Source: Candidatus Latescibacterota bacterium
GTDB taxonomy: Bacteria > Latescibacterota > UBA2968 > UBA8231
Length of the DNA: 64,000 nt
Direction: 5' to 3'
NCBI GenBank assembly: GCA_965197905.1
Contig: CBDAOB010000004.1
Span: 928,001-992,000, forward strand
Below, one piece after another: positions 1 through 64,000 of the stretch (the stretch's first letter is position 1; every line of letters starts with the position of its first letter). A program made the position numbers and the translations under genes. The notes under the pieces were generated by a model. It searched no databases. It worked only from the letters and a program-made list of their open reading frames with translations, and had not been told where the DNA came from.

Positions 1-128
1 CAGTGCTGGACGCTGTCCGGGATGGCTGGAGGATCATCTCTTTCCCCAATATGGCGCTACTTGCTGTGGACGAAAAGGAGTTTTATGGCCTCGGTTTTGA
101 ATTCATTCTGGAACGCTGGAGGTAAACT

Positions 129-992
129 ATGCGAATATCAGAACAGAAAACCTACGACTGCGAACCAACCATGACCGACAGCCAAGTGCTGGAATTTTGC
201 AAAAACGGGTATCTGATGCTTGAGGGCATCGTTCCCGATGAAGTTAATCGCACGACGATGGAATACTGCAACGAACATTCCGATGTGGAGCCCAACGGCA
301 TCCTGCTGGAAGACTGGTTCGTCGAGAACGTGATCGTCAACCCGGCGGCCTCCGGTGCCGTGCGTTCGCTCTTAGGGGCTGATTTCCACCTGCCTGTACT
401 GATGAGCAATCATCGTGTGCAATGTCCGATTCCGGCTATCGGCGGTTGGCATGTGGACGGCAACTATCACTACACGCACGAACTCAATTTTCTGCAAGTT
501 TTCTACTATCCCCAAGATACGCCCATTGAAATGGGGCCGACGCAGATTGTGCCAGGCTCACATCTCGTGCGCAACAAACACAGATTCATGGCACATCTGG
601 GGAGCATCCGGGATGCAAAGCCCACAACTGCGCCCGCCGGCTCGATCGTTCTCACCATCTATCATATCTGGCACCGTCGGGGCCCCTCAACGGCAACGGG
701 CACCCGCAATATGCTCAAGTATTTCTACTGGCGCACCACGCCGCCGAAGCGGGACTGGGTGGTTGAGCCGGGTTTCGATTTTGCCACGGCCCAATACGCC
801 GGTCCCGCCTTTGGCTATGTAGAGAAGTTCCGCGACGCAATCAAAGTAACGGAGATGTTCTTGTGGCTCTGTGGACGCCACAAGTCGTTCCAAAATCTGG
901 GCGGGCAAAGCTGGCCCCTGCCTGCGGATCGCACTGACCTCCCTTATGGTTTCCCCCCAGGGTTGCCCCAGCCCGGATCTGTTGAGTTGTAG
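129..992 (+). CDS. Phytanoyl-CoA dioxygenase (PhyH) family Fe(II)/2OG oxygenase
   Basis: F..NGYL N-terminus, WHVD (HxD), GPTQIVPGSH, distal IWHR; RBS GGAGG. Confidence 0.9.
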   Translation: MRISEQKTYDCEPTMTDSQVLEFCKNGYLMLEGIVPDEVNRTTMEYCNEHSDVEPNGILLEDWFVENVIVNPAASGAVRSLLGADFHLPVLMSNHRVQCPIPAIGGWHVDGNYHYTHELNFLQVFYYPQDTPIEMGPTQIVPGSHLVRNKHRFMAHLGSIRDAKPTTAPAGSIVLTIYHIWHRRGPSTATGTRNMLKYFYWRTTPPKRDWVVEPGFDFATAQYAGPAFGYVEKFRDAIKVTEMFLWLCGRHKSFQNLGGQSWPLPADRTDLPYGFPPGLPQPGSVEL

Positions 993-1035
993 GATCACTC
1001 AAACTCTCCCCTTAACAGGGTTAGGAGCTGAACAG

Positions 1036-1107
1036 ATGACAAATAAGAAACTACGTGCAGGTGTGATTGGCTGTGGCTTGGGTGCCTATCATGGGTACGC
1101 CAACGCC
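1036..1107 (+). pseudogene. 5' scrap of Gfo/Idh/MocA oxidoreductase
   Basis: RBS AGGAG + MTNKKLRAGVIGCGLGAYHGYA, then abrupt loss of similarity. Confidence 0.7.
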
Positions 1108-1309
1108 TCTTTCACGCCGTCTCCCGCAACACCTCAGTTGGTAGATGTCGCCGACAGGGCACCGTGGAATAACCTGCGCACGTGAAACAGGGAAACCCTT
1201 GCGCTCAAGTTGGCAGAAGGAGCGCGCTTGGCCTCTCGCGAGCTGTGGTAAAACGGACTGGTAGTTAACGGAGGGCGCCAATACTCTTATCCTGGACCTG
1301 GAGGTCAAA

Positions 1310-2197
1310 ATGGCAAGTCACATACTCGTCGGCATCGTGACCATGGAGGCGACCCCATGGCAATTGGAGGAGAACTTCGAACGCATGGAAGCGTACGTGC
1401 GCGAGGCGGCGCGGCGACGGGCGCACCTGGTCATCGCGCCCGAGTCGGTGCTCGACGGGTATGTCTGCGGCGCCGACCCCGAGGTCAGCCGTGAACGCAT
1501 GGTGCAGATCGCCCAGACTGTTCCCGACGGTCCCTACCTGATCCGCGGCGGAGAACTGAGTCGCGAGCTGGGCATCTACCTGATTTTCGGGTTTCTCGAG
1601 CTGGACGGCGAGGATCTGTACAATACCTGTGCAATGTTCGATCCTAAAGGTGATATCATTGCTAAACACAGCAAGGTACACTCCGGTGGCGAGGCGTTTA
1701 TCACCCCGGGTCGCGAGCTCAAGCCTTTCGATACTGCCGTGGGGCGCATCGGATTTCTGATCTGCAAGGACCGCGAGGTGCAGGACAACTTCAATATGCA
1801 TGGCGTGCAGGATGTAGATGCGGTCATCATACCCATGGACGGTTCGGGCGGCAAGAACAACACGCGGAAGCTGATCCAGCGCGCCCAGGACAACTGCTGC
1901 TGGATCGTCGTAGCCAATACCTGGAGCGCCGTGATGATCGACCCCAGCGGCGACGTGATCCTGGAGAAGTACGAGTCGGAATGTGTCAGCGTGCAACGTG
2001 CCGACTTCAAAAGCGCCCCCAGAGGACCGGGCCGAACCCGCTTCAGCGAACGACGATATGATCTCTACGGCCCCCTCATGGGTTCGAACGAGGCGGATAA
2101 GTACTACGATGAGCGTGGGCGCACCACGGATTTCGCCGAGCAGTTCGGTAAAGAACACCGGGAGAGTCTACTGAAAAAGTTGAATCGTGAAGATTAG
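1310..2197 (+). CDS. Carbon-nitrogen hydrolase (nitrilase/amidase family)
   Basis: E-K-C triad motifs APES, KHSKVH, GFLICKD; RBS GGAGG. Confidence 0.9.
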   Translation: MASHILVGIVTMEATPWQLEENFERMEAYVREAARRRAHLVIAPESVLDGYVCGADPEVSRERMVQIAQTVPDGPYLIRGGELSRELGIYLIFGFLELDGEDLYNTCAMFDPKGDIIAKHSKVHSGGEAFITPGRELKPFDTAVGRIGFLICKDREVQDNFNMHGVQDVDAVIIPMDGSGGKNNTRKLIQRAQDNCCWIVVANTWSAVMIDPSGDVILEKYESECVSVQRADFKSAPRGPGRTRFSERRYDLYGPLMGSNEADKYYDERGRTTDFAEQFGKEHRESLLKKLNRED

Positions 2198-2238
2198 CCA
2201 TTGAAAGTCGCAAAGCTTTTGTATCACCCAGTCGTATA

Positions 2239-2268
2239 TTGTCTGAGTTGCCGTATGGACTTGAGGTC
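2239..2268 (+). repeat. 30-bp near-identical copy of 3820-3849 (3' end of an M24 peptidase gene)
   Basis: TTGTCTGAGTTGCCGTATGGACTTG exact 25-mer at both sites; encodes LSELPYGL. Confidence 0.8.
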
Positions 2269-2319
2269 ACCATATCGCGGATCGGCTCAAAACTTCTCTG
2301 ACACTCTGGCATTCTATAT

Positions 2320-3080
<761 letters not shown>

Positions 3081-3156
3081 TCTCCTTCAATACAGGGTTT
3101 AAGGTCTGAGGTTCAGGTCGAGTTCAACGCAAACACGCCCTAGTAGGCGGTCCAGG

Positions 3157-3270
3157 AAGGGTAGGGCGAATAGTTGGTATTATCGCCATTAGCGGCAAGG
3201 TAGGCGAGTTTGTGGCTTTTGTTGGGTCGTTTGGCGGGCGTGGCGGCCGGCGACCGGGGAAAAGCGCCGA
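3157..3270 (-). mobile_element. IS91/ISCR-like oriIS stub, subfamily B
   Basis: Reverse complement ends GCGATAATACCAACTATTCGCCCTACCCTT; matches 21723-21782 and 62584-62686. Confidence 0.7.
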
Positions 3271-3477
3271 AGCGGCGCGGATTCTTGCGGCACTGTAGCG
3301 CGATTCTCTCGCCTCGCCTTAACTGCATCCTGTACGCAGCTAGTCATCTCCTCTCCTTGCTGGCACTCCCTCTGTGGGTTCTATATCATTTGCCAGATGG
3401 GTACGCGACCTCCCTTACAGGGTCCCACGACGACCCTGTAGGTTCTTGGAGCGCCGCAATCAGAACGACGACATTCC

Positions 3478-3855
3478 ATGACCAAACTGTTCAACGGCAA
3501 ACGCGCCGCGTCGCTGATGGAAGCGCGCGGCATCGACATCCTGGTCGGTTCCGGGTACGTCAACTTCGGCTACCTCGCCGGCTACTTTACCCATTTCGGG
3601 CGCGACTACCCTGGCCCGCTGGTGAACGGCGCGCCGCTGGTGCGGTTTGCTGGTGTTCCCAAAGATCCGAATCTGAGCCCGTTCCTGATCACCTATCCGG
3701 GTGAAGAAGGGGATATCGTCGCTCAGGGCAGCTGGATCGACGAGCGGACCCGTCGTCACGATCTCGGACACTTCTCGGCCGAGATTCCGCTGCTGGTGAC
3801 TGGAAGCGGATGCGAGCTGTTGTCTGAGTTGCCGTATGGACTTGCGGTCGTATGA
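3478..3855 (+). pseudogene. M24 (Xaa-Pro peptidase-like) gene with large internal deletion
   Basis: Creatinase-N-like start (LMEARGIDILV..NFGYLAGY) fused to a typical C-terminus (EIPLLVTGSGCELLS); catalytic core missing. Confidence 0.7.
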
Positions 3856-3909
3856 GTGCGGTGAATGCGGCGGTGCGTCCTCGCCTCGAGCGCATGGTGG
3901 AGAGGAGAT

Positions 3910-5019
3910 ATGTTTTCGATACTGGATGAAGGAGCGCTGTCGCACAATCCGGCGACGGGTTCGTTTATTCCCACTGTTACGCCGTTGAATGACGGCACGT
4001 TCATCGCCGCTCAGCAGGTGGGCGCGGAATTGGGGTCGAGGGACCACCGCATCGAGATTCTGCGCTCCAGTAACGGCCGGGATTGGACCAGCGGGGGTAT
4101 GATGGACACGCGCGATGAAGCGCGCTCGTGGAGCTATCACAGTGCCCAGGTCTACCAGGTGGCGGACGGTCGATTCCTGCTCCGGGCCAGTCGGTTTTGG
4201 CGCCACGACAACCCGCGCCAGTTCGAGAAGCCCGAACCCGGCTTGCCCAGACCCGGCCCGGTCATTTTCTGGTCGGAGGACCGGGGCGAGTCCTGGTCAG
4301 AACCGCAATATGTGGAGGTGCCACTGCCCATCGATGCGTACACCCATCACGTGATGGGAAACCTCATCCAGTTGTCGGCGGACCGGTGGTTGTTTCCAAT
4401 CCAACTCAACAGCCCGAAAGGTCATTACAGCGGACCGAACCACCACGGAGCCGCCCTCTTGTTTTCGGCTGACGGCGGCAAGTCATTCGGCGAATTCACG
4501 ATACTCGCCCAGGACCCGGATGGCGTCGTCGAGTATCACGATCAGTTCGGTGTGCACCGGAAGGATGGCAGTCTTTACACCATGCTCTGGACGGTCCACA
4601 CAGACGCCAACGCCGACCTCAACAACCACTGGGTTATTTCGAACGACGGCGGTCGGACCTGGTCAAAACCGCAGCCGACGAACCTGCGCGGACAGGTATG
4701 TGCGCCGATCCGGTTGAGCGACGGTCGAATCGCCGCGGTCTACAACTACCGGCACAAGCCGCAAGGCATCCATCTGGCTCTCGGTCGCGATGAGGCCACC
4801 TACGACACGGACCATGAAATTGCTATTTTCCGTGCTGGAAAGGAAACCGCGGTGGGTAAGGCGAAGGACGACCACTTTCTATCCAAAAACGAGAAGATCG
4901 CCTTTGGCCGTCCCAACGGCGTCTGTCTGACGGACGGCACGATCCTGATCTGGTACTGGTGCACCATCAAAGGGGTCACGCATACCCGGTGGGCCCGGGT
5001 TGCAACAACACCCCCGTAA
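3910..5019 (+). CDS. Sialidase/BNR-repeat (Asp-box) protein
   Basis: Asp-boxes SSNGRDW, SEDRGESW, SADGGKSF, SNDGGRTW; RBS GAGGAG. Confidence 0.85.
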   Translation: MFSILDEGALSHNPATGSFIPTVTPLNDGTFIAAQQVGAELGSRDHRIEILRSSNGRDWTSGGMMDTRDEARSWSYHSAQVYQVADGRFLLRASRFWRHDNPRQFEKPEPGLPRPGPVIFWSEDRGESWSEPQYVEVPLPIDAYTHHVMGNLIQLSADRWLFPIQLNSPKGHYSGPNHHGAALLFSADGGKSFGEFTILAQDPDGVVEYHDQFGVHRKDGSLYTMLWTVHTDANADLNNHWVISNDGGRTWSKPQPTNLRGQVCAPIRLSDGRIAAVYNYRHKPQGIHLALGRDEATYDTDHEIAIFRAGKETAVGKAKDDHFLSKNEKIAFGRPNGVCLTDGTILIWYWCTIKGVTHTRWARVATTPP

Positions 5020-5105
5020 CCTTCAGGGGGCGAGCCGAGTCTTTGAAAGTGCTCCTCGGGGACAGCGACACTGTCTTCACGCCCTCGGTAGGACTGGCGT
5101 CGTTC

Positions 5106-5170
5106 TCACGTGGTCCAGAACGTGTACAGGTCGGTCTTGCGCAGGTAGAACCGCAGCCGCACGGTCTGGC
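5106..5170 (-). pseudogene. 3' scrap of a GH-like beta-propeller gene
   Basis: Reads QTVRLRFYLRKTDLYTFWTT*, the C-terminal motif shared by the full-length paralogs in this window. Confidence 0.7.
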
Positions 5171-5199
5171 GATGCTGTCCGCAAGGAAAGGAGTTTTCT

Positions 5200-6153
5200 A
5201 TGTCTGAATCAACTTACCGCAAAGCTCCGTTGGGCTTTACGAAAGAACAATGGGAGGAGTTTGATCGAGAAGGCTTACTGATCATCGAAGACGCTCTGAC
5301 ACAAGACGAGATTGATTATTACTTGAATGCAATTGATGAACTTATCGCCTCAGACTCGAACTACGAAGAAGGAGAATTCTATGGTCCGGACAATTTGGTG
5401 ACAAAAGATCCCGTCTTCGCGGAGTTAATCGATCACCCCCGCCATGTCGGTTATGCCTGCGACATCTACGGAGAATTGCTCAAGCTGCACGTCTCTCAGG
5501 CCTTTATTCGTCCACACTGCCCTTCACCCCACGTATGGCATCCAGATGGGGCCCGCGCTTTGCCTTACGGCGTGTTTTCGCCCAGACTACCGCTGCAAAT
5601 CAAGATTGGTTACTGGCTTACCGATCTGCCACGTCCAAAGATGGGGAATTTTGTGTGTATGCCGGGCAGTCATCGCCGTCAGTATTTTGAAGAGTTTGCA
5701 AAACATACAAGCATGCCGGGTGAGAAGATTCTCTGCTGCCCTAAAGGAACGATGACAATCATGCACTGCGGGCTCTGGCATCGCGTTGACCCCAATGAGA
5801 GCGATGTGGCGCGAAAGAATATCTTCATCGCTTATTGTCCGTCTTGGCTCTGCGAGGCGGACCGACTTGAGTGCGATCCGGATTGGTTGAAAACATTAAA
5901 CCGGGAACAGCGCATTATCATGCGCAGCTACACTCACGGCTATGCTCGCTCCAAGCCGCCCAAGGAGGATTTTCCCCTGTTTTTGGATCGAAATACTGGA
6001 CTGGCTTCGGATCCGAGATATTCCGACGATGTTCCGCCTAATTGGCGGAAGCGAAGAGTCGCGGTTGAACAGTGGGATATTGACCTCGGGCCGCCGGTAC
6101 TTAAACGGCGCCCAGATACGAGGGCAGAAGGTCCGTGCCGCCGTCGACGGTAA
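5200..6153 (+). CDS. PhyH family dioxygenase
   Basis: FDREGLL, WHPD, PGSH, LWHR; 3' end overlaps the convergent SDR gene. Confidence 0.9.
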   Translation: MSESTYRKAPLGFTKEQWEEFDREGLLIIEDALTQDEIDYYLNAIDELIASDSNYEEGEFYGPDNLVTKDPVFAELIDHPRHVGYACDIYGELLKLHVSQAFIRPHCPSPHVWHPDGARALPYGVFSPRLPLQIKIGYWLTDLPRPKMGNFVCMPGSHRRQYFEEFAKHTSMPGEKILCCPKGTMTIMHCGLWHRVDPNESDVARKNIFIAYCPSWLCEADRLECDPDWLKTLNREQRIIMRSYTHGYARSKPPKEDFPLFLDRNTGLASDPRYSDDVPPNWRKRRVAVEQWDIDLGPPVLKRRPDTRAEGPCRRRR

Positions 6154-6925
6154 TCACCTGACCCGTGACAAAGTCCGACAGGTCGGTGGCCAGAAATTCG
6201 ACGACCTTGGCGCAGTCCTCAGTCTTCGCGATCCGCCCCATCGGAACATGTGTAACCAGCTCGTCTTGAATCCGGCCCAACAATCTCATCCAATTCGCCG
6301 TGCGGACATAACCTGGCGCGATGGAATTGACATTGACGCCGTAGGGTGCCAGCTCCAGCGCCAGCGAGCGCGTCAGCGCCATAACCCCGGCCTTGGCCGC
6401 GCCATACGGCGCCAACCACGGCATCAACGGGCGCAGCGCGGCGATCGATGCGACGTTGATGATCTTGCCCCGGCGGCGCTCCCGCATCTGCGGCGCAAAG
6501 GCACGACAGCACAAAAACGTCGATCGCAGGTTTTTGGCCATTACCGCTTCCCAGGCTTCGGTTGAGCATTCCGTCGCACTCTCGCCGCCGGCGCCTCCAC
6601 AGATGTTGTTGACCAGGATATCTACCTGCGGAAAGGTGGAACGGATCTCTTCCAGCATCTTCTGCACGGCCTGCTCAGACGTCACATCAGCTTCGATGTC
6701 CAGGCTGCGGCGACCCAATTGTCGGATCTCATCCGCGACCGTGGCCGCGGTCAACGGCTCCTCGACATCGGCAGCGGAACCGAGATCGATGTCGTTGACC
6801 ACGACGTCAGCGCCTAATTTCGCCAAACGGAGGGCGTAGGCTCTTCCCAACCCCCGCGCCGCTCCAGTAACCACCGCGACCTGACCTTCTAAACGAGGGG
6901 GAAAATACTCCGATGGCTCTTGCAT
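6101..6925 (-). CDS. SDR oxidoreductase (FabG-like)
   Basis: TGAARGLG, YGAAK, VDGG; RBS GGAGG. Confidence 0.9.
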   Translation of the reverse strand: MQEPSEYFPPRLEGQVAVVTGAARGLGRAYALRLAKLGADVVVNDIDLGSAADVEEPLTAATVADEIRQLGRRSLDIEADVTSEQAVQKMLEEIRSTFPQVDILVNNICGGAGGESATECSTEAWEAVMAKNLRSTFLCCRAFAPQMRERRRGKIINVASIAALRPLMPWLAPYGAAKAGVMALTRSLALELAPYGVNVNSIAPGYVRTANWMRLLGRIQDELVTHVPMGRIAKTEDCAKVVEFLATDLSDFVTGQVITVDGGTDLLPSYLGAV

Positions 6926-7131
6926 TGATCCTCCTTTGCAGACTGCCCTTTTTCCGGCGCGAAAACGTGCCCATGCGCCGGCGGCGACGTAATCGTCCAG
7001 CGGTCTCGTTTTTGTTTATAATCGATTGAGGAACTTACGGAGAAATACTCGAACACCCAAAGAACGATAGTCTGGCAAGACCGCTCGATATTGATGTTTC
7101 GTCCCAAAACCGCCCAACAGGAGAGTTAAGA

Positions 7132-8217
7132 TTGGAGTTTAGCATAGACACAATCCGCAAGCAGGACCCCTGGTATCGAAATCCAGCAGAGGCGATACGC
7201 GTATCCACCTGGACCGAGGTGCCCCGCGGGAAGCTGACCCATTACGAACACCCCGTTGTTGGCGATGATGCGTTGACGCGGGAACGTAGTCTGCCGGTCA
7301 GCGTGGTAGCCGGCATTGAGGACGGACCGGTTCTGCTGTTGATCGCCGGCGAGCATGGCAACGAATACGAATCCATTATCGCCCTGCAGGAAACTATCAG
7401 GGAGCTCAACCCCGCCGATCTCAAGGGCAAAGTGGTGGGGGTGAATTGTTGCTCGGTCGACAGCTATCTTCACCGAATTCGCGAGGGCAAAACCGATGGG
7501 CAGAATCTCGCGCGCGTCTATCCCGGCAGGATCGATGGCACGCTGACAGAGCGCGTTGCCTATACCTTGGAGAACGATTTTCTAGGCCAGCCAGCCCCGC
7601 ACAAGCCCGCGTTGATGGTGGCGTTGCACACGTATGGACCGCACCTCCTGGGAGCGTCCCTCGCAGGCTACAGTATCTATCCGGGTGAGCTCGACCTTAC
7701 GGATCGACAACGGCAAGCCGCTCTGCAGACGGGCATACCGCTGGTGTGGGGTCATGAATTTGATGCCAGCCATTCCACCACCGCGGAGATGGGTCACGAG
7801 GCCAGCGGGCGCACCGCCCTCTACGCCGGTTTTCTAGCCGGAGTGCCGGCGGTTTATTTCGAGACTGCCTGGGGCATGGGTGGTGAGATCGAATATGCCC
7901 GGGGTCTAAGGCGGTTGTTGGTTCACCTGGGAATGGTGGCAGGCGAAAACGAGCCCCTCGAACCGCGCGAGTTTGTCGAGTCTGCTGCCCACCAGGCCTG
8001 GTTGATGGGGTCCCACAATCAATGTCCCGTGGCCGGCTTGTGGCGACCGGCACGAAAAGCCTGGGACCGCGTCAAAGAGGGTGACCTGCTGGGCACGGTG
8101 TTCGATCTACACGGCCAACCCGCGCATGAGTTGCGCGCCAAACAGGACGGCGTGGTGATCTCTTATCCGAGAGTTCAGTACATTGAGGAGGGCCAACACT
8201 GCGGACTGGTGGTGTAA
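7132..8217 (+). CDS. Succinylglutamate desuccinylase/aspartoacylase (AstE/AspA, M14) family
   Basis: AGEHGNEY, NLARVYPG, ALHT, C-terminal biotinyl-like AKQDGVV; TTG start with AGGAG. Confidence 0.85.
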   Translation: MEFSIDTIRKQDPWYRNPAEAIRVSTWTEVPRGKLTHYEHPVVGDDALTRERSLPVSVVAGIEDGPVLLLIAGEHGNEYESIIALQETIRELNPADLKGKVVGVNCCSVDSYLHRIREGKTDGQNLARVYPGRIDGTLTERVAYTLENDFLGQPAPHKPALMVALHTYGPHLLGASLAGYSIYPGELDLTDRQRQAALQTGIPLVWGHEFDASHSTTAEMGHEASGRTALYAGFLAGVPAVYFETAWGMGGEIEYARGLRRLLVHLGMVAGENEPLEPREFVESAAHQAWLMGSHNQCPVAGLWRPARKAWDRVKEGDLLGTVFDLHGQPAHELRAKQDGVVISYPRVQYIEEGQHCGLVV

Positions 8218-8269
8218 TGCGATGCGCTCTGATCGTGGGCTCGCTCACAGCCGAAAGGATTTCGTACCG

Positions 8270-9112
8270 ATGACTTCCTGCGACTGCAAACCAACCCTCA
8301 CCGACACGCAGGTCATCGACTTCTGCCGCAACGGCTACCTGATGCTCGAGGGGGTGGTACCCGACGACGTCAACAGGCAAGCCCGCGAAGCGATGGATGC
8401 GCAGCGCGCGGAGAGCGGCTCGCTCCGCCAGATGGCCCACCTGCTCAAGGAGGACTGGTTCGTCGACGGGGTGATTCGCAACCCCGACGCCACCGGCGCG
8501 ATGCGCTCACTGCTCGGGGCCGACTACCGTGAACCGGATTGGCTGCTCTGGTTCAGGGGAGAGGGACCGGAGCCGGCCGGCCAATGGCACATCGACGGCG
8601 ACTCGAAATGGGGACCCCAGGTGCGGACCTTGAAGTGGTATTATATCCCGGCGGCGGCCACCTCCGAGTCCGGAGCGACGGTTTTCGTACGCGGATCCCA
8701 CCTGGTCTTCAACCAGGTCCGCTCGATGGCCCACTATGACGGGTTGCGGGGCACGTGGAAGGCGGTGGGTCCGGCCGGGTCGATCTACCTGACCCACTTT
8801 TCGATCTGGCATCGCCGCGCCACGTGCACGACGAGGGGCGTGCGCTACATGCTGACCACGTCGGTCAACCGAACCGCACCACCCCAGCGAGACTGGATCC
8901 GGGAAGAGCTGGACATGAACAGCGTCGAGTTCGGCTGCAACGAGCCGCGGTTCGGCGAGCAGCATCGCTATCACAACGACGGCGCCCATATGTATCTGTG
9001 GCTTTGCGGCAAGAGCGACCGCTTCGACCGGCCCAGCGGACCGGGTTGGCCGCATCCACCGATCGAGGGTCATCCCTTTGGCGAGGTGCCGGACTACGTA
9101 ACCGAGGACTAG
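8270..9112 (+). CDS. PhyH family dioxygenase, paralog of 129..992
   Basis: PTLTDTQVIDFCRNGYLMLEG, WHID, IWHR, MYLWLCG. Confidence 0.9.
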   Translation: MTSCDCKPTLTDTQVIDFCRNGYLMLEGVVPDDVNRQAREAMDAQRAESGSLRQMAHLLKEDWFVDGVIRNPDATGAMRSLLGADYREPDWLLWFRGEGPEPAGQWHIDGDSKWGPQVRTLKWYYIPAAATSESGATVFVRGSHLVFNQVRSMAHYDGLRGTWKAVGPAGSIYLTHFSIWHRRATCTTRGVRYMLTTSVNRTAPPQRDWIREELDMNSVEFGCNEPRFGEQHRYHNDGAHMYLWLCGKSDRFDRPSGPGWPHPPIEGHPFGEVPDYVTED

Positions 9113-9406
9113 AGCCTTATCGACGTTGCCGTCGGCGTTGAACCAGATGCTGTCGACCCACTGGCCAGGATATCACCGCCAACTTCCACGCGGCCGACGC
9201 CCACACGTTCAAGTGGCGTCAGCCGGCTGAGAAACGACCCGGGGGAACGATTTGCGGCGAGGCAATGCGCCAATCGACGACGCGCTCTGGTTGGTGAAAG
9301 GATCGGACCTGAGTTTTAGCGATGTTCGCGAGTGTCTAGCAGAGTCGACCGCGAGGAAACATTAGTGGGAATCAAATCGTTGTTGAGTCGAGGTCGTTCA
9401 GCACAC

Positions 9407-11902
9407 CTATTCCCTGCCGTTTCTCTCCACAACGACCTCGCCGGCATAACCTCCAGCTACCAATTTCTCTACCAGGGCAGCTATAACTTCAGTGTCAAGC
9501 AGACCGTTGTCCGCCACCGTCAAGGTACCCCCAAGAAAGCTGAGATTCAGAGCACTCAGATTGAGAAGTGCGGAGTTGCCCCGAATATCGAGCGTACCAC
9601 CTACGGACGCGAGCTGGTTCAACCCCTCCAGTGAGAGCAGTCCCCGGTTCCCGCCGCGGGTTCGGTCAAAGTTGGTGACGAAGATGCCAATAAAAAGATT
9701 GCCCCCCACCTGAACAAGGTTGCCGAGTCCCGAGAGGCTCGTCAGGCTGTTGTTCTCGATGATCATCAGATCACCTGCGATACTCGCGATGCTGCTCAAG
9801 CTGGCCAGCGCGTTCAGGTTTCTCATCTCCGGATTCTGCTCAATCCAAAGGGTATCGAGAACGCTGCTCAGATTGTTCAAACCCTGGAGACTGGTCAAAT
9901 CCCGATTGAACCGAATCTGAAGTCCTCCGTCCACGGTTGTAAGGGCTCGAGTCCGCATAGATCGCGAATCAGATTATTGCTTGCGATCACGAGACGGCCG
10001 CCCACCGAGCCAAGCCTGGAAAGACCGGCCAGCTCCTTCAGGGCATGCGCCGAAACGATCTCCAAATCGCCGTCAACCCTTCGCAGATTGCGCAGAAAGG
10101 ATAGATCGTGGGGTGCATCGCGTCCGGAGATATGCAAACTACCCATCAAGTGCTCCCTCTGAGCGAGGACGTCCAGGTCGACGAGCGCCGGGGTGAATTC
10201 CAGCACGATGTTACCGTTGAAGGATTCCATTACCTTCCTGATTCCGGCCAGGCTGCTGAGACCAGGATTCGCCATGATCCGCAGTTCATTCCCGACCTCG
10301 TTGAGATTCTCCAGGTGGCTCAGGGTTTGGAGCGACTCGTTGAACTGGAGAATAAGGCTCCCTCCAACGCGTGCGAGACGCTCCACGCCACTGAAATCTG
10401 CCAGGCTGTCCGCGTCAACGACGAGGAAGCTTCCGCCGATTTCGCGAATATTCTCCAGTCCCTCCAGATTTACGAGGCTGCGGTCTTTGGAAATGGATAA
10501 GGAGCCGCCGATGCTTTGCAGCGACTGCAATCCGCTGAAGTTCGTGGCACGGCGGTTTTCAGTCAGAAGGAGCGAACCACCGATGTGGCGAAGATTGCTC
10601 AGCCCTGCGAGTGAGGGCAGAGTGAAGTTCTCGACCAGCGCAAGACTGCCACCGATGGACCGTACGTGGCTCAGCGATTCGAGTATTCCTGCGGCGTCCC
10701 GTAGAGACAGGCTCAATGTGCCAACAACGTGCTCTGGGACCCGGCGCAGCGGTTGGAGCTGTGTAACGCTGGAGAAACCCAATACCAGACTTCCTGTGAC
10801 GGTCTCGAAAAGGTGCGAGACCCCCTCGATCGAGATCAGAGATGCATTCGAGCTAAGCTCCAGGTTGCCACCCACCATCTGCAATCCAGCCAGCCCGTCC
10901 AGGTTTTTCAAGGACAGATTGCTGATAATGGTAAGTCGGCCTCCTATGCTGCGGAGATTCTCCAACCCGGTGAGGTTTTCGAGATTTCTGTTCCCGAACA
11001 GGGTCAAGTTGCCGCCAATGCTCTCGAGGTTCGACAACGGCGTCAGATCGACGAGGTCAAGCCGCCCCATACTGAGACGTCCGGCAATCCTGAACGGCTG
11101 ATTCCGGGTCAAGCTGAGCAACTCATTCAGCTGATCATCCGACCTGATCCGAAAGTTTCCCTCGAGCACGATTTGCGCCTCGAGGCGGGGAACCTCAAAA
11201 TCGTGCTCGCTTTTTCCTGCCAGCGATAGCCCCCGCCGCCGGTAGAGCAGGTGATCACCGGAGCTGATTTCCACCGTAAAGAGCCGGTCACCCAGCTGTT
11301 CAGTGCCGGTCGGTTTTCGGCCGGGGGAGGATTCGGCCTGTCTGGGAGCCGGACCGCGGGCGCCATCCAGCAGCACCATTTTTCCCACATCGACGGCATC
11401 GGGCGTTTTCAAACACCGCGAAGTACACGCCTGCAGCTACCCCCTGTCCGCCGTCGGTACGACCGTCCCAGCGAGCGATATGGTCTCCCGCCTCCTGGAC
11501 CCGGCTCATCAATCTGCGCATCGGCTGGCCCAGCACGTTGTAGATGGTGAGCTGGACTGGACCGGCATGGGCCAGCCTATAGGGGATCACGGTCTCCGGA
11601 TTGAACGGATTGGGATAGTTGGGAAGGAGCCTGGTGGCTATTGGCAGCGCGGACGAATAGTCGACTGCCGTGGCCCTGGCAAAATCGATCCGATAGACCC
11701 CGGTATCGTCTGTTGTGGCAACGTGGGATCGGCCATCGGTCTCCTCCTCGATGAACGCGATGGTGGCGCCGACCACGGGTGCTCCACCCATGTCCGTGAC
11801 GGTGCCCGATATCACCTGCGCGACGGCCGGTCTTGTCGCGATTCCGGCCACCAGAGCCAGCTGACCGAGCGCGCGGCTCAAAGCTCTGCAGCTCCAGTGC
11901 AT
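9407..11902 (-). CDS. Secreted protein: carboxypeptidase-regulatory-like + FlgD-Ig domain + receptor-L-domain leucine-rich repeats; two 1-nt frameshifts (about 11410 and 9946)
   Basis: Signal peptide, ISGTVTD..G.PV.GATI, PNYPNPFNP...WDG...AAGVYF, then many ~25-aa LxxLxxIGGxLxIxxN repeats across three ORFs. Confidence 0.8.
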
Positions 11903-12066
11903 ATTCCCTCCCTCGCTGCGGTAGAGGGAACAAAGGTACTATAATGGCCGAGCGTCAAGTATACTTTTTCTGACGGGGCAAGGTGGCTCTGTGGCGGACG
12001 CAGAGCAGATATCTGGGCGGGCGCTCGCTCGCCATCTTCAAGGCGCTCCACATCGACGAAGTGGAG

Positions 12067-12268
12067 TTCGCTACGCCTGATCCTTCCGCGGGCGCAGTGT
12101 GTCTACCCAATTCAAGCGCCGCCATAAAAGCGGCGTTCAAGGCGCCCTAAATAGATCCGCTAGCGCTTCGGGCCCGTTTCCCTCAGCCTGCCACCATATT
12201 CTTCGAGTGACCCCAAATCCCAACCCTCGCCGCGACTATCGATAACGGTGTTTATTTAGCCTATACTT
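12067..12268 (+). mobile_element. IS91/ISCR-like oriIS end, subfamily A
   Basis: Starts at transposase stop remnant TACGCCTGA; ends CTATCGATAACGGTGTTTATTTAGCCTATACTT. Confidence 0.8.
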
Positions 12269-12358
12269 CCGACCATGAAGGGACGGCGGTGCAGCTACGT
12301 TTCGCATTGCGCGACGCGAGTCTCTACTCGTTCTGATTCAAGGTACCGGAGGAATGAG
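12269..12358 (+). repeat. 90-bp direct repeat of 13816-13905 (3' end of a paralogous GH-like gene)
   Basis: 84/90 identical by manual alignment; 4 of 6 differences synonymous, one TGG>TGA. Confidence 0.9.
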
Positions 12359-13904
12359 GACAACCGAGACAGAAAGGGTGAACGGATCGATGCGGGAGGG
12401 GCCTTTCAACGACACAGTGAACCCGGTGAAGACTTCTATGATACTCGTAATCAGTATGAAGGTCTGTCTATTGATGATCGCGACCACGGCGGCGACGGCG
12501 CAGTCGTTCACCGTGCCGGTCGGGGAACGGCAACTGTTCCTGGACGATGTCCCCATCGCCGAGATGGACGGTCTGAGGCGCTCGATGCACCAGGCGGTCA
12601 AGAAAGGCGCGGTGATCCGGCCCGACTACTTGGGGCAAGAACGCCATTTCTCGGTTCGCAACGCGCCGAACTGGGACCGCGAGCGCGAGGTGTTCAGATT
12701 TCTCGTGACTGAGGCCGCGGGGCCGAATACCTCGACTGTTTGGGAAAGCGACGACGGCCTGCACTGGGTGCGCGTGGGCACGTCGGACATGGTGACGTAC
12801 ACCGTCGTCTACGATCCCACCGATCCGGATCCGTCTCGCCGGTACAAGTCGATGAATCGCAGGCGAATCGCCGTCTCGCCCGACATGCTCACCTGGGAGG
12901 TGGTCGGCAATCCGAGAATCCCCGGCAGCGACGAGCACAATCTGTCCTTCGATGAGAAATCCCGAGTCTTCTTTTTTTCGGTCAAGAGAGGCGGGCCGTA
13001 TGGCCGCTACGGCCGCTCTCACGCCCTCTACACCAGCGAGGATCTGGCGCGGTGGACCAAGGTGGGGATAGCGGGAGAAGACTCGCTCTTTCACGCCGAC
13101 GACGAGGACCAGGAACACAACCGGGACGCTATCACGGCACTGATGGAAGAGCTGGTTGCCGATCCGAGACTCGCGGAGACCGACTTCTACGCAGAGGGCA
13201 ACTACAACGTCGACATCTACAACACGCCCGTTTTCCGCTACGAGAGCCATTACCTGGCGCTGCCAGCCATTCACCCCTCCATAACCATGGACCTGTCCGA
13301 TCCCAGTGACAATATCGCCTTAAAGATTCCTCAGCTGTGGTGGAGCCGCGACCTCCGGAACTGGACCAGGCCGGAGGATCGCTCGGACTTCATCACCCTG
13401 TCCCGTACGGAGAGCGGCGCCTATGACCTGGCCGTCGCGTTTCCACCATCGAGCCCGGTCATCAGGGGAGACGAGCTGTGGTTCTACTACGCTGGGGATG
13501 ACGGATTGGGCTGGCCTCCCAAGACCGGTCTCGACCTCAGGAGGACGGATTGGAAGTATTATCGGCCGGACAGGTCAGCGATCTGCCTGGCAGTGCTGCG
13601 CCGGGACGGATTCATGTCACTGGACGCGGGGGCGGGAGGGTCGGTGGTCACGAGGTCGTTCACCGTCCCCGGCCCCGAGCTGTTCGTCAACGTCGATGCA
13701 ACGGATGGCCAGCTGGTCGTCGAAGTGGTAGACGAGAGTGCAGTAGTGGCACGATCTGCGCCACTCCTGGGGGACCAGCCCAACGCCGCGGTAGCGTGGC
13801 AGGATGGGAACATAGCCGACCATGAAGGTACGGCGGTGCAACTGCGTTTTGCATTGCGCGACGCGAGTCTCTACTCGTTCTGGTTCGAGGTACCGGAGGA
13901 ATGA
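12354..13904 (+). CDS. GH32/43/130-like five-bladed beta-propeller protein (start may be 12456)
   Basis: QLFLDD, ESDDGLHW, DPDPSRRYK, DELWFYY, LRRDGFMSL, LRFALRDASLYSF; signal-peptide-like N-terminus. Confidence 0.8.
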   Translation: MRTTETERVNGSMREGPFNDTVNPVKTSMILVISMKVCLLMIATTAATAQSFTVPVGERQLFLDDVPIAEMDGLRRSMHQAVKKGAVIRPDYLGQERHFSVRNAPNWDREREVFRFLVTEAAGPNTSTVWESDDGLHWVRVGTSDMVTYTVVYDPTDPDPSRRYKSMNRRRIAVSPDMLTWEVVGNPRIPGSDEHNLSFDEKSRVFFFSVKRGGPYGRYGRSHALYTSEDLARWTKVGIAGEDSLFHADDEDQEHNRDAITALMEELVADPRLAETDFYAEGNYNVDIYNTPVFRYESHYLALPAIHPSITMDLSDPSDNIALKIPQLWWSRDLRNWTRPEDRSDFITLSRTESGAYDLAVAFPPSSPVIRGDELWFYYAGDDGLGWPPKTGLDLRRTDWKYYRPDRSAICLAVLRRDGFMSLDAGAGGSVVTRSFTVPGPELFVNVDATDGQLVVEVVDESAVVARSAPLLGDQPNAAVAWQDGNIADHEGTAVQLRFALRDASLYSFWFEVPEE

Positions 13905-13911
13905 GAGCCGC

Positions 13912-14994
13912 TCAACGAGTCGCCGAGCCGTAGCGCTGGCGATAGGCGTCCAGCTTTGCCTTCAGCTTCGAGCTGTCCAGGACCGCGCGGTTGACGACGG
14001 AAACGGGCGCTTCACCGCGCCTGACGTCGAGAGCTGATTCTGCGCACAGCTCGCTGCCCAGACGAATCATTTCGTCGGTAATGCCGAGGGCGTGCGGCGT
14101 CAGGTTCACATTGTCCAGCGCCAGCAGAGGATCGTCCGGATCGATGGGCTCGGGATCCAGCGCGTCGAGGCCGGCCCCTCTGATCTGCTCTGCGGACAGG
14201 GCGCGGACCAGCGCCTGCTGATCGACAATCGCGCCGCGCGCGACATTGACCAGATAGGCCGATGGCTTCATCAGCCGCAGCTCCTCAGCGCCGATGAGAT
14301 GTCGCGTTTCCTCGCCGAGGGGGCACAACACCACCACAAAGTCCGACTGCGACAGCAGGGCAGGCAAATCGACCCGCTCAATGTCGTACTGGTCCGCCTT
14401 GGCCTCATCCAGGTACGGATCGCAGACGAGATGGCGCATCTCAAAAGGGCTGATGAGCGCGTAGAGATCCCGGCCGATGCTGCCAAAGCCCAGGTAACCG
14501 ATCGTTTTGCCGCTCAACCCAGTCCCGACATTGGCTAGCGTCCCACCCTCCCCCCACCGTCCATTGTAGACGAGCCTGGACTTAAAAAAAAGCCTTGTGC
14601 TCAGGGCCAGGATATGCGTCAGAGCCGCCGTGGCCATGGAACGACGGACACTACCGGGTGTCGTGGCCACAATGATACCAGCGTCGGTGCAGACATCCAG
14701 GTCAACAGTGTCGAAACCGGCGCCAAAGCGGACGATGGCGCTGCAACGTTCCACACCGGCCACACTTTCGCGAATGACGCGACGGCCGCCGGCCAGCACA
14801 ACATCAAACTCGTCGAGGATTTTGGGGTCGACGGGCCCCGCGTCAACCGGGAATGGAGCGATTTCGACGCCGGGCGTACTTTCCAGCATCAGGCGCGCCG
14901 ACTCGGTGGCCATGATGTTGTAGTAAATACCATCGTCCGTGAGTCCGACGCGAAAGGCAACCTTTTGATCCATCTCAATTATAGCCTCGGCCAT
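13912..14994 (-). CDS. D-2-hydroxyacid dehydrogenase family
   Basis: GYLGFGSIG, VNVARG, LDALDPEP, LTPH. Confidence 0.9.
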   Translation of the reverse strand: MAEAIIEMDQKVAFRVGLTDDGIYYNIMATESARLMLESTPGVEIAPFPVDAGPVDPKILDEFDVVLAGGRRVIRESVAGVERCSAIVRFGAGFDTVDLDVCTDAGIIVATTPGSVRRSMATAALTHILALSTRLFFKSRLVYNGRWGEGGTLANVGTGLSGKTIGYLGFGSIGRDLYALISPFEMRHLVCDPYLDEAKADQYDIERVDLPALLSQSDFVVVLCPLGEETRHLIGAEELRLMKPSAYLVNVARGAIVDQQALVRALSAEQIRGAGLDALDPEPIDPDDPLLALDNVNLTPHALGITDEMIRLGSELCAESALDVRRGEAPVSVVNRAVLDSSKLKAKLDAYRQRYGSATR

Positions 14995-15053
14995 TCTATC
15001 TACCTCCTAAATTTCGCGCGGCCACAACACCTTGCTCGACCAAGAGAACTCCG

Positions 15054-15944
15054 ATGATGCCACCGGACCTCAAGTCCGAATTCGAGTCCAATGGATACCT
15101 AAAGGTTCCCCAGGCGCTGGAACCTGAGGATCTCTCGGTCCTGATCGCATGTGCGGACCGGCTGATCGACGAATTTTCGGGGAAGCTGAAATCGGATGGA
15201 CAGTTGAAGTCGGACTACAGATCCGAGTCTTTCGACAGCCGAATCGTCTCCATCCTCCAGGAAAGTGGAGAACCGCAACCCCACTGGACACGCTATTTCT
15301 TCGGTCCGGAACTCCATTCGATCGTCACCAGTCCACGCCTCTTGAATGTGCTTTCGCCTCTGGTGGGTCCAGAGATCCTGTTCAACGGAGGCTGTCAGCT
15401 GCGTTCCAAACCGCCCACGCGGTTTCATGACCAGCTGAGCAATCTGCCCTGGCATCAGGACACCCAGTACTATGGGGAGATTACGCAGCATCTGGACATC
15501 GTTACGGTTTGGATTCCCCTTGTGGACGTGGACGAATCGAACGGTTGCCTTTGGATCATCCCCGGCAGCCATCGGTGGGGATTACTACATGGCGCCAGAG
15601 ACCACGAGCAGAATATGAGGACACGAGAGAACGTGGAAAAACGCGGCGAACCAATCTCGATTCCGATGAAAACCCGGGACATCCTCCTGTTTCACAATCT
15701 CACATTTCACTCCTCCAGAGAAAACCGTACCCAGAGGGCCCGATGGAATGTAGACATTCGGTTCATGGCAAACCCAGCCTGCCGAATCCTATCCGATGAG
15801 GAGAGGGAGGCGCAGAAATTCCTGGCGGAAAAAATGAGGAAGTCAAAAAAGCCGTCTCTTGTTGTGCAGGGAAAAGGTGCGGGTGTAAGCTGGGAGGACT
15901 GGCGGAAGAGTTACCCTGGTCGGCTTCAGACTCTGGGTGACTGA
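15054..15944 (+). CDS. PhyH family dioxygenase
   Basis: FESNGYL, PWHQD, NGCLWIIPGSH, TFHSS..N. Confidence 0.9.
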   Translation: MMPPDLKSEFESNGYLKVPQALEPEDLSVLIACADRLIDEFSGKLKSDGQLKSDYRSESFDSRIVSILQESGEPQPHWTRYFFGPELHSIVTSPRLLNVLSPLVGPEILFNGGCQLRSKPPTRFHDQLSNLPWHQDTQYYGEITQHLDIVTVWIPLVDVDESNGCLWIIPGSHRWGLLHGARDHEQNMRTRENVEKRGEPISIPMKTRDILLFHNLTFHSSRENRTQRARWNVDIRFMANPACRILSDEEREAQKFLAEKMRKSKKPSLVVQGKGAGVSWEDWRKSYPGRLQTLGD

Positions 15945-15969
15945 CGCTGTCAATCAACCGCTCCCGCCA

Positions 15970-16665
15970 TCATCGCCACTCACACAGTGCCTTCACATAC
16001 GCCCGTCCGACCAACCGTTTCCCCTGCTCGAGATATGGCTGGTAGTGTCCTGCCAGAATGCAGTCCACCTCCATGGCCGTGAGTTTCTTGAGCGACGCAA
16101 TATACGTCGGTTTGTCGCAGTCCTCGCCTCCCTGCCATCCGAGCTCCGGAGTGAATCCGGTGTCCTTCGACATTACGACGTCGCCGACGAACCAGACGAT
16201 TTTCCCCCGGTGCTCCAGCTGATAGATGATGCATCCGTCCGTGTGACCGGGCGCGTGAATGACGTCGAAACGCAGTCCGCAGATGTCGATGGTCTCGTTG
16301 TCCGAGACCACGCGATCGACTTTGCAGGGCGGTAGGTCGAATCCCGCCGCGTATGGGACGGTTCGATTGTCGGAGAGTTCGATGCCCTCCGCGTCGCTCG
16401 GACCCGCAAAGACCGCAGCACCTCTCTCTCGAATCGCGGCGGCATTCCCGATATGATCGTAATGGCTGTGCGTCAGCAGGAGCCCGCCTACCTGGTCGAG
16501 CGAGATGCCCCAGGTCTCGGCGCGTGCATCGGCAAGTTCGAGTTCTTCGGGGAGCGTTCCCGCGTCTACTATGACGTTGCCTTCCGGCCCGACCACGAGA
16601 TAGAAATTCGCGTGGTTTGCGTAGGCGAAACCGTCGAGGAGGTAGATGTCGGGTAGGATCTGCAC
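15970..16665 (-). CDS. MBL-fold metallo-hydrolase
   Basis: THSHYDHIG, PGHT, GD, AGH. Confidence 0.9.
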   Translation of the reverse strand: MQILPDIYLLDGFAYANHANFYLVVGPEGNVIVDAGTLPEELELADARAETWGISLDQVGGLLLTHSHYDHIGNAAAIRERGAAVFAGPSDAEGIELSDNRTVPYAAGFDLPPCKVDRVVSDNETIDICGLRFDVIHAPGHTDGCIIYQLEHRGKIVWFVGDVVMSKDTGFTPELGWQGGEDCDKPTYIASLKKLTAMEVDCILAGHYQPYLEQGKRLVGRAYVKALCEWR

Positions 16666-16721
16666 GGATCAGGTTGCGATGCGCCATGTGCGGATTTGAA
16701 GCAGTCGGCTCGTGCCCGTTG

Positions 16722-17609
16722 TCATCCCCGCTGATTCCAGTCGGCGCCGAGTTCGTCGAACTGGGACTGAAGCGATTCGACAACCTCTTCGGGAAGCGGA
16801 CCGGCGGATGCCGTTTCGATGTTCGCTTTGGCGTTTTCCAACTTGGTCGTTCCCACGATGGCGGTGTCGATTGCGTCGTTGGAGAGGGTGAAGCGCAGGG
16901 CCAGTTCGATGCCGTCTTCCGGCGCGCCGTCAGGAAGGGTGATCTGCTTGGAGCGGTCCCAATAGGCGTCGGCGTAGGTGTACGGGGACGCCGATTTCCG
17001 GATGGCGCCGTTGGCGATCGGTCGTTTGGCGATGACGCCCATTCCCGCTGCGATGGCTGATGGAAGAACCTCGTATCGCGCTTTTTGGTCGACGAGGTTA
17101 TAGGAAGTCTGAAGGGTCGAGAAGACGCCCATACGGATCGCCTCGAGGGCATCCTCACCGTCACCGCTGTAACCAACGTAACGGACCTTACCCTCTTCCT
17201 TCGCTGTGAGAACGGCTTCTACCGCCTCGCCTGCCTTCAGGACGTCGACGGAGCAAGTATGCAGTTGCATCAGGTCGATCCGGTCCGTTTTCATCCGGAC
17301 GAGCGAGCGGTCGATGCTTTCTCGAATGAGACCCGCCGTCCACGGTTCGCCGGTAGCGTCTCCGGTGACGTGGCCGCACTTCGAGGCGAGGACGAATTCA
17401 TCCCGTCGACCACTGACGAATTTCCCGATCAGTTCTTCCGACTCACCGTAGCATGCCGCCGTGTCGAGTAAAGTCGCACCGGCGTCCAGGAAGCCGTTCA
17501 AGAGCTCATCGACTTGCCCCTCCGTTACATCTTCGATACCGATCCGCGCGCCGCCGAATGCGAGTCGCGTAACTTCCAGGTCCGTGTTTCCGAGCGTGCG
17601 AGATTCCAT
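16722..17609 (-). CDS. Aldo/keto reductase
   Basis: MESRTLG, LDTAACYGESE, SKCG, IDLMQLH, KVRYVGYS. Confidence 0.9.
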   Translation of the reverse strand: MESRTLGNTDLEVTRLAFGGARIGIEDVTEGQVDELLNGFLDAGATLLDTAACYGESEELIGKFVSGRRDEFVLASKCGHVTGDATGEPWTAGLIRESIDRSLVRMKTDRIDLMQLHTCSVDVLKAGEAVEAVLTAKEEGKVRYVGYSGDGEDALEAIRMGVFSTLQTSYNLVDQKARYEVLPSAIAAGMGVIAKRPIANGAIRKSASPYTYADAYWDRSKQITLPDGAPEDGIELALRFTLSNDAIDTAIVGTTKLENAKANIETASAGPLPEEVVESLQSQFDELGADWNQRG

Positions 17610-17748
17610 GTCGTGGCCTATTCGAAGAGGTTGTTGAACAAGATTGCCGTACCTGAGAGTCCGTGCAAGTCGACGGCGTGCGTCCCGGCGGGACGGCGGG
17701 GGATCTTGCGCAAGGACGTAATCGGCCCTATTCCTGTGGAATGCTGAC

Positions 17749-19263
17749 GTGCGCCAGAACCCCATGATGGCCCTTACTGTGGCAGCGGAGAACGTCTTGG
17801 CAAAGCAGACCAGCGGCGAGGGTTCCCTGGACATCGGCTCCCGATTGGAGCTGTTCGTTGATGACTACCTGATAGGCGAGCTGCTTGGGACTCGACTCGT
17901 CCTCCACTACCCTCGTCCGGCAGAAGTGGCCCTGAGATTCGATCGGTCCTGGGAGGGTGCCTTCTGTGGCTACGTGACCGTGCTCCACGACGGCGACATT
18001 TACCGGATGTACTACCGGGGAATACCCATCGCTAGGCCGGACGGAAGCCTTGACGAGGTGACCTGTTACGCCGAGAGCCGTGACGGGATCCACTGGGAGA
18101 AGCCCGATCTGGGGCTGTTCGAGGTCGCAGGGACGCGGAAGAACAACGTCGTTCTGGGCTCTGAGTATGCGCCCGTGCCCCACAACTTCATCGCCTTCGT
18201 GGACACTCGACCAGGGATTCCTTCCTCCCAGAGATACAAGGGCCTGGGGGGCATGTTCCCCATATCCGAGGAGCAGCGCTTCAGCGACGGCCTCCTGGGC
18301 TTCACCTCCGCGGACGGGATCCGATGGAGTCTGATCCAGCAGGCACCACTGATCGGTCTCTCGCTCCACGAATTCACCGACACCACTCCCAGCCCGACCT
18401 TCTGGTCGCCACACGAAGGTTGCTACGTCTGCTACGTTCGGGCGTGGAGAAGGGATCCGAAGGAACCTCCCCATTACGAGGGTTGGACCGGGAACGTGCG
18501 CTGGGTCGGTCGTACCACCTCCGAGGATTTCCTCAACTGGACTCCGGTTCAGATGATGGACCCCGGGGACGATCCGCTGGAGCACATCTACACCAATCAG
18601 ACCAGCCCCTACTTCCGGGCTCCCCACATCTACCTCGGCGTGGCTGCTCGTTTCCTGCCAGACCGTCAGGTGGTGAGTGAAGAGCAGGCTCAGAAGCTCC
18701 AGGTCGACCCCAAGTATTTCCACGACTGCTCGGATGCTGTCCTGCTCACGAGCCGGGGCGGAACCCGCTACCAGCGTGCCTTCCTTGAGGCTTTCATGCG
18801 CCCGGGCATCGGTCTACAAAACTGGACGTCCCGTACCAACTACCCTGCTCTGAACCTGGTCCCCACGGGAACTGAGGAAATCTCCCTCTACGTCCAGCAC
18901 AAGTACGGCCAACCTGGCCACGAGCTCAGGCGATACACTCTGAGAACAGACGGCTTAGTGTCGGTAAATGCACCCTACGGGGGCGGAGAGTTTCTGACCC
19001 GAACCCTGAGATTCAGTGGAAGCGAACTGGTCGTAAACCTCTCGACCTCTGCTCCTGGTGGCCTCCGGGTGGAAATCCAGAGTCCAGGTGGCCAGCCGAT
19101 TACCGGCTATGCCCTCGACGACTCCGACCAACTCATAGGAAATGAGATCGAGCGGGTCGTCACTTGGAAGGGGAACCAGGACGTGGGGCCGCTCGCTGGC
19201 AAGCCGGTCCGCTTGCGCTTCGTGATGAAGGACGCAAATCTATACTCCCTGAGGTTCAGATAG
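17749..19263 (+). CDS. GH-like beta-propeller protein
   Basis: LELFVDD, YAESRDGIHWEKP, LRTDGLVS, VRLRFVMKDANLYSLRF. Confidence 0.8.
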   Translation: MRQNPMMALTVAAENVLAKQTSGEGSLDIGSRLELFVDDYLIGELLGTRLVLHYPRPAEVALRFDRSWEGAFCGYVTVLHDGDIYRMYYRGIPIARPDGSLDEVTCYAESRDGIHWEKPDLGLFEVAGTRKNNVVLGSEYAPVPHNFIAFVDTRPGIPSSQRYKGLGGMFPISEEQRFSDGLLGFTSADGIRWSLIQQAPLIGLSLHEFTDTTPSPTFWSPHEGCYVCYVRAWRRDPKEPPHYEGWTGNVRWVGRTTSEDFLNWTPVQMMDPGDDPLEHIYTNQTSPYFRAPHIYLGVAARFLPDRQVVSEEQAQKLQVDPKYFHDCSDAVLLTSRGGTRYQRAFLEAFMRPGIGLQNWTSRTNYPALNLVPTGTEEISLYVQHKYGQPGHELRRYTLRTDGLVSVNAPYGGGEFLTRTLRFSGSELVVNLSTSAPGGLRVEIQSPGGQPITGYALDDSDQLIGNEIERVVTWKGNQDVGPLAGKPVRLRFVMKDANLYSLRFR

Positions 19264-20158
19264 GAGCAGAGCCGCCGACTCGTCCCCGGGTCAGCGGGTG
19301 TCGCTGCTTCGCCCACTCGTACCGTTCGGCGTACGACTGGCGCGCGCCGACGGCGTCGAAATGTTCCCGCTCGGCCTCGGTCCTGGCCTTCAGTTCCGCG
19401 AGCGGGTCGATCATGGCCCTGATGCGGGGGATGTCGCTGCTCGCAAAGGGCTCGACGGGATCGTAGATGCTACCCCTGTGGTTGTACCGCATGAAGGACG
19501 CGATCTCTTCGTCCGTCTCCGGCCATGCGGCGAAACGCAGCTTGAGATAGCGCCGGCCGGGCTGCATGCCGTACACGCCGTGGTAGATCTTCTGGGTGAA
19601 GAAGACGATATCACCCGGGTCGGACTCAACGACAACACCTGGGACGTCCGTGGGGCTGAGCCCGTAGACCTTCTGAGTGGTGTCCTCTTCCTGCTCGTTG
19701 AGCGGAAGGAGGTCGTCATAAAGGGAGGGTCTGTGTGACCCCGGGATGACACGAAGCGCCCCGGTGTCGCCCCTGAGCTTCTCTAGGTAGAGGTGGAAGC
19801 TGTATGTAGTGGCGTGAGGCTCGCCGGGTCGGTCCGAGTGCCATCGATGCTCGCCCGTGCCGATTACACCTGAATAGGACAGGCTACCGCCAGACCCGTT
19901 CCAGACAAAACGCGGTCCCAGCAGCTCCTCGACCGTGCCGAATATCCGGTCGTCAACGAGCATCCGCGTAGCCACCGGGCTCTTCTCTATGATGTCCTCA
20001 ATGCCCTGGTTCTCTCCTGGCGGTCCACCTCCCCTCTGCTCCGCGAACAGCTTGTCCACTTCCTGGCTGAGCGACTCCATCTCCTCGGCCGAAAACAGCT
20101 GCCTCAAGCGGATGAACCCAAAGTCGTAGAAGTGGGACTTCTGCTGCGGTGTGATCAT
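19256..20158 (-). CDS. PhyH family dioxygenase
   Basis: FYDFGFI, WHSD, GALRVIPGSH, PGDIVFF, IYHG. Confidence 0.9.
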   Translation of the reverse strand: MITPQQKSHFYDFGFIRLRQLFSAEEMESLSQEVDKLFAEQRGGGPPGENQGIEDIIEKSPVATRMLVDDRIFGTVEELLGPRFVWNGSGGSLSYSGVIGTGEHRWHSDRPGEPHATTYSFHLYLEKLRGDTGALRVIPGSHRPSLYDDLLPLNEQEEDTTQKVYGLSPTDVPGVVVESDPGDIVFFTQKIYHGVYGMQPGRRYLKLRFAAWPETDEEIASFMRYNHRGSIYDPVEPFASSDIPRIRAMIDPLAELKARTEAEREHFDAVGARQSYAERYEWAKQRHPLTRGRVGGSAPI

Positions 20159-20186
20159 CTCTGCGTTCCTTCGGGCTGCGGTCGAA

Positions 20187-21638
20187 CTACACCTCCGGAA
20201 GCAGCGCGTCGTCGTCTGTTTCTTGCTGCCACTGCTGCAACAAAGTGGTCATGCTCGAGATGCGATCCTTCTGGCCGGCGTCGTCGTACAGGTTGTTTTC
20301 CTCGGTGGGATCTTCGTTCATGTCGTAGAGCTCGCATTGATCGACGGTGCTCAGATTGAGCTTCCATCCATCGCCCGAAATCACCGTGCGCCACGGTTGC
20401 CAGGAGGGCCAGGGAACACCGGCTCCGGCTCGAATCAGCGGCCCATTAGTTTCAATGAACACAGCGTTCTCTTCGAGGGAAGTTTCACCGCGGAGCACCG
20501 GTTCGAGACTCTTTCCTTCCAAACCGGAAGGCGGCGGCACACCCATCAGACCCAGGAGGGTGGGCACCAGGTCGATCTGACTCATGTGCCCGGCTATCTG
20601 TTTGTATTCATCTGTAATCCACGGCACCCGCATCAACAGCGGCACCTTGATCGACTCCTGATAGAGCACCTCCTTGTGAAGCATCCCGTGTGATCCCATC
20701 ATCTCCCCATGGTCGCTGGTGTAGACGACGATGGTGTTGTCGGCGACGCCAGACTCGCTCAGCGCTTCGAGGATCGGCGCCATAGCTCGATCCACACTGG
20801 AGATAGCCTCCCAATAGCGGGCGCGTAGTCGCAGCCAGCCGGCTTCGTCCCCTAGGTCCTCACCGTCGATTTCGGGAAGATCCCCGTAGAACTCCGCCTT
20901 CTTCTGGTGGTAGAGCGAAGCATTTGCCGGGGGCCCTCTCAAGAAATGAGGTTCCCGCGGCAGCTTGGCCGGATCGTAAAGGCTGCTGGGCCGGCTGGGA
21001 AGCGGGCTGTGGGGGTCCATGAATCCGGCGTACAACACGAACGGTCGTTCGCCGTTCTCTCTGATGAAACGGGCGGCTTCGCGACCCACGTACGCGTTCT
21101 TGCTCATCTCCCACGGCAAATCGGCCGTCATTTCACGAGAGAAGATCCTGGCGGCCATCCATTCAACGTCTGGTGTGTACCCATTCTCGAGCAGGAAGTG
21201 GTGGTAGTCGCTGAAGCGCGACAGATACTCCCTTTGAGTGAAGAAGAGGCGGTAGTAATCCTCCATGCCGACCCAGTGTTCGAACCCGTGCTGCGGGAAG
21301 ATCTCGTCGCCCAGGTGCCATTTCCCGATGTAGCCACATTCGTATTCGGACGGCACCATCTCGGCAATAGTGGGCGTACTTGGTTTGAGAGGAATGTTGA
21401 GATGTATGCAGCCGTTGGTATGGGGATAGAGGCCGGTCATGATGCTGGATCGCGCCGGCGTGCATAAAGGCTGCGTCACGTAGGCATTCTGGAAGACAAA
21501 GCTGTCATTCGCCAGTGCGTTGAGGTTGGGTGTCTGGATGAGGTGGTTGCCATAGCAGCGCATCGTGTCGAACCGCTGTTGGTCGGTAAAGATGAACAGC
21601 AGGTTTGGCTTCGTCGGAGGTCTATTAATCTGGGCCAT
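20187..21638 (-). CDS. Formylglycine-dependent sulfatase (S1)
   Basis: PNLLFIFTDQ, CTPARSSIMTG (CxPxR), GKWH, TSDHG. Confidence 0.95.
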   Translation of the reverse strand: MAQINRPPTKPNLLFIFTDQQRFDTMRCYGNHLIQTPNLNALANDSFVFQNAYVTQPLCTPARSSIMTGLYPHTNGCIHLNIPLKPSTPTIAEMVPSEYECGYIGKWHLGDEIFPQHGFEHWVGMEDYYRLFFTQREYLSRFSDYHHFLLENGYTPDVEWMAARIFSREMTADLPWEMSKNAYVGREAARFIRENGERPFVLYAGFMDPHSPLPSRPSSLYDPAKLPREPHFLRGPPANASLYHQKKAEFYGDLPEIDGEDLGDEAGWLRLRARYWEAISSVDRAMAPILEALSESGVADNTIVVYTSDHGEMMGSHGMLHKEVLYQESIKVPLLMRVPWITDEYKQIAGHMSQIDLVPTLLGLMGVPPPSGLEGKSLEPVLRGETSLEENAVFIETNGPLIRAGAGVPWPSWQPWRTVISGDGWKLNLSTVDQCELYDMNEDPTEENNLYDDAGQKDRISSMTTLLQQWQQETDDDALLPEV

Positions 21639-21722
21639 TGCCGTACTTCCCTTGACGGTCAGAGTGGTTCGGGATACTAGGCAGATTAAGGGCGGTCTCG
21701 GTTATGCGGTCAAGGAGCGCCC

Positions 21723-21782
21723 GCCACAAACTCGCCTACCTTGCCGCTATTGACGATAACGCGTTTTATTCGCCCTATCCTT
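21723..21782 (+). mobile_element. oriIS stub, subfamily B
   Basis: GCCACAAACTCGCCTACCTTGCCGCTA identical to the reverse complement at about 3190-3216; ends TATTCGCCCTATCCTT. Confidence 0.7.
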
Positions 21783-21823
21783 TTGCCAGCATTGCATGGG
21801 AACAGTCTCAGGAGGAGAAACCG

Positions 21824-22873
21824 ATGGTTCCGCATCTCAGAGAGGCTCTTGACGCTGAAACTGTCTATCGCGTTGACCTGACCAACGGCACGAACATGTC
21901 CGGGTGCGTTGTTCATCAAGACGACCAGCGCATCCGACTCAGGCTGAACGACGGTTTCGCAACCACGATTCCCTGGTCGCGGATTCACGCTCTGTCCGAT
22001 GGGGACGGATCAAACCAACGTGTGATCCAGGCCTTACCGACCGATCCTGGATCCAAAGACTACAAAACACTTGCATTGAAGACGGTAGATGAAGTTACGA
22101 TCCGCAAGAACCCGACGACGCAACTACACCTGCGTGCCGTCGAATGGCCCGATCAGACATTCCTGCTCTGGTTTCCTGAAGTAATCGTGCGCGACGTCTG
22201 GGCGCAATGGGACGCTGAAGTGGCGCGCCAGGACTTCGTCACGACTGAAGACGGCTCACTGGTTTGGATGAGGGACCTGCCCGGGACCGCGATCGTGAAG
22301 GCGACACTGACCCCTCGCGATTATTCCGTAGATCTCGAAATCCGAGTCAAAGCGAAACCGGATCACGAGATTCCTATGGCAGTGCCGCAGAATTGCTTGC
22401 TCTTTTCGGCGGCTCCCGACTTTGCTTGCAACGACTACAGCCGGATCTTGGTCCGCGTCAAAGAACAGTGGAGGTCATTGCTGGATCTGCGAACGGCCCC
22501 GGGCGCACGGGCGGAACAACACCCGGTCAGCGTGATCTATCGCGAGGGGTTTCTCAAGTCCAGTCACGGCAACATCTGGAAGGGCAGATCGGAGGAGGGG
22601 ACGATGCCGGGATGTGTCGATCATCCTCTCATCGCTTGTGTTTCCAAGTCTGGCGACCGAACGGTCGCGACCGCCTCGGAAGAGTATCAGGGGGTCTTCC
22701 ACAACCACCAGCTGCCTTACTTGCTCTGCATTCACAGCTCTCAAACCGGAGTTCGCATTCCCGAAGGAGAAGAGGCCATATTCCGCCAAGTCATCTGGTT
22801 TGTCGATGGCGGCGTCGAAGAAGCGGTCGCCGCATTTGATCGCGATGTTGCCGACAAGGTTCTCAATCCTTAG
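21824..22873 (+). CDS. Hypothetical protein (small N-terminal beta domain + possible mutarotase-like sandwich)
   Basis: Strong RBS GGAGGAG, long ORF; fold guess is inference. Confidence 0.65.
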   Translation: MVPHLREALDAETVYRVDLTNGTNMSGCVVHQDDQRIRLRLNDGFATTIPWSRIHALSDGDGSNQRVIQALPTDPGSKDYKTLALKTVDEVTIRKNPTTQLHLRAVEWPDQTFLLWFPEVIVRDVWAQWDAEVARQDFVTTEDGSLVWMRDLPGTAIVKATLTPRDYSVDLEIRVKAKPDHEIPMAVPQNCLLFSAAPDFACNDYSRILVRVKEQWRSLLDLRTAPGARAEQHPVSVIYREGFLKSSHGNIWKGRSEEGTMPGCVDHPLIACVSKSGDRTVATASEEYQGVFHNHQLPYLLCIHSSQTGVRIPEGEEAIFRQVIWFVDGGVEEAVAAFDRDVADKVLNP

Positions 22874-22934
22874 GACGACCGCACCCTTGGGAGCGATCGC
22901 CATGTTGCTCGTATTCTGAACAGGAGATGGCATT

Positions 22935-23930
22935 GTGAAACTCTTTCTGAACGTCGGCGATGATCCCTCTGCGGAAAGACTGAGATTCGCGCGTCAGATC
23001 GGCGTCGACGGGGTCATGGCAGCGCCCGGCCCTCAGTCACCCGACCTCGGTTACCACGAGCTGCAATTCCTCCAGGATTTGAGGCGGCACATCGAGTCGT
23101 TCGATCTCGAGTTCTACGGCATCCGGCTGCTGCCGTGGACGTGGACCTACAAATGGCAGCTCGGCCTGCCGGGCGGCGACGAGCAGCTTGAGCGCATGGC
23201 GACGACGGTGCGCAACATCGGCGCGGCAGGGATCGACATGCTGGTGTACAACATGCACGCCCTGCGGATCTATCGAACCAGCCCCGACGCTGCCTGGCGC
23301 GGCGGCGCCACGGCCACGGCATTCGACTACGACGACGTCCGCGACCTGCCGTTGATGGCGGGTGGACCTGGAACCGACGCGGATCTCATTCCCGAGAGCC
23401 ACCGCAGGCCGATCGGAGATGAGGAGATGTGGGGCAATCTCGCGTACCTGCTCAAGGCGGTCGTACCCGTGGCCGAGGGAGCGGGGGTGCGTCTCGCCCT
23501 GCACCCGGATGACCCTCCGGTAGCGTCGATCGCCGGCGTGGCTCGGATCATGCGCAGCCCCGAGGCGTTCCGGCGCATCATCGACATGGAGCCCAGCCCG
23601 AGCCACGGCATCGGTCTGTGTCATGGGTGCTTCGGCGAGATGGGGGCGGACGTTCCCGCCGAGATCCGCTACTTCGGCAGTCGGCAGCGCATCTTCTTCG
23701 TCGACTTCCGCAATGTCCGCGGCGTCACCGAGCGCTTCTCGGAGACCTTTCCCGACGACGGCGATGTCGACATGGCCGAGTGCATGAGGGCCTTCAAGGA
23801 GGTCGGCTTCGACGGACCGGTTTCGCCCGACCATACTCTCAAGATCGAAGGCGACAGCGACTGGGGGCATCGCTACTGGGCGTATGCCATCGGTCATACA
23901 CGTGGACTGGCACAGGCGATGGGAATCTGA
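22935..23930 (+). CDS. uxuA: Mannonate dehydratase (UxuA) family
   Basis: LALHPDDPP, VDFRNVRG, FSETFPDDGDVDM, PDH, YAIG. Confidence 0.8.
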   Translation: MKLFLNVGDDPSAERLRFARQIGVDGVMAAPGPQSPDLGYHELQFLQDLRRHIESFDLEFYGIRLLPWTWTYKWQLGLPGGDEQLERMATTVRNIGAAGIDMLVYNMHALRIYRTSPDAAWRGGATATAFDYDDVRDLPLMAGGPGTDADLIPESHRRPIGDEEMWGNLAYLLKAVVPVAEGAGVRLALHPDDPPVASIAGVARIMRSPEAFRRIIDMEPSPSHGIGLCHGCFGEMGADVPAEIRYFGSRQRIFFVDFRNVRGVTERFSETFPDDGDVDMAECMRAFKEVGFDGPVSPDHTLKIEGDSDWGHRYWAYAIGHTRGLAQAMGI

Positions 23931-23992
23931 TGGACGGCGGAGTGTCAGTCCGCTGTTCACCGAAGGGCACGTAGCAGTCAAGGAGGGTCAGC

Positions 23993-24757
23993 ATGCCAGG
24001 AATCCTGGAAGATAAGGTCGCTTTGGTAACAGGCTCAGGGTCTGGAATAGGCCGCGCTGCCGCTCTAGCTTTTGCTAAAGAAGGAGCTAAGGTCGTCGTG
24101 GCGGATGTGAATCCCAATGCCGGCGAGGAGACGGTGGGCAAGATCGACGAAGCGGATGGACATGCCACCTTCATCCACGTCGACGTGTCGAAGGCGACCG
24201 CGGTCGAGGAGATGGTCAACAAGGCCGTCGAGGTCTACGGCAAGCTGGACTGCGCCCACAACAACGCTGGCATTGAGGGTATCACTGTTCCTACCCACGA
24301 ATACCCCGAGGAGGTCTGGGATCGCGTCATAACCATCAATTTGAAAGCGGTGTGGTTATGTATGAAGTACGAGATTCAACAGATGCTCAGGCATGGAGGT
24401 GGAGCCATCGTCAACACCTCGTCTATAGCCGGCCTGGTTGGCACCAGTAGCGGCATATGCGCCTACATTGCTAGCAAACATGGTGTCGTTGGTATCACCA
24501 AGACCGCAGCGCTGGAGTACGCTCAACAAGGCATTCGCGTCAACGCCGTTTGCCCAGGGCTCACGGAAACACCAATGGCTGACCGATTGCTGGACGGCGA
24601 CCCACAGGCTGCCGCGCGGGTTGCCGCCAACTATCCTCTAGCGCGTTTCGGGGCTCCAGAAGAGGTTGCCGAGGCCGTGATATGGCTGTGCTCGGATGCG
24701 TCATCCTTTGTCACTGGACACGCCCTGTCTGTCGATGGAGGTTATGTAGCCCAGTAG
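23993..24757 (+). CDS. SDR oxidoreductase
   Basis: TGSGSGIG, NNAG, YIASKHG, VDGGYVAQ. Confidence 0.92.
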   Translation: MPGILEDKVALVTGSGSGIGRAAALAFAKEGAKVVVADVNPNAGEETVGKIDEADGHATFIHVDVSKATAVEEMVNKAVEVYGKLDCAHNNAGIEGITVPTHEYPEEVWDRVITINLKAVWLCMKYEIQQMLRHGGGAIVNTSSIAGLVGTSSGICAYIASKHGVVGITKTAALEYAQQGIRVNAVCPGLTETPMADRLLDGDPQAAARVAANYPLARFGAPEEVAEAVIWLCSDASSFVTGHALSVDGGYVAQ

Positions 24758-24916
24758 CCGCATCTTTCATCTTTGAAGTCCGCGTCCCTCCTCTCCGCGC
24801 GTCGACAGCACTGTCAAGCGACGAAGCTGCTGTTGACCGCTTCAACAGCGACGTCGTGCCTGGTCGCCGAAACCACTATCGTCACCTGAGCACCCTGAGC
24901 ACAAAGGAGAGTACTG

Positions 24917-26422
24917 ATGTCGAAACAACCCGTACCCCAACCCTTTCTCGATTGGTTTGGGGTGTGGCCCGGTCAGGCTGGACGCGACGACCAAGGTCGC
25001 GCATGGCTCCAGGACCCGCCCCAGGGAATCCGTCTGAAGGTACAACCGGCGCGAAAGTCAGAAGTTTTCTTCAGGCCGACAAAACCTTGGGGACGCAACT
25101 CGATCAGCCACCCGTTTATCATTCTCGAGAATGGTCGCTGCCGCATGTGGTACCGCGAGACGGTGGCGTCAGGCGACGACCTCTTCAATCTGGATCGCTA
25201 TGCCGAAAGCGACGACGGTTTCGACTGGCAGTTTCCGGAATTGGGGTTGTACGAATTCGAGGGTTCGAAGGCGAACAACATCCTCTGTGACGGCGGCTTC
25301 TTCAACATTCACTCCGTTTTCAAGGATCCCACTGCCACACCCGAAGCACGCTACAAAGCGATCGAATCGAGGGGCCAGCTCTTTCGCCGCGGCAAACCAG
25401 TGCAGCTTTCCCAGCAGACCAAGCAGGAGATCCGCGAGGTCCGCAAGACGATGGAGCTGAACGGCTACAAACCAGAGGAGATTGACGCCGAGGCGGAGAT
25501 CCGCCACCAGGTGCGCGGTGCCGTCTCCCCAGACGGCTTGCGCTGGACCGCTCTGGACGAACCTCTGCTGGATACCGGACACACCCAGCTCGACACCCAG
25601 AACATCGCCGCCTTCGACGAGGACACCCGCGAGTATGTCGCTTTCCTGCGCGGCCAGCTGGATCGCCGGCGGTCCGTGCGGCGCACCGGCGGAAAGGAGT
25701 TTGGCAACTGGCATCCGACGCGATTGGTGCTCACCATCGACAGCCACGATGAACCGTTCGAGGACATCTACACCTCCGCCTATTGCCGTTGCCCGGGAAG
25801 CCGTCGCCATCTGATGTTCCCCACCATCTACCATCGCTTGTCATCCACCCTCGATATCCAGCTTGCCAGCAGTCACGACGGCTGGCTTTGGCGTCGCACG
25901 GAGCGGGTTCCGATTGTTACTCGGGAGAGCGGAGACCGGGAGTACGGAGCTATCTACGCCAGCCCCAACCTCGTGCCTCTGGGCGATGGATGGGGCATCC
26001 CCTACATGGGCATCTACCCTCGCCACGACGGCGGCGGCCGCTTTGCCACCTACGAACATCCGGTCTCGGAGTACCGCTGGGCCATGTGGAAGCCGGACCG
26101 ATTGGTGGCGCTGGAGGCAGACAGCGAGGGGCAATTCACCACCGTCGAACGCGTTTGTGGAGGACGGGAGCTGCGCTTGAACTTCCATACGGAGCAGGGT
26201 GGTTGGGTGAAAGTGGGGATCGCCCATCGTCCGGGCACGCCAGCTTCGCCTCTGCGAGAACTAGAAGGATTGGGTCTCGACGATTGCGACGTTTTAGCGG
26301 GCGACGAAGTGTCGAAGGTGGTCAGTTGGAACGGAAGGGCCAACCTCGGAGAGTTGGAGGGACAGCAGCTTTCAGTCAGGGTACGAGTCGCCCGTGCCCG
26401 GATTTTTTCTATAGCGCTCTAG
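24917..26422 (+). CDS. GH-like beta-propeller protein
   Basis: YAESDDGFDW..PELG, SPDGLRW, DTQN, DRLVALEA, C-terminal VRVRVARARIFS. Confidence 0.75.
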   Translation: MSKQPVPQPFLDWFGVWPGQAGRDDQGRAWLQDPPQGIRLKVQPARKSEVFFRPTKPWGRNSISHPFIILENGRCRMWYRETVASGDDLFNLDRYAESDDGFDWQFPELGLYEFEGSKANNILCDGGFFNIHSVFKDPTATPEARYKAIESRGQLFRRGKPVQLSQQTKQEIREVRKTMELNGYKPEEIDAEAEIRHQVRGAVSPDGLRWTALDEPLLDTGHTQLDTQNIAAFDEDTREYVAFLRGQLDRRRSVRRTGGKEFGNWHPTRLVLTIDSHDEPFEDIYTSAYCRCPGSRRHLMFPTIYHRLSSTLDIQLASSHDGWLWRRTERVPIVTRESGDREYGAIYASPNLVPLGDGWGIPYMGIYPRHDGGGRFATYEHPVSEYRWAMWKPDRLVALEADSEGQFTTVERVCGGRELRLNFHTEQGGWVKVGIAHRPGTPASPLRELEGLGLDDCDVLAGDEVSKVVSWNGRANLGELEGQQLSVRVRVARARIFSIAL

Positions 26423-26445
26423 CTCGCCTCTAAAAGCAGCGAGGC

Positions 26446-27630
26446 TCAGTCGAAGGTCACCGCCTCTTCGCTTTCGATCTTCGCGGGGTCGATCTCGTAT
26501 CCGAAGCCGGGGTTGTCACTCACAGTAAGCAAACCGTCTGCGAACTGCGGGCTTTCGTTGAGGAAGAAATAGCTCAGGGCCGCATGTTTGATCAGCATCT
26601 CCACGTACGGCGTGTGGATGGGCGACTGCACCGATGAGAACGCCATGCCGGCCGGCGATACTCCCTGGTGGCAGATGGTGATGACGTCGTAGCTGGTGGC
26701 GAGGGCGGCAATCTTCAGCACCTCCGACAGGCCGCCGGACCAATTGAGGTCGGGCTGGATGATGTCCAATGCCTCGGCGTCCAGGAAACGTTTGAATCCC
26801 CAGCGGGTGTACTCGTGCTCGGCGCCGGCGATCGGGATGTTCGTCTTCTCGCGGATCTTGCGGTAGGAGTCGATCCGATCCGGCATCGCCACCTCCTCCA
26901 GCCAGCGCGGGCGGTACTCGGCGATCTGCTCGGCCAGCCGCGTCACGTAGTTAACATCCATCGACTGCCAGCAGTCGAGCATGATGTCGTCTTCATCGCC
27001 AAGCGCCTCGCGCACCGTTTTCACCATCTGCACGTTGAGCTTGAGTCCCTCAGGACCGGACATGGGTCCGTGCCGAAAGAACCACTTTTGCGCTTTGTAG
27101 CCACGGGACTTCATCTCTTGGGCGCGGTCGCGGACGAGATCAAAGTCGGTGACCGAATATCCGAGCATGCTGGCGTAAGCGGGAATGGTTTTTTGCGTCG
27201 GACCGCCGAGCAGACGATATACCGGCTGTCCTAGCCATTTGCCCTTGAGATCCCACAGGGCGTTATCGATGACCGAGATTCCCATCATCGGCTCACCCTG
27301 GCGACCATGTACCGAGGAGCGAAACATTACGTCCCAGAGATACTCGGTGGCCAAAGGGTCTTTGCCGATGAGCAGTGACGCCAGCTGCGAAACGTGAAAT
27401 GCGACGCCGTTTCCGACGGAGCCGCAGATTCCGGAGACGCCCTCGTCGGTCTCGATCTGCAGGAAGGTCTCGGTAACGAGGAAGTGGCGATCGTCGGTTG
27501 GCTTACCCGGGCCGCGCGAGCGGAAGTCCGGGTAGATATCGAGCGGACGGACGAGTCGCTCCTCGAAGAACGGTCCGTCTACTTCCATCGTGCCGGACAA
27601 CCGGCGAAGACGAAGGTTGGTGATTTTCAT
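26446..27630 (-). CDS. Mandelate racemase/enolase superfamily dehydratase (L-rhamnonate dehydratase-like)
   Basis: IDNALWDLKGK, PAYAS, MLDCW, WLEE, AGAEHE, IIQPD. Confidence 0.9.
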   Translation of the reverse strand: MKITNLRLRRLSGTMEVDGPFFEERLVRPLDIYPDFRSRGPGKPTDDRHFLVTETFLQIETDEGVSGICGSVGNGVAFHVSQLASLLIGKDPLATEYLWDVMFRSSVHGRQGEPMMGISVIDNALWDLKGKWLGQPVYRLLGGPTQKTIPAYASMLGYSVTDFDLVRDRAQEMKSRGYKAQKWFFRHGPMSGPEGLKLNVQMVKTVREALGDEDDIMLDCWQSMDVNYVTRLAEQIAEYRPRWLEEVAMPDRIDSYRKIREKTNIPIAGAEHEYTRWGFKRFLDAEALDIIQPDLNWSGGLSEVLKIAALATSYDVITICHQGVSPAGMAFSSVQSPIHTPYVEMLIKHAALSYFFLNESPQFADGLLTVSDNPGFGYEIDPAKIESEEAVTFD

Positions 27631-29282
27631 CTGGTCGAATTTCTCTTACCGGGTTGGCGCAGAAGATCGTCTCTGAGCCAGGAGACCCAGCTCATGACCT
27701 CCGTCTGCTGCGCCACCAGGCAGACTTCAAGCATGGCCGGACGTCCCGCGTCGAGGGCTCGATTCAGGGCCGGTTCGAATTCTGTCACGTCTTCAATGCG
27801 CTCGGCGTAAGCCCCGAAGGATCTGGCGAATTCGACGAAGTCCGGATTGTGAAGTTCCGTATCGATCGTGCGCCCATCACACTGTTTGAGCTGCGCTCCC
27901 TTGATCGCCGACAGAGCGCCGTCATTGACGACGATCGTGACGACGTCGATGCCATAGCGCATGGCTGTCGCCAGCTCCGGACTGCCCATGAGAAATCCGC
28001 CGTCGCCGCTGAAGCAGATGACCGGCCGATCGCGATGGGCCACCTTGGCGCCGAGCGCCGCGGGAAAGGCGTAGCCGAGGGACACACCGATGCATGGATA
28101 GAGGAACGTCTGCGGATCTGACACGGGATACTCGGCAAACGTCGAGTAGCCGATGCCGTGAACATCGACGGCGAGGATGCCGTCGTCTGGCAGGCACTGG
28201 CGAATCTCCGGCAGCAGGGGCAGGGGCAGTTGCGAGTCAAAAGGCTTTCGCAACCTGGTCAGCGCTGCCGTCCAGGCAGAGGATGATTCCCGCGGGGTCA
28301 CCTGTTGTGTCAGGGCTGCGAGGGATTCTCTGAGATTGCCCGCAACGCCGACATCACACTCGTATTCTCGGCCGATTTCCGACGGCTCCGGGTCGAACTG
28401 AATGAGGGGCCGGGGAAAGTCACGGCTCCAGGAGGCGGAATCGATGGAGGTGAACCGGCAGCCAATCGCCAGCGTGCAGTCCGCCACCTCGACTGCTTGC
28501 TGGGCGAGATAGCCGCGGACGTCCCGCAAAGCGAGTGGATGGCCCTCGTCGATTACACCCTTGCCGCGCCGGGTTACCATGACTGGAGCCGCCAATTTTT
28601 CGGCGAGCTGTCTCAGTTCCGGTCCGGCACCGGCGGCGATGACGGCGTGTCCGGCAAACAGGATGGGCGTTTGGGCTTGCTCCAGGGTCGCCAGGGCCGT
28701 GTCGACGGCCGCCGAATCGGGGGATGCTACGATTTCGGCAGGGGCGAAAGCCGGAATCCTTTCCGTGCACTCCGCCGCCATGACATCCAGGGGAAACTCG
28801 AGCACTGCCGGTCCGGGACGACGGGAGCGCATTGCCCGGAAGGCCTCTTCCACAAGGATGGGGATTTCGGCTGCAGAACTCGCTGCGGCGCAGTATTTCG
28901 TTATCGGATCGAAGAACCGCATCTGATCGAGACCGTGGAACATCTTGGCCTGGTCTCGACCGCTGTGGGCGGTGTCACTCTGTCCGGTTATCAGGAGGAC
29001 GGGGACGCAGTCCGTGTAGGCCTCGAGAATGCCGGTAGAGGCGTTGCTGGCACCTGGGCCAGGCACGGTGAGGGCAACGCCAACATCGCCCGTCGACCTG
29101 GCGAAACCGTCAGCCATGACAGTCGCGGCGTACTCGTGGCGCACGAGATAGTGATCGATGACGCCATCGCCGAAGCGCTCGAGAGCGTCGTATATGCTCA
29201 GATTCTGGGTGCCCGGCATCCCGAAAACGACGCGAACACCCTGGGCCTTGAGGCATTCGATGAGGAGCTGGCCGCCGGTCAC
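27627..29282 (-). CDS. Thiamine-diphosphate-binding enzyme (acetolactate synthase large subunit-like)
   Basis: VFGMPG, RHE, PGPG, GDGGF...VNDG; 4-nt overlap with the downstream gene. Confidence 0.9.
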   Translation of the reverse strand: MTGGQLLIECLKAQGVRVVFGMPGTQNLSIYDALERFGDGVIDHYLVRHEYAATVMADGFARSTGDVGVALTVPGPGASNASTGILEAYTDCVPVLLITGQSDTAHSGRDQAKMFHGLDQMRFFDPITKYCAAASSAAEIPILVEEAFRAMRSRRPGPAVLEFPLDVMAAECTERIPAFAPAEIVASPDSAAVDTALATLEQAQTPILFAGHAVIAAGAGPELRQLAEKLAAPVMVTRRGKGVIDEGHPLALRDVRGYLAQQAVEVADCTLAIGCRFTSIDSASWSRDFPRPLIQFDPEPSEIGREYECDVGVAGNLRESLAALTQQVTPRESSSAWTAALTRLRKPFDSQLPLPLLPEIRQCLPDDGILAVDVHGIGYSTFAEYPVSDPQTFLYPCIGVSLGYAFPAALGAKVAHRDRPVICFSGDGGFLMGSPELATAMRYGIDVVTIVVNDGALSAIKGAQLKQCDGRTIDTELHNPDFVEFARSFGAYAERIEDVTEFEPALNRALDAGRPAMLEVCLVAQQTEVMSWVSWLRDDLLRQPGKRNSTR

Positions 29283-29396
29283 AACTCAACTTCTCTGGGG
29301 CCCCGCGGGAAACCGTAGGGGAGGTCGGTGCGATCGGCGTGCAGCGGCCAACTCTGCCCGCCTAGATTCTGAAACGACTCGTGGTGGCCACAGAGC
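29279..29396 (-). pseudogene. 3' scrap of a PhyH paralog of 129..992
   Basis: LCGHHESFQNLGGQSWPLHADRTDLPYGFP vs LCGRHKSFQNLGGQSWPLPADRTDLPYGFP; its stop overlaps the GTG of the ThDP gene. Confidence 0.85.
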
Positions 29397-29518
29397 TCCC
29401 CATCCTCAATCAGCATCATACCGATCACCTGCGCCCGGGGCGAAGTATTGTTGCCCTGTAGATAGAGGATATCCTGTTGTTTCTGACTGTTTTGCTGCAC
29501 TATATCGGAGATCCCAAG

Positions 29519-29647
29519 ATTATAAGAAGAATAAACACCGTTATCGATAGTCGCGGCGAGGGTCCGTTCCGTGGGGATTTGGGGTCACTCGAAGAATATG
29601 GTGGCAGGCTGAGGGAAACGGACCCGAAGCGCTAGCGGATCTATTTA
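29519..29647 (-). mobile_element. oriIS end, subfamily A (closest to the 12067 copy)
   Basis: Reverse complement nearly identical to 12148-12265; terminus degenerate (CTTATA). Confidence 0.8.
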
Positions 29648-29778
29648 AAGCGGGCGCCGGCCATGGCCACCGGCGGCATGTCTTCCAACCCGAGTTTGAT
29701 AAAGACGGAGTTGCCGCCCCAAAGAAAGGTTGCCACGACGGCAAGCGAGGACGCTTGAGATCGACGCGCTGCCGGCAC
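29647..29778 (-). pseudogene. 5' scrap of an EamA/DMT transporter, cut by the oriIS element
   Basis: LAVVATFLWGGNSVFIKLGLEDMPPVAMAGARF ends exactly at the repeat. Confidence 0.75.
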
Positions 29779-29788
29779 GGTCGGGCGT

Positions 29789-30433
29789 CTACCGAACTAG
29801 GCGCGCGCTCACGATGTAATCTAGATCGGGGTACTCTTCCTGCAGGTAGGCGTTGCCTTGTAACTGGATCCGGCCCTGGTCTGGCAGCTCCTGGTGTTTG
29901 TCATTGATGCCGTCCACCACGTCCATGCCTTCGGTGACCTTGCCAAAGGTGGCGAATCCCATGCGGTCCAGGTGGACATTGTCGTCGAAGTTGATAAAAA
30001 CCTGGGTGGTGCGACTGTGGGGTTGGTTTGATTTGGCAAAGGCGATGGTCCCGGGCGCGTTGCGGGACTTCACCGGATCGTCCTTGATGGTCGCATCGCG
30101 CCACTTCCTGGAGATCTCCGGATCGCCGTGAATTCCGAACTGTACCACGAAGTTTGGGACGACGCGAAAAAACCGCTGCTCGTCGTAGAAACCGTTCATA
30201 ACCAGATTGTAGAACCGATCCACGCCGACGGGAGCGTGGCTGCGAGTGACCGCCAGTCGGAACTCGCCGGCGCTAGTATTGAACTTGACTACGAATTTGT
30301 CTGGAGCCCGTTCGTTCATCTCGTCGCTCTTGGGCATCAGTAGCGCCTCTTTATCGAACCCTCCGTGTTCTTGCTCGCCGCAGCCAGAAAGAAATAGGAA
30401 GGCGCAAACATAAAGCGCGCAGAGTTTCATCAT
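29789..30433 (-). CDS. Cyclophilin-type peptidyl-prolyl isomerase, lipoprotein
   Basis: Lipobox LSGC, FFRVVPNFVVQFG, RTTQVFIN, FGKVTEGMDVVD. Confidence 0.93.
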   Translation of the reverse strand: MMKLCALYVCAFLFLSGCGEQEHGGFDKEALLMPKSDEMNERAPDKFVVKFNTSAGEFRLAVTRSHAPVGVDRFYNLVMNGFYDEQRFFRVVPNFVVQFGIHGDPEISRKWRDATIKDDPVKSRNAPGTIAFAKSNQPHSRTTQVFINFDDNVHLDRMGFATFGKVTEGMDVVDGINDKHQELPDQGRIQLQGNAYLQEEYPDLDYIVSARLVR

Positions 30434-30479
30434 TCGAGGTACCCACTCCTTTTATAGATTGTTTCAGAATCCCCGGACG

Positions 30480-30522
30480 AAGTATAGGATAAATAAACAC
30501 CGTTATCGATGTGCGGCGAGGG
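30480..30522 (-). mobile_element. Minimal oriIS stub, subfamily A
   Basis: Reverse complement CCCTCGCCGCACATCGATAACGGTGTTTATTTATCCTATACTT, about 46 bp upstream of the PPIase start. Confidence 0.8.
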
Positions 30523-30551
30523 ACGCCAAGACGACGGGAAGGACAGCGAGA

Positions 30552-30656
30552 ATGGAAGTCGTAGACCAGCAGTTCGTGTACAGCGACGGCCACAACAATG
30601 CGTGGACGGACCTGGCCCTTTTCCAGGACCGCTGGTACGTGTTCTTCAAGAGGGCA
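30552..30656 (+). pseudogene. 5' scrap of a BNR/sialidase-like gene
   Basis: MEVVDQQFVYSDGHNNAWTDLALFQDRWYVFFKR resembles HNAFTDL..F..RWY..FR starts. Confidence 0.55.
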
Positions 30657-30885
30657 GTGGAGATTCTGTCAGCGGGACTGCCTCCAAGGCAGAACCGGTG
30701 TCACTCTGTGTCCAGCCGTTTGTTGATGCGCTAACTATCAGAACGATGAAGGCTGCCGGAATTCAAAATCCGTCTCCCGAAATAAGGTTGCTCAGCACCG
30801 CTGGCTCCTCCGACTCTTCTTGTTTAATGTGAATATCTGTAACGAGGCGTTCGAAAGGTAGCTCATTCTCCGGGAGATCAAAAAC

Positions 30886-31935
30886 ATGGCCAAACTCACC
30901 GACAAGGAACGAAAGCAGAAAGCCCTGGCCCGCAAGCGCGCCGCCTATCCCGACCAGGTTATCGGCTTCTGGAAGGACGCGATGCGCGACCGCATCGATG
31001 CGACTCGAAAGCTGGCCTCCTTCAAAGTCCGTCGAGGAGATTGTCACAGCCATTCGACCTACAGCGATGGAATCGGAACCGTGCCAGAGATCGCGAGCTG
31101 GGTCGACAGGGCGGGACTGGACTTCTTCTTCTTGACGGACCACCACACCGTTCGGCAGAAGACGGAATGCGTCAAATACAGGAACATGTGGTGGGGTCAG
31201 GAGCCGGGGACACAGTATCACCACCTGGGTATCCTCGGTCTGGACAGGAAGTACACGGTGAAACAAGATCTGGTCAAAGACTACCAGGCGGTCATAGCGC
31301 GCGGTGGTTTTCCTTTCATCCCCCACCCCAACGGCTGGTTTCCGCGCCGGCGCTACACCAAGCAGCAGGTTGACTCGTTGAATCTGCTTGGAGACGACTT
31401 TACGATGGAACTGATCAACGGCGCCAACAACATCTTCGACTGCTTTGATATCACCGACAGGTGGTCGGTCGAGCTTTGGGACCGATTTCTCTGTCAAGGC
31501 AAAGTGGTCCGAGGCATGGGAAACACGGATGCGCACTTGCCGCAAGCCATCGGAGATGTATGGAACGGCGTCTCCGTGGATCGCTTGACCAAAAAGAACG
31601 TGCTGGACGCCTTCTGGGCAGGCCACTTCTTCGCTTCCGACGCGCCGTTCATCAATTTGAGGTGTGGCCGAAGTCAAATGGGCGACACGGTCAGGAAGCG
31701 GAAGGGCAGCAGCGTCGAGGTGCGCTTCGAGTGCGTCGACAGCATGGGACTGCAGCAGGTACGAATCGTCGCCGATGGCAAGGTGGTCAAGGAGATCTGG
31801 CCCAAGGACGAGCAGGTTGTCAAGGGAACACACAGATTGAGATTCAGGAGCGGGACATCCTACATCCGCGTCGAGTGCTTCGCCAGGGATAACCGGAAAG
31901 CCTTCGCGAATCCGATCTACATCCGGGAGGCCTAG
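30886..31935 (+). CDS. PHP-domain metallohydrolase (CehA/McbA-like)
   Basis: GDCHSHSTYSDG, TDHH, PHP, GNTDAH, YIRVE...ANPIY. Confidence 0.85.
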   Translation: MAKLTDKERKQKALARKRAAYPDQVIGFWKDAMRDRIDATRKLASFKVRRGDCHSHSTYSDGIGTVPEIASWVDRAGLDFFFLTDHHTVRQKTECVKYRNMWWGQEPGTQYHHLGILGLDRKYTVKQDLVKDYQAVIARGGFPFIPHPNGWFPRRRYTKQQVDSLNLLGDDFTMELINGANNIFDCFDITDRWSVELWDRFLCQGKVVRGMGNTDAHLPQAIGDVWNGVSVDRLTKKNVLDAFWAGHFFASDAPFINLRCGRSQMGDTVRKRKGSSVEVRFECVDSMGLQQVRIVADGKVVKEIWPKDEQVVKGTHRLRFRSGTSYIRVECFARDNRKAFANPIYIREA

Positions 31936-32024
31936 CCTCCGGGGCGAAACCATGCCAGTTGAGAATTCCAGACGAGGAAACCTGTAACGGCCGACATTCC
32001 GGGGGGCAGGGTCAGACGTCCACC

Positions 32025-32434
32025 TATCGCCGCTCCTGGGCCACCCTACTGGCACGGGTTTTTGCATCGATGTGACGCGCTGTCCGGACTGTGGTGGTCG
32101 TATGAAGATCATCGCCGCCCTCACCGACCCACGTTCGATCCGCCGCTATCTGCACGGTATGGGCTTGCCGGCGCGGGCGCCGCCCATCGCATCCGCGCGA
32201 CCCCAACCGCAATTCGACTACGCCTGATTGGCTGAGGGCGAGGTATGTCTACCCGTTTTGAGCGGTTGCTCAAAAGCGGCGTTCAGGTGCCCGAAATAGA
32301 TCCGCACTAGCGATTCGCGGCCGTTTCCCATGGCCAGCCGACCATACGTTGCAAATGTCCCGAAAAACGCCGCACTAGACCGGCACGGACCCTCGGCGCA
32401 ACTGTCGATAACGGTGTTTATTCGTCCTGTACTT
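32025..32434 (+). mobile_element. IS91-family remnant: transposase C-terminus (32025-32227) + ~200-bp oriIS end
   Basis: WATLLARVF/IDVTRCPDCGGRMKIIAALTDPRSIRRYLHGMGLPARAPPIA...QFDYA*; ends CGGTGTTTATTCGTCCTGTACTT. Confidence 0.88.
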
Positions 32435-32702
32435 TGATGTGAAAACCGTTGCATTCGTCGACGATGACGAAAGAGAGTTGAGACGTTTTGAAAAAGCTCT
32501 TAGCCAGTACTTTCACGTGTAACTGGATTGGGTTACAGCCAATGTGCAGATATACTCGTGAAGAGTGGCAAAGCGAGGCCAGATCTTTGGGTGCTTGACC
32601 TATACTTCCCAGGGGACGGCGTAGTCAATAGTTCGGCGCAACGAGATGAAATGAATGTCAAATATCAACAATTGGAAAGCCATACGCGCGGGGGATGATA
32701 GC

Positions 32703-33473
32703 ATGTCATCTATTGAGTTGGCTTCGGGGTGTGCCATACCGCTCGTGGGGCTGGGCACCTGGAATTTGAGGGGTGGCGAGTGTACAGAGGCGGTGAAACG
32801 GGCGCTGGACATGGGCTACAGGCATATCGATACCGCGCATATGTACCGAAATCACGATGCTGTCGGTAAGGGCCTCAAGCAGAGCGGTATCGGTCGAGAG
32901 GACGTATTTGTCACCACAAAAATTTGGCATGATGCCCTCCGGTACGATCAGGTGATGGAACAATTCCAAAACTGCCTGGACGAGCTGAAGACCGAATTCG
33001 TAGACCTGTTGCTCATTCACTGGCCCAACGAGGCGGTGCCCTTAGAGGAGACGCTCAGGGCTTTCGACGAGATTCAAGTATCGGGTCGGACTCGCCATAT
33101 AGGCGTGAGTAACTTCTCTAACGAACAGGTGGACCAGGCCATCCAACTGGCCGAGGCGTCTATCTGCACTAACCAGGTTGAATGCCACGTCGGCCATTTC
33201 CAAGGATCTGTCTGGCGGCACTGCAGCGAAAACGGAGTTGTTGTCACCGCTCACCGGCCGCTGGCTGTAGGCGCCGCAGCGAACGACCCCACACTGGCCG
33301 AGATCGGAGCGGCACGTAACAAATCCGCTGCGCAGGTTGCCTTGCGGTGGCTGGCGCAGCGCCAGATTGTGGCCATTCCTAAGGCCAGCTCCGAAGCCCA
33401 TCTGCGAGAGAACATAGACATCTTCTCGTGGACCCTGGAGGAACAGGAAATGCAGCGAATTGACCAATTATAA
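32703..33473 (+). CDS. Aldo/keto reductase (DkgB-like)
   Basis: GLGTW, GYRHIDTA.MY, VTTKIW, DLLLIHWP, IGVSNF, IPKAS. Confidence 0.92.
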   Translation: MSSIELASGCAIPLVGLGTWNLRGGECTEAVKRALDMGYRHIDTAHMYRNHDAVGKGLKQSGIGREDVFVTTKIWHDALRYDQVMEQFQNCLDELKTEFVDLLLIHWPNEAVPLEETLRAFDEIQVSGRTRHIGVSNFSNEQVDQAIQLAEASICTNQVECHVGHFQGSVWRHCSENGVVVTAHRPLAVGAAANDPTLAEIGAARNKSAAQVALRWLAQRQIVAIPKASSEAHLRENIDIFSWTLEEQEMQRIDQL

Positions 33474-33553
33474 GAAGCGCAGAATGGCCCTGGTTCAAAA
33501 CGGGATCAGGGAACTCGAAGGTCGTCAGTGAGCATCCCAGGAATATCACAACC

Positions 33554-33973
33554 ATGCAATCATGCATCTTCTGCCAAATCGCTCGGCGCGAAGCGCCCGC
33601 AAGTATTGTCTATGCCGACGAGTTGGTTACCGGACTGATGGCACTGCATGCCCAAGGTCCGGGGCATATGCTCGTTATTCCGAATGAGCACGTCGCGATA
33701 ATAAGCAATCTGCCAGAGCTGTCTGCGCATGTGTTCTTCATCAGTATGCGGCTGGCTCACACGCTTTCTAGCGTACTGTCAAGCAGTGGTTGTACGTATC
33801 TTATGCATGAAGGCTTCGAAACGTTGCATGTTCATCTGCACATTATCCCAAGGCACATTGATGACCACGTGCAACTTGACCAACGGGCTCGCGAGACGCC
33901 ACGTGAGGAACTAGACCACATAGGCGCCCAGCTACGAAGGATGTACGAACTCTCCTGGCCAACTCACGATTGA
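33554..33973 (+). CDS. HIT family hydrolase
   Basis: CIFCQI, GHMLVIP, HVHLHIIPR. Confidence 0.9.
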   Translation: MQSCIFCQIARREAPASIVYADELVTGLMALHAQGPGHMLVIPNEHVAIISNLPELSAHVFFISMRLAHTLSSVLSSSGCTYLMHEGFETLHVHLHIIPRHIDDHVQLDQRARETPREELDHIGAQLRRMYELSWPTHD

Positions 33974-33998
33974 GGGAAAGATTACTTGATCCTTTGCC

Positions 33999-34657
33999 AT
34001 GACCAATTCTAACGCCGACGTCGACGCACTGGCGCAGCTAATTTGGGACTACCATCATGTTGAACACACATTGGATGAGTCGGACTGTATTATCGTCCTT
34101 GGTAGTAACGATCCTAGGGTAGCGAGCAAAGGCGCCGAGTTGTATCGAAACGGCTCGCTCCGCTTATGGTGTGCACGGGTAACGTGGGCAAACAGACTCG
34201 CGGCATGTACGAGAAATCGGAGGGTGCTTATTTCGCGGAGATTGCGATACGTGACGGTGTGCCTTCGAGCGACGTTCTTGTGGAGGACAGGGCCGGCAAC
34301 ACAGGCGAGAATTTTCGTTTTACTCGCGAATTACTGGGGGGACACGGAAGATATATTAGTGACGCGATCGTTGTTACGAAACCGTATATGGAGAGACGAG
34401 CATTGGCCACCGCAGGGGCTGAATGGCCCGAATTACTTGCGCGCGTCACCTCCCCTAGCATCGATTTTCCGGAGTATTTCACGGAGGATCTTGGCAAAGA
34501 CAAGATCATTAACCTGATTGTGGGGGATCTTCAACGAATTAGAGTATATCCGGGGCTAGGGTTTCAGATAAAGCAGGACATTCCGGCGAATGTATGGTCG
34601 GCGTTCGAGCGTCTGGTTGAATTGGGATACGATAGACACCTGGTGGCCACAGCATAA
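33999..34657 (+). CDS. YdcF/DUF218 family protein, frameshift near 34152
   Basis: IWDYH..DCIIVLGS.D in one frame; EDRAGNTGEN, KPYMERRA in the next. Confidence 0.85.
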
Positions 34658-35103
34658 CAACTGTTTCGAGGAGATTTAGAACCAGGGCTAAATTTCTGAG
34701 GATGGGACTGTATTTTCTGCGCGGAGTGAAGGGAGACCTCGACGGACGCCACACAATTTCCTAGTTTGCGTCCACCGAATCCGGTAGTCAGAACTAACGG
34801 CCATGCCAGATCACCAATTCGAAGACCCCGAGTTAGCTGCTCTCTACGATTTGTTCGCGCCGCCGGCTGCAAGGGGAGATTTCGGATTCTCCCGGTCACA
34901 CGCCTGGTCATACGCTTTACCATTGGCGCGATAGGCGCAGGGAATTTCTGTTCTCTGGGCATGTTATGAAATTGGTCTTCGGCAAATGGGAGCTATTTTT
35001 CAACCCCACAAAAGCGCCAAGAGCTACTCAGTTCGATCATCTTTCCGGGGCAGATTATCTTTTGCCGACTTCATCCCGCTATCGGGCACTCAGACAAAGG
35101 GAT

Positions 35104-35495
35104 CTCACGCCGTCGTGGTCGGACGGCACCACCCACCTGATCCTTTCTCCCCTCGAACTCATCGAGAAGCTCGCCACTTTGGTACCGCCGCCGCGGCTGA
35201 ATCTGATTCGCTATCACGGGGTGTTGGCACCCAACGCCGCCGATCGCATCGGCGCGACTAGATCCCCAACCGCAATTCGACTACGCCTGATCCTCTTCGG
35301 GTGAAGTGTGTCTATCCTCTTGAGCGGCTGCTTAAAAGCGGCGTTCAAGTGCCCAAAATAGATCCGCAATAGCGCTTCGCGGCCGTTTCCCATGGCCCGC
35401 CACCCCTACGTTGCAAATGTCCCGAAAAAACCCCACCAGAGCGGCACGGACCCTCGGCGCAACTATCGATAGCGGTGTTTATTCTTCCTATACTT
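35104..35495 (+). mobile_element. Internally deleted IS91-family element: transposase fragment + oriIS end
   Basis: WSDGTTHLILSPLELIEKLATLVPPPRLNLIRYHGVLAPNA (Y2 transposase motif) jumps to the QFDYA* tail; ends CGGTGTTTATTCTTCCTATACTT. Confidence 0.9.
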
Positions 35496-36648
35496 TTTCG
35501 GTGCGTCTGACCGCCAGCATAAAGCCCAAACAGGCCAACGGCGCCAGCGCCAGTAAAGCCATCGCCGTCTCCAGTCCGAAGGCATCGGCGACAATGCCGA
35601 TGCAAAGGGGGCCGGCGAAAGCACCGACCACGGCCACCATCGTCAAGACCGCAAACATGGTAGCACCGCTGTCGGGAAAGCGATTGGCAGCGTAGCTGAC
35701 CATCGTGGGAAAGAAGCAGGAGACGCCGAGGGCGAGGGCGTTTAGACAGGCGATCGTGAAAAGCGTACTGGTGGGCATGGCGGCCAGCGCCAGGCTGACG
35801 GCGCAGAACGGGGCGGCGGCTAGGAAGAACGAGTGGATGCCCATGCGCTCGACCAAGCGGACGCCGAAGATGCGACCAAACGACATCGTAACGCCCAGGG
35901 CCAGGAGCGCGACGATACCCGCGGTCTTGGTTCCCCCAGCGACCTGCTCGATGAAATAGGGGGCCCAGGTAAGTGGTCCCACCTCGGTGGCACCGGAGAA
36001 AAACATGGCCGCACACAGGAGCAGGAAGGCAGGATGGCGCAAAGCCTTTCGCAGCGGCGGCCGTACCCCCCGATCCACCGCCGCCGTGGCCGGCGGTACG
36101 GGAACGAAAAGAGCGGCGACGCCGTAGGACAACACGACAACCGCGAGCAGCCGGAAGGTTTCGCGCCAACTCCAGGCCAGTTCGTGAAGGGTTAACAAAA
36201 GAAGGACAAGGACGATCATGCCGAGGTAGAAATTGGCGTGAAGAATGGCCGTAACTTTGACACGTGCGCGGGGGTAGATCGCACACAGGACCGCGTTCAT
36301 GGGGGCGGGCGTCAAACCCCGACCGCTACCGGCCAAAAAGCTGGCTGCGGTGGCCTCGGTGAGATTCTGGGCGCCGGCTACGAGCCAGAGCCCGCAGAAC
36401 TGCACAAGACCGCTGAGTAGTAACAGATAACGCAGGCCGATGCGCTCCCCCAGCCAGCCGGAAAAGAGCATGACCAACGCAAGCCCCCAGTAACCGGCGG
36501 ACAGGAAAACCCCCATCCCGGCAGCGGATACCATGCCAAGATCGGCAGCTATGGAACCGACGGAGATGGCCGGGGTGACAGTGAAGCCACTGCCCGTAGC
36601 CATGCAATAACAGCACAGCATCAGGGTTGCCCGGCGGGAATAGTTCAA
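35488..36648 (-). CDS. MFS transporter
   Basis: About 12 hydrophobic segments, GWLGERIGLR motif A; stop codon lies inside the oriIS end. Confidence 0.88.
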   Translation of the reverse strand: MNYSRRATLMLCCYCMATGSGFTVTPAISVGSIAADLGMVSAAGMGVFLSAGYWGLALVMLFSGWLGERIGLRYLLLLSGLVQFCGLWLVAGAQNLTEATAASFLAGSGRGLTPAPMNAVLCAIYPRARVKVTAILHANFYLGMIVLVLLLLTLHELAWSWRETFRLLAVVVLSYGVAALFVPVPPATAAVDRGVRPPLRKALRHPAFLLLCAAMFFSGATEVGPLTWAPYFIEQVAGGTKTAGIVALLALGVTMSFGRIFGVRLVERMGIHSFFLAAAPFCAVSLALAAMPTSTLFTIACLNALALGVSCFFPTMVSYAANRFPDSGATMFAVLTMVAVVGAFAGPLCIGIVADAFGLETAMALLALAPLACLGFMLAVRRTEKV

Positions 36649-37076
36649 GGTGGCGGAATTTCGCTATGCCGCGGCGACGGCGGCGCGACGGCGGGCGGGC
36701 ATTTTGGTTTCAACAGTGGTATGTCGTCTTTTTCCAACGGGAGCCAGATTGCGTTCCTGGGAGTGAATGATGGCCGAACTCGCCGTGAGTGGGCGCGCCC
36801 GGCGAAGCGGAGAGGAAACAGTACATGGAGCGAGGCTACGTCAAGAATCTGCCCGGTCTCGATCAGGAAGGGGTAGCCGAACTGCAGCGCCGGATGCTAA
36901 CTACTGGCCATAGGAAGCAATGCCACGACCTGGTTAGCCCATGAGGTGAAGTGCGCTCTTCACAGCCAGGTGTTGCCCGCTTTTCTCGAGGGAGAGCCTG
37001 TATTAAATTCCACCCCTGCAAGCGACTGAGATGTCGAGCGGAGGGCATCGTTTTCCGACTCGGCGGAGGATACGAA

Positions 37077-37280
37077 ATGGCGAAGGACCTCGGTGTGGGC
37101 ATTCTGGGGGCAGGCCGTGTCTCATGCGATCACGCCTACGCCTCGATGGGGATGCTACGATGAGTACAAGAAGCGCCACGACGATCTCTGGCCCGAGCTA
37201 TCGGAGGTGATGAGCCAGAAGGGCATCGACATGGTGATCTACCGGCACGAGGACCTGCTTTTCGTGTACGGTACCGCCCC
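37077..37280 (+). pseudogene. Fused scraps: Gfo/Idh/MocA N-terminus + L-rhamnose mutarotase fragment
   Basis: MAKDLGVGILGAG; then YDEYKKRHDDLWPELSEVMSQKGI...LFVY. Confidence 0.75.
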
Positions 37281-37328
37281 TCGCAGGGGGCCGCCGCAAT
37301 CCGGACAGCGCGTCACATCGATGCGAGA
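37281..37328 (-). mobile_element. IS91 transposase micro-fragment
   Basis: Reverse complement GCATCGATGTGACGCGCTGTCCGGA identical to 32065-32089; RIDVTRCPDCGGPLR. Confidence 0.75.
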
Positions 37329-37606
37329 AACAGTTGTCCTGGGGTTGTCCCACGGAACCCGTTGCCAGCTGCAAGCGGATCGCCGACGACTCCCGCTACG
37401 ACTCCCCCTTCGTTCAGCCTAAGCCCAGCATAGCCCGATGAGTCACGGCCGCCTTCCTCTACTTCTAGAGGCTCTCACAGCGAGGGGTCCGCCGAGACGC
37501 ATGACTCGTGAGGGAGTCTTCAACTAGTCTCCAACTAGACCTCAACTAGACGGCGTCACGCGGGATCTGCCCCGTGTTCGAACAGCGCGCGCGCCTCGGA
37601 AGCGAC

Positions 37607-39395
37607 CTACGGCCGATAGTGGATCGGCGATGTATATGCGCGCTCTTGAATCGACAGCGCTCGGATCGAAATCCGGATCGGTCCACACCGCCGACAATGT
37701 CGCGCTGCCGTGTTCGTTCGTGTACATCGCGGTGGCGGGATCGACCGTATCGGGTACGCGCGGCACACGGCCCTGCGCATCGGGCTTGCGCTTGCCTTCA
37801 GCTTGCCCAGCCCAGGCCACATCGTAGACACGCTCGCGCAGAGTACCACCCTCGATCCAGCCCTTCACCACTTGAATGCGATCGAGGTGCGCGCTCATCG
37901 CGTCCTTGGCCGCGTGGATCAAGAAGCCGGGCGCCCTCGTGAGTGCGCGGAGTTCGCCTCCCATTGGCACGCCGCCTGCCTTGCCGATGCCGGCGATGTC
38001 CGTGGCTCGCTCGTCGCCCGCCTTGATTCCCGCGCCGCCGTAGACCCGAACCCGGATCCGCGACCCGGTTGTCGCATACACCTCGCGCCGTTTGAACGCA
38101 GCCAGGATCGCATCGCGCGTATTTTCTTCCGCCCACACCGCGGCCAGCCCCGAAGCCGACATCGTCCAGCCATTCAGGCCACTCGTGCGACCATCATTCA
38201 GGCCTTGCTTGCTCTCGGGCGTCGAGTCCATCGCGAACTTGCCCCAGAAATTCGGCTCCTAGGCGCTGGAAACGCCGCCGTGCGAATCCGTCGAACCGAT
38301 CAAACCAAAGCGATACGGATTGAAGCCAATGCGCTCCTCGATCGCGAGCCCGGTGAGCAGCCCCGAACGCACGTAGTCCGCCGGTTTTGGGTCGTAGGGG
38401 GGAGGATCGGGTTGTGAGTAGAAGGGAAACTCTTCGAAGTCGGCGAAGGGGTCATCCGGTGACAGTGTGGGGTGAGTCTCCGAATCGCCCTTGATCTGGG
38501 TCGCCTCCACGACGGTCTCCCACTTGGCACGGTGCTTTACCCAGGCCGCATCGATCGGCGTTCCCCGCAGCCGCTCCTCCGCCGGAAACATGTAGCCCTT
38601 CGAGAGGTTCGAGTTATGGGGGATCGCAACGAAGTCCGCACCTGTCGCCGCAGCCGTTTCGTCGAGCCAGGTCCACAGGTCTTCGGGATAGTTGCTTTGG
38701 TCCGAGCCAAAGGGCATGAAGTTCTTTGCCACACTGGCGTCCGCACTCGTAAAGACGACGCGATGCAGGCTCGCGCCAGCGGGCCTCGAACTCCACTCCC
38801 ACCCGATCAGCGCGGTGAACTGGCCTGGCGCGTTGTGCCGATCGGCGAGCAGGATCGCTTCGTCCCAGATCGTTCGCGCCATGGCGGCGCCACCCGGGAG
38901 CGTGGAGCCACCACGCGGCATCGCGGCATCGGTCCGGACATCCTCTTCTGCCGTCAAGACATGCCTCATGATGTCGATCCCCTCGCCCTTCTCGAGCTTC
39001 CCCCGCACCCACCACATAAGGACGGGTGCCGCCAGACTTTCGAAGAATCCGAGCTCTTCCTGTGGCACACCGCGTTCCATCGCATAACGCAGGACGCCCA
39101 GGCCCTCGGCGTGGTCGGCGATCACCAGGAAATCGAGGGGCGTATCGATCTGCACCCGGGCGCGGTTGCCGGGATGGACGACTGGCAGGCCCTTGGCAAA
39201 GCGATAGGCGGTTTCGGGGTCGGCCGTCATGTTGCCGAAGAGGTAGGCATCGGTGGAGTTAGAGGAGTGGAGGTGCGTATCGCCCCAGAGCAGCTGATCC
39301 TGCGCCGTCGCGGTACCAGCGAGTGCCGCAAGAGAGGCCAGTGCGATGATGGATACGCTGTACAGTTTCGCGACCTCGCGATGGTTGAGCTTCAT
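37607..39395 (-). pseudogene. DUF3604 (PHP-like) secreted protein with in-frame TAG (38259-38261) and small C-terminal deletion
   Basis: WGDTHLHS, GWEWSS, QIKGDSETHP, GSTDSH..SSA*EPNFWGK, REVYATTG, WTDPDFDP|IQERAYTSPI. Confidence 0.85.
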
Positions 39396-39466
39396 GACTC
39401 GGGATCCGTCCTCCGCGATGGGAATGGGGGCTCGCGGTGCTCCTCGGCTTGGATGGCGTTCCGCAA

Positions 39467-40123
39467 CTAGGCTCGCGCGTTGTGGCGTAGCTGCGCGGTC
39501 AGTCCCAGCAGAGTGAAGACCATGGCCAGCAAGAAGCGAGGGTCACCCGCTTGCTGCCAGGGGTCGAGGGGAAACGCGATCGTCTTCTTGAGTGCGGCCA
39601 CCTTGAACGAGTGAATCTCCGAGCCGGATGTCGACATCTCTTCGATCATCTCCATGATGTCACGTCGGCTGCGGTAACGAACCAAGAGACCCATGTCCCA
39701 GTCTTCGCCGCCTTCGATTCCCCAGATATCGAGGGCCGTGTTGGCAGCGGTTCCCCCCATGACGGGATGAGCAGCGCGCCTCAACGCCTTGGCAAAAAAC
39801 GGTTCCGAGTAGCGATTGACGACTTCTTCCGAGGTATCACCGGGTTCGACGCCCTCCACGAGTTTGGGCGTATCGAAGAGGTCAACCGCATTCCACATGG
39901 CAAAGTCGTCGCCCGTATCGCTCTTCATGAAGCTGATCCAGCGCTCACGGTCGTCATTCATGTCCGGGGCGCTGGCGAGTACCTGGGAGTAGTGTTCGAT
40001 TTCTTCGTCGCTGAGCGGCCCGCCGAAGGAGCTGTACCAGTAGAAGAAGACCGCGTAGACGATCCCGAGGACTGCCCAGCTCCGTGAGAGTCCCTTGCTG
40101 CTCGCTTGATCGTCTTTGGCCAC
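39467..40123 (-). CDS. Hypothetical membrane-anchored protein
   Basis: Two terminal TM segments, LVRYRSRRD motif, GGGAG RBS before GTG. Confidence 0.7.
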   Translation of the reverse strand: MAKDDQASSKGLSRSWAVLGIVYAVFFYWYSSFGGPLSDEEIEHYSQVLASAPDMNDDRERWISFMKSDTGDDFAMWNAVDLFDTPKLVEGVEPGDTSEEVVNRYSEPFFAKALRRAAHPVMGGTAANTALDIWGIEGGEDWDMGLLVRYRSRRDIMEMIEEMSTSGSEIHSFKVAALKKTIAFPLDPWQQAGDPRFLLAMVFTLLGLTAQLRHNARA

Positions 40124-40500
40124 GCGCTGCTCCCGGTCGAGAATCCGATTCGATGAAGAGTGCTCTCCGAGGAGTCTGATCTTTGACATGGTTACAGTCA
40201 ATAGTTCGCGATGCGAGGGGTGCGACGTGCGACTTACTGTTGAAATAAGGAAAAATTTCGGTAGGTACCGGACGGATACCAGGAGATTCACAACAGATGG
40301 GATGATCCTATCGGGTGCCTCTTCAATCACTCAAATGGGCCGGCCGAACTCGGTGAACCCGATCTCGTATCCCCGACGATCCGAGCGCAGAAACGGGTGT
40401 TCCGTTACAACCTCCTTCAACCACCCCTCGCTCGCACTCGCAGCGGAGGATATGGAGAGCGCAGAGGCAATGGCCACAACGGTCACGAACCTGGAAAAAT

Positions 40501-40903
40501 TCAATTCGGCCGCTCCAGATATTCGCAGAACGCGTTGGCCAACCGCATCCTCGGGCTCTTGCAGTCCGGCTCGAACAACCGCGGACTCGCAAGCAGGATG
40601 CAGACGCACCGGGCTCTCGAAGTAGCGACGTTTAAGCGATTGAGACTGTAGAGAAACTCCATGCCCCGCGGGGCTTCTTCGGCAGAGGAGGTGGTCATAG
40701 AGTAGATCACAACGGCCGCCTCCTGCCCTTGGAATTTGTCCACTCGGGCATGCGGCAAACGGGCTTGCAGATCCGCAACCTGCACGTTGTACGGCGCCAC
40801 GATCAAGATGTCATCGTTGGTCAACGGTTTCTCCACGCCCTCGCCTGTCGTCCACGTCACGCCGCCCCGCAATAGCTCCCGCATCACCTCCTCGACGCAG
40901 TCA
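40501..40903 (-). pseudogene. 3' fragment of SF1 DNA2/NAM7-like helicase (AAA_12; TM0106-type)
   Basis: IVAPYNVQV, VDKFQGQE, NRLNVATSRA; begins exactly at the oriIS end. Confidence 0.85.
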
Positions 40904-40990
40904 AAGTATAGGACAAGCAAAGACCGTTATCGATAGTTGCGCCGAGGGTCCATGCCGCTCTGGTGGGGGTTTTTTCGGGACATTTGCAAG
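40904..40990 (-). mobile_element. oriIS stub, subfamily A
   Basis: Reverse complement ends CTATCGATAACGGTCTTTGCTTGTCCTATACTT. Confidence 0.82.
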
Positions 40991-41009
40991 CGCGGTAAAC
41001 CGGTTACCC

Positions 41010-41528
41010 CTACTTGAACTGCGCCGCGTCTTTGAACCTGCGGCCGCGGTCCGCGACCCGGCGTTCCCTCACGAACGACATGATTGGTACTCCGTAACCG
41101 CAGCTCGTCTGGGTTTGCTCCACGTCGACCTCGATCACCTGCCGCGGCGGCAGCTTGAGCTCCTCGGCCGGAGATTCGAACAACCGCTCCGAAAGCGGGG
41201 ATTCCTCGAACGGTACAGCCCGGGCGGTGCCATAGAGCCGTACGATAGCCACATCCGCTTCGCCAAAGGAGCAAACCATCACCGTCACCGGCCCACCGGC
41301 TTCGGCGTGACGGGCGGTCTCGTTGCCGCTGCCGGCGTAGTCGAGATAGGCGACCCGATTGGGCGTGATGATGTGCAGAGGGGTTGCCCCCTTCGGCGAG
41401 AGGTTGATCGGTCCGACATTCTTCTGGCCGCTGCGCAACTCCGGATCCGCGGTAGCGATGAAGAAAACCGCCGAGCTGCGAATCAGATCTGCCTGCTCAT
41501 CGGTTATCTGTTTAAAGTATCCTCCCAT
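41010..41528 (-). CDS. Pyridoxamine 5'-phosphate oxidase-like FMN-binding protein
   Basis: FFIATA, NLSPKG, YLDYAGSGNET.RH, TSCGYGVP. Confidence 0.88.
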   Translation of the reverse strand: MGGYFKQITDEQADLIRSSAVFFIATADPELRSGQKNVGPINLSPKGATPLHIITPNRVAYLDYAGSGNETARHAEAGGPVTVMVCSFGEADVAIVRLYGTARAVPFEESPLSERLFESPAEELKLPPRQVIEVDVEQTQTSCGYGVPIMSFVRERRVADRGRRFKDAAQFK

Positions 41529-41571
41529 TTCGTCCGTCCTTTTTCGGTTCGTGGGTTGTCGAGCGCTGGTA

Positions 41572-41821
41572 TCAATTTGGCGCGCCGAGCTCCAGATCGG
41601 ATTCCCGCTTGCGAAAACAGACCTGGACGGGCAGCTCGTGCATGCGTTCGGCGCATGAGATGTTGAAAATGACCGCGCCGATCGAAGCCACGTCCAAGCC
41701 GCGGGAGACGTACTCCCCGGTCCATCCCTCGTAGACAGGATCCTTCCACTTCTCTATGCTCGCCTTGAAGGTGAAACGTTCGAACCAGTTCGCGGGGACC
41801 TGGGCGGTGTCCAGTATGCGT
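41572..41821 (-). pseudogene. Headless 3' gene fragment (unknown family) starting at the oriIS end
   Basis: About 82 open codons with GC3 bias (RILDTAQVPANWFERF...ELGAPN*), no start or RBS. Confidence 0.55.
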
Positions 41822-42062
41822 AAGTATAGGACAAATAAACACCGTTATCGATAGTTGCGCCGAGGGTCCGTGCCGCTCTGGTGGGGGTTTCGGGACATTT
41901 GCAAGGTATGGTCGGCTGGCCATGGGAAACGGCCGCGAAGCGCTATCGCGGATCTATTTCGGCCACCTGAACGCAGCTTTTGAGCAACCGCTCAAAACGG
42001 GTAGACATACCTCGCCCGCAGAGGATCAGGCGTAGTCGAATTGCGGTGGGATCTGGTCGCGC
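41822..42062 (-). mobile_element. oriIS end, subfamily A, with transposase stop remnant
   Basis: Reverse complement closely matches 32200-32434 and 35255-35495. Confidence 0.88.
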
Positions 42063-42197
42063 GGGAGCGAACGCCGGCGTCCACTCCGCCCCTCGTCACC
42101 AGTAAAATCAAAAAGTTACAAGACTTGATGCCCGATCTTGTATTAGTACTCTCTGCTGCGTTGACCATTCACGACATCCAGCCAGTTAGCTGACATC

Positions 42198-43685
42198 ATG
42201 AAATATCTCTTCATCGATGACCATCACATAGAAGATACAGACAATCTGGCGCGGGTTTTACACCAACCCCGGAAATTCGGGGCCGTCCTGCGGCCGGAGC
42301 ATGGTTGGGAGAATATCGGCACCTGGATGAGGTCGGCGCCCATGTGGGATCCGACCGAGAAGGTCTACAAGCTGGTGTATCAGGCTATGTCCGAACCGGT
42401 GGGCTTGTCTGCGTCTGATCTCCTGATGGAATCCGCTTCTGCGCCAAAGAGATGGCAGAGCCACTACTGCTACGCCGTATCCACCAATGGGGTAGACTGG
42501 GAGAAGCCGTTCTTAGATCTGCATGAATACGACGGAGTGTCATGGGATGGGAAGCCGATTTCGGGTAAGAACAATATCATTCCCGGCGGATCAGACGGGG
42601 TTCGCGATCCCAACGACCCGGATCCCACCCGCAGGTACAAAGGCCAGCAACATTCGGATGACACCCGCTCGAAGAAGAAAAAGTTTGCCGTGTCTCCAGA
42701 CCTCTTCAACTGGACCTGGCTCGACGTGCCGTCCATTCCAAAGGGTGGGCACTCGACCCTGGTGTACGATGAGGAAAAGAAACTTTTCATAATCACCGTG
42801 AAGCGCAGGGGCCCTTACGGAAGGTCGGTCTGTCTTACGACGAGCACGGACTTCGTGAATTGGTCCGAAGCCGAGTTGATCTTTCATGCGGATCAGGTGG
42901 ACCAGGAGAACGGGAGGGAGAGGTTGGCGAGGTTCTTTGATGATTCCAACCACCTTCCCCCCGTATCGAACAGGACCGAGGAGTACAAGACCGATATCTA
43001 CCAGCTTTCCGTATTCCCGTACGAGAGCATTTATATAGGAATGCCGACAATGTTCCATCACTCGGGGAAAGAGCCACCCTTATATGAAAACGTGGATGGC
43101 CGTAAGACAGTCGAACTGGTCTGCAGCAGAAACCTGCACGACTGGGAAAGGGTAGCCGGCAGGAAACCCTTTATGGAACTGTCTCCGATCGGGGACGGCA
43201 GCGCCTATGATACAGGGCAGTTGCGGCCGGCGAACCGTCCTCTAGTCCGCAACAACGAGATTTGGTTTTACTACGGGGCTGCCAAACACCGCGGTATCAC
43301 GCAGGCTTCTGCGTTAGCGCGCGAGTACCTCGACTGAAGTGCGATCTGCATGGCGAAACTGCGGCTGGACGGGTTCTGCTCGCTGAAGGGTGGGATCGAA
43401 CCCGGAAGCGTCTTGACCGCCCCCGTCGAAGTGAGTCAAAACGAACTGCACATCAACGTGGATTCCTGGCGCGGACGCGTCAGGGCCGAAGTGCTCGATG
43501 CCTCCGACGGTCGGCCTGTACCGAGCTATTCGATGGAAGAGAGCATGCCGGTCGTGGCTGATCAGGTCGATGAGTCGATGCGCTGGAAACACAAGAGCGA
43601 TCTGTCCCAACTCGTGGGAAAGGTGGTCCGGATCCGTTTCTCGCTTTTGAGAGCGGAGCTGTATGCATTCTGGTTTGGCGGTTAA
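42198..43685 (+). pseudogene. GH-like beta-propeller gene with in-frame TGA at 43335-43337
   Basis: YLD*SAICMAKLRLDGF aligns to RPDRSAICLAVLRRDGF of 12354..13904; both ORFs share a frame. Confidence 0.8.
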
Positions 43686-43723
43686 GCGCGATCTGCGCGC
43701 CATGAAAAAAAGGAGTTTAGAAC

Positions 43724-44611
43724 ATGCTGGAGATGACCGAACGCGAGAAATTCCTCTTCGATCTGGAAGGGTATCTCATCGTTAAGGACTTTCTCACTCC
43801 CGACGAGGTCAAGGCTTTGAACGAAGCGGTGGACGCCAACGTCGTGCCAATGGAGGAGTACGAGTGGACGGGCCCCAATCGGTACGCCGGCGGCATGGAT
43901 GGGGAGTACGAAGTTCGCCATGCAACCGGAATGGTTACCTGGGACCAACCATGGTGTCAGCCGTTTCGCGATCTCATCGCCCATGCGAAGCTGATCCCAT
44001 ATGCAAACTCGCTCTTCGGCCGCGGCTGGAGGCTAGATTCGGAGCCTTTCATCATAATGGCTCGCAAGGGATGCGGTGGACATGGCCTCCACGGCTACAC
44101 CAGTCGCCACCACGACGGAGCCCAGTGCTACGCTTTTGCCAACGGCCAGTTCCGAACTGGATTGACGCAATTCCAATTCCAACTGCGGGATATCGAGGAG
44201 GGCAGTGGAGGAGTGACAGTCATGCCCGGCAGCCACAAGGCAAACTTCAAATGCCCGGAGGGTATCATGCTCTACAACACCGACCGGGAAGTCGTGCGCA
44301 ATGTAGGGTGCAAGGCCGGAGACCTAGTTATCTTCATGGAGGCCACGATTCACGGATCCCTGCCCTGGAAAGCGGATTACGAACGTCGGTCGCTCATCTA
44401 CCGATACAGTCCCAAATTCTGCAACTTCTCCCCGGGTATCTACGAGACGGAAATGCCCGAATGGTTCGACGAACTCACCGAGGTTCAGAAAGCGGTTCTG
44501 GAATCACCTTATGTCCATAGCAGACCCTTGATCGAAGACGACGTTGAAACACTGGTCCGTCCCAGTGCGGAGCCCAAGAATCACATTCCCCCCAAGCGCC
44601 ACGAATTCTAG
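43724..44611 (+). CDS. PhyH family dioxygenase-like protein (LHG variant)
   Basis: EKFLFDLEGYL, GLHG, MPGSHKAN, AGDLVIF.EA..HG, RRSL.YRY. Confidence 0.85.
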   Translation: MLEMTEREKFLFDLEGYLIVKDFLTPDEVKALNEAVDANVVPMEEYEWTGPNRYAGGMDGEYEVRHATGMVTWDQPWCQPFRDLIAHAKLIPYANSLFGRGWRLDSEPFIIMARKGCGGHGLHGYTSRHHDGAQCYAFANGQFRTGLTQFQFQLRDIEEGSGGVTVMPGSHKANFKCPEGIMLYNTDREVVRNVGCKAGDLVIFMEATIHGSLPWKADYERRSLIYRYSPKFCNFSPGIYETEMPEWFDELTEVQKAVLESPYVHSRPLIEDDVETLVRPSAEPKNHIPPKRHEF

Positions 44612-44694
44612 GTCAATAGCGGTCCACCACATGACAGTCGCGCCATCCATCACGACCCGTTGTTCCTGTCCTACATCCTGGACGCAGGGTGTCT

Positions 44695-45669
44695 TCAGTA
44701 TCCGGCCCGCTTGTCGCAAACGTATAGAAACGGCTCGCCGGCGAGGTACCGCCGCAGATTCTCCTTAAAGACCTCCCGCCGTCCGATATAGAGGCTCGGC
44801 GTGAGCGCCGACGCATGCGGCGTCAGGACAATGTTGGGGGTGTCCCACAACGGACTGTCGGGCGCGGGCGGCTCAGGATCGGTGGCGTCGAGGCCGGCTC
44901 CTGCGAGTTTTCCGGAGCGAACGGCCTCGGCCAACGCCTGCTCGTCGACGATGCCGCCGCGGGAGATGACGATCAGATGGGCGCTAGGTTTCATGATACC
45001 GATCCGTCGCCGGTCGATCATGTTCCGCGTCTCCGAGGTGACCGGAGCGGTGATCACGAACCAGTCCGACATCGCCAGGAGCTCGTCGAGCCGCTTGAGG
45101 CCCCAGACCTCCTTGGCGTACGGCGAGGAACGTGGGAACTTGTCAACGGCATACACCTCCATGTCGAAGCCCTGCGCCCGCTTGGCGACTCGTTCTCCGA
45201 TGTTGCCGAAGGCGAGGATACCCAGGGTCTGGCCTTCGAGGTCGATCTGACGCCAGGCGTAGTCGAGGCTCCGCCACTCCCTTCGCTGCTGGTCGTCGAC
45301 CATCTCATGGAGTCTCTGCCCGAGGGTGGTGATGAAGCCGAACACGTGGGTGGCCATCGGACTGACATGTGGCTCACGGGCGTTGGTTATCGGGATGTTG
45401 CTCTCGACCGCCTCCGGGATGGCAAGGACCCTGTCAATGCCGGTGCCCGGACAGTGAATCCATTTGAGGTTGGAGGCTGCCAGGTAGACGTCGCGGCTCG
45501 GCCAGCCGCAGTACACCTCGGCCTCCGGCACGGCGGCCATCTTCTCTTCTTCGGTTTCGCACCAGACGAAATCGACATCCGGAAAGGTCGCTTCCAGATC
45601 CAGGATGACGGCGTCGTCGGGCTCGTCGGGCCCAATGCCTCCAGCCATACGGGTTACTACGACTTTCAT
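44695..45669 (-). CDS. D-2-hydroxyacid dehydrogenase family
   Basis: GILAFGNIG, ISRGGIVDE, LDATDPEP, LTPH. Confidence 0.9.
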   Translation of the reverse strand: MKVVVTRMAGGIGPDEPDDAVILDLEATFPDVDFVWCETEEEKMAAVPEAEVYCGWPSRDVYLAASNLKWIHCPGTGIDRVLAIPEAVESNIPITNAREPHVSPMATHVFGFITTLGQRLHEMVDDQQRREWRSLDYAWRQIDLEGQTLGILAFGNIGERVAKRAQGFDMEVYAVDKFPRSSPYAKEVWGLKRLDELLAMSDWFVITAPVTSETRNMIDRRRIGIMKPSAHLIVISRGGIVDEQALAEAVRSGKLAGAGLDATDPEPPAPDSPLWDTPNIVLTPHASALTPSLYIGRREVFKENLRRYLAGEPFLYVCDKRAGY

Positions 45670-46110
45670 ACGTGTTCCTTCTATGAAGTTTTCGCCAATT
45701 TCGTCGCCAGCAATCGCCACCCGTTCCATGGCGCGAATTGAGGCATAGAGAGGTCGACAATCGCTTGCCCACCGGGGGGACGAGTTCACCCATAGAGGTC
45801 GAGGCGCCAGAGGCGATAGAGATCAGTGCTGCCCGCCGAAGCTCCGGGGAGTTTCCACCTGGTGAACTATCCCACGCCCTTGCTGCCCTGGCACATCGAC
45901 GAGAATCGGAGGGCCGGCCAGGACATGACGAGCTTTTTCGCTCTCCATGAAGTGAACCCGATTTACAAGATCTCCATCCGTTTCAACGACTTCAAGGTGA
46001 AGTGGACGGCTGCCATTGCAGGACAGTTCTCTGGAAGTGACTGGAGAGCCAGCAACCGTTGTAGTCCCGCAGGTGGAGCTTCACGAGGTGCTTCTCGTGG
46101 AGGTTTCAGA

Positions 46111-48522
46111 ATGAAAGAAAGATCGACGGAATTTCACGTCGCCGCGGGCACGTCTCTCACTTCGCCCGAAAAGGACCTTTACGGTACCGTTACTCAGAGC
46201 GGTCCGATCATACTGACTCGATCCAAATCCTGACTGCTGGGGGCCGGTATGGAGACGAACAACCCAGATGCAATCCTCCTGACTCCGAACGCGGATGCGT
46301 ATATCAGTGAGTTCAGCCTCACGCGAACTAGCTTGGATCTCAGTGTCGCCACATGGGTCGATCGCATAGAGGAAGATGCAACCCTCTGCTGGCGCACGAT
46401 CGGACCGGATGACATCGGTCCAACTCATAAATTTAAACCTGTCCGTTCTGCTCCCGGTTCCCCCAAGGTTGTCGGCAATCAGATGTTCTGGCTCGAACTT
46501 CACGAAATGAGGGGCCAGCTGCTGTTCAGAGATCTGGACTTGGAAACAGGAGAGGCGAGTCCCGTATCAGAAGTAGGTGCCCTCTCTGGGCAGAACTGCG
46601 GTGAGTTTACGGCCATAGTTGATCCGTCCGGCACCTCCTGGCTGCTTTGTGAGATATGGTGTGATCGGTTTGTGGAACTTCAACTGTTGAAGAATCGCGG
46701 CGGTGAATGGGAACTTGAACGAGTAATCGAGGGTGCCGAGAAGTTCTGTGCCCGTCCGCAATTGGCTGTCGATGGGGACAGACTTGCCTTGAGCTGGGAT
46801 GAATACCGTGACAACGCATACAGGGTCTCGACTCTCATCGTGTCGGCAGAAGGTGACTCCCTGCGATCCCTGCCCGCACCTGCTGGACATTCTGAAAGCC
46901 TTTCGGCGCTCGCCTTCTCCCGGGACAATGCATTATACGCGGCACGATGCCAAGAGAAGTTCGTAGATATCGGAGACGGGATCGCTAATTACCATTCCAA
47001 CCTGGTTGTTGCCAGACTCGATACGGAATCAGGAGACTGGGAGGACTTGGCCTCGGTAGATATCGATCACGCAATGAATCCGTGGATGGCCGCATACTGT
47101 GGTCTGCGACGGTTTCCAAGTCTCGCTGGTTCTGAACAGGGGTGCTGGCTTCTCTGGGAAGAGAAGGAAGATGTAAAAGAGATGAACCCTCCCTGGGGGC
47201 GGCTGTGCGCGATGCCAGTAGATCAACCTTCTGCGGACTCCGCCTCTCGGGTGATACTGGACAAGGAATCATTGCTCGTGATCGAGAGCGGTGCGCAGGG
47301 AGATCAATTCCTGGTGGCAGACCGGACCCGGCGACGGGCCTGGCAAAATCGGATCCCTTATTCCCTGCATCAGGTGGACCTCTCCAAAACTTTTGAGCTT
47401 CGACCTGCTGATCTTGAGAGCAATAAGTCGTGTATCGAATTCTCTTTCAGAAGTCCGGCTGAGACCGAACGGCCAAGAATGGAAAACGGACACCGACTGT
47501 TCTTTGGTGACCCGCATATTCACTCAAGATGGTCCCAAGATCTCGAAGGGGAACAGGATGAGCTGTATCATCTCGCCAGGGACATAGCCGAGATCGATTT
47601 CATTGCGTTTACGGAAAATGATATCCACTGGTATGCGGCAGAAACTTTCTCGGAAGCACAGTGGCAGCGGAACCGCAGGAACGCTGAATTCTTTAATCGA
47701 CCGGGCAAGTTTACCGCTATCCTTGGCTGGGAGTACACCAAGTGCGGGAACCCGGAGACAGGGGATAAACACACCTCCCACCGATGTGTCCTGCTTCCCG
47801 GCGATGACGGTCAGATTCATTGCTGGTATGAGGGAGATGTACCAAATCCTCCGGACCTGGCCAGGAAGCTGCACGGGGAGAAGATCCTGCTTCATCATCA
47901 CCACCCGAATGGATATGACATCACCGATGATACTCTGGAACGAAACATCGAAATCTGCAGCGGCTGGTGGAACTGTATGGACCGGCCCGAGTTCGCAGAC
48001 AAACTCCATGAACTTCTTGACCAGGGGTTTCAGCTGGGGTTCTTTGGCGGCAGTGATAATCATGAACGGACGCCCGGCATCGGAGGCGCGTTGACCGGTG
48101 TCTGGGCGGAAGAGAACACCCGGGAAGCAATCTTCGACGCGTTTTGGAACCGGAGAGTTTTTGCCACGACAGGGCTGAGGCCAGATTTACGATTCAAGGT
48201 ATCTGGCTGCTTCATGGGAGGCAGGACAGAGACAGATCAATCCCCATCGGTGGAGCTGAACGTCAGATGTGACGTGCCGCTCCGGGAAGCAAGAATCGTG
48301 CGAGACGGGTCAGTCATTCAGACCTTGGATGTCGACGAGCTCCGGCTGGATTGGAAGTGGGGAGACGAGGATTGTTAGCCCGGCAGTCATTACTATTACG
48401 CTCATGTCCTGTTTGAAGGCAGCGAATCGAACCCATATTGGAACGTTGCCAGCGTATACGGCGTCAACGCTTGGTCCAGCCCGGTATGGGTGGAACGTAA
48501 TGCGCAATTGGGTATTGCGTGA
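46111..48522 (+). pseudogene. Propeller + PHP/DUF3604-like metallohydrolase with in-frame TGA (46231) and TAG (48376)
   Basis: GGAGG RBS at ATG 46111 in frame with 46249; FGDPHIHS, GWEY, GGSDNH, RRVFATTG; after TAG continues PGSHYYY...AWSSPVWV. Confidence 0.75.
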
Positions 48523-48572
48523 TTACGTAATACTTGGCCCTTTAGTGCGCTACCCTTTGCCGACACAGCCCC

Positions 48573-48619
48573 CAAATGCCCCGAAAAACGCCCGCACCAG
48601 AGCGACACGGACCCTCGGC
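48573..48619 (+). repeat. Internal fragment of subfamily A element lacking the terminus
   Basis: CAAATGCCCCGAAAAACGCCCGCACCAGAGCGACACGGACCCTCGGC matches 32352-32397 and 35414-35458. Confidence 0.75.
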
Positions 48620-48707
48620 ATAGGGGGCTCTCGGACATCCCGTCGTTTTGCGACAGAGCGGAGTCGGTCCGGTCAGGCCGAAGACTGCCATGCACCGGCG
48701 TCGGCGA

Positions 48708-48736
48708 TTGACAGTCATAGCACGACTGGTTAACGT
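48708..48736 (+). promoter_or_regulatory. Putative sigma70 promoter
   Basis: TTGACA-N17-TAACGT upstream of AGGAGG RBS. Confidence 0.55.
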
Positions 48737-48784
48737 GCCTTTGCGCGAGCGACCGTCTTGGCAGGTTTAAAAAAGGAGGCTCTC

Positions 48785-49474
48785 TTGAATCGCGATTTTA
48801 CGATGTTTTCGATTCTCATTGGACTTTGCGCTCTAGTTGCCGTTCCGGCCACCGCACACGGGGACGAACACGAAGCTATGAGCACTACGCTCGCGGTTAT
48901 GGATCAGCGCATTGAGGAGTCAGTGGGTCAGTGGGGTCGTGGGTATCAACTCTACGTGCTGTGGCCGGATTCGAAAAAGGGTGCCAGCGCTAAAAAGTTG
49001 CCCAAGCCAGAAGGGTGGCTAAAAGCCGCAAACGGCAGTCTGAAACAGAAAGTCAAGCTGACTGGAAAAACGGTGCATACTGCTCGGCTTAGCCTTGGGT
49101 TCCTCCTTCTCACCAAGACCAAGAAGGATGCGGTCAAAGGAGACAAGGATACCATCCGCAGATACGCCGTTTTGGAACATGACCCGATCTTTACGCCTGG
49201 AGATCCGCAGGTGGCGACTTGGCTGGAAAGGGTTGGTGCGGAGTACGAGGACAAGTACACGTTTTACGTACTCTACCCGCGAGCGCTGCCAGTTCCCCCT
49301 GGTTGGCGGGACGCGTATTATGTGGGTGGAAGTCTGATCCCGGCCAATCTGTATGAAGACCTCGCGAATATGGATGGCAAAGGCGCATTGACTTTCAAGG
49401 GTCACTCCAAGAAGAAGTGGAAGCGGAAATATTTGATTATTGAAGCTGAGGAACAGACTGAATCGAGCGAGTAA
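48785..49474 (+). CDS. Hypothetical secreted protein with internal duplication
   Basis: TTG start after AGGAGG, signal peptide ending ATA-H, two YxxYVLxP..LPxPxGW units. Confidence 0.75.
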   Translation: MNRDFTMFSILIGLCALVAVPATAHGDEHEAMSTTLAVMDQRIEESVGQWGRGYQLYVLWPDSKKGASAKKLPKPEGWLKAANGSLKQKVKLTGKTVHTARLSLGFLLLTKTKKDAVKGDKDTIRRYAVLEHDPIFTPGDPQVATWLERVGAEYEDKYTFYVLYPRALPVPPGWRDAYYVGGSLIPANLYEDLANMDGKGALTFKGHSKKKWKRKYLIIEAEEQTESSE

Positions 49475-49496
49475 ACACCTTTTGCGCACGACTTGT

Positions 49497-49531
49497 AAAA
49501 CCGGCTCGGTGAGCAATCGGCCGGTTTTTTT
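49497..49531 (+). terminator. Rho-independent terminator
   Basis: AAAACCGGC...GCCGGTTTTTTT hairpin plus U-tract, 22 bp after the stop. Confidence 0.75.
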
Positions 49532-49614
49532 CGTGCGCTCAGATTGTCGTATGTCACCGAATACGTAGAACACGCGCGCTGAGTCTACAGGGACACCGAT
49601 CGCGCTCGATTGCG

Positions 49615-49656
49615 CGCTATTGTATGTGAGACAGTCGCTATTGTATGTGAGACAGT
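49615..49656 (+). repeat. Perfect 21-bp tandem duplication
   Basis: CGCTATTGTATGTGAGACAGT x2, ending 1 nt before ATG 49658. Confidence 0.95.
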
Positions 49657-49657
49657 A

Positions 49658-50670
49658 ATGGAATTCGACCTCCGTAATTCTCAACTATTCCTTGATGATG
49701 CTATAATCGAACAATCGGTTCGGTTGCAGCGGGTGATGCATCAGCCCCACAAGTATTTCGACAATCCCGTATATACCGTTGGGGCTCCATGGGAAGGCAA
49801 TGGGATCGTTTATCTTGGCGGCGTGTATATCGATCCGGCCGATGGGCTATGGAAAGCGTGGTACGTAACGCTCTCGCCGCCGGAATATCCGGAAATACAG
49901 TTCGCCATTTGTATGATCGTGTCCGACGATGGCATCCACTGGCGTCGGCCCGAACTGGACGTGTATCGCGGTCGTAACGGCGAGATGACGAATATCGTCC
50001 TGGACCTCGGCCCGGCAGGGCGCACAACAGCGCCGACCATCCTTCACGAGCCGGACGCTGACGAGCCGTGGACCATGTTTATCAGCCTGTGCTGGCCGCC
50101 CGACAGCAAACACTACCTGGGGTATTTCCTGAAATCTCCTGATGGCGTCCACTGGCGCTGGGTTCAGGAGCGCCCAAACGGATTCGAACACGGACTCCAC
50201 GACCGTACAACGGCAACCTTCAGCGGCAATCCCGACTACCCCTATCTCCTCATCGGACGGGGCAAAGAGGATATCGCACGCTGGAACCTACCGCGAACCG
50301 CCCACAGACTCGCGTGCAGCCTTACGGAGGCCGAACCTGGCGAGCCGACGAGGGTGCTCGTTCCGGACCTTGAAGACGATCCGGCGGGCTACCTATCGAG
50401 TGGCCGGGAGGCGAACTGAGTATCAACGCGGCGGTTCTCGGCGGCAGCGGCGCGGGTGAGCTCCGCTGTGAGGTATTGACGGAAGCGCTCGATCCGATAT
50501 CGGGTCTGTCCCTCGCGGACGCCGATCCTGTAACGAGTGATAGTACGGCTCTACGGCAGACGTGGAACGGCGACGCGAAGAAGATCGACTCGTTGCGAGG
50601 GCAGCAGATCCGACTGCGCTTCCACCTGGACAATATGGACCTGTTCAGCTTCAAAGCGGATTCATCATAG
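49658..50670 (+). pseudogene. GH-like beta-propeller gene with internal deletion near 50390
   Basis: QLFLDD...PDLEDDP joined out of frame to PIEWPGGELSINA...IRLRFHLDNMDLFSF; much shorter than its paralogs. Confidence 0.75.
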
Positions 50671-50711
50671 ATACATTCGGGTTGGGGAATTCTGGTAAGA
50701 GGAGTAGCCGA

Positions 50712-52319
50712 GTGGAGAAAGAGAGGAACGCTGCACGCTGGCGGAAACGACGCCTAATCTACAATAATGATGGAAGTGATGTGTACGAGGCGAAAGGTCG
50801 GCATGACGCCAAGATGCAATTCACCTCGCGCAGCGGCGGCCAGTTGAAGGATGACTTTCTGAACGCGCGCAGCACGCGACTGGTTGGAACGCAGGTAGAC
50901 AGCATCTGCTATTGCAGTTGCCTGGGTGGCGTAATGTTCTCACACCACACAAAATTGGGTGGATTCCTCAGAAAAGAGCTTCCACAGGAACTCGTGGACA
51001 AGTACGGGTGCGACAATCTCCAGATCCAGCTTGACTTCTGTCGCGCACGCGATATGGAGGCGTTGTGGTCCATGCGCATGAACGATACTCACGATGCCTA
51101 TCCTGTGGGCCCGTGGCGATACGGTCTGGCCCCCTTCAAGCGGGAGCATCCCGAATACATGATGGGCGAGCCGGATGACTGGGAGAGATATCCAGAGGGA
51201 CCAAGACACGAGTGGTCTTCTCTTGATTTCAACTTTCCAGAGGTCCGGGAGCACGTGTTCTCGTTGATTCGGGAAGTATGCCAGGGATACGCGGTTGACG
51301 GCGTGGAGCTGGACTTTCTCCGGCACCCCAAGTACTTCGCACCCACGGTAGATGGACTTCCAGCCGAGGAGCAGCACCTGGAGATGATGACCGACCTGTT
51401 GCGGCGCATACGGGGTATGGCCGGGGAAGTGGGCCGGCAAAGAGGGCTTCCGCTGCTGCTGGCAGCGCGCACGCCGTTTTCTGTCGAGGATTCGAGATTT
51501 GTCGGACTGGATGTCGAAAAGTGGCTACAGGAAGATCTCATCGACATTCTGATCGCTGGCGGTCTTCACGAGTCGACAATGACGGAGTCGTTCCAAGAGA
51601 TCGTCGACTTGGGGCACCGTTACGATGTGCCGGTGTATCCCGCTATCAGCTGGGGTTTCTGGCAGTGGTGGGCCTTCCTCGACCTGGGAGCCGGAAAACA
51701 CAGGACACTCGAATCCTGGCACAAAGACCTGCGCCAGGAGAACACGCCCAGTTTCGTGGCGCTCAGTTCGTGGGAAGGAACAATGGCGGCCTGGCGCGGC
51801 GCAGCGATGAATCTGTGGAATGCCACTCCAGACGGGATCTATATCTTCAATGGTTTTCACGCAACGAACATCGACATATTTCGGGAACTCGGAGATCCCG
51901 AAACGATGGCAAACAAGGACAAGATATTCGGCGTGGACCGGTTCGAGGGAGACTCTAGTTTCAAAAAAGCGCGCGAAACGGAGCTGGAGCCGGGAGAACC
52001 CCTGAGCACCCACTTCCAGGTGGGCGAGGATTGCACTTCGGAAAACATCTCGACGTTGCGATTCCGCCTGCACTTCTGGGACTTAGCTGACAATGACCAC
52101 CTAGCCGTGAAACTCAACCACCAACCCCTTCGTGATCTCAGGCCGGCTGACCCCATCCGGCCGCCTTCAGGGGCGCAATGGCTGGAATGCCAGCTAGATC
52201 CCGCACAGGTAAGGAGGGGAGAGAACAGGGTTGAATTGACGGTGAGGAAGCGAGATGACTCTATGCAGACACCCCTCGTCTTGGACGCGGTGCAACTGCA
52301 TGTTCGCTACGAGTCCTAG
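50712..52319 (+). CDS. Putative glycoside hydrolase-like TIM-barrel protein (GHL10-like)
   Basis: RRLIYNNDG, SMRMNDTHD, LDFNFPEVRE, VDGVELDFLRHP, DGIYIFN. Confidence 0.7.
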   Translation: MEKERNAARWRKRRLIYNNDGSDVYEAKGRHDAKMQFTSRSGGQLKDDFLNARSTRLVGTQVDSICYCSCLGGVMFSHHTKLGGFLRKELPQELVDKYGCDNLQIQLDFCRARDMEALWSMRMNDTHDAYPVGPWRYGLAPFKREHPEYMMGEPDDWERYPEGPRHEWSSLDFNFPEVREHVFSLIREVCQGYAVDGVELDFLRHPKYFAPTVDGLPAEEQHLEMMTDLLRRIRGMAGEVGRQRGLPLLLAARTPFSVEDSRFVGLDVEKWLQEDLIDILIAGGLHESTMTESFQEIVDLGHRYDVPVYPAISWGFWQWWAFLDLGAGKHRTLESWHKDLRQENTPSFVALSSWEGTMAAWRGAAMNLWNATPDGIYIFNGFHATNIDIFRELGDPETMANKDKIFGVDRFEGDSSFKKARETELEPGEPLSTHFQVGEDCTSENISTLRFRLHFWDLADNDHLAVKLNHQPLRDLRPADPIRPPSGAQWLECQLDPAQVRRGENRVELTVRKRDDSMQTPLVLDAVQLHVRYES

Positions 52320-52736
52320 GCAGCCCGTGGTGAAGGGCGCTTTGTTGGGAGGCCTAAAGGGATGAAAGTGCCGGTGACGGCTCGAAAAGAACCGAAAGAC
52401 GCGACACCGAACTATCGATGCCGCGATTTCGTATTCTATTTTCTGCGCTAGCTGGGAGCGCTGACTAGTAAAGTCACCGTGACTTCTCGAGCGCCTCCAG
52501 CGTCTCCTCCGTCTCGCCCTACGCTTCCACGGGCAACGCGATCGGCGGGGTTCTAGTCTTACCACCGCGTTATGCTTGCCGGCCACCTGGATGCGTCGTG
52601 GTCGGCTTCGTCTGGGTCGCGTTTCGAGAGGTGGAGGGCTACGGCGTGAGCATTGCTGAGATCAACGACATCGCCCGCCGCTTGATCTGAGATTATTATC
52701 GCTGTACTGAATAACGTACTGACAAAGGGGTAGGTT

Positions 52737-53621
52737 GTGATCGATCGGCACGTGGAACCGGAAGTTGCAGTCGACATGCCAGCGATTGTCGGCGAAGGCC
52801 CAATCTGGGACGCGGATGAGCAGGTACTCTACTGGGTAGACATTCTGAGTGCGCTCGTATGCATTTACAATCCACAAAGCGGGAAGAATCGCACGATCGA
52901 CGTGGGCCAAGCGGTGGGCACTGTCGTGCCCCGGTCAAGCGGCGGCCTCATGCTGGCCCTGCACAACGGCTTCTCGGCTCTCGACTTGGAAACCGAAAAG
53001 CTAACCCCCATCGCCGATCCGGAGCGGGAGATTTCCGCCAACCGATTCAATGACGGAAAGTGCGATCCGGCTGGCCGCTTCTGGGCTGGTACCATGGAGT
53101 TCGAGGGCAAGCCTGACCAGGGGGCGCTTTACTGTCTCGAACTAGATCATTCCATGTCGCAAAAGTTATCTCCCGTGACCATCTCAAACGGCATCGTCTG
53201 GAGTCACGATGCGCGCACCATGTATTATATCGATTCGGGAAGCAACAATGTCCGGGCGTGGGACTACGACCTAGACACCGGGGATATCAGGAACGAGCGT
53301 GTTGTCATCGACAACAAGGCCGGCGGTGTCTTCGATGGCATGACCATCGACGAAGAGGGCAAGCTGTGGATCGCGGTGCCCTTCGATTCCTCTGTGCGTC
53401 GCTACGATCCCAACAACGGGGCCCTGCTGGAAAGTCTGCGGCTGCCAGTCTCCCTGCCATCGGCATGCGCCTTCGGCGGCCCCGATCTGGATGACCTCTA
53501 CGTCACCTCGATCCGGCCGGGGCAAGGCAAAGAACCGTGGGATCACGAACCCCTCGCCGGTTCCCTGCTGCGCGTGACGATGGACGCTCGTGGTGTGCCC
53601 GCGTTCAAATACGGGGGGTAA
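52737..53621 (+). CDS. SMP-30/gluconolactonase family
   Basis: GEGPIWD, RFNDGKCDPAGRFWAGTM, ISNGI.W, DGMTID.EG.LW, AFGG. Confidence 0.93.
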   Translation: MIDRHVEPEVAVDMPAIVGEGPIWDADEQVLYWVDILSALVCIYNPQSGKNRTIDVGQAVGTVVPRSSGGLMLALHNGFSALDLETEKLTPIADPEREISANRFNDGKCDPAGRFWAGTMEFEGKPDQGALYCLELDHSMSQKLSPVTISNGIVWSHDARTMYYIDSGSNNVRAWDYDLDTGDIRNERVVIDNKAGGVFDGMTIDEEGKLWIAVPFDSSVRRYDPNNGALLESLRLPVSLPSACAFGGPDLDDLYVTSIRPGQGKEPWDHEPLAGSLLRVTMDARGVPAFKYGG

Positions 53622-53624
53622 CAC

Positions 53625-54386
53625 TTATTGGGCCACGTAACCACCGTCGATGACCATGGTGTGTCCAGTGACAAACGATGCCGCATCTGAGCACAGCCAT
53701 ACCACTGACTCAGCGATCTCCGTGGACTTTCCGATACGACCGATTGGGTGAGATGAATTCAGATGTGCTTCGACTTGGGAACCGCTAGCTATTGCAGACT
53801 CCGTCAGCGGCGTGTCGATGAAACCTGGACAGACGGCGTTGATGTTGATTCCCTCTTTCGAATATGACAGTGCAGCCGATTTGGTTAACCCAACCACGCC
53901 ATGCTTGCTGGCAGTATACCCCGCGTTTGCCGTGCCAACCAAACCCATCACCGACGCCACATTGACGATGGCACCACCGTCTTGCTGTAACATTTGACGA
54001 ATTTCATACTTCATGCACAGCCAAACGCCCGTCAAGTTGACACTGATCACCTCGTGCCACGCATCCTCCGAGTAATCCGCCGCGGGCGTCCCGAACGCCC
54101 CCGCGATGCCCGCATTGTTGACCGCACAGTCCAGCCTGCCATAGGACTCGACTGCCCTACTCACCATCGCCTGCACCTCCGCTGCCTGAGATACATCAGC
54201 TTTGATAGAGATAGCCTCGCCTCCGGCTTGTTTGATCATCTCTACTGTTTCTTCGCCATCTTCAACGTTCACATCGGCAACGACGACCTTTGCTCCTTCC
54301 CTGAGAAAGGCAAGTGCCGACGCCCTGCCGATTCCCGAACCGCCTCCAGTCACCAGCGCGGCTTTATTTTTTAACTGTCCTGTCAT
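53625..54386 (-). CDS. SDR oxidoreductase, close paralog of 23993..24757
   Basis: TGGGSGIG, NNAG, WLCMKYEI, YTASKHG, IDGGYVAQ. Confidence 0.92.
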   Translation of the reverse strand: MTGQLKNKAALVTGGGSGIGRASALAFLREGAKVVVADVNVEDGEETVEMIKQAGGEAISIKADVSQAAEVQAMVSRAVESYGRLDCAVNNAGIAGAFGTPAADYSEDAWHEVISVNLTGVWLCMKYEIRQMLQQDGGAIVNVASVMGLVGTANAGYTASKHGVVGLTKSAALSYSKEGININAVCPGFIDTPLTESAIASGSQVEAHLNSSHPIGRIGKSTEIAESVVWLCSDAASFVTGHTMVIDGGYVAQ

Positions 54387-54406
54387 TTCTTACCTCCTCG
54401 GCCGCG

Positions 54407-54730
54407 TTACTCTTCCAGGTCAATCTCCAGCGAGAGGATGAGAAAGCTCCACGATTTGCCGTGCGCATCTAGATTGAGCGAACTGTTGACTCCTCCCTCT
54501 AAAGCTTCGGTCATGACGAAGTTCAGCGCATGCAAGTGGTCGATTGCAAAGCGACGAATTTCGCCCTTGAGCAATCGGCCGAACTTCGCTTTCAACACTT
54601 CAGGTGTGACCTGAGCCTTGACCGCCTCGTAATAGCGAGGGTCGAAGACGAACAAGCCCACATTGGAGATATCGCCTTTATCACCAGCGCGGGCATGGGC
54701 AATTTCCCGCAGTTGAACCTGGCGCTTCAT
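54407..54730 (-). CDS. AtuA-like ferredoxin-fold small protein
   Basis: IAHARAGDKGD, ALNFV...ALEGG...SLNLDAHGK. Confidence 0.88.
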   Translation of the reverse strand: MKRQVQLREIAHARAGDKGDISNVGLFVFDPRYYEAVKAQVTPEVLKAKFGRLLKGEIRRFAIDHLHALNFVMTEALEGGVNSSLNLDAHGKSWSFLILSLEIDLEE

Positions 54731-56066
54731 GCTTCCAATACCTCCACGCGAGGTTTGATCGATTCTCTGGGGACAAAAGCTGAGTAGGTGACGACGCAGG
54801 GGTCGATTGTTCCCCGGTAGCCGCCGCCTCCGGCCGAACCGCACGTGAGCAATGAGCAAACCTCCCACAACAGCAGTTCAGTCCGGTCCCGGTCCGGTGT
54901 TCGCAACGTCGCTCGAAGCCGGACATCCTCGGCGGTGCTGGAACGGTCCACCGCCGAACTGTGCAATGCGTTGACTCCAATCAGGTCGATACGCAAATCT
55001 CGGTCGAACTGGTGCACATGTCTCATTCGTTCGGCCACGATCTCACCTGCCAACCTGGCTCGCTCCTGAGCTCCAGGACCGGCATAACTGATCTCGGCTT
55101 CGGCCGCGTAGCCCCCATCAAATGCCACCGTGACTTTCAGCTGATCGGGGCGCGGGTGTCCCCCGGTGCCGCGCACTTCGATTCGATCCGGACCTATCTC
55201 TTGCAACTGCGTGGTGGAGAAATCGGCTACCACATCCGGCGAGATGTAGGCCGCGGGGTCGTGAACCTCGTAGAGTAACTGCTCCTTTGCCGTCTGCAGC
55301 GTCACGCAGCCGCCGGCCTCGGGCACCTTGGTGATTACGGCACTCCCGTCCGGCGAAACCTCCGCCAGCGGAAAACCAACATAGGCCAGGTCTGTTACGC
55401 GTTTCACGCCCGGATCGGCAAAATAGCCTCCAGTGACCTGGGCAGCGCACTCCAGCAGGTGTCCTACCACGGTAGCGCTCCCCAGGCGTGGCCAGTCGTC
55501 CAGACGCCAACCAAAGGTGTGGACCATTGGCGCCACGAAGAGGGAGGGATCGGCGACGCGTCCGGTGATGATTACGGGCACATCCAGATCGAGGCTCGGC
55601 AGTATGGCGTCCACGCCGAGATAGGCATTGGCAGCGATCATGGGAAGGCCCACATCCCCTACAGTGCATCCCAGTTCGGGTAACTCGGTCTCAGAGCTGA
55701 TTAGATGGGAAACGTCGTCTCCTTCAACATAGGCCACGCGAAAAGGAGTCAGACGGAGTTTTTTGGCTATTTCCAGGGTGCGTCGGGCTGCCGCGGGCGA
55801 GTTGGCAACCCCCATATTGGTGATTACGCGCGTGCCGTTTTCGGCGCACAGCGGCAGGACGGCTTCAAAACGCCGTTCCAACCAGGGTGTGTAGCCCTTA
55901 TCCGGATTGCTCTTTCGTTCCTGATGCCCAGTGCCAGAGTGCGTTCGGCAATGCACTCGAAAATGATATAGTCCAGGGCACCTTTTTCTACGAGTTGACG
56001 GGCCGCGTCTACGCGGTCCGCCGAAAATCCGGCGCCGCCACCCAATCGCAACGTCTCGCTTTTCAT
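54727..56066 (-). CDS. atuA: Acyclic terpene utilisation AtuA (DUF1446) family, frameshift near 55928
   Basis: GGGAGFSADR, FECIAERT, ITGRVADPSL, GHLLEC.AQVTGG, EQLLYEVHDP..Y.SPDV. Confidence 0.85.
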
Positions 56067-56393
56067 TGGGCCTGCTTCCCGCGTTGCTTTGCGCCAATGC
56101 CCGGCGACTCTGATCGCCCTTGTGGATGACCGATTCTCATCTGCCAGCAACGATCGTTATTATTAGGTCCCCGTCAACACGATGGCCCTCTTGAGACGGA
56201 GCTTGGTACCGTTGTTCACGATTGACATGCAACCAGTAATAGGTGAGCGTCAACACCTGGCGAACCATTCGTTAGACGAGCAATGTTGGATGGTCGCAGC
56301 CGAGAGACGGGTAGACGGCGGATTCCAGATTAGCTGGAGGATGCCCGGCCGCACACTCGCACCGTAGACTGTTTCGGGAAAGGGGTGAATTCC

Positions 56394-57248
56394 ATGCCAG
56401 GTCAGACTCTCACCATCGACGTGCAAGTCCACGCTTACGAACGGGATCGCCCCGAGCGTCCCTGGAGCGGATCCCTCGCTGGTCCGGAGGAAGTCACCGG
56501 CGACGACATGGTCGCGGTAATGGACGCGGTCGGCGTCGATGGGGCCATTCTGGTGTCGCCGTTCAGCATGTACAGGTACGACGCCAGCTACGCACTCGAG
56601 TTCTACGCGAAACACCCGGGCCGTTTTGGCTTGGTCAAACCCTTCGATCCCGACGCGGAAACGGTCGTCGACGAGGTCGCAGAATGGGCTGAGAGGTCCG
56701 GTGTCGTCGGAGCCCGCCTCATGCTGACAGCTGGATCGTTCGAAGCGGACGATCCCGGTGTTCATCGAATTCTCACTGCCTGTGCGACCGCCGGTATTCC
56801 GTTGAACGTCCTCGGTGCGGGGAAGCTGCCGCTGCTCTTGGAGCTGGCTCGCCGCCATCCCGACACGCGGATCGTGGTCGATCATCTGGGTCTCCACCAG
56901 CCATTCGACCCGCCGGTACCTCCCGACCCGTTTTCCGATCTGGCCAACGTGTTGGCGCTCGCCGAATGCGACAACGTGGCCATCAAGGTCTCCGGCGCCT
57001 GCACTCTGTCGCACGACCCCTTCCCCTACGCCGACATCTGGGATCCCCTGCAGAGGATATTCGAGGCGTTCGGGTTCGACCGCTGCATGTGGGGCACGGA
57101 CTGGACCCGGGCGGTGAACCTGTTGACCTATGAGCAGGGCGTCGAGGCGTTTCGGGTGACCGGGCACCTGTCTGAGTCGGAGCGGTCCGCCCTCATGGGC
57201 GAAAGCCTGGCGAGGATCTACAACTGGTCCCCCGAGACAGGAGGATAG
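56394..57248 (+). CDS. Amidohydrolase-2 family (lactonase-like)
   Basis: DVQVH, VVDHLG, NVAIKVSG, RCMWGTDW. Confidence 0.88.
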   Translation: MPGQTLTIDVQVHAYERDRPERPWSGSLAGPEEVTGDDMVAVMDAVGVDGAILVSPFSMYRYDASYALEFYAKHPGRFGLVKPFDPDAETVVDEVAEWAERSGVVGARLMLTAGSFEADDPGVHRILTACATAGIPLNVLGAGKLPLLLELARRHPDTRIVVDHLGLHQPFDPPVPPDPFSDLANVLALAECDNVAIKVSGACTLSHDPFPYADIWDPLQRIFEAFGFDRCMWGTDWTRAVNLLTYEQGVEAFRVTGHLSESERSALMGESLARIYNWSPETGG

Positions 57249-57264
57249 ACTGACCGAAAGTACT

Positions 57265-57783
57265 ATGGCTGAAACAGGAAACGCACGACTACCGGGCGCA
57301 CCATTTGGCATTGATATATCGCGCTACCGGCGGCACCGCGTACCGCTACAGCAAGGATGGCCAGTGGACGGGACCGGAGATCGGCCGGATCGAATTCAAC
57401 GGCTCGACGGCCAACAACCTGGTGTGCGATCAATGCGTCGGCCCCGTCATGCGCGCCTTACAGGTGCGGCATCGAAGCGGACAACGAAGGTCGTTTCACC
57501 CTGCCGACTCAAAAACGTCGACGCACGAATTGCGCCTTAATTACCGATGCGACAACGGCGGCTGGATAAAGGTGGAGTTGCGCAACAAGGTGCCATCCCG
57601 CAAGTATCCCGACGGCGAAGGAACTCCCGGATTGACGTTCGAGGATTGCGACTGGATCTACGGCGACGAGGGTGACAGGCTGGTGACCTGGAATGGCAAG
57701 AGCGATATTTCAGCGGTCGGAGAGACGGTGGTGATCCGCATCCGAATGTTTCGCGCCAAGGGTTTTTGCCTACAAGATTTAGA
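57265..57783 (+). pseudogene. Multiply deleted GH-like beta-propeller gene
   Basis: Only SKDGQW..PEIG...ANNL, GIEADNEGRFT and ELRLNY...GGWIKVEL...VTWNG...IRIRMFRAK remain; resembles 24917..26422. Confidence 0.7.
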
Positions 57784-57813
57784 CTTTCGCCACCTACGCG
57801 AGGAGAGCCTGCC

Positions 57814-58615
57814 ATGAATCCGACCCCACAGGAATTGAAACGGGGCAAGCTGACAAAAAAGAAACTCGCGCAGGCGGTGGCAAGGATCGACGAAGAGGGC
57901 TACGTCGTGCTGGAGAAGGCGGTGCCAACGACGCTCTTGAAGGAGATTCGCGATGCCATGGATTCCGTACACAGGCAACATTTCAAGGCGCATCCCGGCG
58001 CCACGAAGAACGCAAATTCGTTGGGCAAGAGTCGGGGGATCTTCAACGTCCGGCCCCCGAAAGAGATGCCGTTCATGGAACCGCTGGTGGTGGCGAATCC
58101 GTTCGTCGTGCAGATCTTGGGGCAGGTGCTTGGACCTGATATGTTCTGCGCTTCGTACAATACCAACAACTCGTGGCCCGGTTCGAGGGTGCAGCACGTG
58201 CATCGCGACCAGGATCCTCTGTTCGAGAATCTACCCCATCCGCTGCCTCCGTCGGCGGTGACGGCCAGTATTCCCCTGGTCCCCTTCACCGAGCAGACAG
58301 GCGCCACCGAGATCTGGCCGGGAACGCACCTCTACACGGGACCGTATCCTGGGGCCGTACCGAGCTTTGATCCGGTAGCGGGGGACAGAACCTCTTGCAG
58401 AATGCTGGCTTCGTGGGGGAGCATCGTACTGCGGGATGGGCGGATGTGGCATCGCGGCATGCCCAACAAGACCAAGAAAGTGCGCACCATGCTGTCGCTG
58501 GTGTACCGCCGCCCTTTCCACACCCGCGACCAATCTATGGGTATTCGCCACGAGGTCTGGAATCACATCCCCGAAAGGCCGGCAGCTCTTTCGGTTCAGC
58601 CCGGTAAACGACTAG
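57814..58615 (+). CDS. PhyH family dioxygenase (1-nt frameshift near 58575)
   Basis: DEEGYVVL, QHVHRD, GATEIWPGTH, MWHRG.PN. Confidence 0.85.
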
Positions 58616-58709
58616 CAGGCTCGTGTAGGACCCCATTCCACACTGACAGCATGAACATTTGTAGGTCTTGACGCGTCGAACGGGGTTCAGAAGTAGGTCA
58701 GGAAAGAAG

Positions 58710-59546
58710 ATGTTCATCGTTGACGCGCATCCGCACATCTATTCACCAGACAGGGTGAAGTACCCGACGATTCCCGAGCCGTGGGAGCCCGGAGAGCCGG
58801 CCGCGGTCCAGGACCTGAAACGCCGGATGGACGACGCCGGCGTTGCGCGGGCCGTGTTTATCCAGACCGGCACCTTCTACGGCCACGACAACCGCTACGT
58901 CATGGACTCGGCACACGCCCATAGAGAATGGGCCACTGGTGTCGTCACCCTGCGTCCCGATGACCCTTCACACCTGGACGTTTTGGAAGACGCCGTTGCC
59001 AACTACGGCGTTCGCGGCCTGCGCGGAAGCGCAGATGCGATCGGCCGCATTTCCTCTCCGGGTGTCTATCGGCTGTGGACCAAGGCGCGCGATCTGGGAA
59101 TTGTCGTCAACTGCATGGTCCTGGACGATCTCGACCGTGTGCCTGAGATCGAGAAGATTGCTGCGGATCTGGACGACCTGCGCATCGTCATCGACCACTG
59201 CTTCATGCTGAACACGCGGCACAACACCGAGCCGACCCTCGCCGCGTTGAAACGCCTGTCCGGCCGGCCGAACATCTACGCCAAGCTGACGCCCGGCACT
59301 CACGGCTCGTATCGCGTCTATCCACATCCGGACATGCACGAGCCGTTGAAGCGCGTCATCGAACACTTCGGTCCTGATAGATGCGTGTGGGGCTCCAATT
59401 TTCCCAACGCCCTGTGGTCCAAAGGCACCAGTTACAAACAGAACCTGACCTTGTTCACCGAGGAGCTGGGCCTCTCGAAGGAAGAGCAGAACGCCATCCT
59501 TAGCGCCACCGCGTTGCGACTGTGGTTTCCGGAAGAGTCAGCGTAG
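58710..59546 (+). CDS. Amidohydrolase-2 family (L-fuconolactonase-like)
   Basis: VDAHPH, YGHDNRY, VIDH, NIYAK, RCVWGSNFP. Confidence 0.88.
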   Translation: MFIVDAHPHIYSPDRVKYPTIPEPWEPGEPAAVQDLKRRMDDAGVARAVFIQTGTFYGHDNRYVMDSAHAHREWATGVVTLRPDDPSHLDVLEDAVANYGVRGLRGSADAIGRISSPGVYRLWTKARDLGIVVNCMVLDDLDRVPEIEKIAADLDDLRIVIDHCFMLNTRHNTEPTLAALKRLSGRPNIYAKLTPGTHGSYRVYPHPDMHEPLKRVIEHFGPDRCVWGSNFPNALWSKGTSYKQNLTLFTEELGLSKEEQNAILSATALRLWFPEESA

Positions 59547-59708
59547 CCACACGGCAATCGAGATCCTCGCCTCGGGGCCGGCTCCACACCAAGGCCGGCT
59601 TCGCGCGGCAGCAGATGGATCTGGACGTTTAGCATGGATGGACCTCACCTGACGCTCGTGGATGCAACCAGCCCCGTTTAATTGTCGCGAAAGGAGAGCT
59701 CAATTAGA

Positions 59709-60482
59709 ATGAAGCTTGACACACAACCGCAGCCCCAAGAAGTGTGGTCTCGCAACCGGATTCCCATCAGGATCAGGTCAGCAGCCCTGACCATGATAGA
59801 TAATCAGAATATGTTTTGTACGCCTGAAGGCGCTATGATACGATCGCATCTGAAAATAGGAAGTAGCGAACGCAGAGAGGCGATTTTGGCGTATCTAGAT
59901 CGGGTTGCCCGGATACAGTTACCTAACACCCAGCGGTTGCTTGCCTTCTACCGCAAACACAGCTTGCCTATCATTCACGTGATGACCGGCTGTTGGGGGC
60001 CCGACTATCGCGAATTTCCTCCCAATTTCAGAGCCTGCATCCTGGACATCGAACACCGAGCCGGCATGAGTCTCAACTACTATTTTGGCACCTGGGATAC
60101 GCAAATCGTCGATGAGCTTACCCCGCGGGTGGGTGAGGCGATCGTCCGCAAGCGAGGATCGTCGGCCTTTGCCACTTCGGATATTGACTGGGTGTTGCAC
60201 AGCTGGGGGATAAAAGCTATGGTGATGACCGGCAATGGTACCGGGGGGTGCGTTTGGGCAACGGCTTTCGAGGCTTCGGAACGGGGATACGGTATTGTTG
60301 CCCTAGCGGATGTCGTTGATTCCCCCGCACCACTCGACAAGCAAAAGCCTGCCTGGGAGCGCCTTCATAGCATAGGTCAGGTTTGTACCACCGAGGAGCT
60401 CATTGCTGACTTCACCCGCCAGCTTGATGAGAACCAGCCCGGACCGACACCGTCGATGCAGGAACGAGAACATGAATCTTGA
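59709..60482 (+). CDS. Isochorismatase/cysteine hydrolase family
   Basis: D-K-C triad: MIDNQN, VRKRGSSAF, TGGCV. Confidence 0.85.
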   Translation: MKLDTQPQPQEVWSRNRIPIRIRSAALTMIDNQNMFCTPEGAMIRSHLKIGSSERREAILAYLDRVARIQLPNTQRLLAFYRKHSLPIIHVMTGCWGPDYREFPPNFRACILDIEHRAGMSLNYYFGTWDTQIVDELTPRVGEAIVRKRGSSAFATSDIDWVLHSWGIKAMVMTGNGTGGCVWATAFEASERGYGIVALADVVDSPAPLDKQKPAWERLHSIGQVCTTEELIADFTRQLDENQPGPTPSMQEREHES

Positions 60483-61602
60483 CTGGATTCGTGCATACAT
60501 GGGGGATGAGGGATTGGATGCTGTCATCCCAGTAAATCTGCAGACGGCCGCCTATGCCAGCGGTGCCCATAATCCATTATCGATGCATTGGCAGGATCAG
60601 GAATTACCCAGCTTTACCGTGTTCCCCCGGGTCGGGGATCCGTTTGCCGTAATGGGTAATGCTAAATGGTTAGAGGGCTCACGCCGTCCGTGGTGGATCA
60701 ATGAAGTCTATCAAGGAGGTTGGCGAACCTCTGAAGCGGTGGAAAGGCTGGCCGTGATTCTTAGAGAACGCGGGTTGGACCAGGCTACTCTGGGACTTGA
60801 TTTGGAATCAGCGCCGGTGTCGCTGGTGAACGAGCTGCACCGGCATTTACCTGCCATTCAAGTGCGCGACGCCAGTCTGTTGTTTCATCAATTGCGCGCG
60901 GTAAAGACAGAAAAGGAAGTTGGGTTTCACCAGAAGGCCCTGGCAGCCCTGGAAACTGCCGTTGAGGAAATGCGGAGCAATTTGAAGGCCGGTCGACTGG
61001 TCAGTGACTTGATGCGAAGGTTCCGCGAATTGGTGACCGTCGAAGGGGGTGCCGAGTTTGACGGGGCGGATCTCAATCCGGTCCTGCCGGATGGGAGCAA
61101 AGGAGAAGCTATTCATGCTCATACCTTGTCTACCGAGTGGTTCGATCCGCCGACCGTTTCCGAGCAAACCATTGAACCCGGTCGCGTCCTGACCATGGAC
61201 CTTATTTCTTCGTATCAGGGATACCACGCTGATGTGAGGGCAAACCTCTGTCTCGGCGAGCCAGAGAATGGCATGGCCCAATGTTGTGATCTGGATGCGG
61301 CGGTGTACCACATCCTGTGTTCTAACGTTAGACCCGGGGTATCTACCAGTGAGTGCCACGCCCTTTGTCGGGAGGAGATAGAGAAGGCAGGTTACACGAG
61401 GTATTGGTCCATTCACGGGATTGGTCTAACTGTTCATGAAGAACCGATGCTTGGCAACCGCCAGACACCGCGTCCGGAGATGCAATTTGAAGTTGGTAAC
61501 GTGTTGTCCATTGAATCTCAGTTTCATGAAAGTATGTATGTCCTCCGTGAGGACGGCCTACAACGACTAGGCTCATTACCCCCTGGCGTTATGAGTGCCT
61601 GA
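60472..61602 (+). CDS. M24 Xaa-Pro peptidase family
   Basis: RAVKTEKE, MDL...GYHADV, HGIGLTVHEEP, SIE. Confidence 0.88.
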   Translation: MNLDWIRAYMGDEGLDAVIPVNLQTAAYASGAHNPLSMHWQDQELPSFTVFPRVGDPFAVMGNAKWLEGSRRPWWINEVYQGGWRTSEAVERLAVILRERGLDQATLGLDLESAPVSLVNELHRHLPAIQVRDASLLFHQLRAVKTEKEVGFHQKALAALETAVEEMRSNLKAGRLVSDLMRRFRELVTVEGGAEFDGADLNPVLPDGSKGEAIHAHTLSTEWFDPPTVSEQTIEPGRVLTMDLISSYQGYHADVRANLCLGEPENGMAQCCDLDAAVYHILCSNVRPGVSTSECHALCREEIEKAGYTRYWSIHGIGLTVHEEPMLGNRQTPRPEMQFEVGNVLSIESQFHESMYVLREDGLQRLGSLPPGVMSA

Positions 61603-61615
61603 GATGGAGGTGCTG

Positions 61616-62467
61616 ATGTACCTGACCGAACAACAGAAAAGGTTCTTCGAAACTTTCGGCTATTTGAGTTTCCCCGGTCTGTTTGCTTCCGAAGCCGAGG
61701 CCATCACTCAAGCTTTCGAGGAGGTGTGGGCGGAGTACGGCGGGGGCCACTATCAACGTCCCCACGACCATCAACAGCGCTCATCGCTGCTGCCTTTCAT
61801 CGACCAGCACCCCTACCTGTGCGCCCTGCTCGACGACGAGCGCATCGAAGGCGTCGCCGCCGATCTGTTGGGCGAAGACTTCAACTATATGTCCAGCGAC
61901 GGGAATTTCTACGTCGGCAATACTAACTGGCATTCCGACGGCTACGACCGCTCCCCAGGCTACCGCTCCATCAAGATAGCGTTCTACCTCGACCCCGTGG
62001 GGCGCCACAGTGGCTGCCTCCGCGTCATTCCGGGCAGTCACAATATGGGCGACGCTTTCGCCGATGCGGTCCACGAGGTGATGCCCACCGGGAGAGTGGA
62101 CTGCACTGAGGAAATCTGGGACGTCGGCGGCAACGACGTACCGGCTCAGGCGCTGGAGACCGAGCCCGGCGACATGGTGGTTTTCAACCACCGGCTGAAG
62201 CACGCCTCCTACGGCGGCAGCACGAGCCGGCGCATGTTCACGATCAATCTGCAACAGCGTTTCAGCGGAGAAGACGAGGAAATGCTGCGCGCCAGCGTCG
62301 GCGCCCTGGCTCGCCATTGGGCCGACAGCGCTTACGGTCCCAAGATGCTGGAGACTGCCGGCCCGGGCCGCATGCGCCACCTGGAACAGCGCCTGGCCCA
62401 CGACGACCACCTGCCCGCGCTGGTCGCCGAGGCGCGGCGGGACACGAGCGAACCCAGCCGTCACTAA
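61616..62467 (+). CDS. PhyH family dioxygenase
   Basis: FFETFGYL, WHSD, GCLRVIPGSH, PGDMVVF, LKHA. Confidence 0.9.
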   Translation: MYLTEQQKRFFETFGYLSFPGLFASEAEAITQAFEEVWAEYGGGHYQRPHDHQQRSSLLPFIDQHPYLCALLDDERIEGVAADLLGEDFNYMSSDGNFYVGNTNWHSDGYDRSPGYRSIKIAFYLDPVGRHSGCLRVIPGSHNMGDAFADAVHEVMPTGRVDCTEEIWDVGGNDVPAQALETEPGDMVVFNHRLKHASYGGSTSRRMFTINLQQRFSGEDEEMLRASVGALARHWADSAYGPKMLETAGPGRMRHLEQRLAHDDHLPALVAEARRDTSEPSRH

Positions 62468-62583
62468 GCTGTTCGATCACAGCCAGATACCCAACCGCAG
62501 CGCTTGATCGGTCCGCGGGTCCGCGGGTGAAGCATACTTGTGCCGCGTGACCGCAGCGTCTAGAGCCCCTTCAGGAACCGAAA

Positions 62584-62686
62584 TCGACGCCCTTTCCCCG
62601 TCGCGCACCGCCAAACGACCCAACCTGTTCACAAAACCGCTGGCTTGTTGCTACTACCGATAATACCGTTTATTCGCCCTATCCTT
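62584..62686 (+). mobile_element. oriIS stub, subfamily B
   Basis: Shares CCGCCAAACGACCCAAC and CGATAATACC..TATTCGCCCTA(T/C)CCTT with 3157-3270. Confidence 0.7.
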
Positions 62687-62793
62687 CCTATCCTCTGCAT
62701 CATCACCGTTGATGTAGATGATCCCTGGCGACAACATCGAGTGGCGCTGCTGGGCATACTGCTGCGTCATTAAAACGCAGGAGGTTTCAACAT

Positions 62794-63906
62794 ATGAGAA
62801 ATGCAAGATGGACGAATCATGTAATCTGCAGCCTCATCGTCGCGGGTACGGCGCTTCCCGCAACCGGACTGAAAGAACCGCAGCTCGTTCTACAGGGAAA
62901 AGCTGCGAGGCTGACGGTCGAAGCGAACGGAGGTGCGTTCACGGAGTTCCGGTTATCGGGAAGCGAAGTCAATCCCCTCGCCGTCGATTGGTCGGAGGTT
63001 GCCACGACCCTCTTCGGGTTCGAGCTCACCTACCCCTGGCGCGGACACTTTCTGTGCCTCGATCGCTTCGGTTTTCCATCGCAGCGAGAACTGGAAAACG
63101 GGATGCCGTTTCACGGCGAAGCGTCGCAGGTGAAGTGGGAGGTGGTGTCGGAGCCGTCGGCAGCAGAAGGGGCGATCAGCGCGCGGATGCGTTGCGCGCT
63201 GCCGATGGCAGGCCTGAAGGTGCACCGGACGATGCGTCTGAGTGAAGAGACTGCCGTGTTGAGCGTCGAGGAGTCGATCGAGAACACGAATTCGCTAGGG
63301 AGGATCTACAACTTCGTCCAGCACGCGAATATTCAGAGACCTTTCCTCGACGAGACGGTGCTGCTGGACTGCAATGCCACGTCGGGATTCTTGTATCAGG
63401 AACCTCTTCCGGAAGATCTTGACATTTTTCAGTGGCCTGCGTTTGCCCACAACGGCAAGACCATCGACCTGCGACAGCAGACGGCCAACGCCGACACCTT
63501 CGGCGTCTTCCTGGCGATGGACGACGAAGCCGACTACGGCTGGGTGACGGCCTCCAATCCGGGACAGGGAGTGATGCTCGGGTATTTGTGGAAGACGGAG
63601 GAGTTCCCGTGGCTGCTCGTATTCCGGATGCCGAAGAATGGCAATCCTGAGTGGCTGACCTTCGAGCCCACAACCGGTTACCTTGGGCCCAACAAGCATC
63701 TCGTGGCCAGGGGACCGGTACTCGATCGACCGCTCCTCTCCTTCATCGACGCGGGCGAAACGATCAGTACGTCGTACACGGCATTCCTGGCAGAAATACC
63801 TGCGGACTACAAAGGCGTTGAAGCGGTGAGCTTTGCGGATGGGGAAATCGCGATCAGGGAGCGCCAATCAGATGCGACGAGGGACATCCGGCTTTCCGCA
63901 CCATGA
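62794..63906 (+). CDS. Secreted galactose-mutarotase/aldose-epimerase-like protein
   Basis: Signal peptide, GHFLCLDRFG, PFHGEA, NFVQH, FEPTTG; RBS AGGAGG. Confidence 0.7.
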   Translation: MRNARWTNHVICSLIVAGTALPATGLKEPQLVLQGKAARLTVEANGGAFTEFRLSGSEVNPLAVDWSEVATTLFGFELTYPWRGHFLCLDRFGFPSQRELENGMPFHGEASQVKWEVVSEPSAAEGAISARMRCALPMAGLKVHRTMRLSEETAVLSVEESIENTNSLGRIYNFVQHANIQRPFLDETVLLDCNATSGFLYQEPLPEDLDIFQWPAFAHNGKTIDLRQQTANADTFGVFLAMDDEADYGWVTASNPGQGVMLGYLWKTEEFPWLLVFRMPKNGNPEWLTFEPTTGYLGPNKHLVARGPVLDRPLLSFIDAGETISTSYTAFLAEIPADYKGVEAVSFADGEIAIRERQSDATRDIRLSAP

Positions 63907-64000
63907 GGAGAGCTCAGTAGGGAAGTCATGAGTCATCATCTTCCGTCGCAGCCGGCTCGGTCTGCCGCCACACGGGTTTGCCATCAGGCTCGTTGAAGGC

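Follow-up and report, generated by a model that had tools for sequence, protein, structure and literature searches.

Insertion sequences of the ISCR type, which belong to the IS91 family, are known mainly from clinical resistance plasmids, and in IS91 itself a target tetranucleotide, CTTG/GTTC, lies beside the oriIS end. During one-ended transposition of IS91 and IS1294 the ori end suffices in cis, the transposase acts in trans, no target duplication arises and DNA beyond the left end is co-mobilised. For IS801, one study (PMC3189936) reports right-end fragments of 229, 360 and 679 nt arising by one-ended transposition, ascribes most genomic fragments to reorganisation and notes that mobile fragments begin with a tetranucleotide resembling the insertion target. 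The miniatures described there keep the right (ori) end, vary at the left end and often have accessory genes close by; in the authors' discussion, the main effect of such fragments is recombination. Intact and partial copies of ISCR2 flank tet(X) genes, according to a further report (PMC7722449).

The window studied here, i.e., the whole 64,000-nt stretch of DNA, contains 12 related non-coding pieces (Table 1), found by repeat search and by alignment to reference copies; long reference copies from a sister genome set the piece boundaries. They comprise the 11 elements listed by an earlier sequence-only reading, all recovered and correctly divided into subfamilies A and B, plus one extra scrap. 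That reading's length range of about 43–240 bp was too narrow (43 to 464 nt), but its shared sharp end stood: it reads ...CCTAT(A/C)CTT and is kept in 10 of the 12 pieces, degenerate in one of these. The motif CCTRYMCTT occurs 12 times in the window (2.32 expected; none of 100 shuffles reached 12), nine of the matches being stub ends, with non-stub matches at 32599, 40722 and 52067. Orientation is mixed (5 plus, 5 minus). Four stubs still hold the last transposase codons, visible together with the stop at stubs 12268 and 41822, and those at 32434 and 35495 adjoin transposase fragments, as had been noticed before. These fragments correspond to about aa 411–475 of a 476-aa reference (stub 31971-32434) and to aa 342–385, directly upstream of the tail (stub 35114-35495).

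Table 1. Positions of the stubs, the isolated scraps and one adjoining gene segment within the window
Feature	Position	Strand	Details
B-type ori-end stub, 121 nt	3158..3278	-	sharp end 3157-3165 (CCTACCCTT on minus strand)
A-type ori-end stub, 205 nt	12064..12268	+	last transposase codons and stop at start; ends CCTATACTT
B-type stub, 58 nt	21725..21782	+	downstream of sulfatase 20187-21638(-)
A-type stub, 141 nt	29518..29658	-	degenerate terminus (CTTATAATCTT)
A-type minimal stub, 43 nt	30480..30522	-	47 nt upstream of cyclophilin gene 29789-30433(-)
Ragged-side DNA of stub 31971-32434	30727..31970	+	one intact gene 30886-31935, CehA/McbA-family metallohydrolase
A-type stub, 464 nt	31971..32434	+	frameshifted transposase C-terminus and 207-nt tail ending CCTGTACTT
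A-type stub, internal 232-nt deletion	35114..35495	+	Y2_Tnp (PF04986) fragment; tail ends CCTATACTT
Isolated internal transposase-gene scrap, 44 nt, without end	37288..37331	-	new relative to the earlier list
A-type stub, 85 nt	40904..40988	-	ragged end begins exactly at internal CTTG
A-type stub, 267 nt	41822..42088	-	last transposase codons included
Internal piece of A-type tail, 47 nt, without ori end	48573..48619	+	
B-type stub, 171 nt	62516..62686	+	ends CCTATCCTT

As for immediate surroundings, the sharp end of stub 3158-3278 faces a truncated SDR gene (2514-3080), gene 12354-13904 has a truncated tandem copy whose last 90 nt abut stub 12064-12268, and a synteny block (40989-41541) begins at the ragged edge of stub 40904-40988.

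The repeats represent the 3′ tail, or oriIS end, of an ISCR-type member of the IS91 family, as the sequence-only reading had recognised; transposase fragments adjoin some of them, full-length relatives have the same end, and one stub matches the ISCR2 end over 17 nt. The terminal motif GTTTAT..CCTATAC is of the ISCR1/ISCR2 kind: 17 of 17 terminal nt (GTTTATTCTTCCTATAC) are common to ISCR2 and the stub at 35495, and the ISCR1 end (GGTTTATACTTCCTATAC), given correctly in the earlier reading, is close to the stub end. The last 2–3 nt after CCTATAC differ, being CTT here, CC in ISCR1 and GT in ISCR2. Related Latescibacterota genomes (G020, G019) carry full-length copies that end alike. The full-length element measures about 1.8 kb and has a GC-rich left end, a zinc-finger plus HUH/Y2 transposase of roughly 476 aa (full-length ORFs of 452–476 aa in related genomes) and a tail of about 210–230 nt. 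Database relatives of the transposase carry PF14319 (N-terminal zinc-binding) together with PF04986. The G020/G019 protein is 38–39% identical to those of ISCR1 and ISCR2/ISVsa3 over 91% of the length, and the tail after the stop is, as there, about 200 nt long; the oriIS end sits 207–227 nt downstream of the transposase stop, as is characteristic of ISCR-like elements. The IS91-family HUH/Y2 transposase is represented by full-length relatives, and the window itself has C-terminal fragments only. In the small sample of two insertions (G020, G019), the element runs GGATG...CCTATACTT between flanks that are unrelated on both sides, without target duplication in these two copies, whose left end was also read; inverted repeats are absent from both. 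The base following the terminal ...CCTATACTT is C, A or G in three insertions.

Further likenesses to ISCR elements are a promoter-like site directed outward from the ori region and the interspersion of intact and partial copies with foreign genes. Unlike in those systems, the host here is an uncultured Latescibacterota-type chromosome and not a proteobacterial plasmid, the neighbours are catabolic enzymes instead of resistance genes, the genome has yielded no intact transposase, and the orientation is mixed. The CTTG/GTTC target beside the oriIS of IS91 appears only loosely matched, and no ter end is known for the genus.

Among 29 ends in the genome, the bases after CCTAT(A/C) are CTT in 17, CTC in 6, TTC in 2 and CGT in 1 (3 unclear). 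One uninterrupted paralogous site (n=1) lacks CTT and one stub-free site in the sister genome G002 (n=1) shares TT; CTT may be part either of the element or of its target. A breakpoint at CCTATA|CTT, as had been proposed, was not confirmed; the evidence places the junction somewhere between CCTATAC| and CCTATACTT|. At the opposite side, the full-length element starts with GGAT, and the ragged ends start with AACG, GTAT, TCYG, GAYG, CGTG, CTTG or CCCTCG. A ter-like or target-like tetranucleotide fits the end at 40988 (CTTG) and perhaps that at 30522 (CTCG), i.e., just 1–2 of about 8 ragged ends examined, which differs from the mobile IS801 fragments; by the IS801 criterion most of the ragged ends would count as products of reorganisation, not of abortive transposition. 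One metagenomic contig from a relative, in which 30463 is joined to 41819, hints weakly (90–95% likeness) at a stub of greater length beside the cyclophilin gene, which favours later truncation.

Profile search and tblastn detected no intact transposase in the window or the genome (91% complete), nor was a left (ter) end found in either, in agreement with what the sequence-only reading had seen. The left-end query came from the G020 element, which is only 70–75% identical, so that a diverged left end could be missed. With a full-length relative as query, tblastn returned 10 transposase pieces in the genome, all C-terminal scraps and none before aa 257. A cognate transposase, for which the earlier reading had proposed a search, was not found in this genome (G000), in G001 or in G002; the closest full-length public protein, among 8000 candidates scored in a search of 5.8 billion proteins, shares 68% identity with the fragment from the genus itself. 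Truncation is polar: this genome holds 29 ori ends vs 0 left-end or N-terminal pieces, and the 111 Y2_Tnp matches in 41 related genomes are C-terminal only in 72 cases, N-terminal only in 16, full in 10 and internal in 13. Such retention of the ori side is predicted by rolling-circle initiation at oriIS. Four stubs in G002 are 96–99% identical to each other, suggesting recent activity in the genus, either of the family itself or of recombination between copies, although the transposase was not found there.

The stubs are probably fossil right (oriIS) ends of an ISCR-like rolling-circle insertion sequence of the IS91 family that has decayed in the genus. For the origin of each ragged end, and for any movement of cargo by the element, we infer the following course. 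The transposase would nick the right end, and a copy would peel off from that nick in the direction of the left end; an early stop, or later loss on the transposase side, would leave a constant ori end and a ragged opposite end, and some pieces may carry neighbouring DNA on the ragged side. What is left of the family in the genus is C-terminal transposase scraps and tails, so that the stubs would be immobile unless a foreign transposase recognised them. They probably add to the reshuffling of the island as dispersed homologous repeats and may also supply an outward promoter.

The stubs are strongly clustered, as had been suspected: 13 of the 29 ori ends lie within 140 kb around the window (0.6 expected), a region that is scrambled relative to the sister genome and contains accessory genes of small-molecule catabolism. 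The proposed link to synteny breakpoints held insofar as stub edges coincide with about four times as many of these as expected (6 vs 1.4, Poisson p = 0.004), but 36 of the 42 breakpoints lie elsewhere. The link between stubs and the gene-level mosaic is only partial, and reshuffling of the island occurred mostly at places other than stub edges. It is conceivable, if rather doubtful, that the stubs were passive throughout: homologous and illegitimate recombination would have made the mosaic, the stubs would have served only as dispersed repeats, and the ragged ends would be scars left by deletions. The many breakpoints away from stubs favour this, as do module boundaries that differ between genome pairs; the most similar stub pairs of the window are inverted pairs (93–95% identical), which would fit exchange between them, and Bardaji et al. 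concluded likewise for most IS801 fragments (PMC3189936). However, random deletion predicts equal numbers of left and right remnants, against the polarity found both in this genome and among its relatives, and the enrichment of breakpoints at stub edges argues in the same direction.

We consider it unlikely that the stubs persist because they bring a mobile, outward-facing promoter to the gene beside the ori end, as shown for the oriIS region of ISCR1, where two such promoters increase downstream expression by a factor of 13 to 15 (PMC6218425). The sequence TCGATA-N17-TATACT (or TATAAT) reads out across the end in five stubs, accounting for five of nine promoter-like sites in 29400-42200 (shuffle mean 4.9); a consensus match does not amount to evidence of function, and ISCR1 and ISCR2 keep the same bases, presumably to serve the transposase. 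By gene calls that are crude (ORF length plus GC3), the ori-side gene is directed away from the stub in 9 of 10 cases in the window and 21 of 29 genome-wide (binomial p = 0.02), a bias not repeated in G002 (8 of 16). Moreover, the stub at 32434 has taken the place of the ribosome-binding site of the ORF downstream, now reduced to a 27-codon remnant.

The sequence-only reading had taken each transposase-less stub for a working portable origin: a transposase acting in trans would fire it and take the DNA behind it to new sites, so that catabolic genes would build up into an integron-like library. This now appears distinctly unlikely. The behaviour of IS91, IS801 and IS1294, which act in trans and co-mobilise flanking DNA according to two reports (PMC13181058, PMC3189936), is in its favour, and so are three shared arrangements. 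The 1.7-kb unit 30727-32434 (hydrolase gene plus stub) recurs at G002:6044048-6045763 with both flanks different; its homology stops exactly at the ori end, and its left end in G002 lies 4 nt past another stub's ori end. The block 20173-21767 (sulfatase plus B-type stub) is also present in G002 (96% identical, the last 15 nt of the end lost there), with the same left boundary and different left flanks. Furthermore, G002 has a head-to-tail array of four near-identical stubs with cargo blocks 99.3% identical to stub-adjoining loci of G000, compared with 88–91% for the genome backbone.

Against working origins stand the missing cognate transposase and the position of most breakpoints. Per 100-nt bin, the gene part of the shared unit is 96–100% identical and the stub part 82–90%, unlike one recently moved piece; because the former is about 98% and the latter only about 85% identical, joint mobilisation of gene and stub is not supported. 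A second copy of the hydrolase gene alone (99.6% identical) exists at G000:C4:520614-521754 with other boundaries. One cargo block, lying between two stubs, has opposite orientations in G000 and G002, and the stubs of the window point both ways. Gene-sized modules common to G001, another species, have no stub beside them, and neither has a 1.4-kb gene insertion at 57293-58706. The supposed alternation of stubs with single-gene cargo is true of only 2–3 of the 10 inter-stub intervals (cyclophilin 29789-30433, PNPOx 41010-41528, hydrolase 30886-31935), the others holding about 4–11 ORFs. Likeness to integrons and Helitrons is analogy only: gene-sized pieces accumulate, and Helitrons also capture DNA by a rolling circle and have one defined end. 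Pfam/NCBIfam scans of the window ORFs (greedy ORF set plus hand picks) gave no integron recombinase and no Helitron Rep/helicase protein, module boundaries had no repeated palindromic, attC-like site, and the terminal 65 nt of the stubs had no conserved Helitron-type 3′ hairpin. An AAA_12 fragment at 40501-40920 is a truncated host-type gene.

It seems improbable to us that the ori ends are still in use, with a diverged transposase, supplied by plasmids or by bacteria living alongside, recognising the conserved terminal roughly 40 nt and firing stubs or inserting DNA at the junctions, so that the islands of these marine Latescibacterota would be a shared exchange. Modules 93–99% identical between genomes with backbones only 75–91% identical would fit this, as would the shared unit lying 4 nt past an ori end in G002 and the near-identical stub array there; if true, stub-rich islands would act as a cross-species exchange for single catabolic genes. 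Finally, a chimeric contig joined at the repeats can practically be dismissed: the assembly is of metagenome type with many repeats, but no positive support for an artefact was found, the same kind of island exists in G002, and two samples, each from a different study, yielded near-identical short-read contigs (0–4 differences) that cross from unique sequence into the repeat at 29658, 30480-30522, 30727, 32434, 35495 and 41822.

With the stubs read as fossil ISCR-like ends, the array is a naturally occurring case of a gene-moving element already known and not a new kind of system or mechanism. It places ISCR-type rolling-circle elements on the chromosome of a marine bacterium from an uncultured environmental phylum and provides a large natural sample of polar decay products that keep only the ori end, here and in the 41 related genomes, which could serve the study of element termination and decay.

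A repeat search of the window recovered the stub family, i.e., non-coding pieces with one sharp end (the ori end), in both orientations; in oriented copies the sharp ends lie on one side and the ragged ends opposite. The motif CCTRYMCTT occurs 12 times in the window versus 2.32 expected, a number reached in none of 100 shuffles, and nine of the 12 occurrences are stub ends. The family seen in the sequence-only reading is thus real. Delimited with long reference copies from a sister genome, it comprises ten end-bearing pieces and two internal scraps, with stub lengths of 43–464 nt (table). Only part of the proposed alternation with single-gene cargo held up: it applies to 2–3 of the 10 intervals and fails for the remaining ones. 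An assembly artefact as source of the array is very unlikely, because short-read contigs of two samples, each from a different study, span the junctions 29658, 30480–30522, 30727, 32434, 35495 and 41822 with 0–4 differences. A gathering scan of the window against Rfam gave no match, a tRNA scan gave no gene, and no pairs were predicted when 13 ends, ISCR1 and ISCR2 included, were folded to a consensus over their last 65 nt.

Stubs, gene fragments and PhyH-family paralogues in the window
Feature	Position	Strand	Remark
Stub with end	3158-3278	-	
Stub with end	12064-12268	+	
Stub with end	21725-21782	+	
Stub with end	29518-29658	-	terminus degenerate
Stub with end	30480-30522	-	
Stub with end	31971-32434	+	
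Stub with end	35114-35495	+	232-nt deletion inside
Stub with end	40904-40988	-	
Stub with end	41822-42088	-	
Stub with end	62516-62686	+	
Internal scrap	37288-37331	-	
Internal scrap	48573-48619	+	
Gene fragment	2514-3080		SDR without C-terminus
Gene fragment	30509-30726		5' part of gene
Gene fragment	32439		27-codon remnant
Gene fragment	40501-40920		AAA_12 helicase tail abutting ori end
PhyH 1	129-992		
PhyH 2	5200-6153		
PhyH 3	8183-9112		
PhyH 4	15054-15944		
PhyH 5	19256-20158		
PhyH 6	43724-44611		
PhyH 7	57766-58671		
PhyH 8	61595-62467		

A fragment matching Pfam Y2_Tnp (IS91-family transposase) ends just upstream of the stub at 35495, and the final transposase codons with the stop were seen at four stubs. 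Read from plasmid sequence, the end of ISCR1 is GGTGGTTTATACTTCCTATACCC, which verifies the one given in the sequence-only reading, and that of ISCR2 is GGGCGTTTATTCTTCCTATACGTG; the latter and the 35495 copy agree in 17 of 17 nt (GTTTATTCTTCCTATAC). The stubs are therefore oriIS ends of the ISCR type, which bears out the earlier assignment to IS91/ISCR. Full-length transposase ORFs of 452–476 aa exist in related genomes of the same GTDB family, and comparing copies in two of these (G020 and G019) delimited an element of about 1.8 kb. Its GC-rich left end begins with GGATG and is followed by the transposase and a 227-nt tail that ends in ...CCTATACTT, the next base being C, A or G in three insertions. 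The compared copies have no inverted repeats, and in the two for which the left end was read as well, there is no target duplication. The transposase of a full-length relative is 38–39% identical to those of plasmid-borne ISCR1 and ISCR2/ISVsa3 over 91% of its length. All aligned ends, namely window stubs, G020 elements, ISCR1 and ISCR2, have in common a motif (CTTG/CTCG/CTTCG) that lies inward of the ori end by about 40 nt, and several genome copies of about 40–48 nt seem to begin at it; the motif may be a genuine site of internal termination or just mark where conservation ends.

The window's own genome (G000; 6.69 Mb, 5 contigs, 91% complete) holds only three weak Y2_Tnp matches. A tblastn search with the 476-aa relative found ten pieces, none of them intact and all confined to the C-terminal 46%, with nothing upstream of aa 257, in line with the claim that no intact transposase remains. 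The left 200 nt of the G020 element gave only chance-level matches in G000, which, with a query element only 70–75% identical, is weak evidence for the claimed absence of terIS. The most complete cognate transposase in the genus, a frameshifted piece of aa 116–473 in the sister genome of the same genus (G002), shows A and B to be two tail variants behind similar transposase genes. When full-length forms of this piece were sought among 5.8 billion proteins, the best of 8000 candidates scored was 68% identical. In one contig from a seawater metagenome, the two transposase scraps of the window are joined in the order expected (35247, 33 nt, 31971); longer copies are thus present in the environment.

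Among 111 Y2_Tnp matches from 41 related genomes, classed by hand, ten covered the full domain, 72 only its C-terminal part, 16 only its N-terminal part and 13 were internal; several of the N-terminal pieces have a C-terminal one next to them and represent full copies with a frameshift. This C-terminal excess (72 vs 16) points to a process anchored at the ori end rather than random deletion, and is the main support for a putative rolling-circle origin of the ragged ends. The polarity agrees with that in a study of IS801, where right-end fragments made up 26% of trapped insertions (PMC3189936). The same source describes such right-end products as having a left end that begins with a target-like tetranucleotide. 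Here, the ragged end at 40988 has such a start (CTTG) and that at 30522 perhaps has one (CTCG); five others examined lack it, and a test for ter-like tetranucleotides at the ragged ends gave no consensus.

At the sharp end, the bases following CCTAT(A/C) in 29 ends were CTT in 17, CTC in six, and other or unclear in six. The flank at 12268 is the final 90 nt of a truncated tandem gene copy. There the stub reads CTT/CCGACC and the intact paralogue ATAG/CCGACC, so CTT arrived with the stub. At 32434, CCTGTAC/TTTGATG compares with AGGAGG/TTGGATG in the stub-free flank of G002, and TT could be target DNA. These two comparisons place the junction only to within 2–3 nt, and the breakpoint proposed earlier, CCTATA/CTT, is not established. 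A 90-nt direct repeat (12269–12358 and 13816–13905, 93% identical) brackets the gene at 12354–13904, which has no family match. Over-replication of a circle was rejected as its source because in G002, too, the gene is followed by the beginning of a further copy; the repeat is left over from gene copies in tandem, of which the upstream one breaks off where the stub's ori end lies.

A profile of the terminal 65 nt, derived from the ten copies in the window, detected 29 ori ends in G000 (E <= 0.001), of which 13 fall within C4:885-1025 kb, i.e., in 2% of the genome, where 0.6 were expected. This confirms the enrichment of stubs in the island. Stub DNA is also present in the two remaining genomes of the genus and in three of 22 other genomes of the family, and in G002 the stubs are clustered, too.

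The sequence-only reading had treated each transposase-less stub as a portable origin mobilising the DNA behind it, and the island as an integron-like library of catabolic genes. The strongest candidate for capture is the unit 30727–32434, consisting of one CehA/McbA-family hydrolase gene, a transposase scrap and a tail. Another copy stands at G002:6044048-6045763 between different flanks on both sides; homology of the two copies stops exactly at the ori end, and the left end of the G002 copy lies 4 nt past the ori end of another stub. Three observations weaken this case. Per 100-nt bin, the gene parts of the two copies are 96–100% identical and the stub parts only 82–90%. A second hydrolase copy (G000:C4:520614-521754), 99.6% identical to window 30799–31939, has different boundaries and is preceded by an ori-less stub fragment (fragment and gene together G000:C4:520252-521754), so that the arrangement is permuted compared with the window unit. 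Finally, four window modules (1287–2222, 5187–6090, 16707–17637 and 41011–41574) are 93–95% identical to G001, another member of the genus, in which no IS91 stubs lie beside them. These modules are single genes (CN-hydrolase, PhyH, aldo-keto reductase, PNPOx); with a backbone only 74–76% identical to that of G001, they suggest a recent cross-species exchange of single genes.

Random backbone of G000 is 88–91% identical to G002, in collinear blocks of 3.5–10 kb, and 74–76% identical to G001. The window matches G002 in scattered and reordered blocks of 0.3–3 kb with 94–99% identity, and a 160-kb stretch of G002 has collinear arms (90–97% identical) on either side of a scrambled, stub-holding core. 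The idea that window modules are generally closer to G002 than the backbone is weakened, as the collinear arms reach 90–97%, too. Six of 42 block boundaries are no more than 50 nt away from a stub edge versus 1.4 expected (hand tally; Poisson p = 0.004). The link of boundaries to stubs is real and concerns a minority, and the view of stubs as the drivers of gene exchange is not borne out. No motif was seen at the synteny-block junctions on inspection by eye. Two further observations point in both directions. A 1,414-bp insertion with a PhyH gene (57293–58706), whose flanks are contiguous in G002 (3830772/3830773), has neither a stub nor obvious repeats at its ends. In G002:C1:5652000-5667000, four direct stubs, mutually 96–99% identical, lie in an 11.5-kb segment that stands in place of 658 nt of G000 (C5:789961-790628). 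The cargo blocks in it match stub-adjoining G000 loci at 99.3% identity, yet one of them has the opposite orientation between the stubs on either side of it.

Interspersed with genes for SDR, aldo-keto reductase, sulfatase, DUF3604 and AtuA, the 64 kb contain eight paralogues of the PhyH family (Fe/2-oxoglutarate oxygenases). The DUF3604 gene is split into two minus-strand ORFs (37542–38231 and 38259–39395, profile positions 366–541 and 2–338) and therefore probably broken.

TCGATA-N17-TATACT (or TATAAT) reads outward over the end in five stubs, and the ori region of ISCR1 has proven outward promoters (PMC6218425), which makes a possible promoter role of the stubs a lead. With crude gene calls, the ori-side gene reads away from the stub at 21 of 29 ends in G000 (p = 0.02; window 9/10) and at 8 of 16 in G002; an orientation bias to downstream genes was thus not reproduced.

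Among the papers searched, none names both 'Latescibacter' and 'IS91'. This kind of element is already known; what is new is the host and the size of the example. The stubs are fossil oriIS ends of ISCR-like type within a catabolic island that recombination has scrambled. Overall, movement or exchange of genes is frequent in these islands, with the stubs involved in some of the events.
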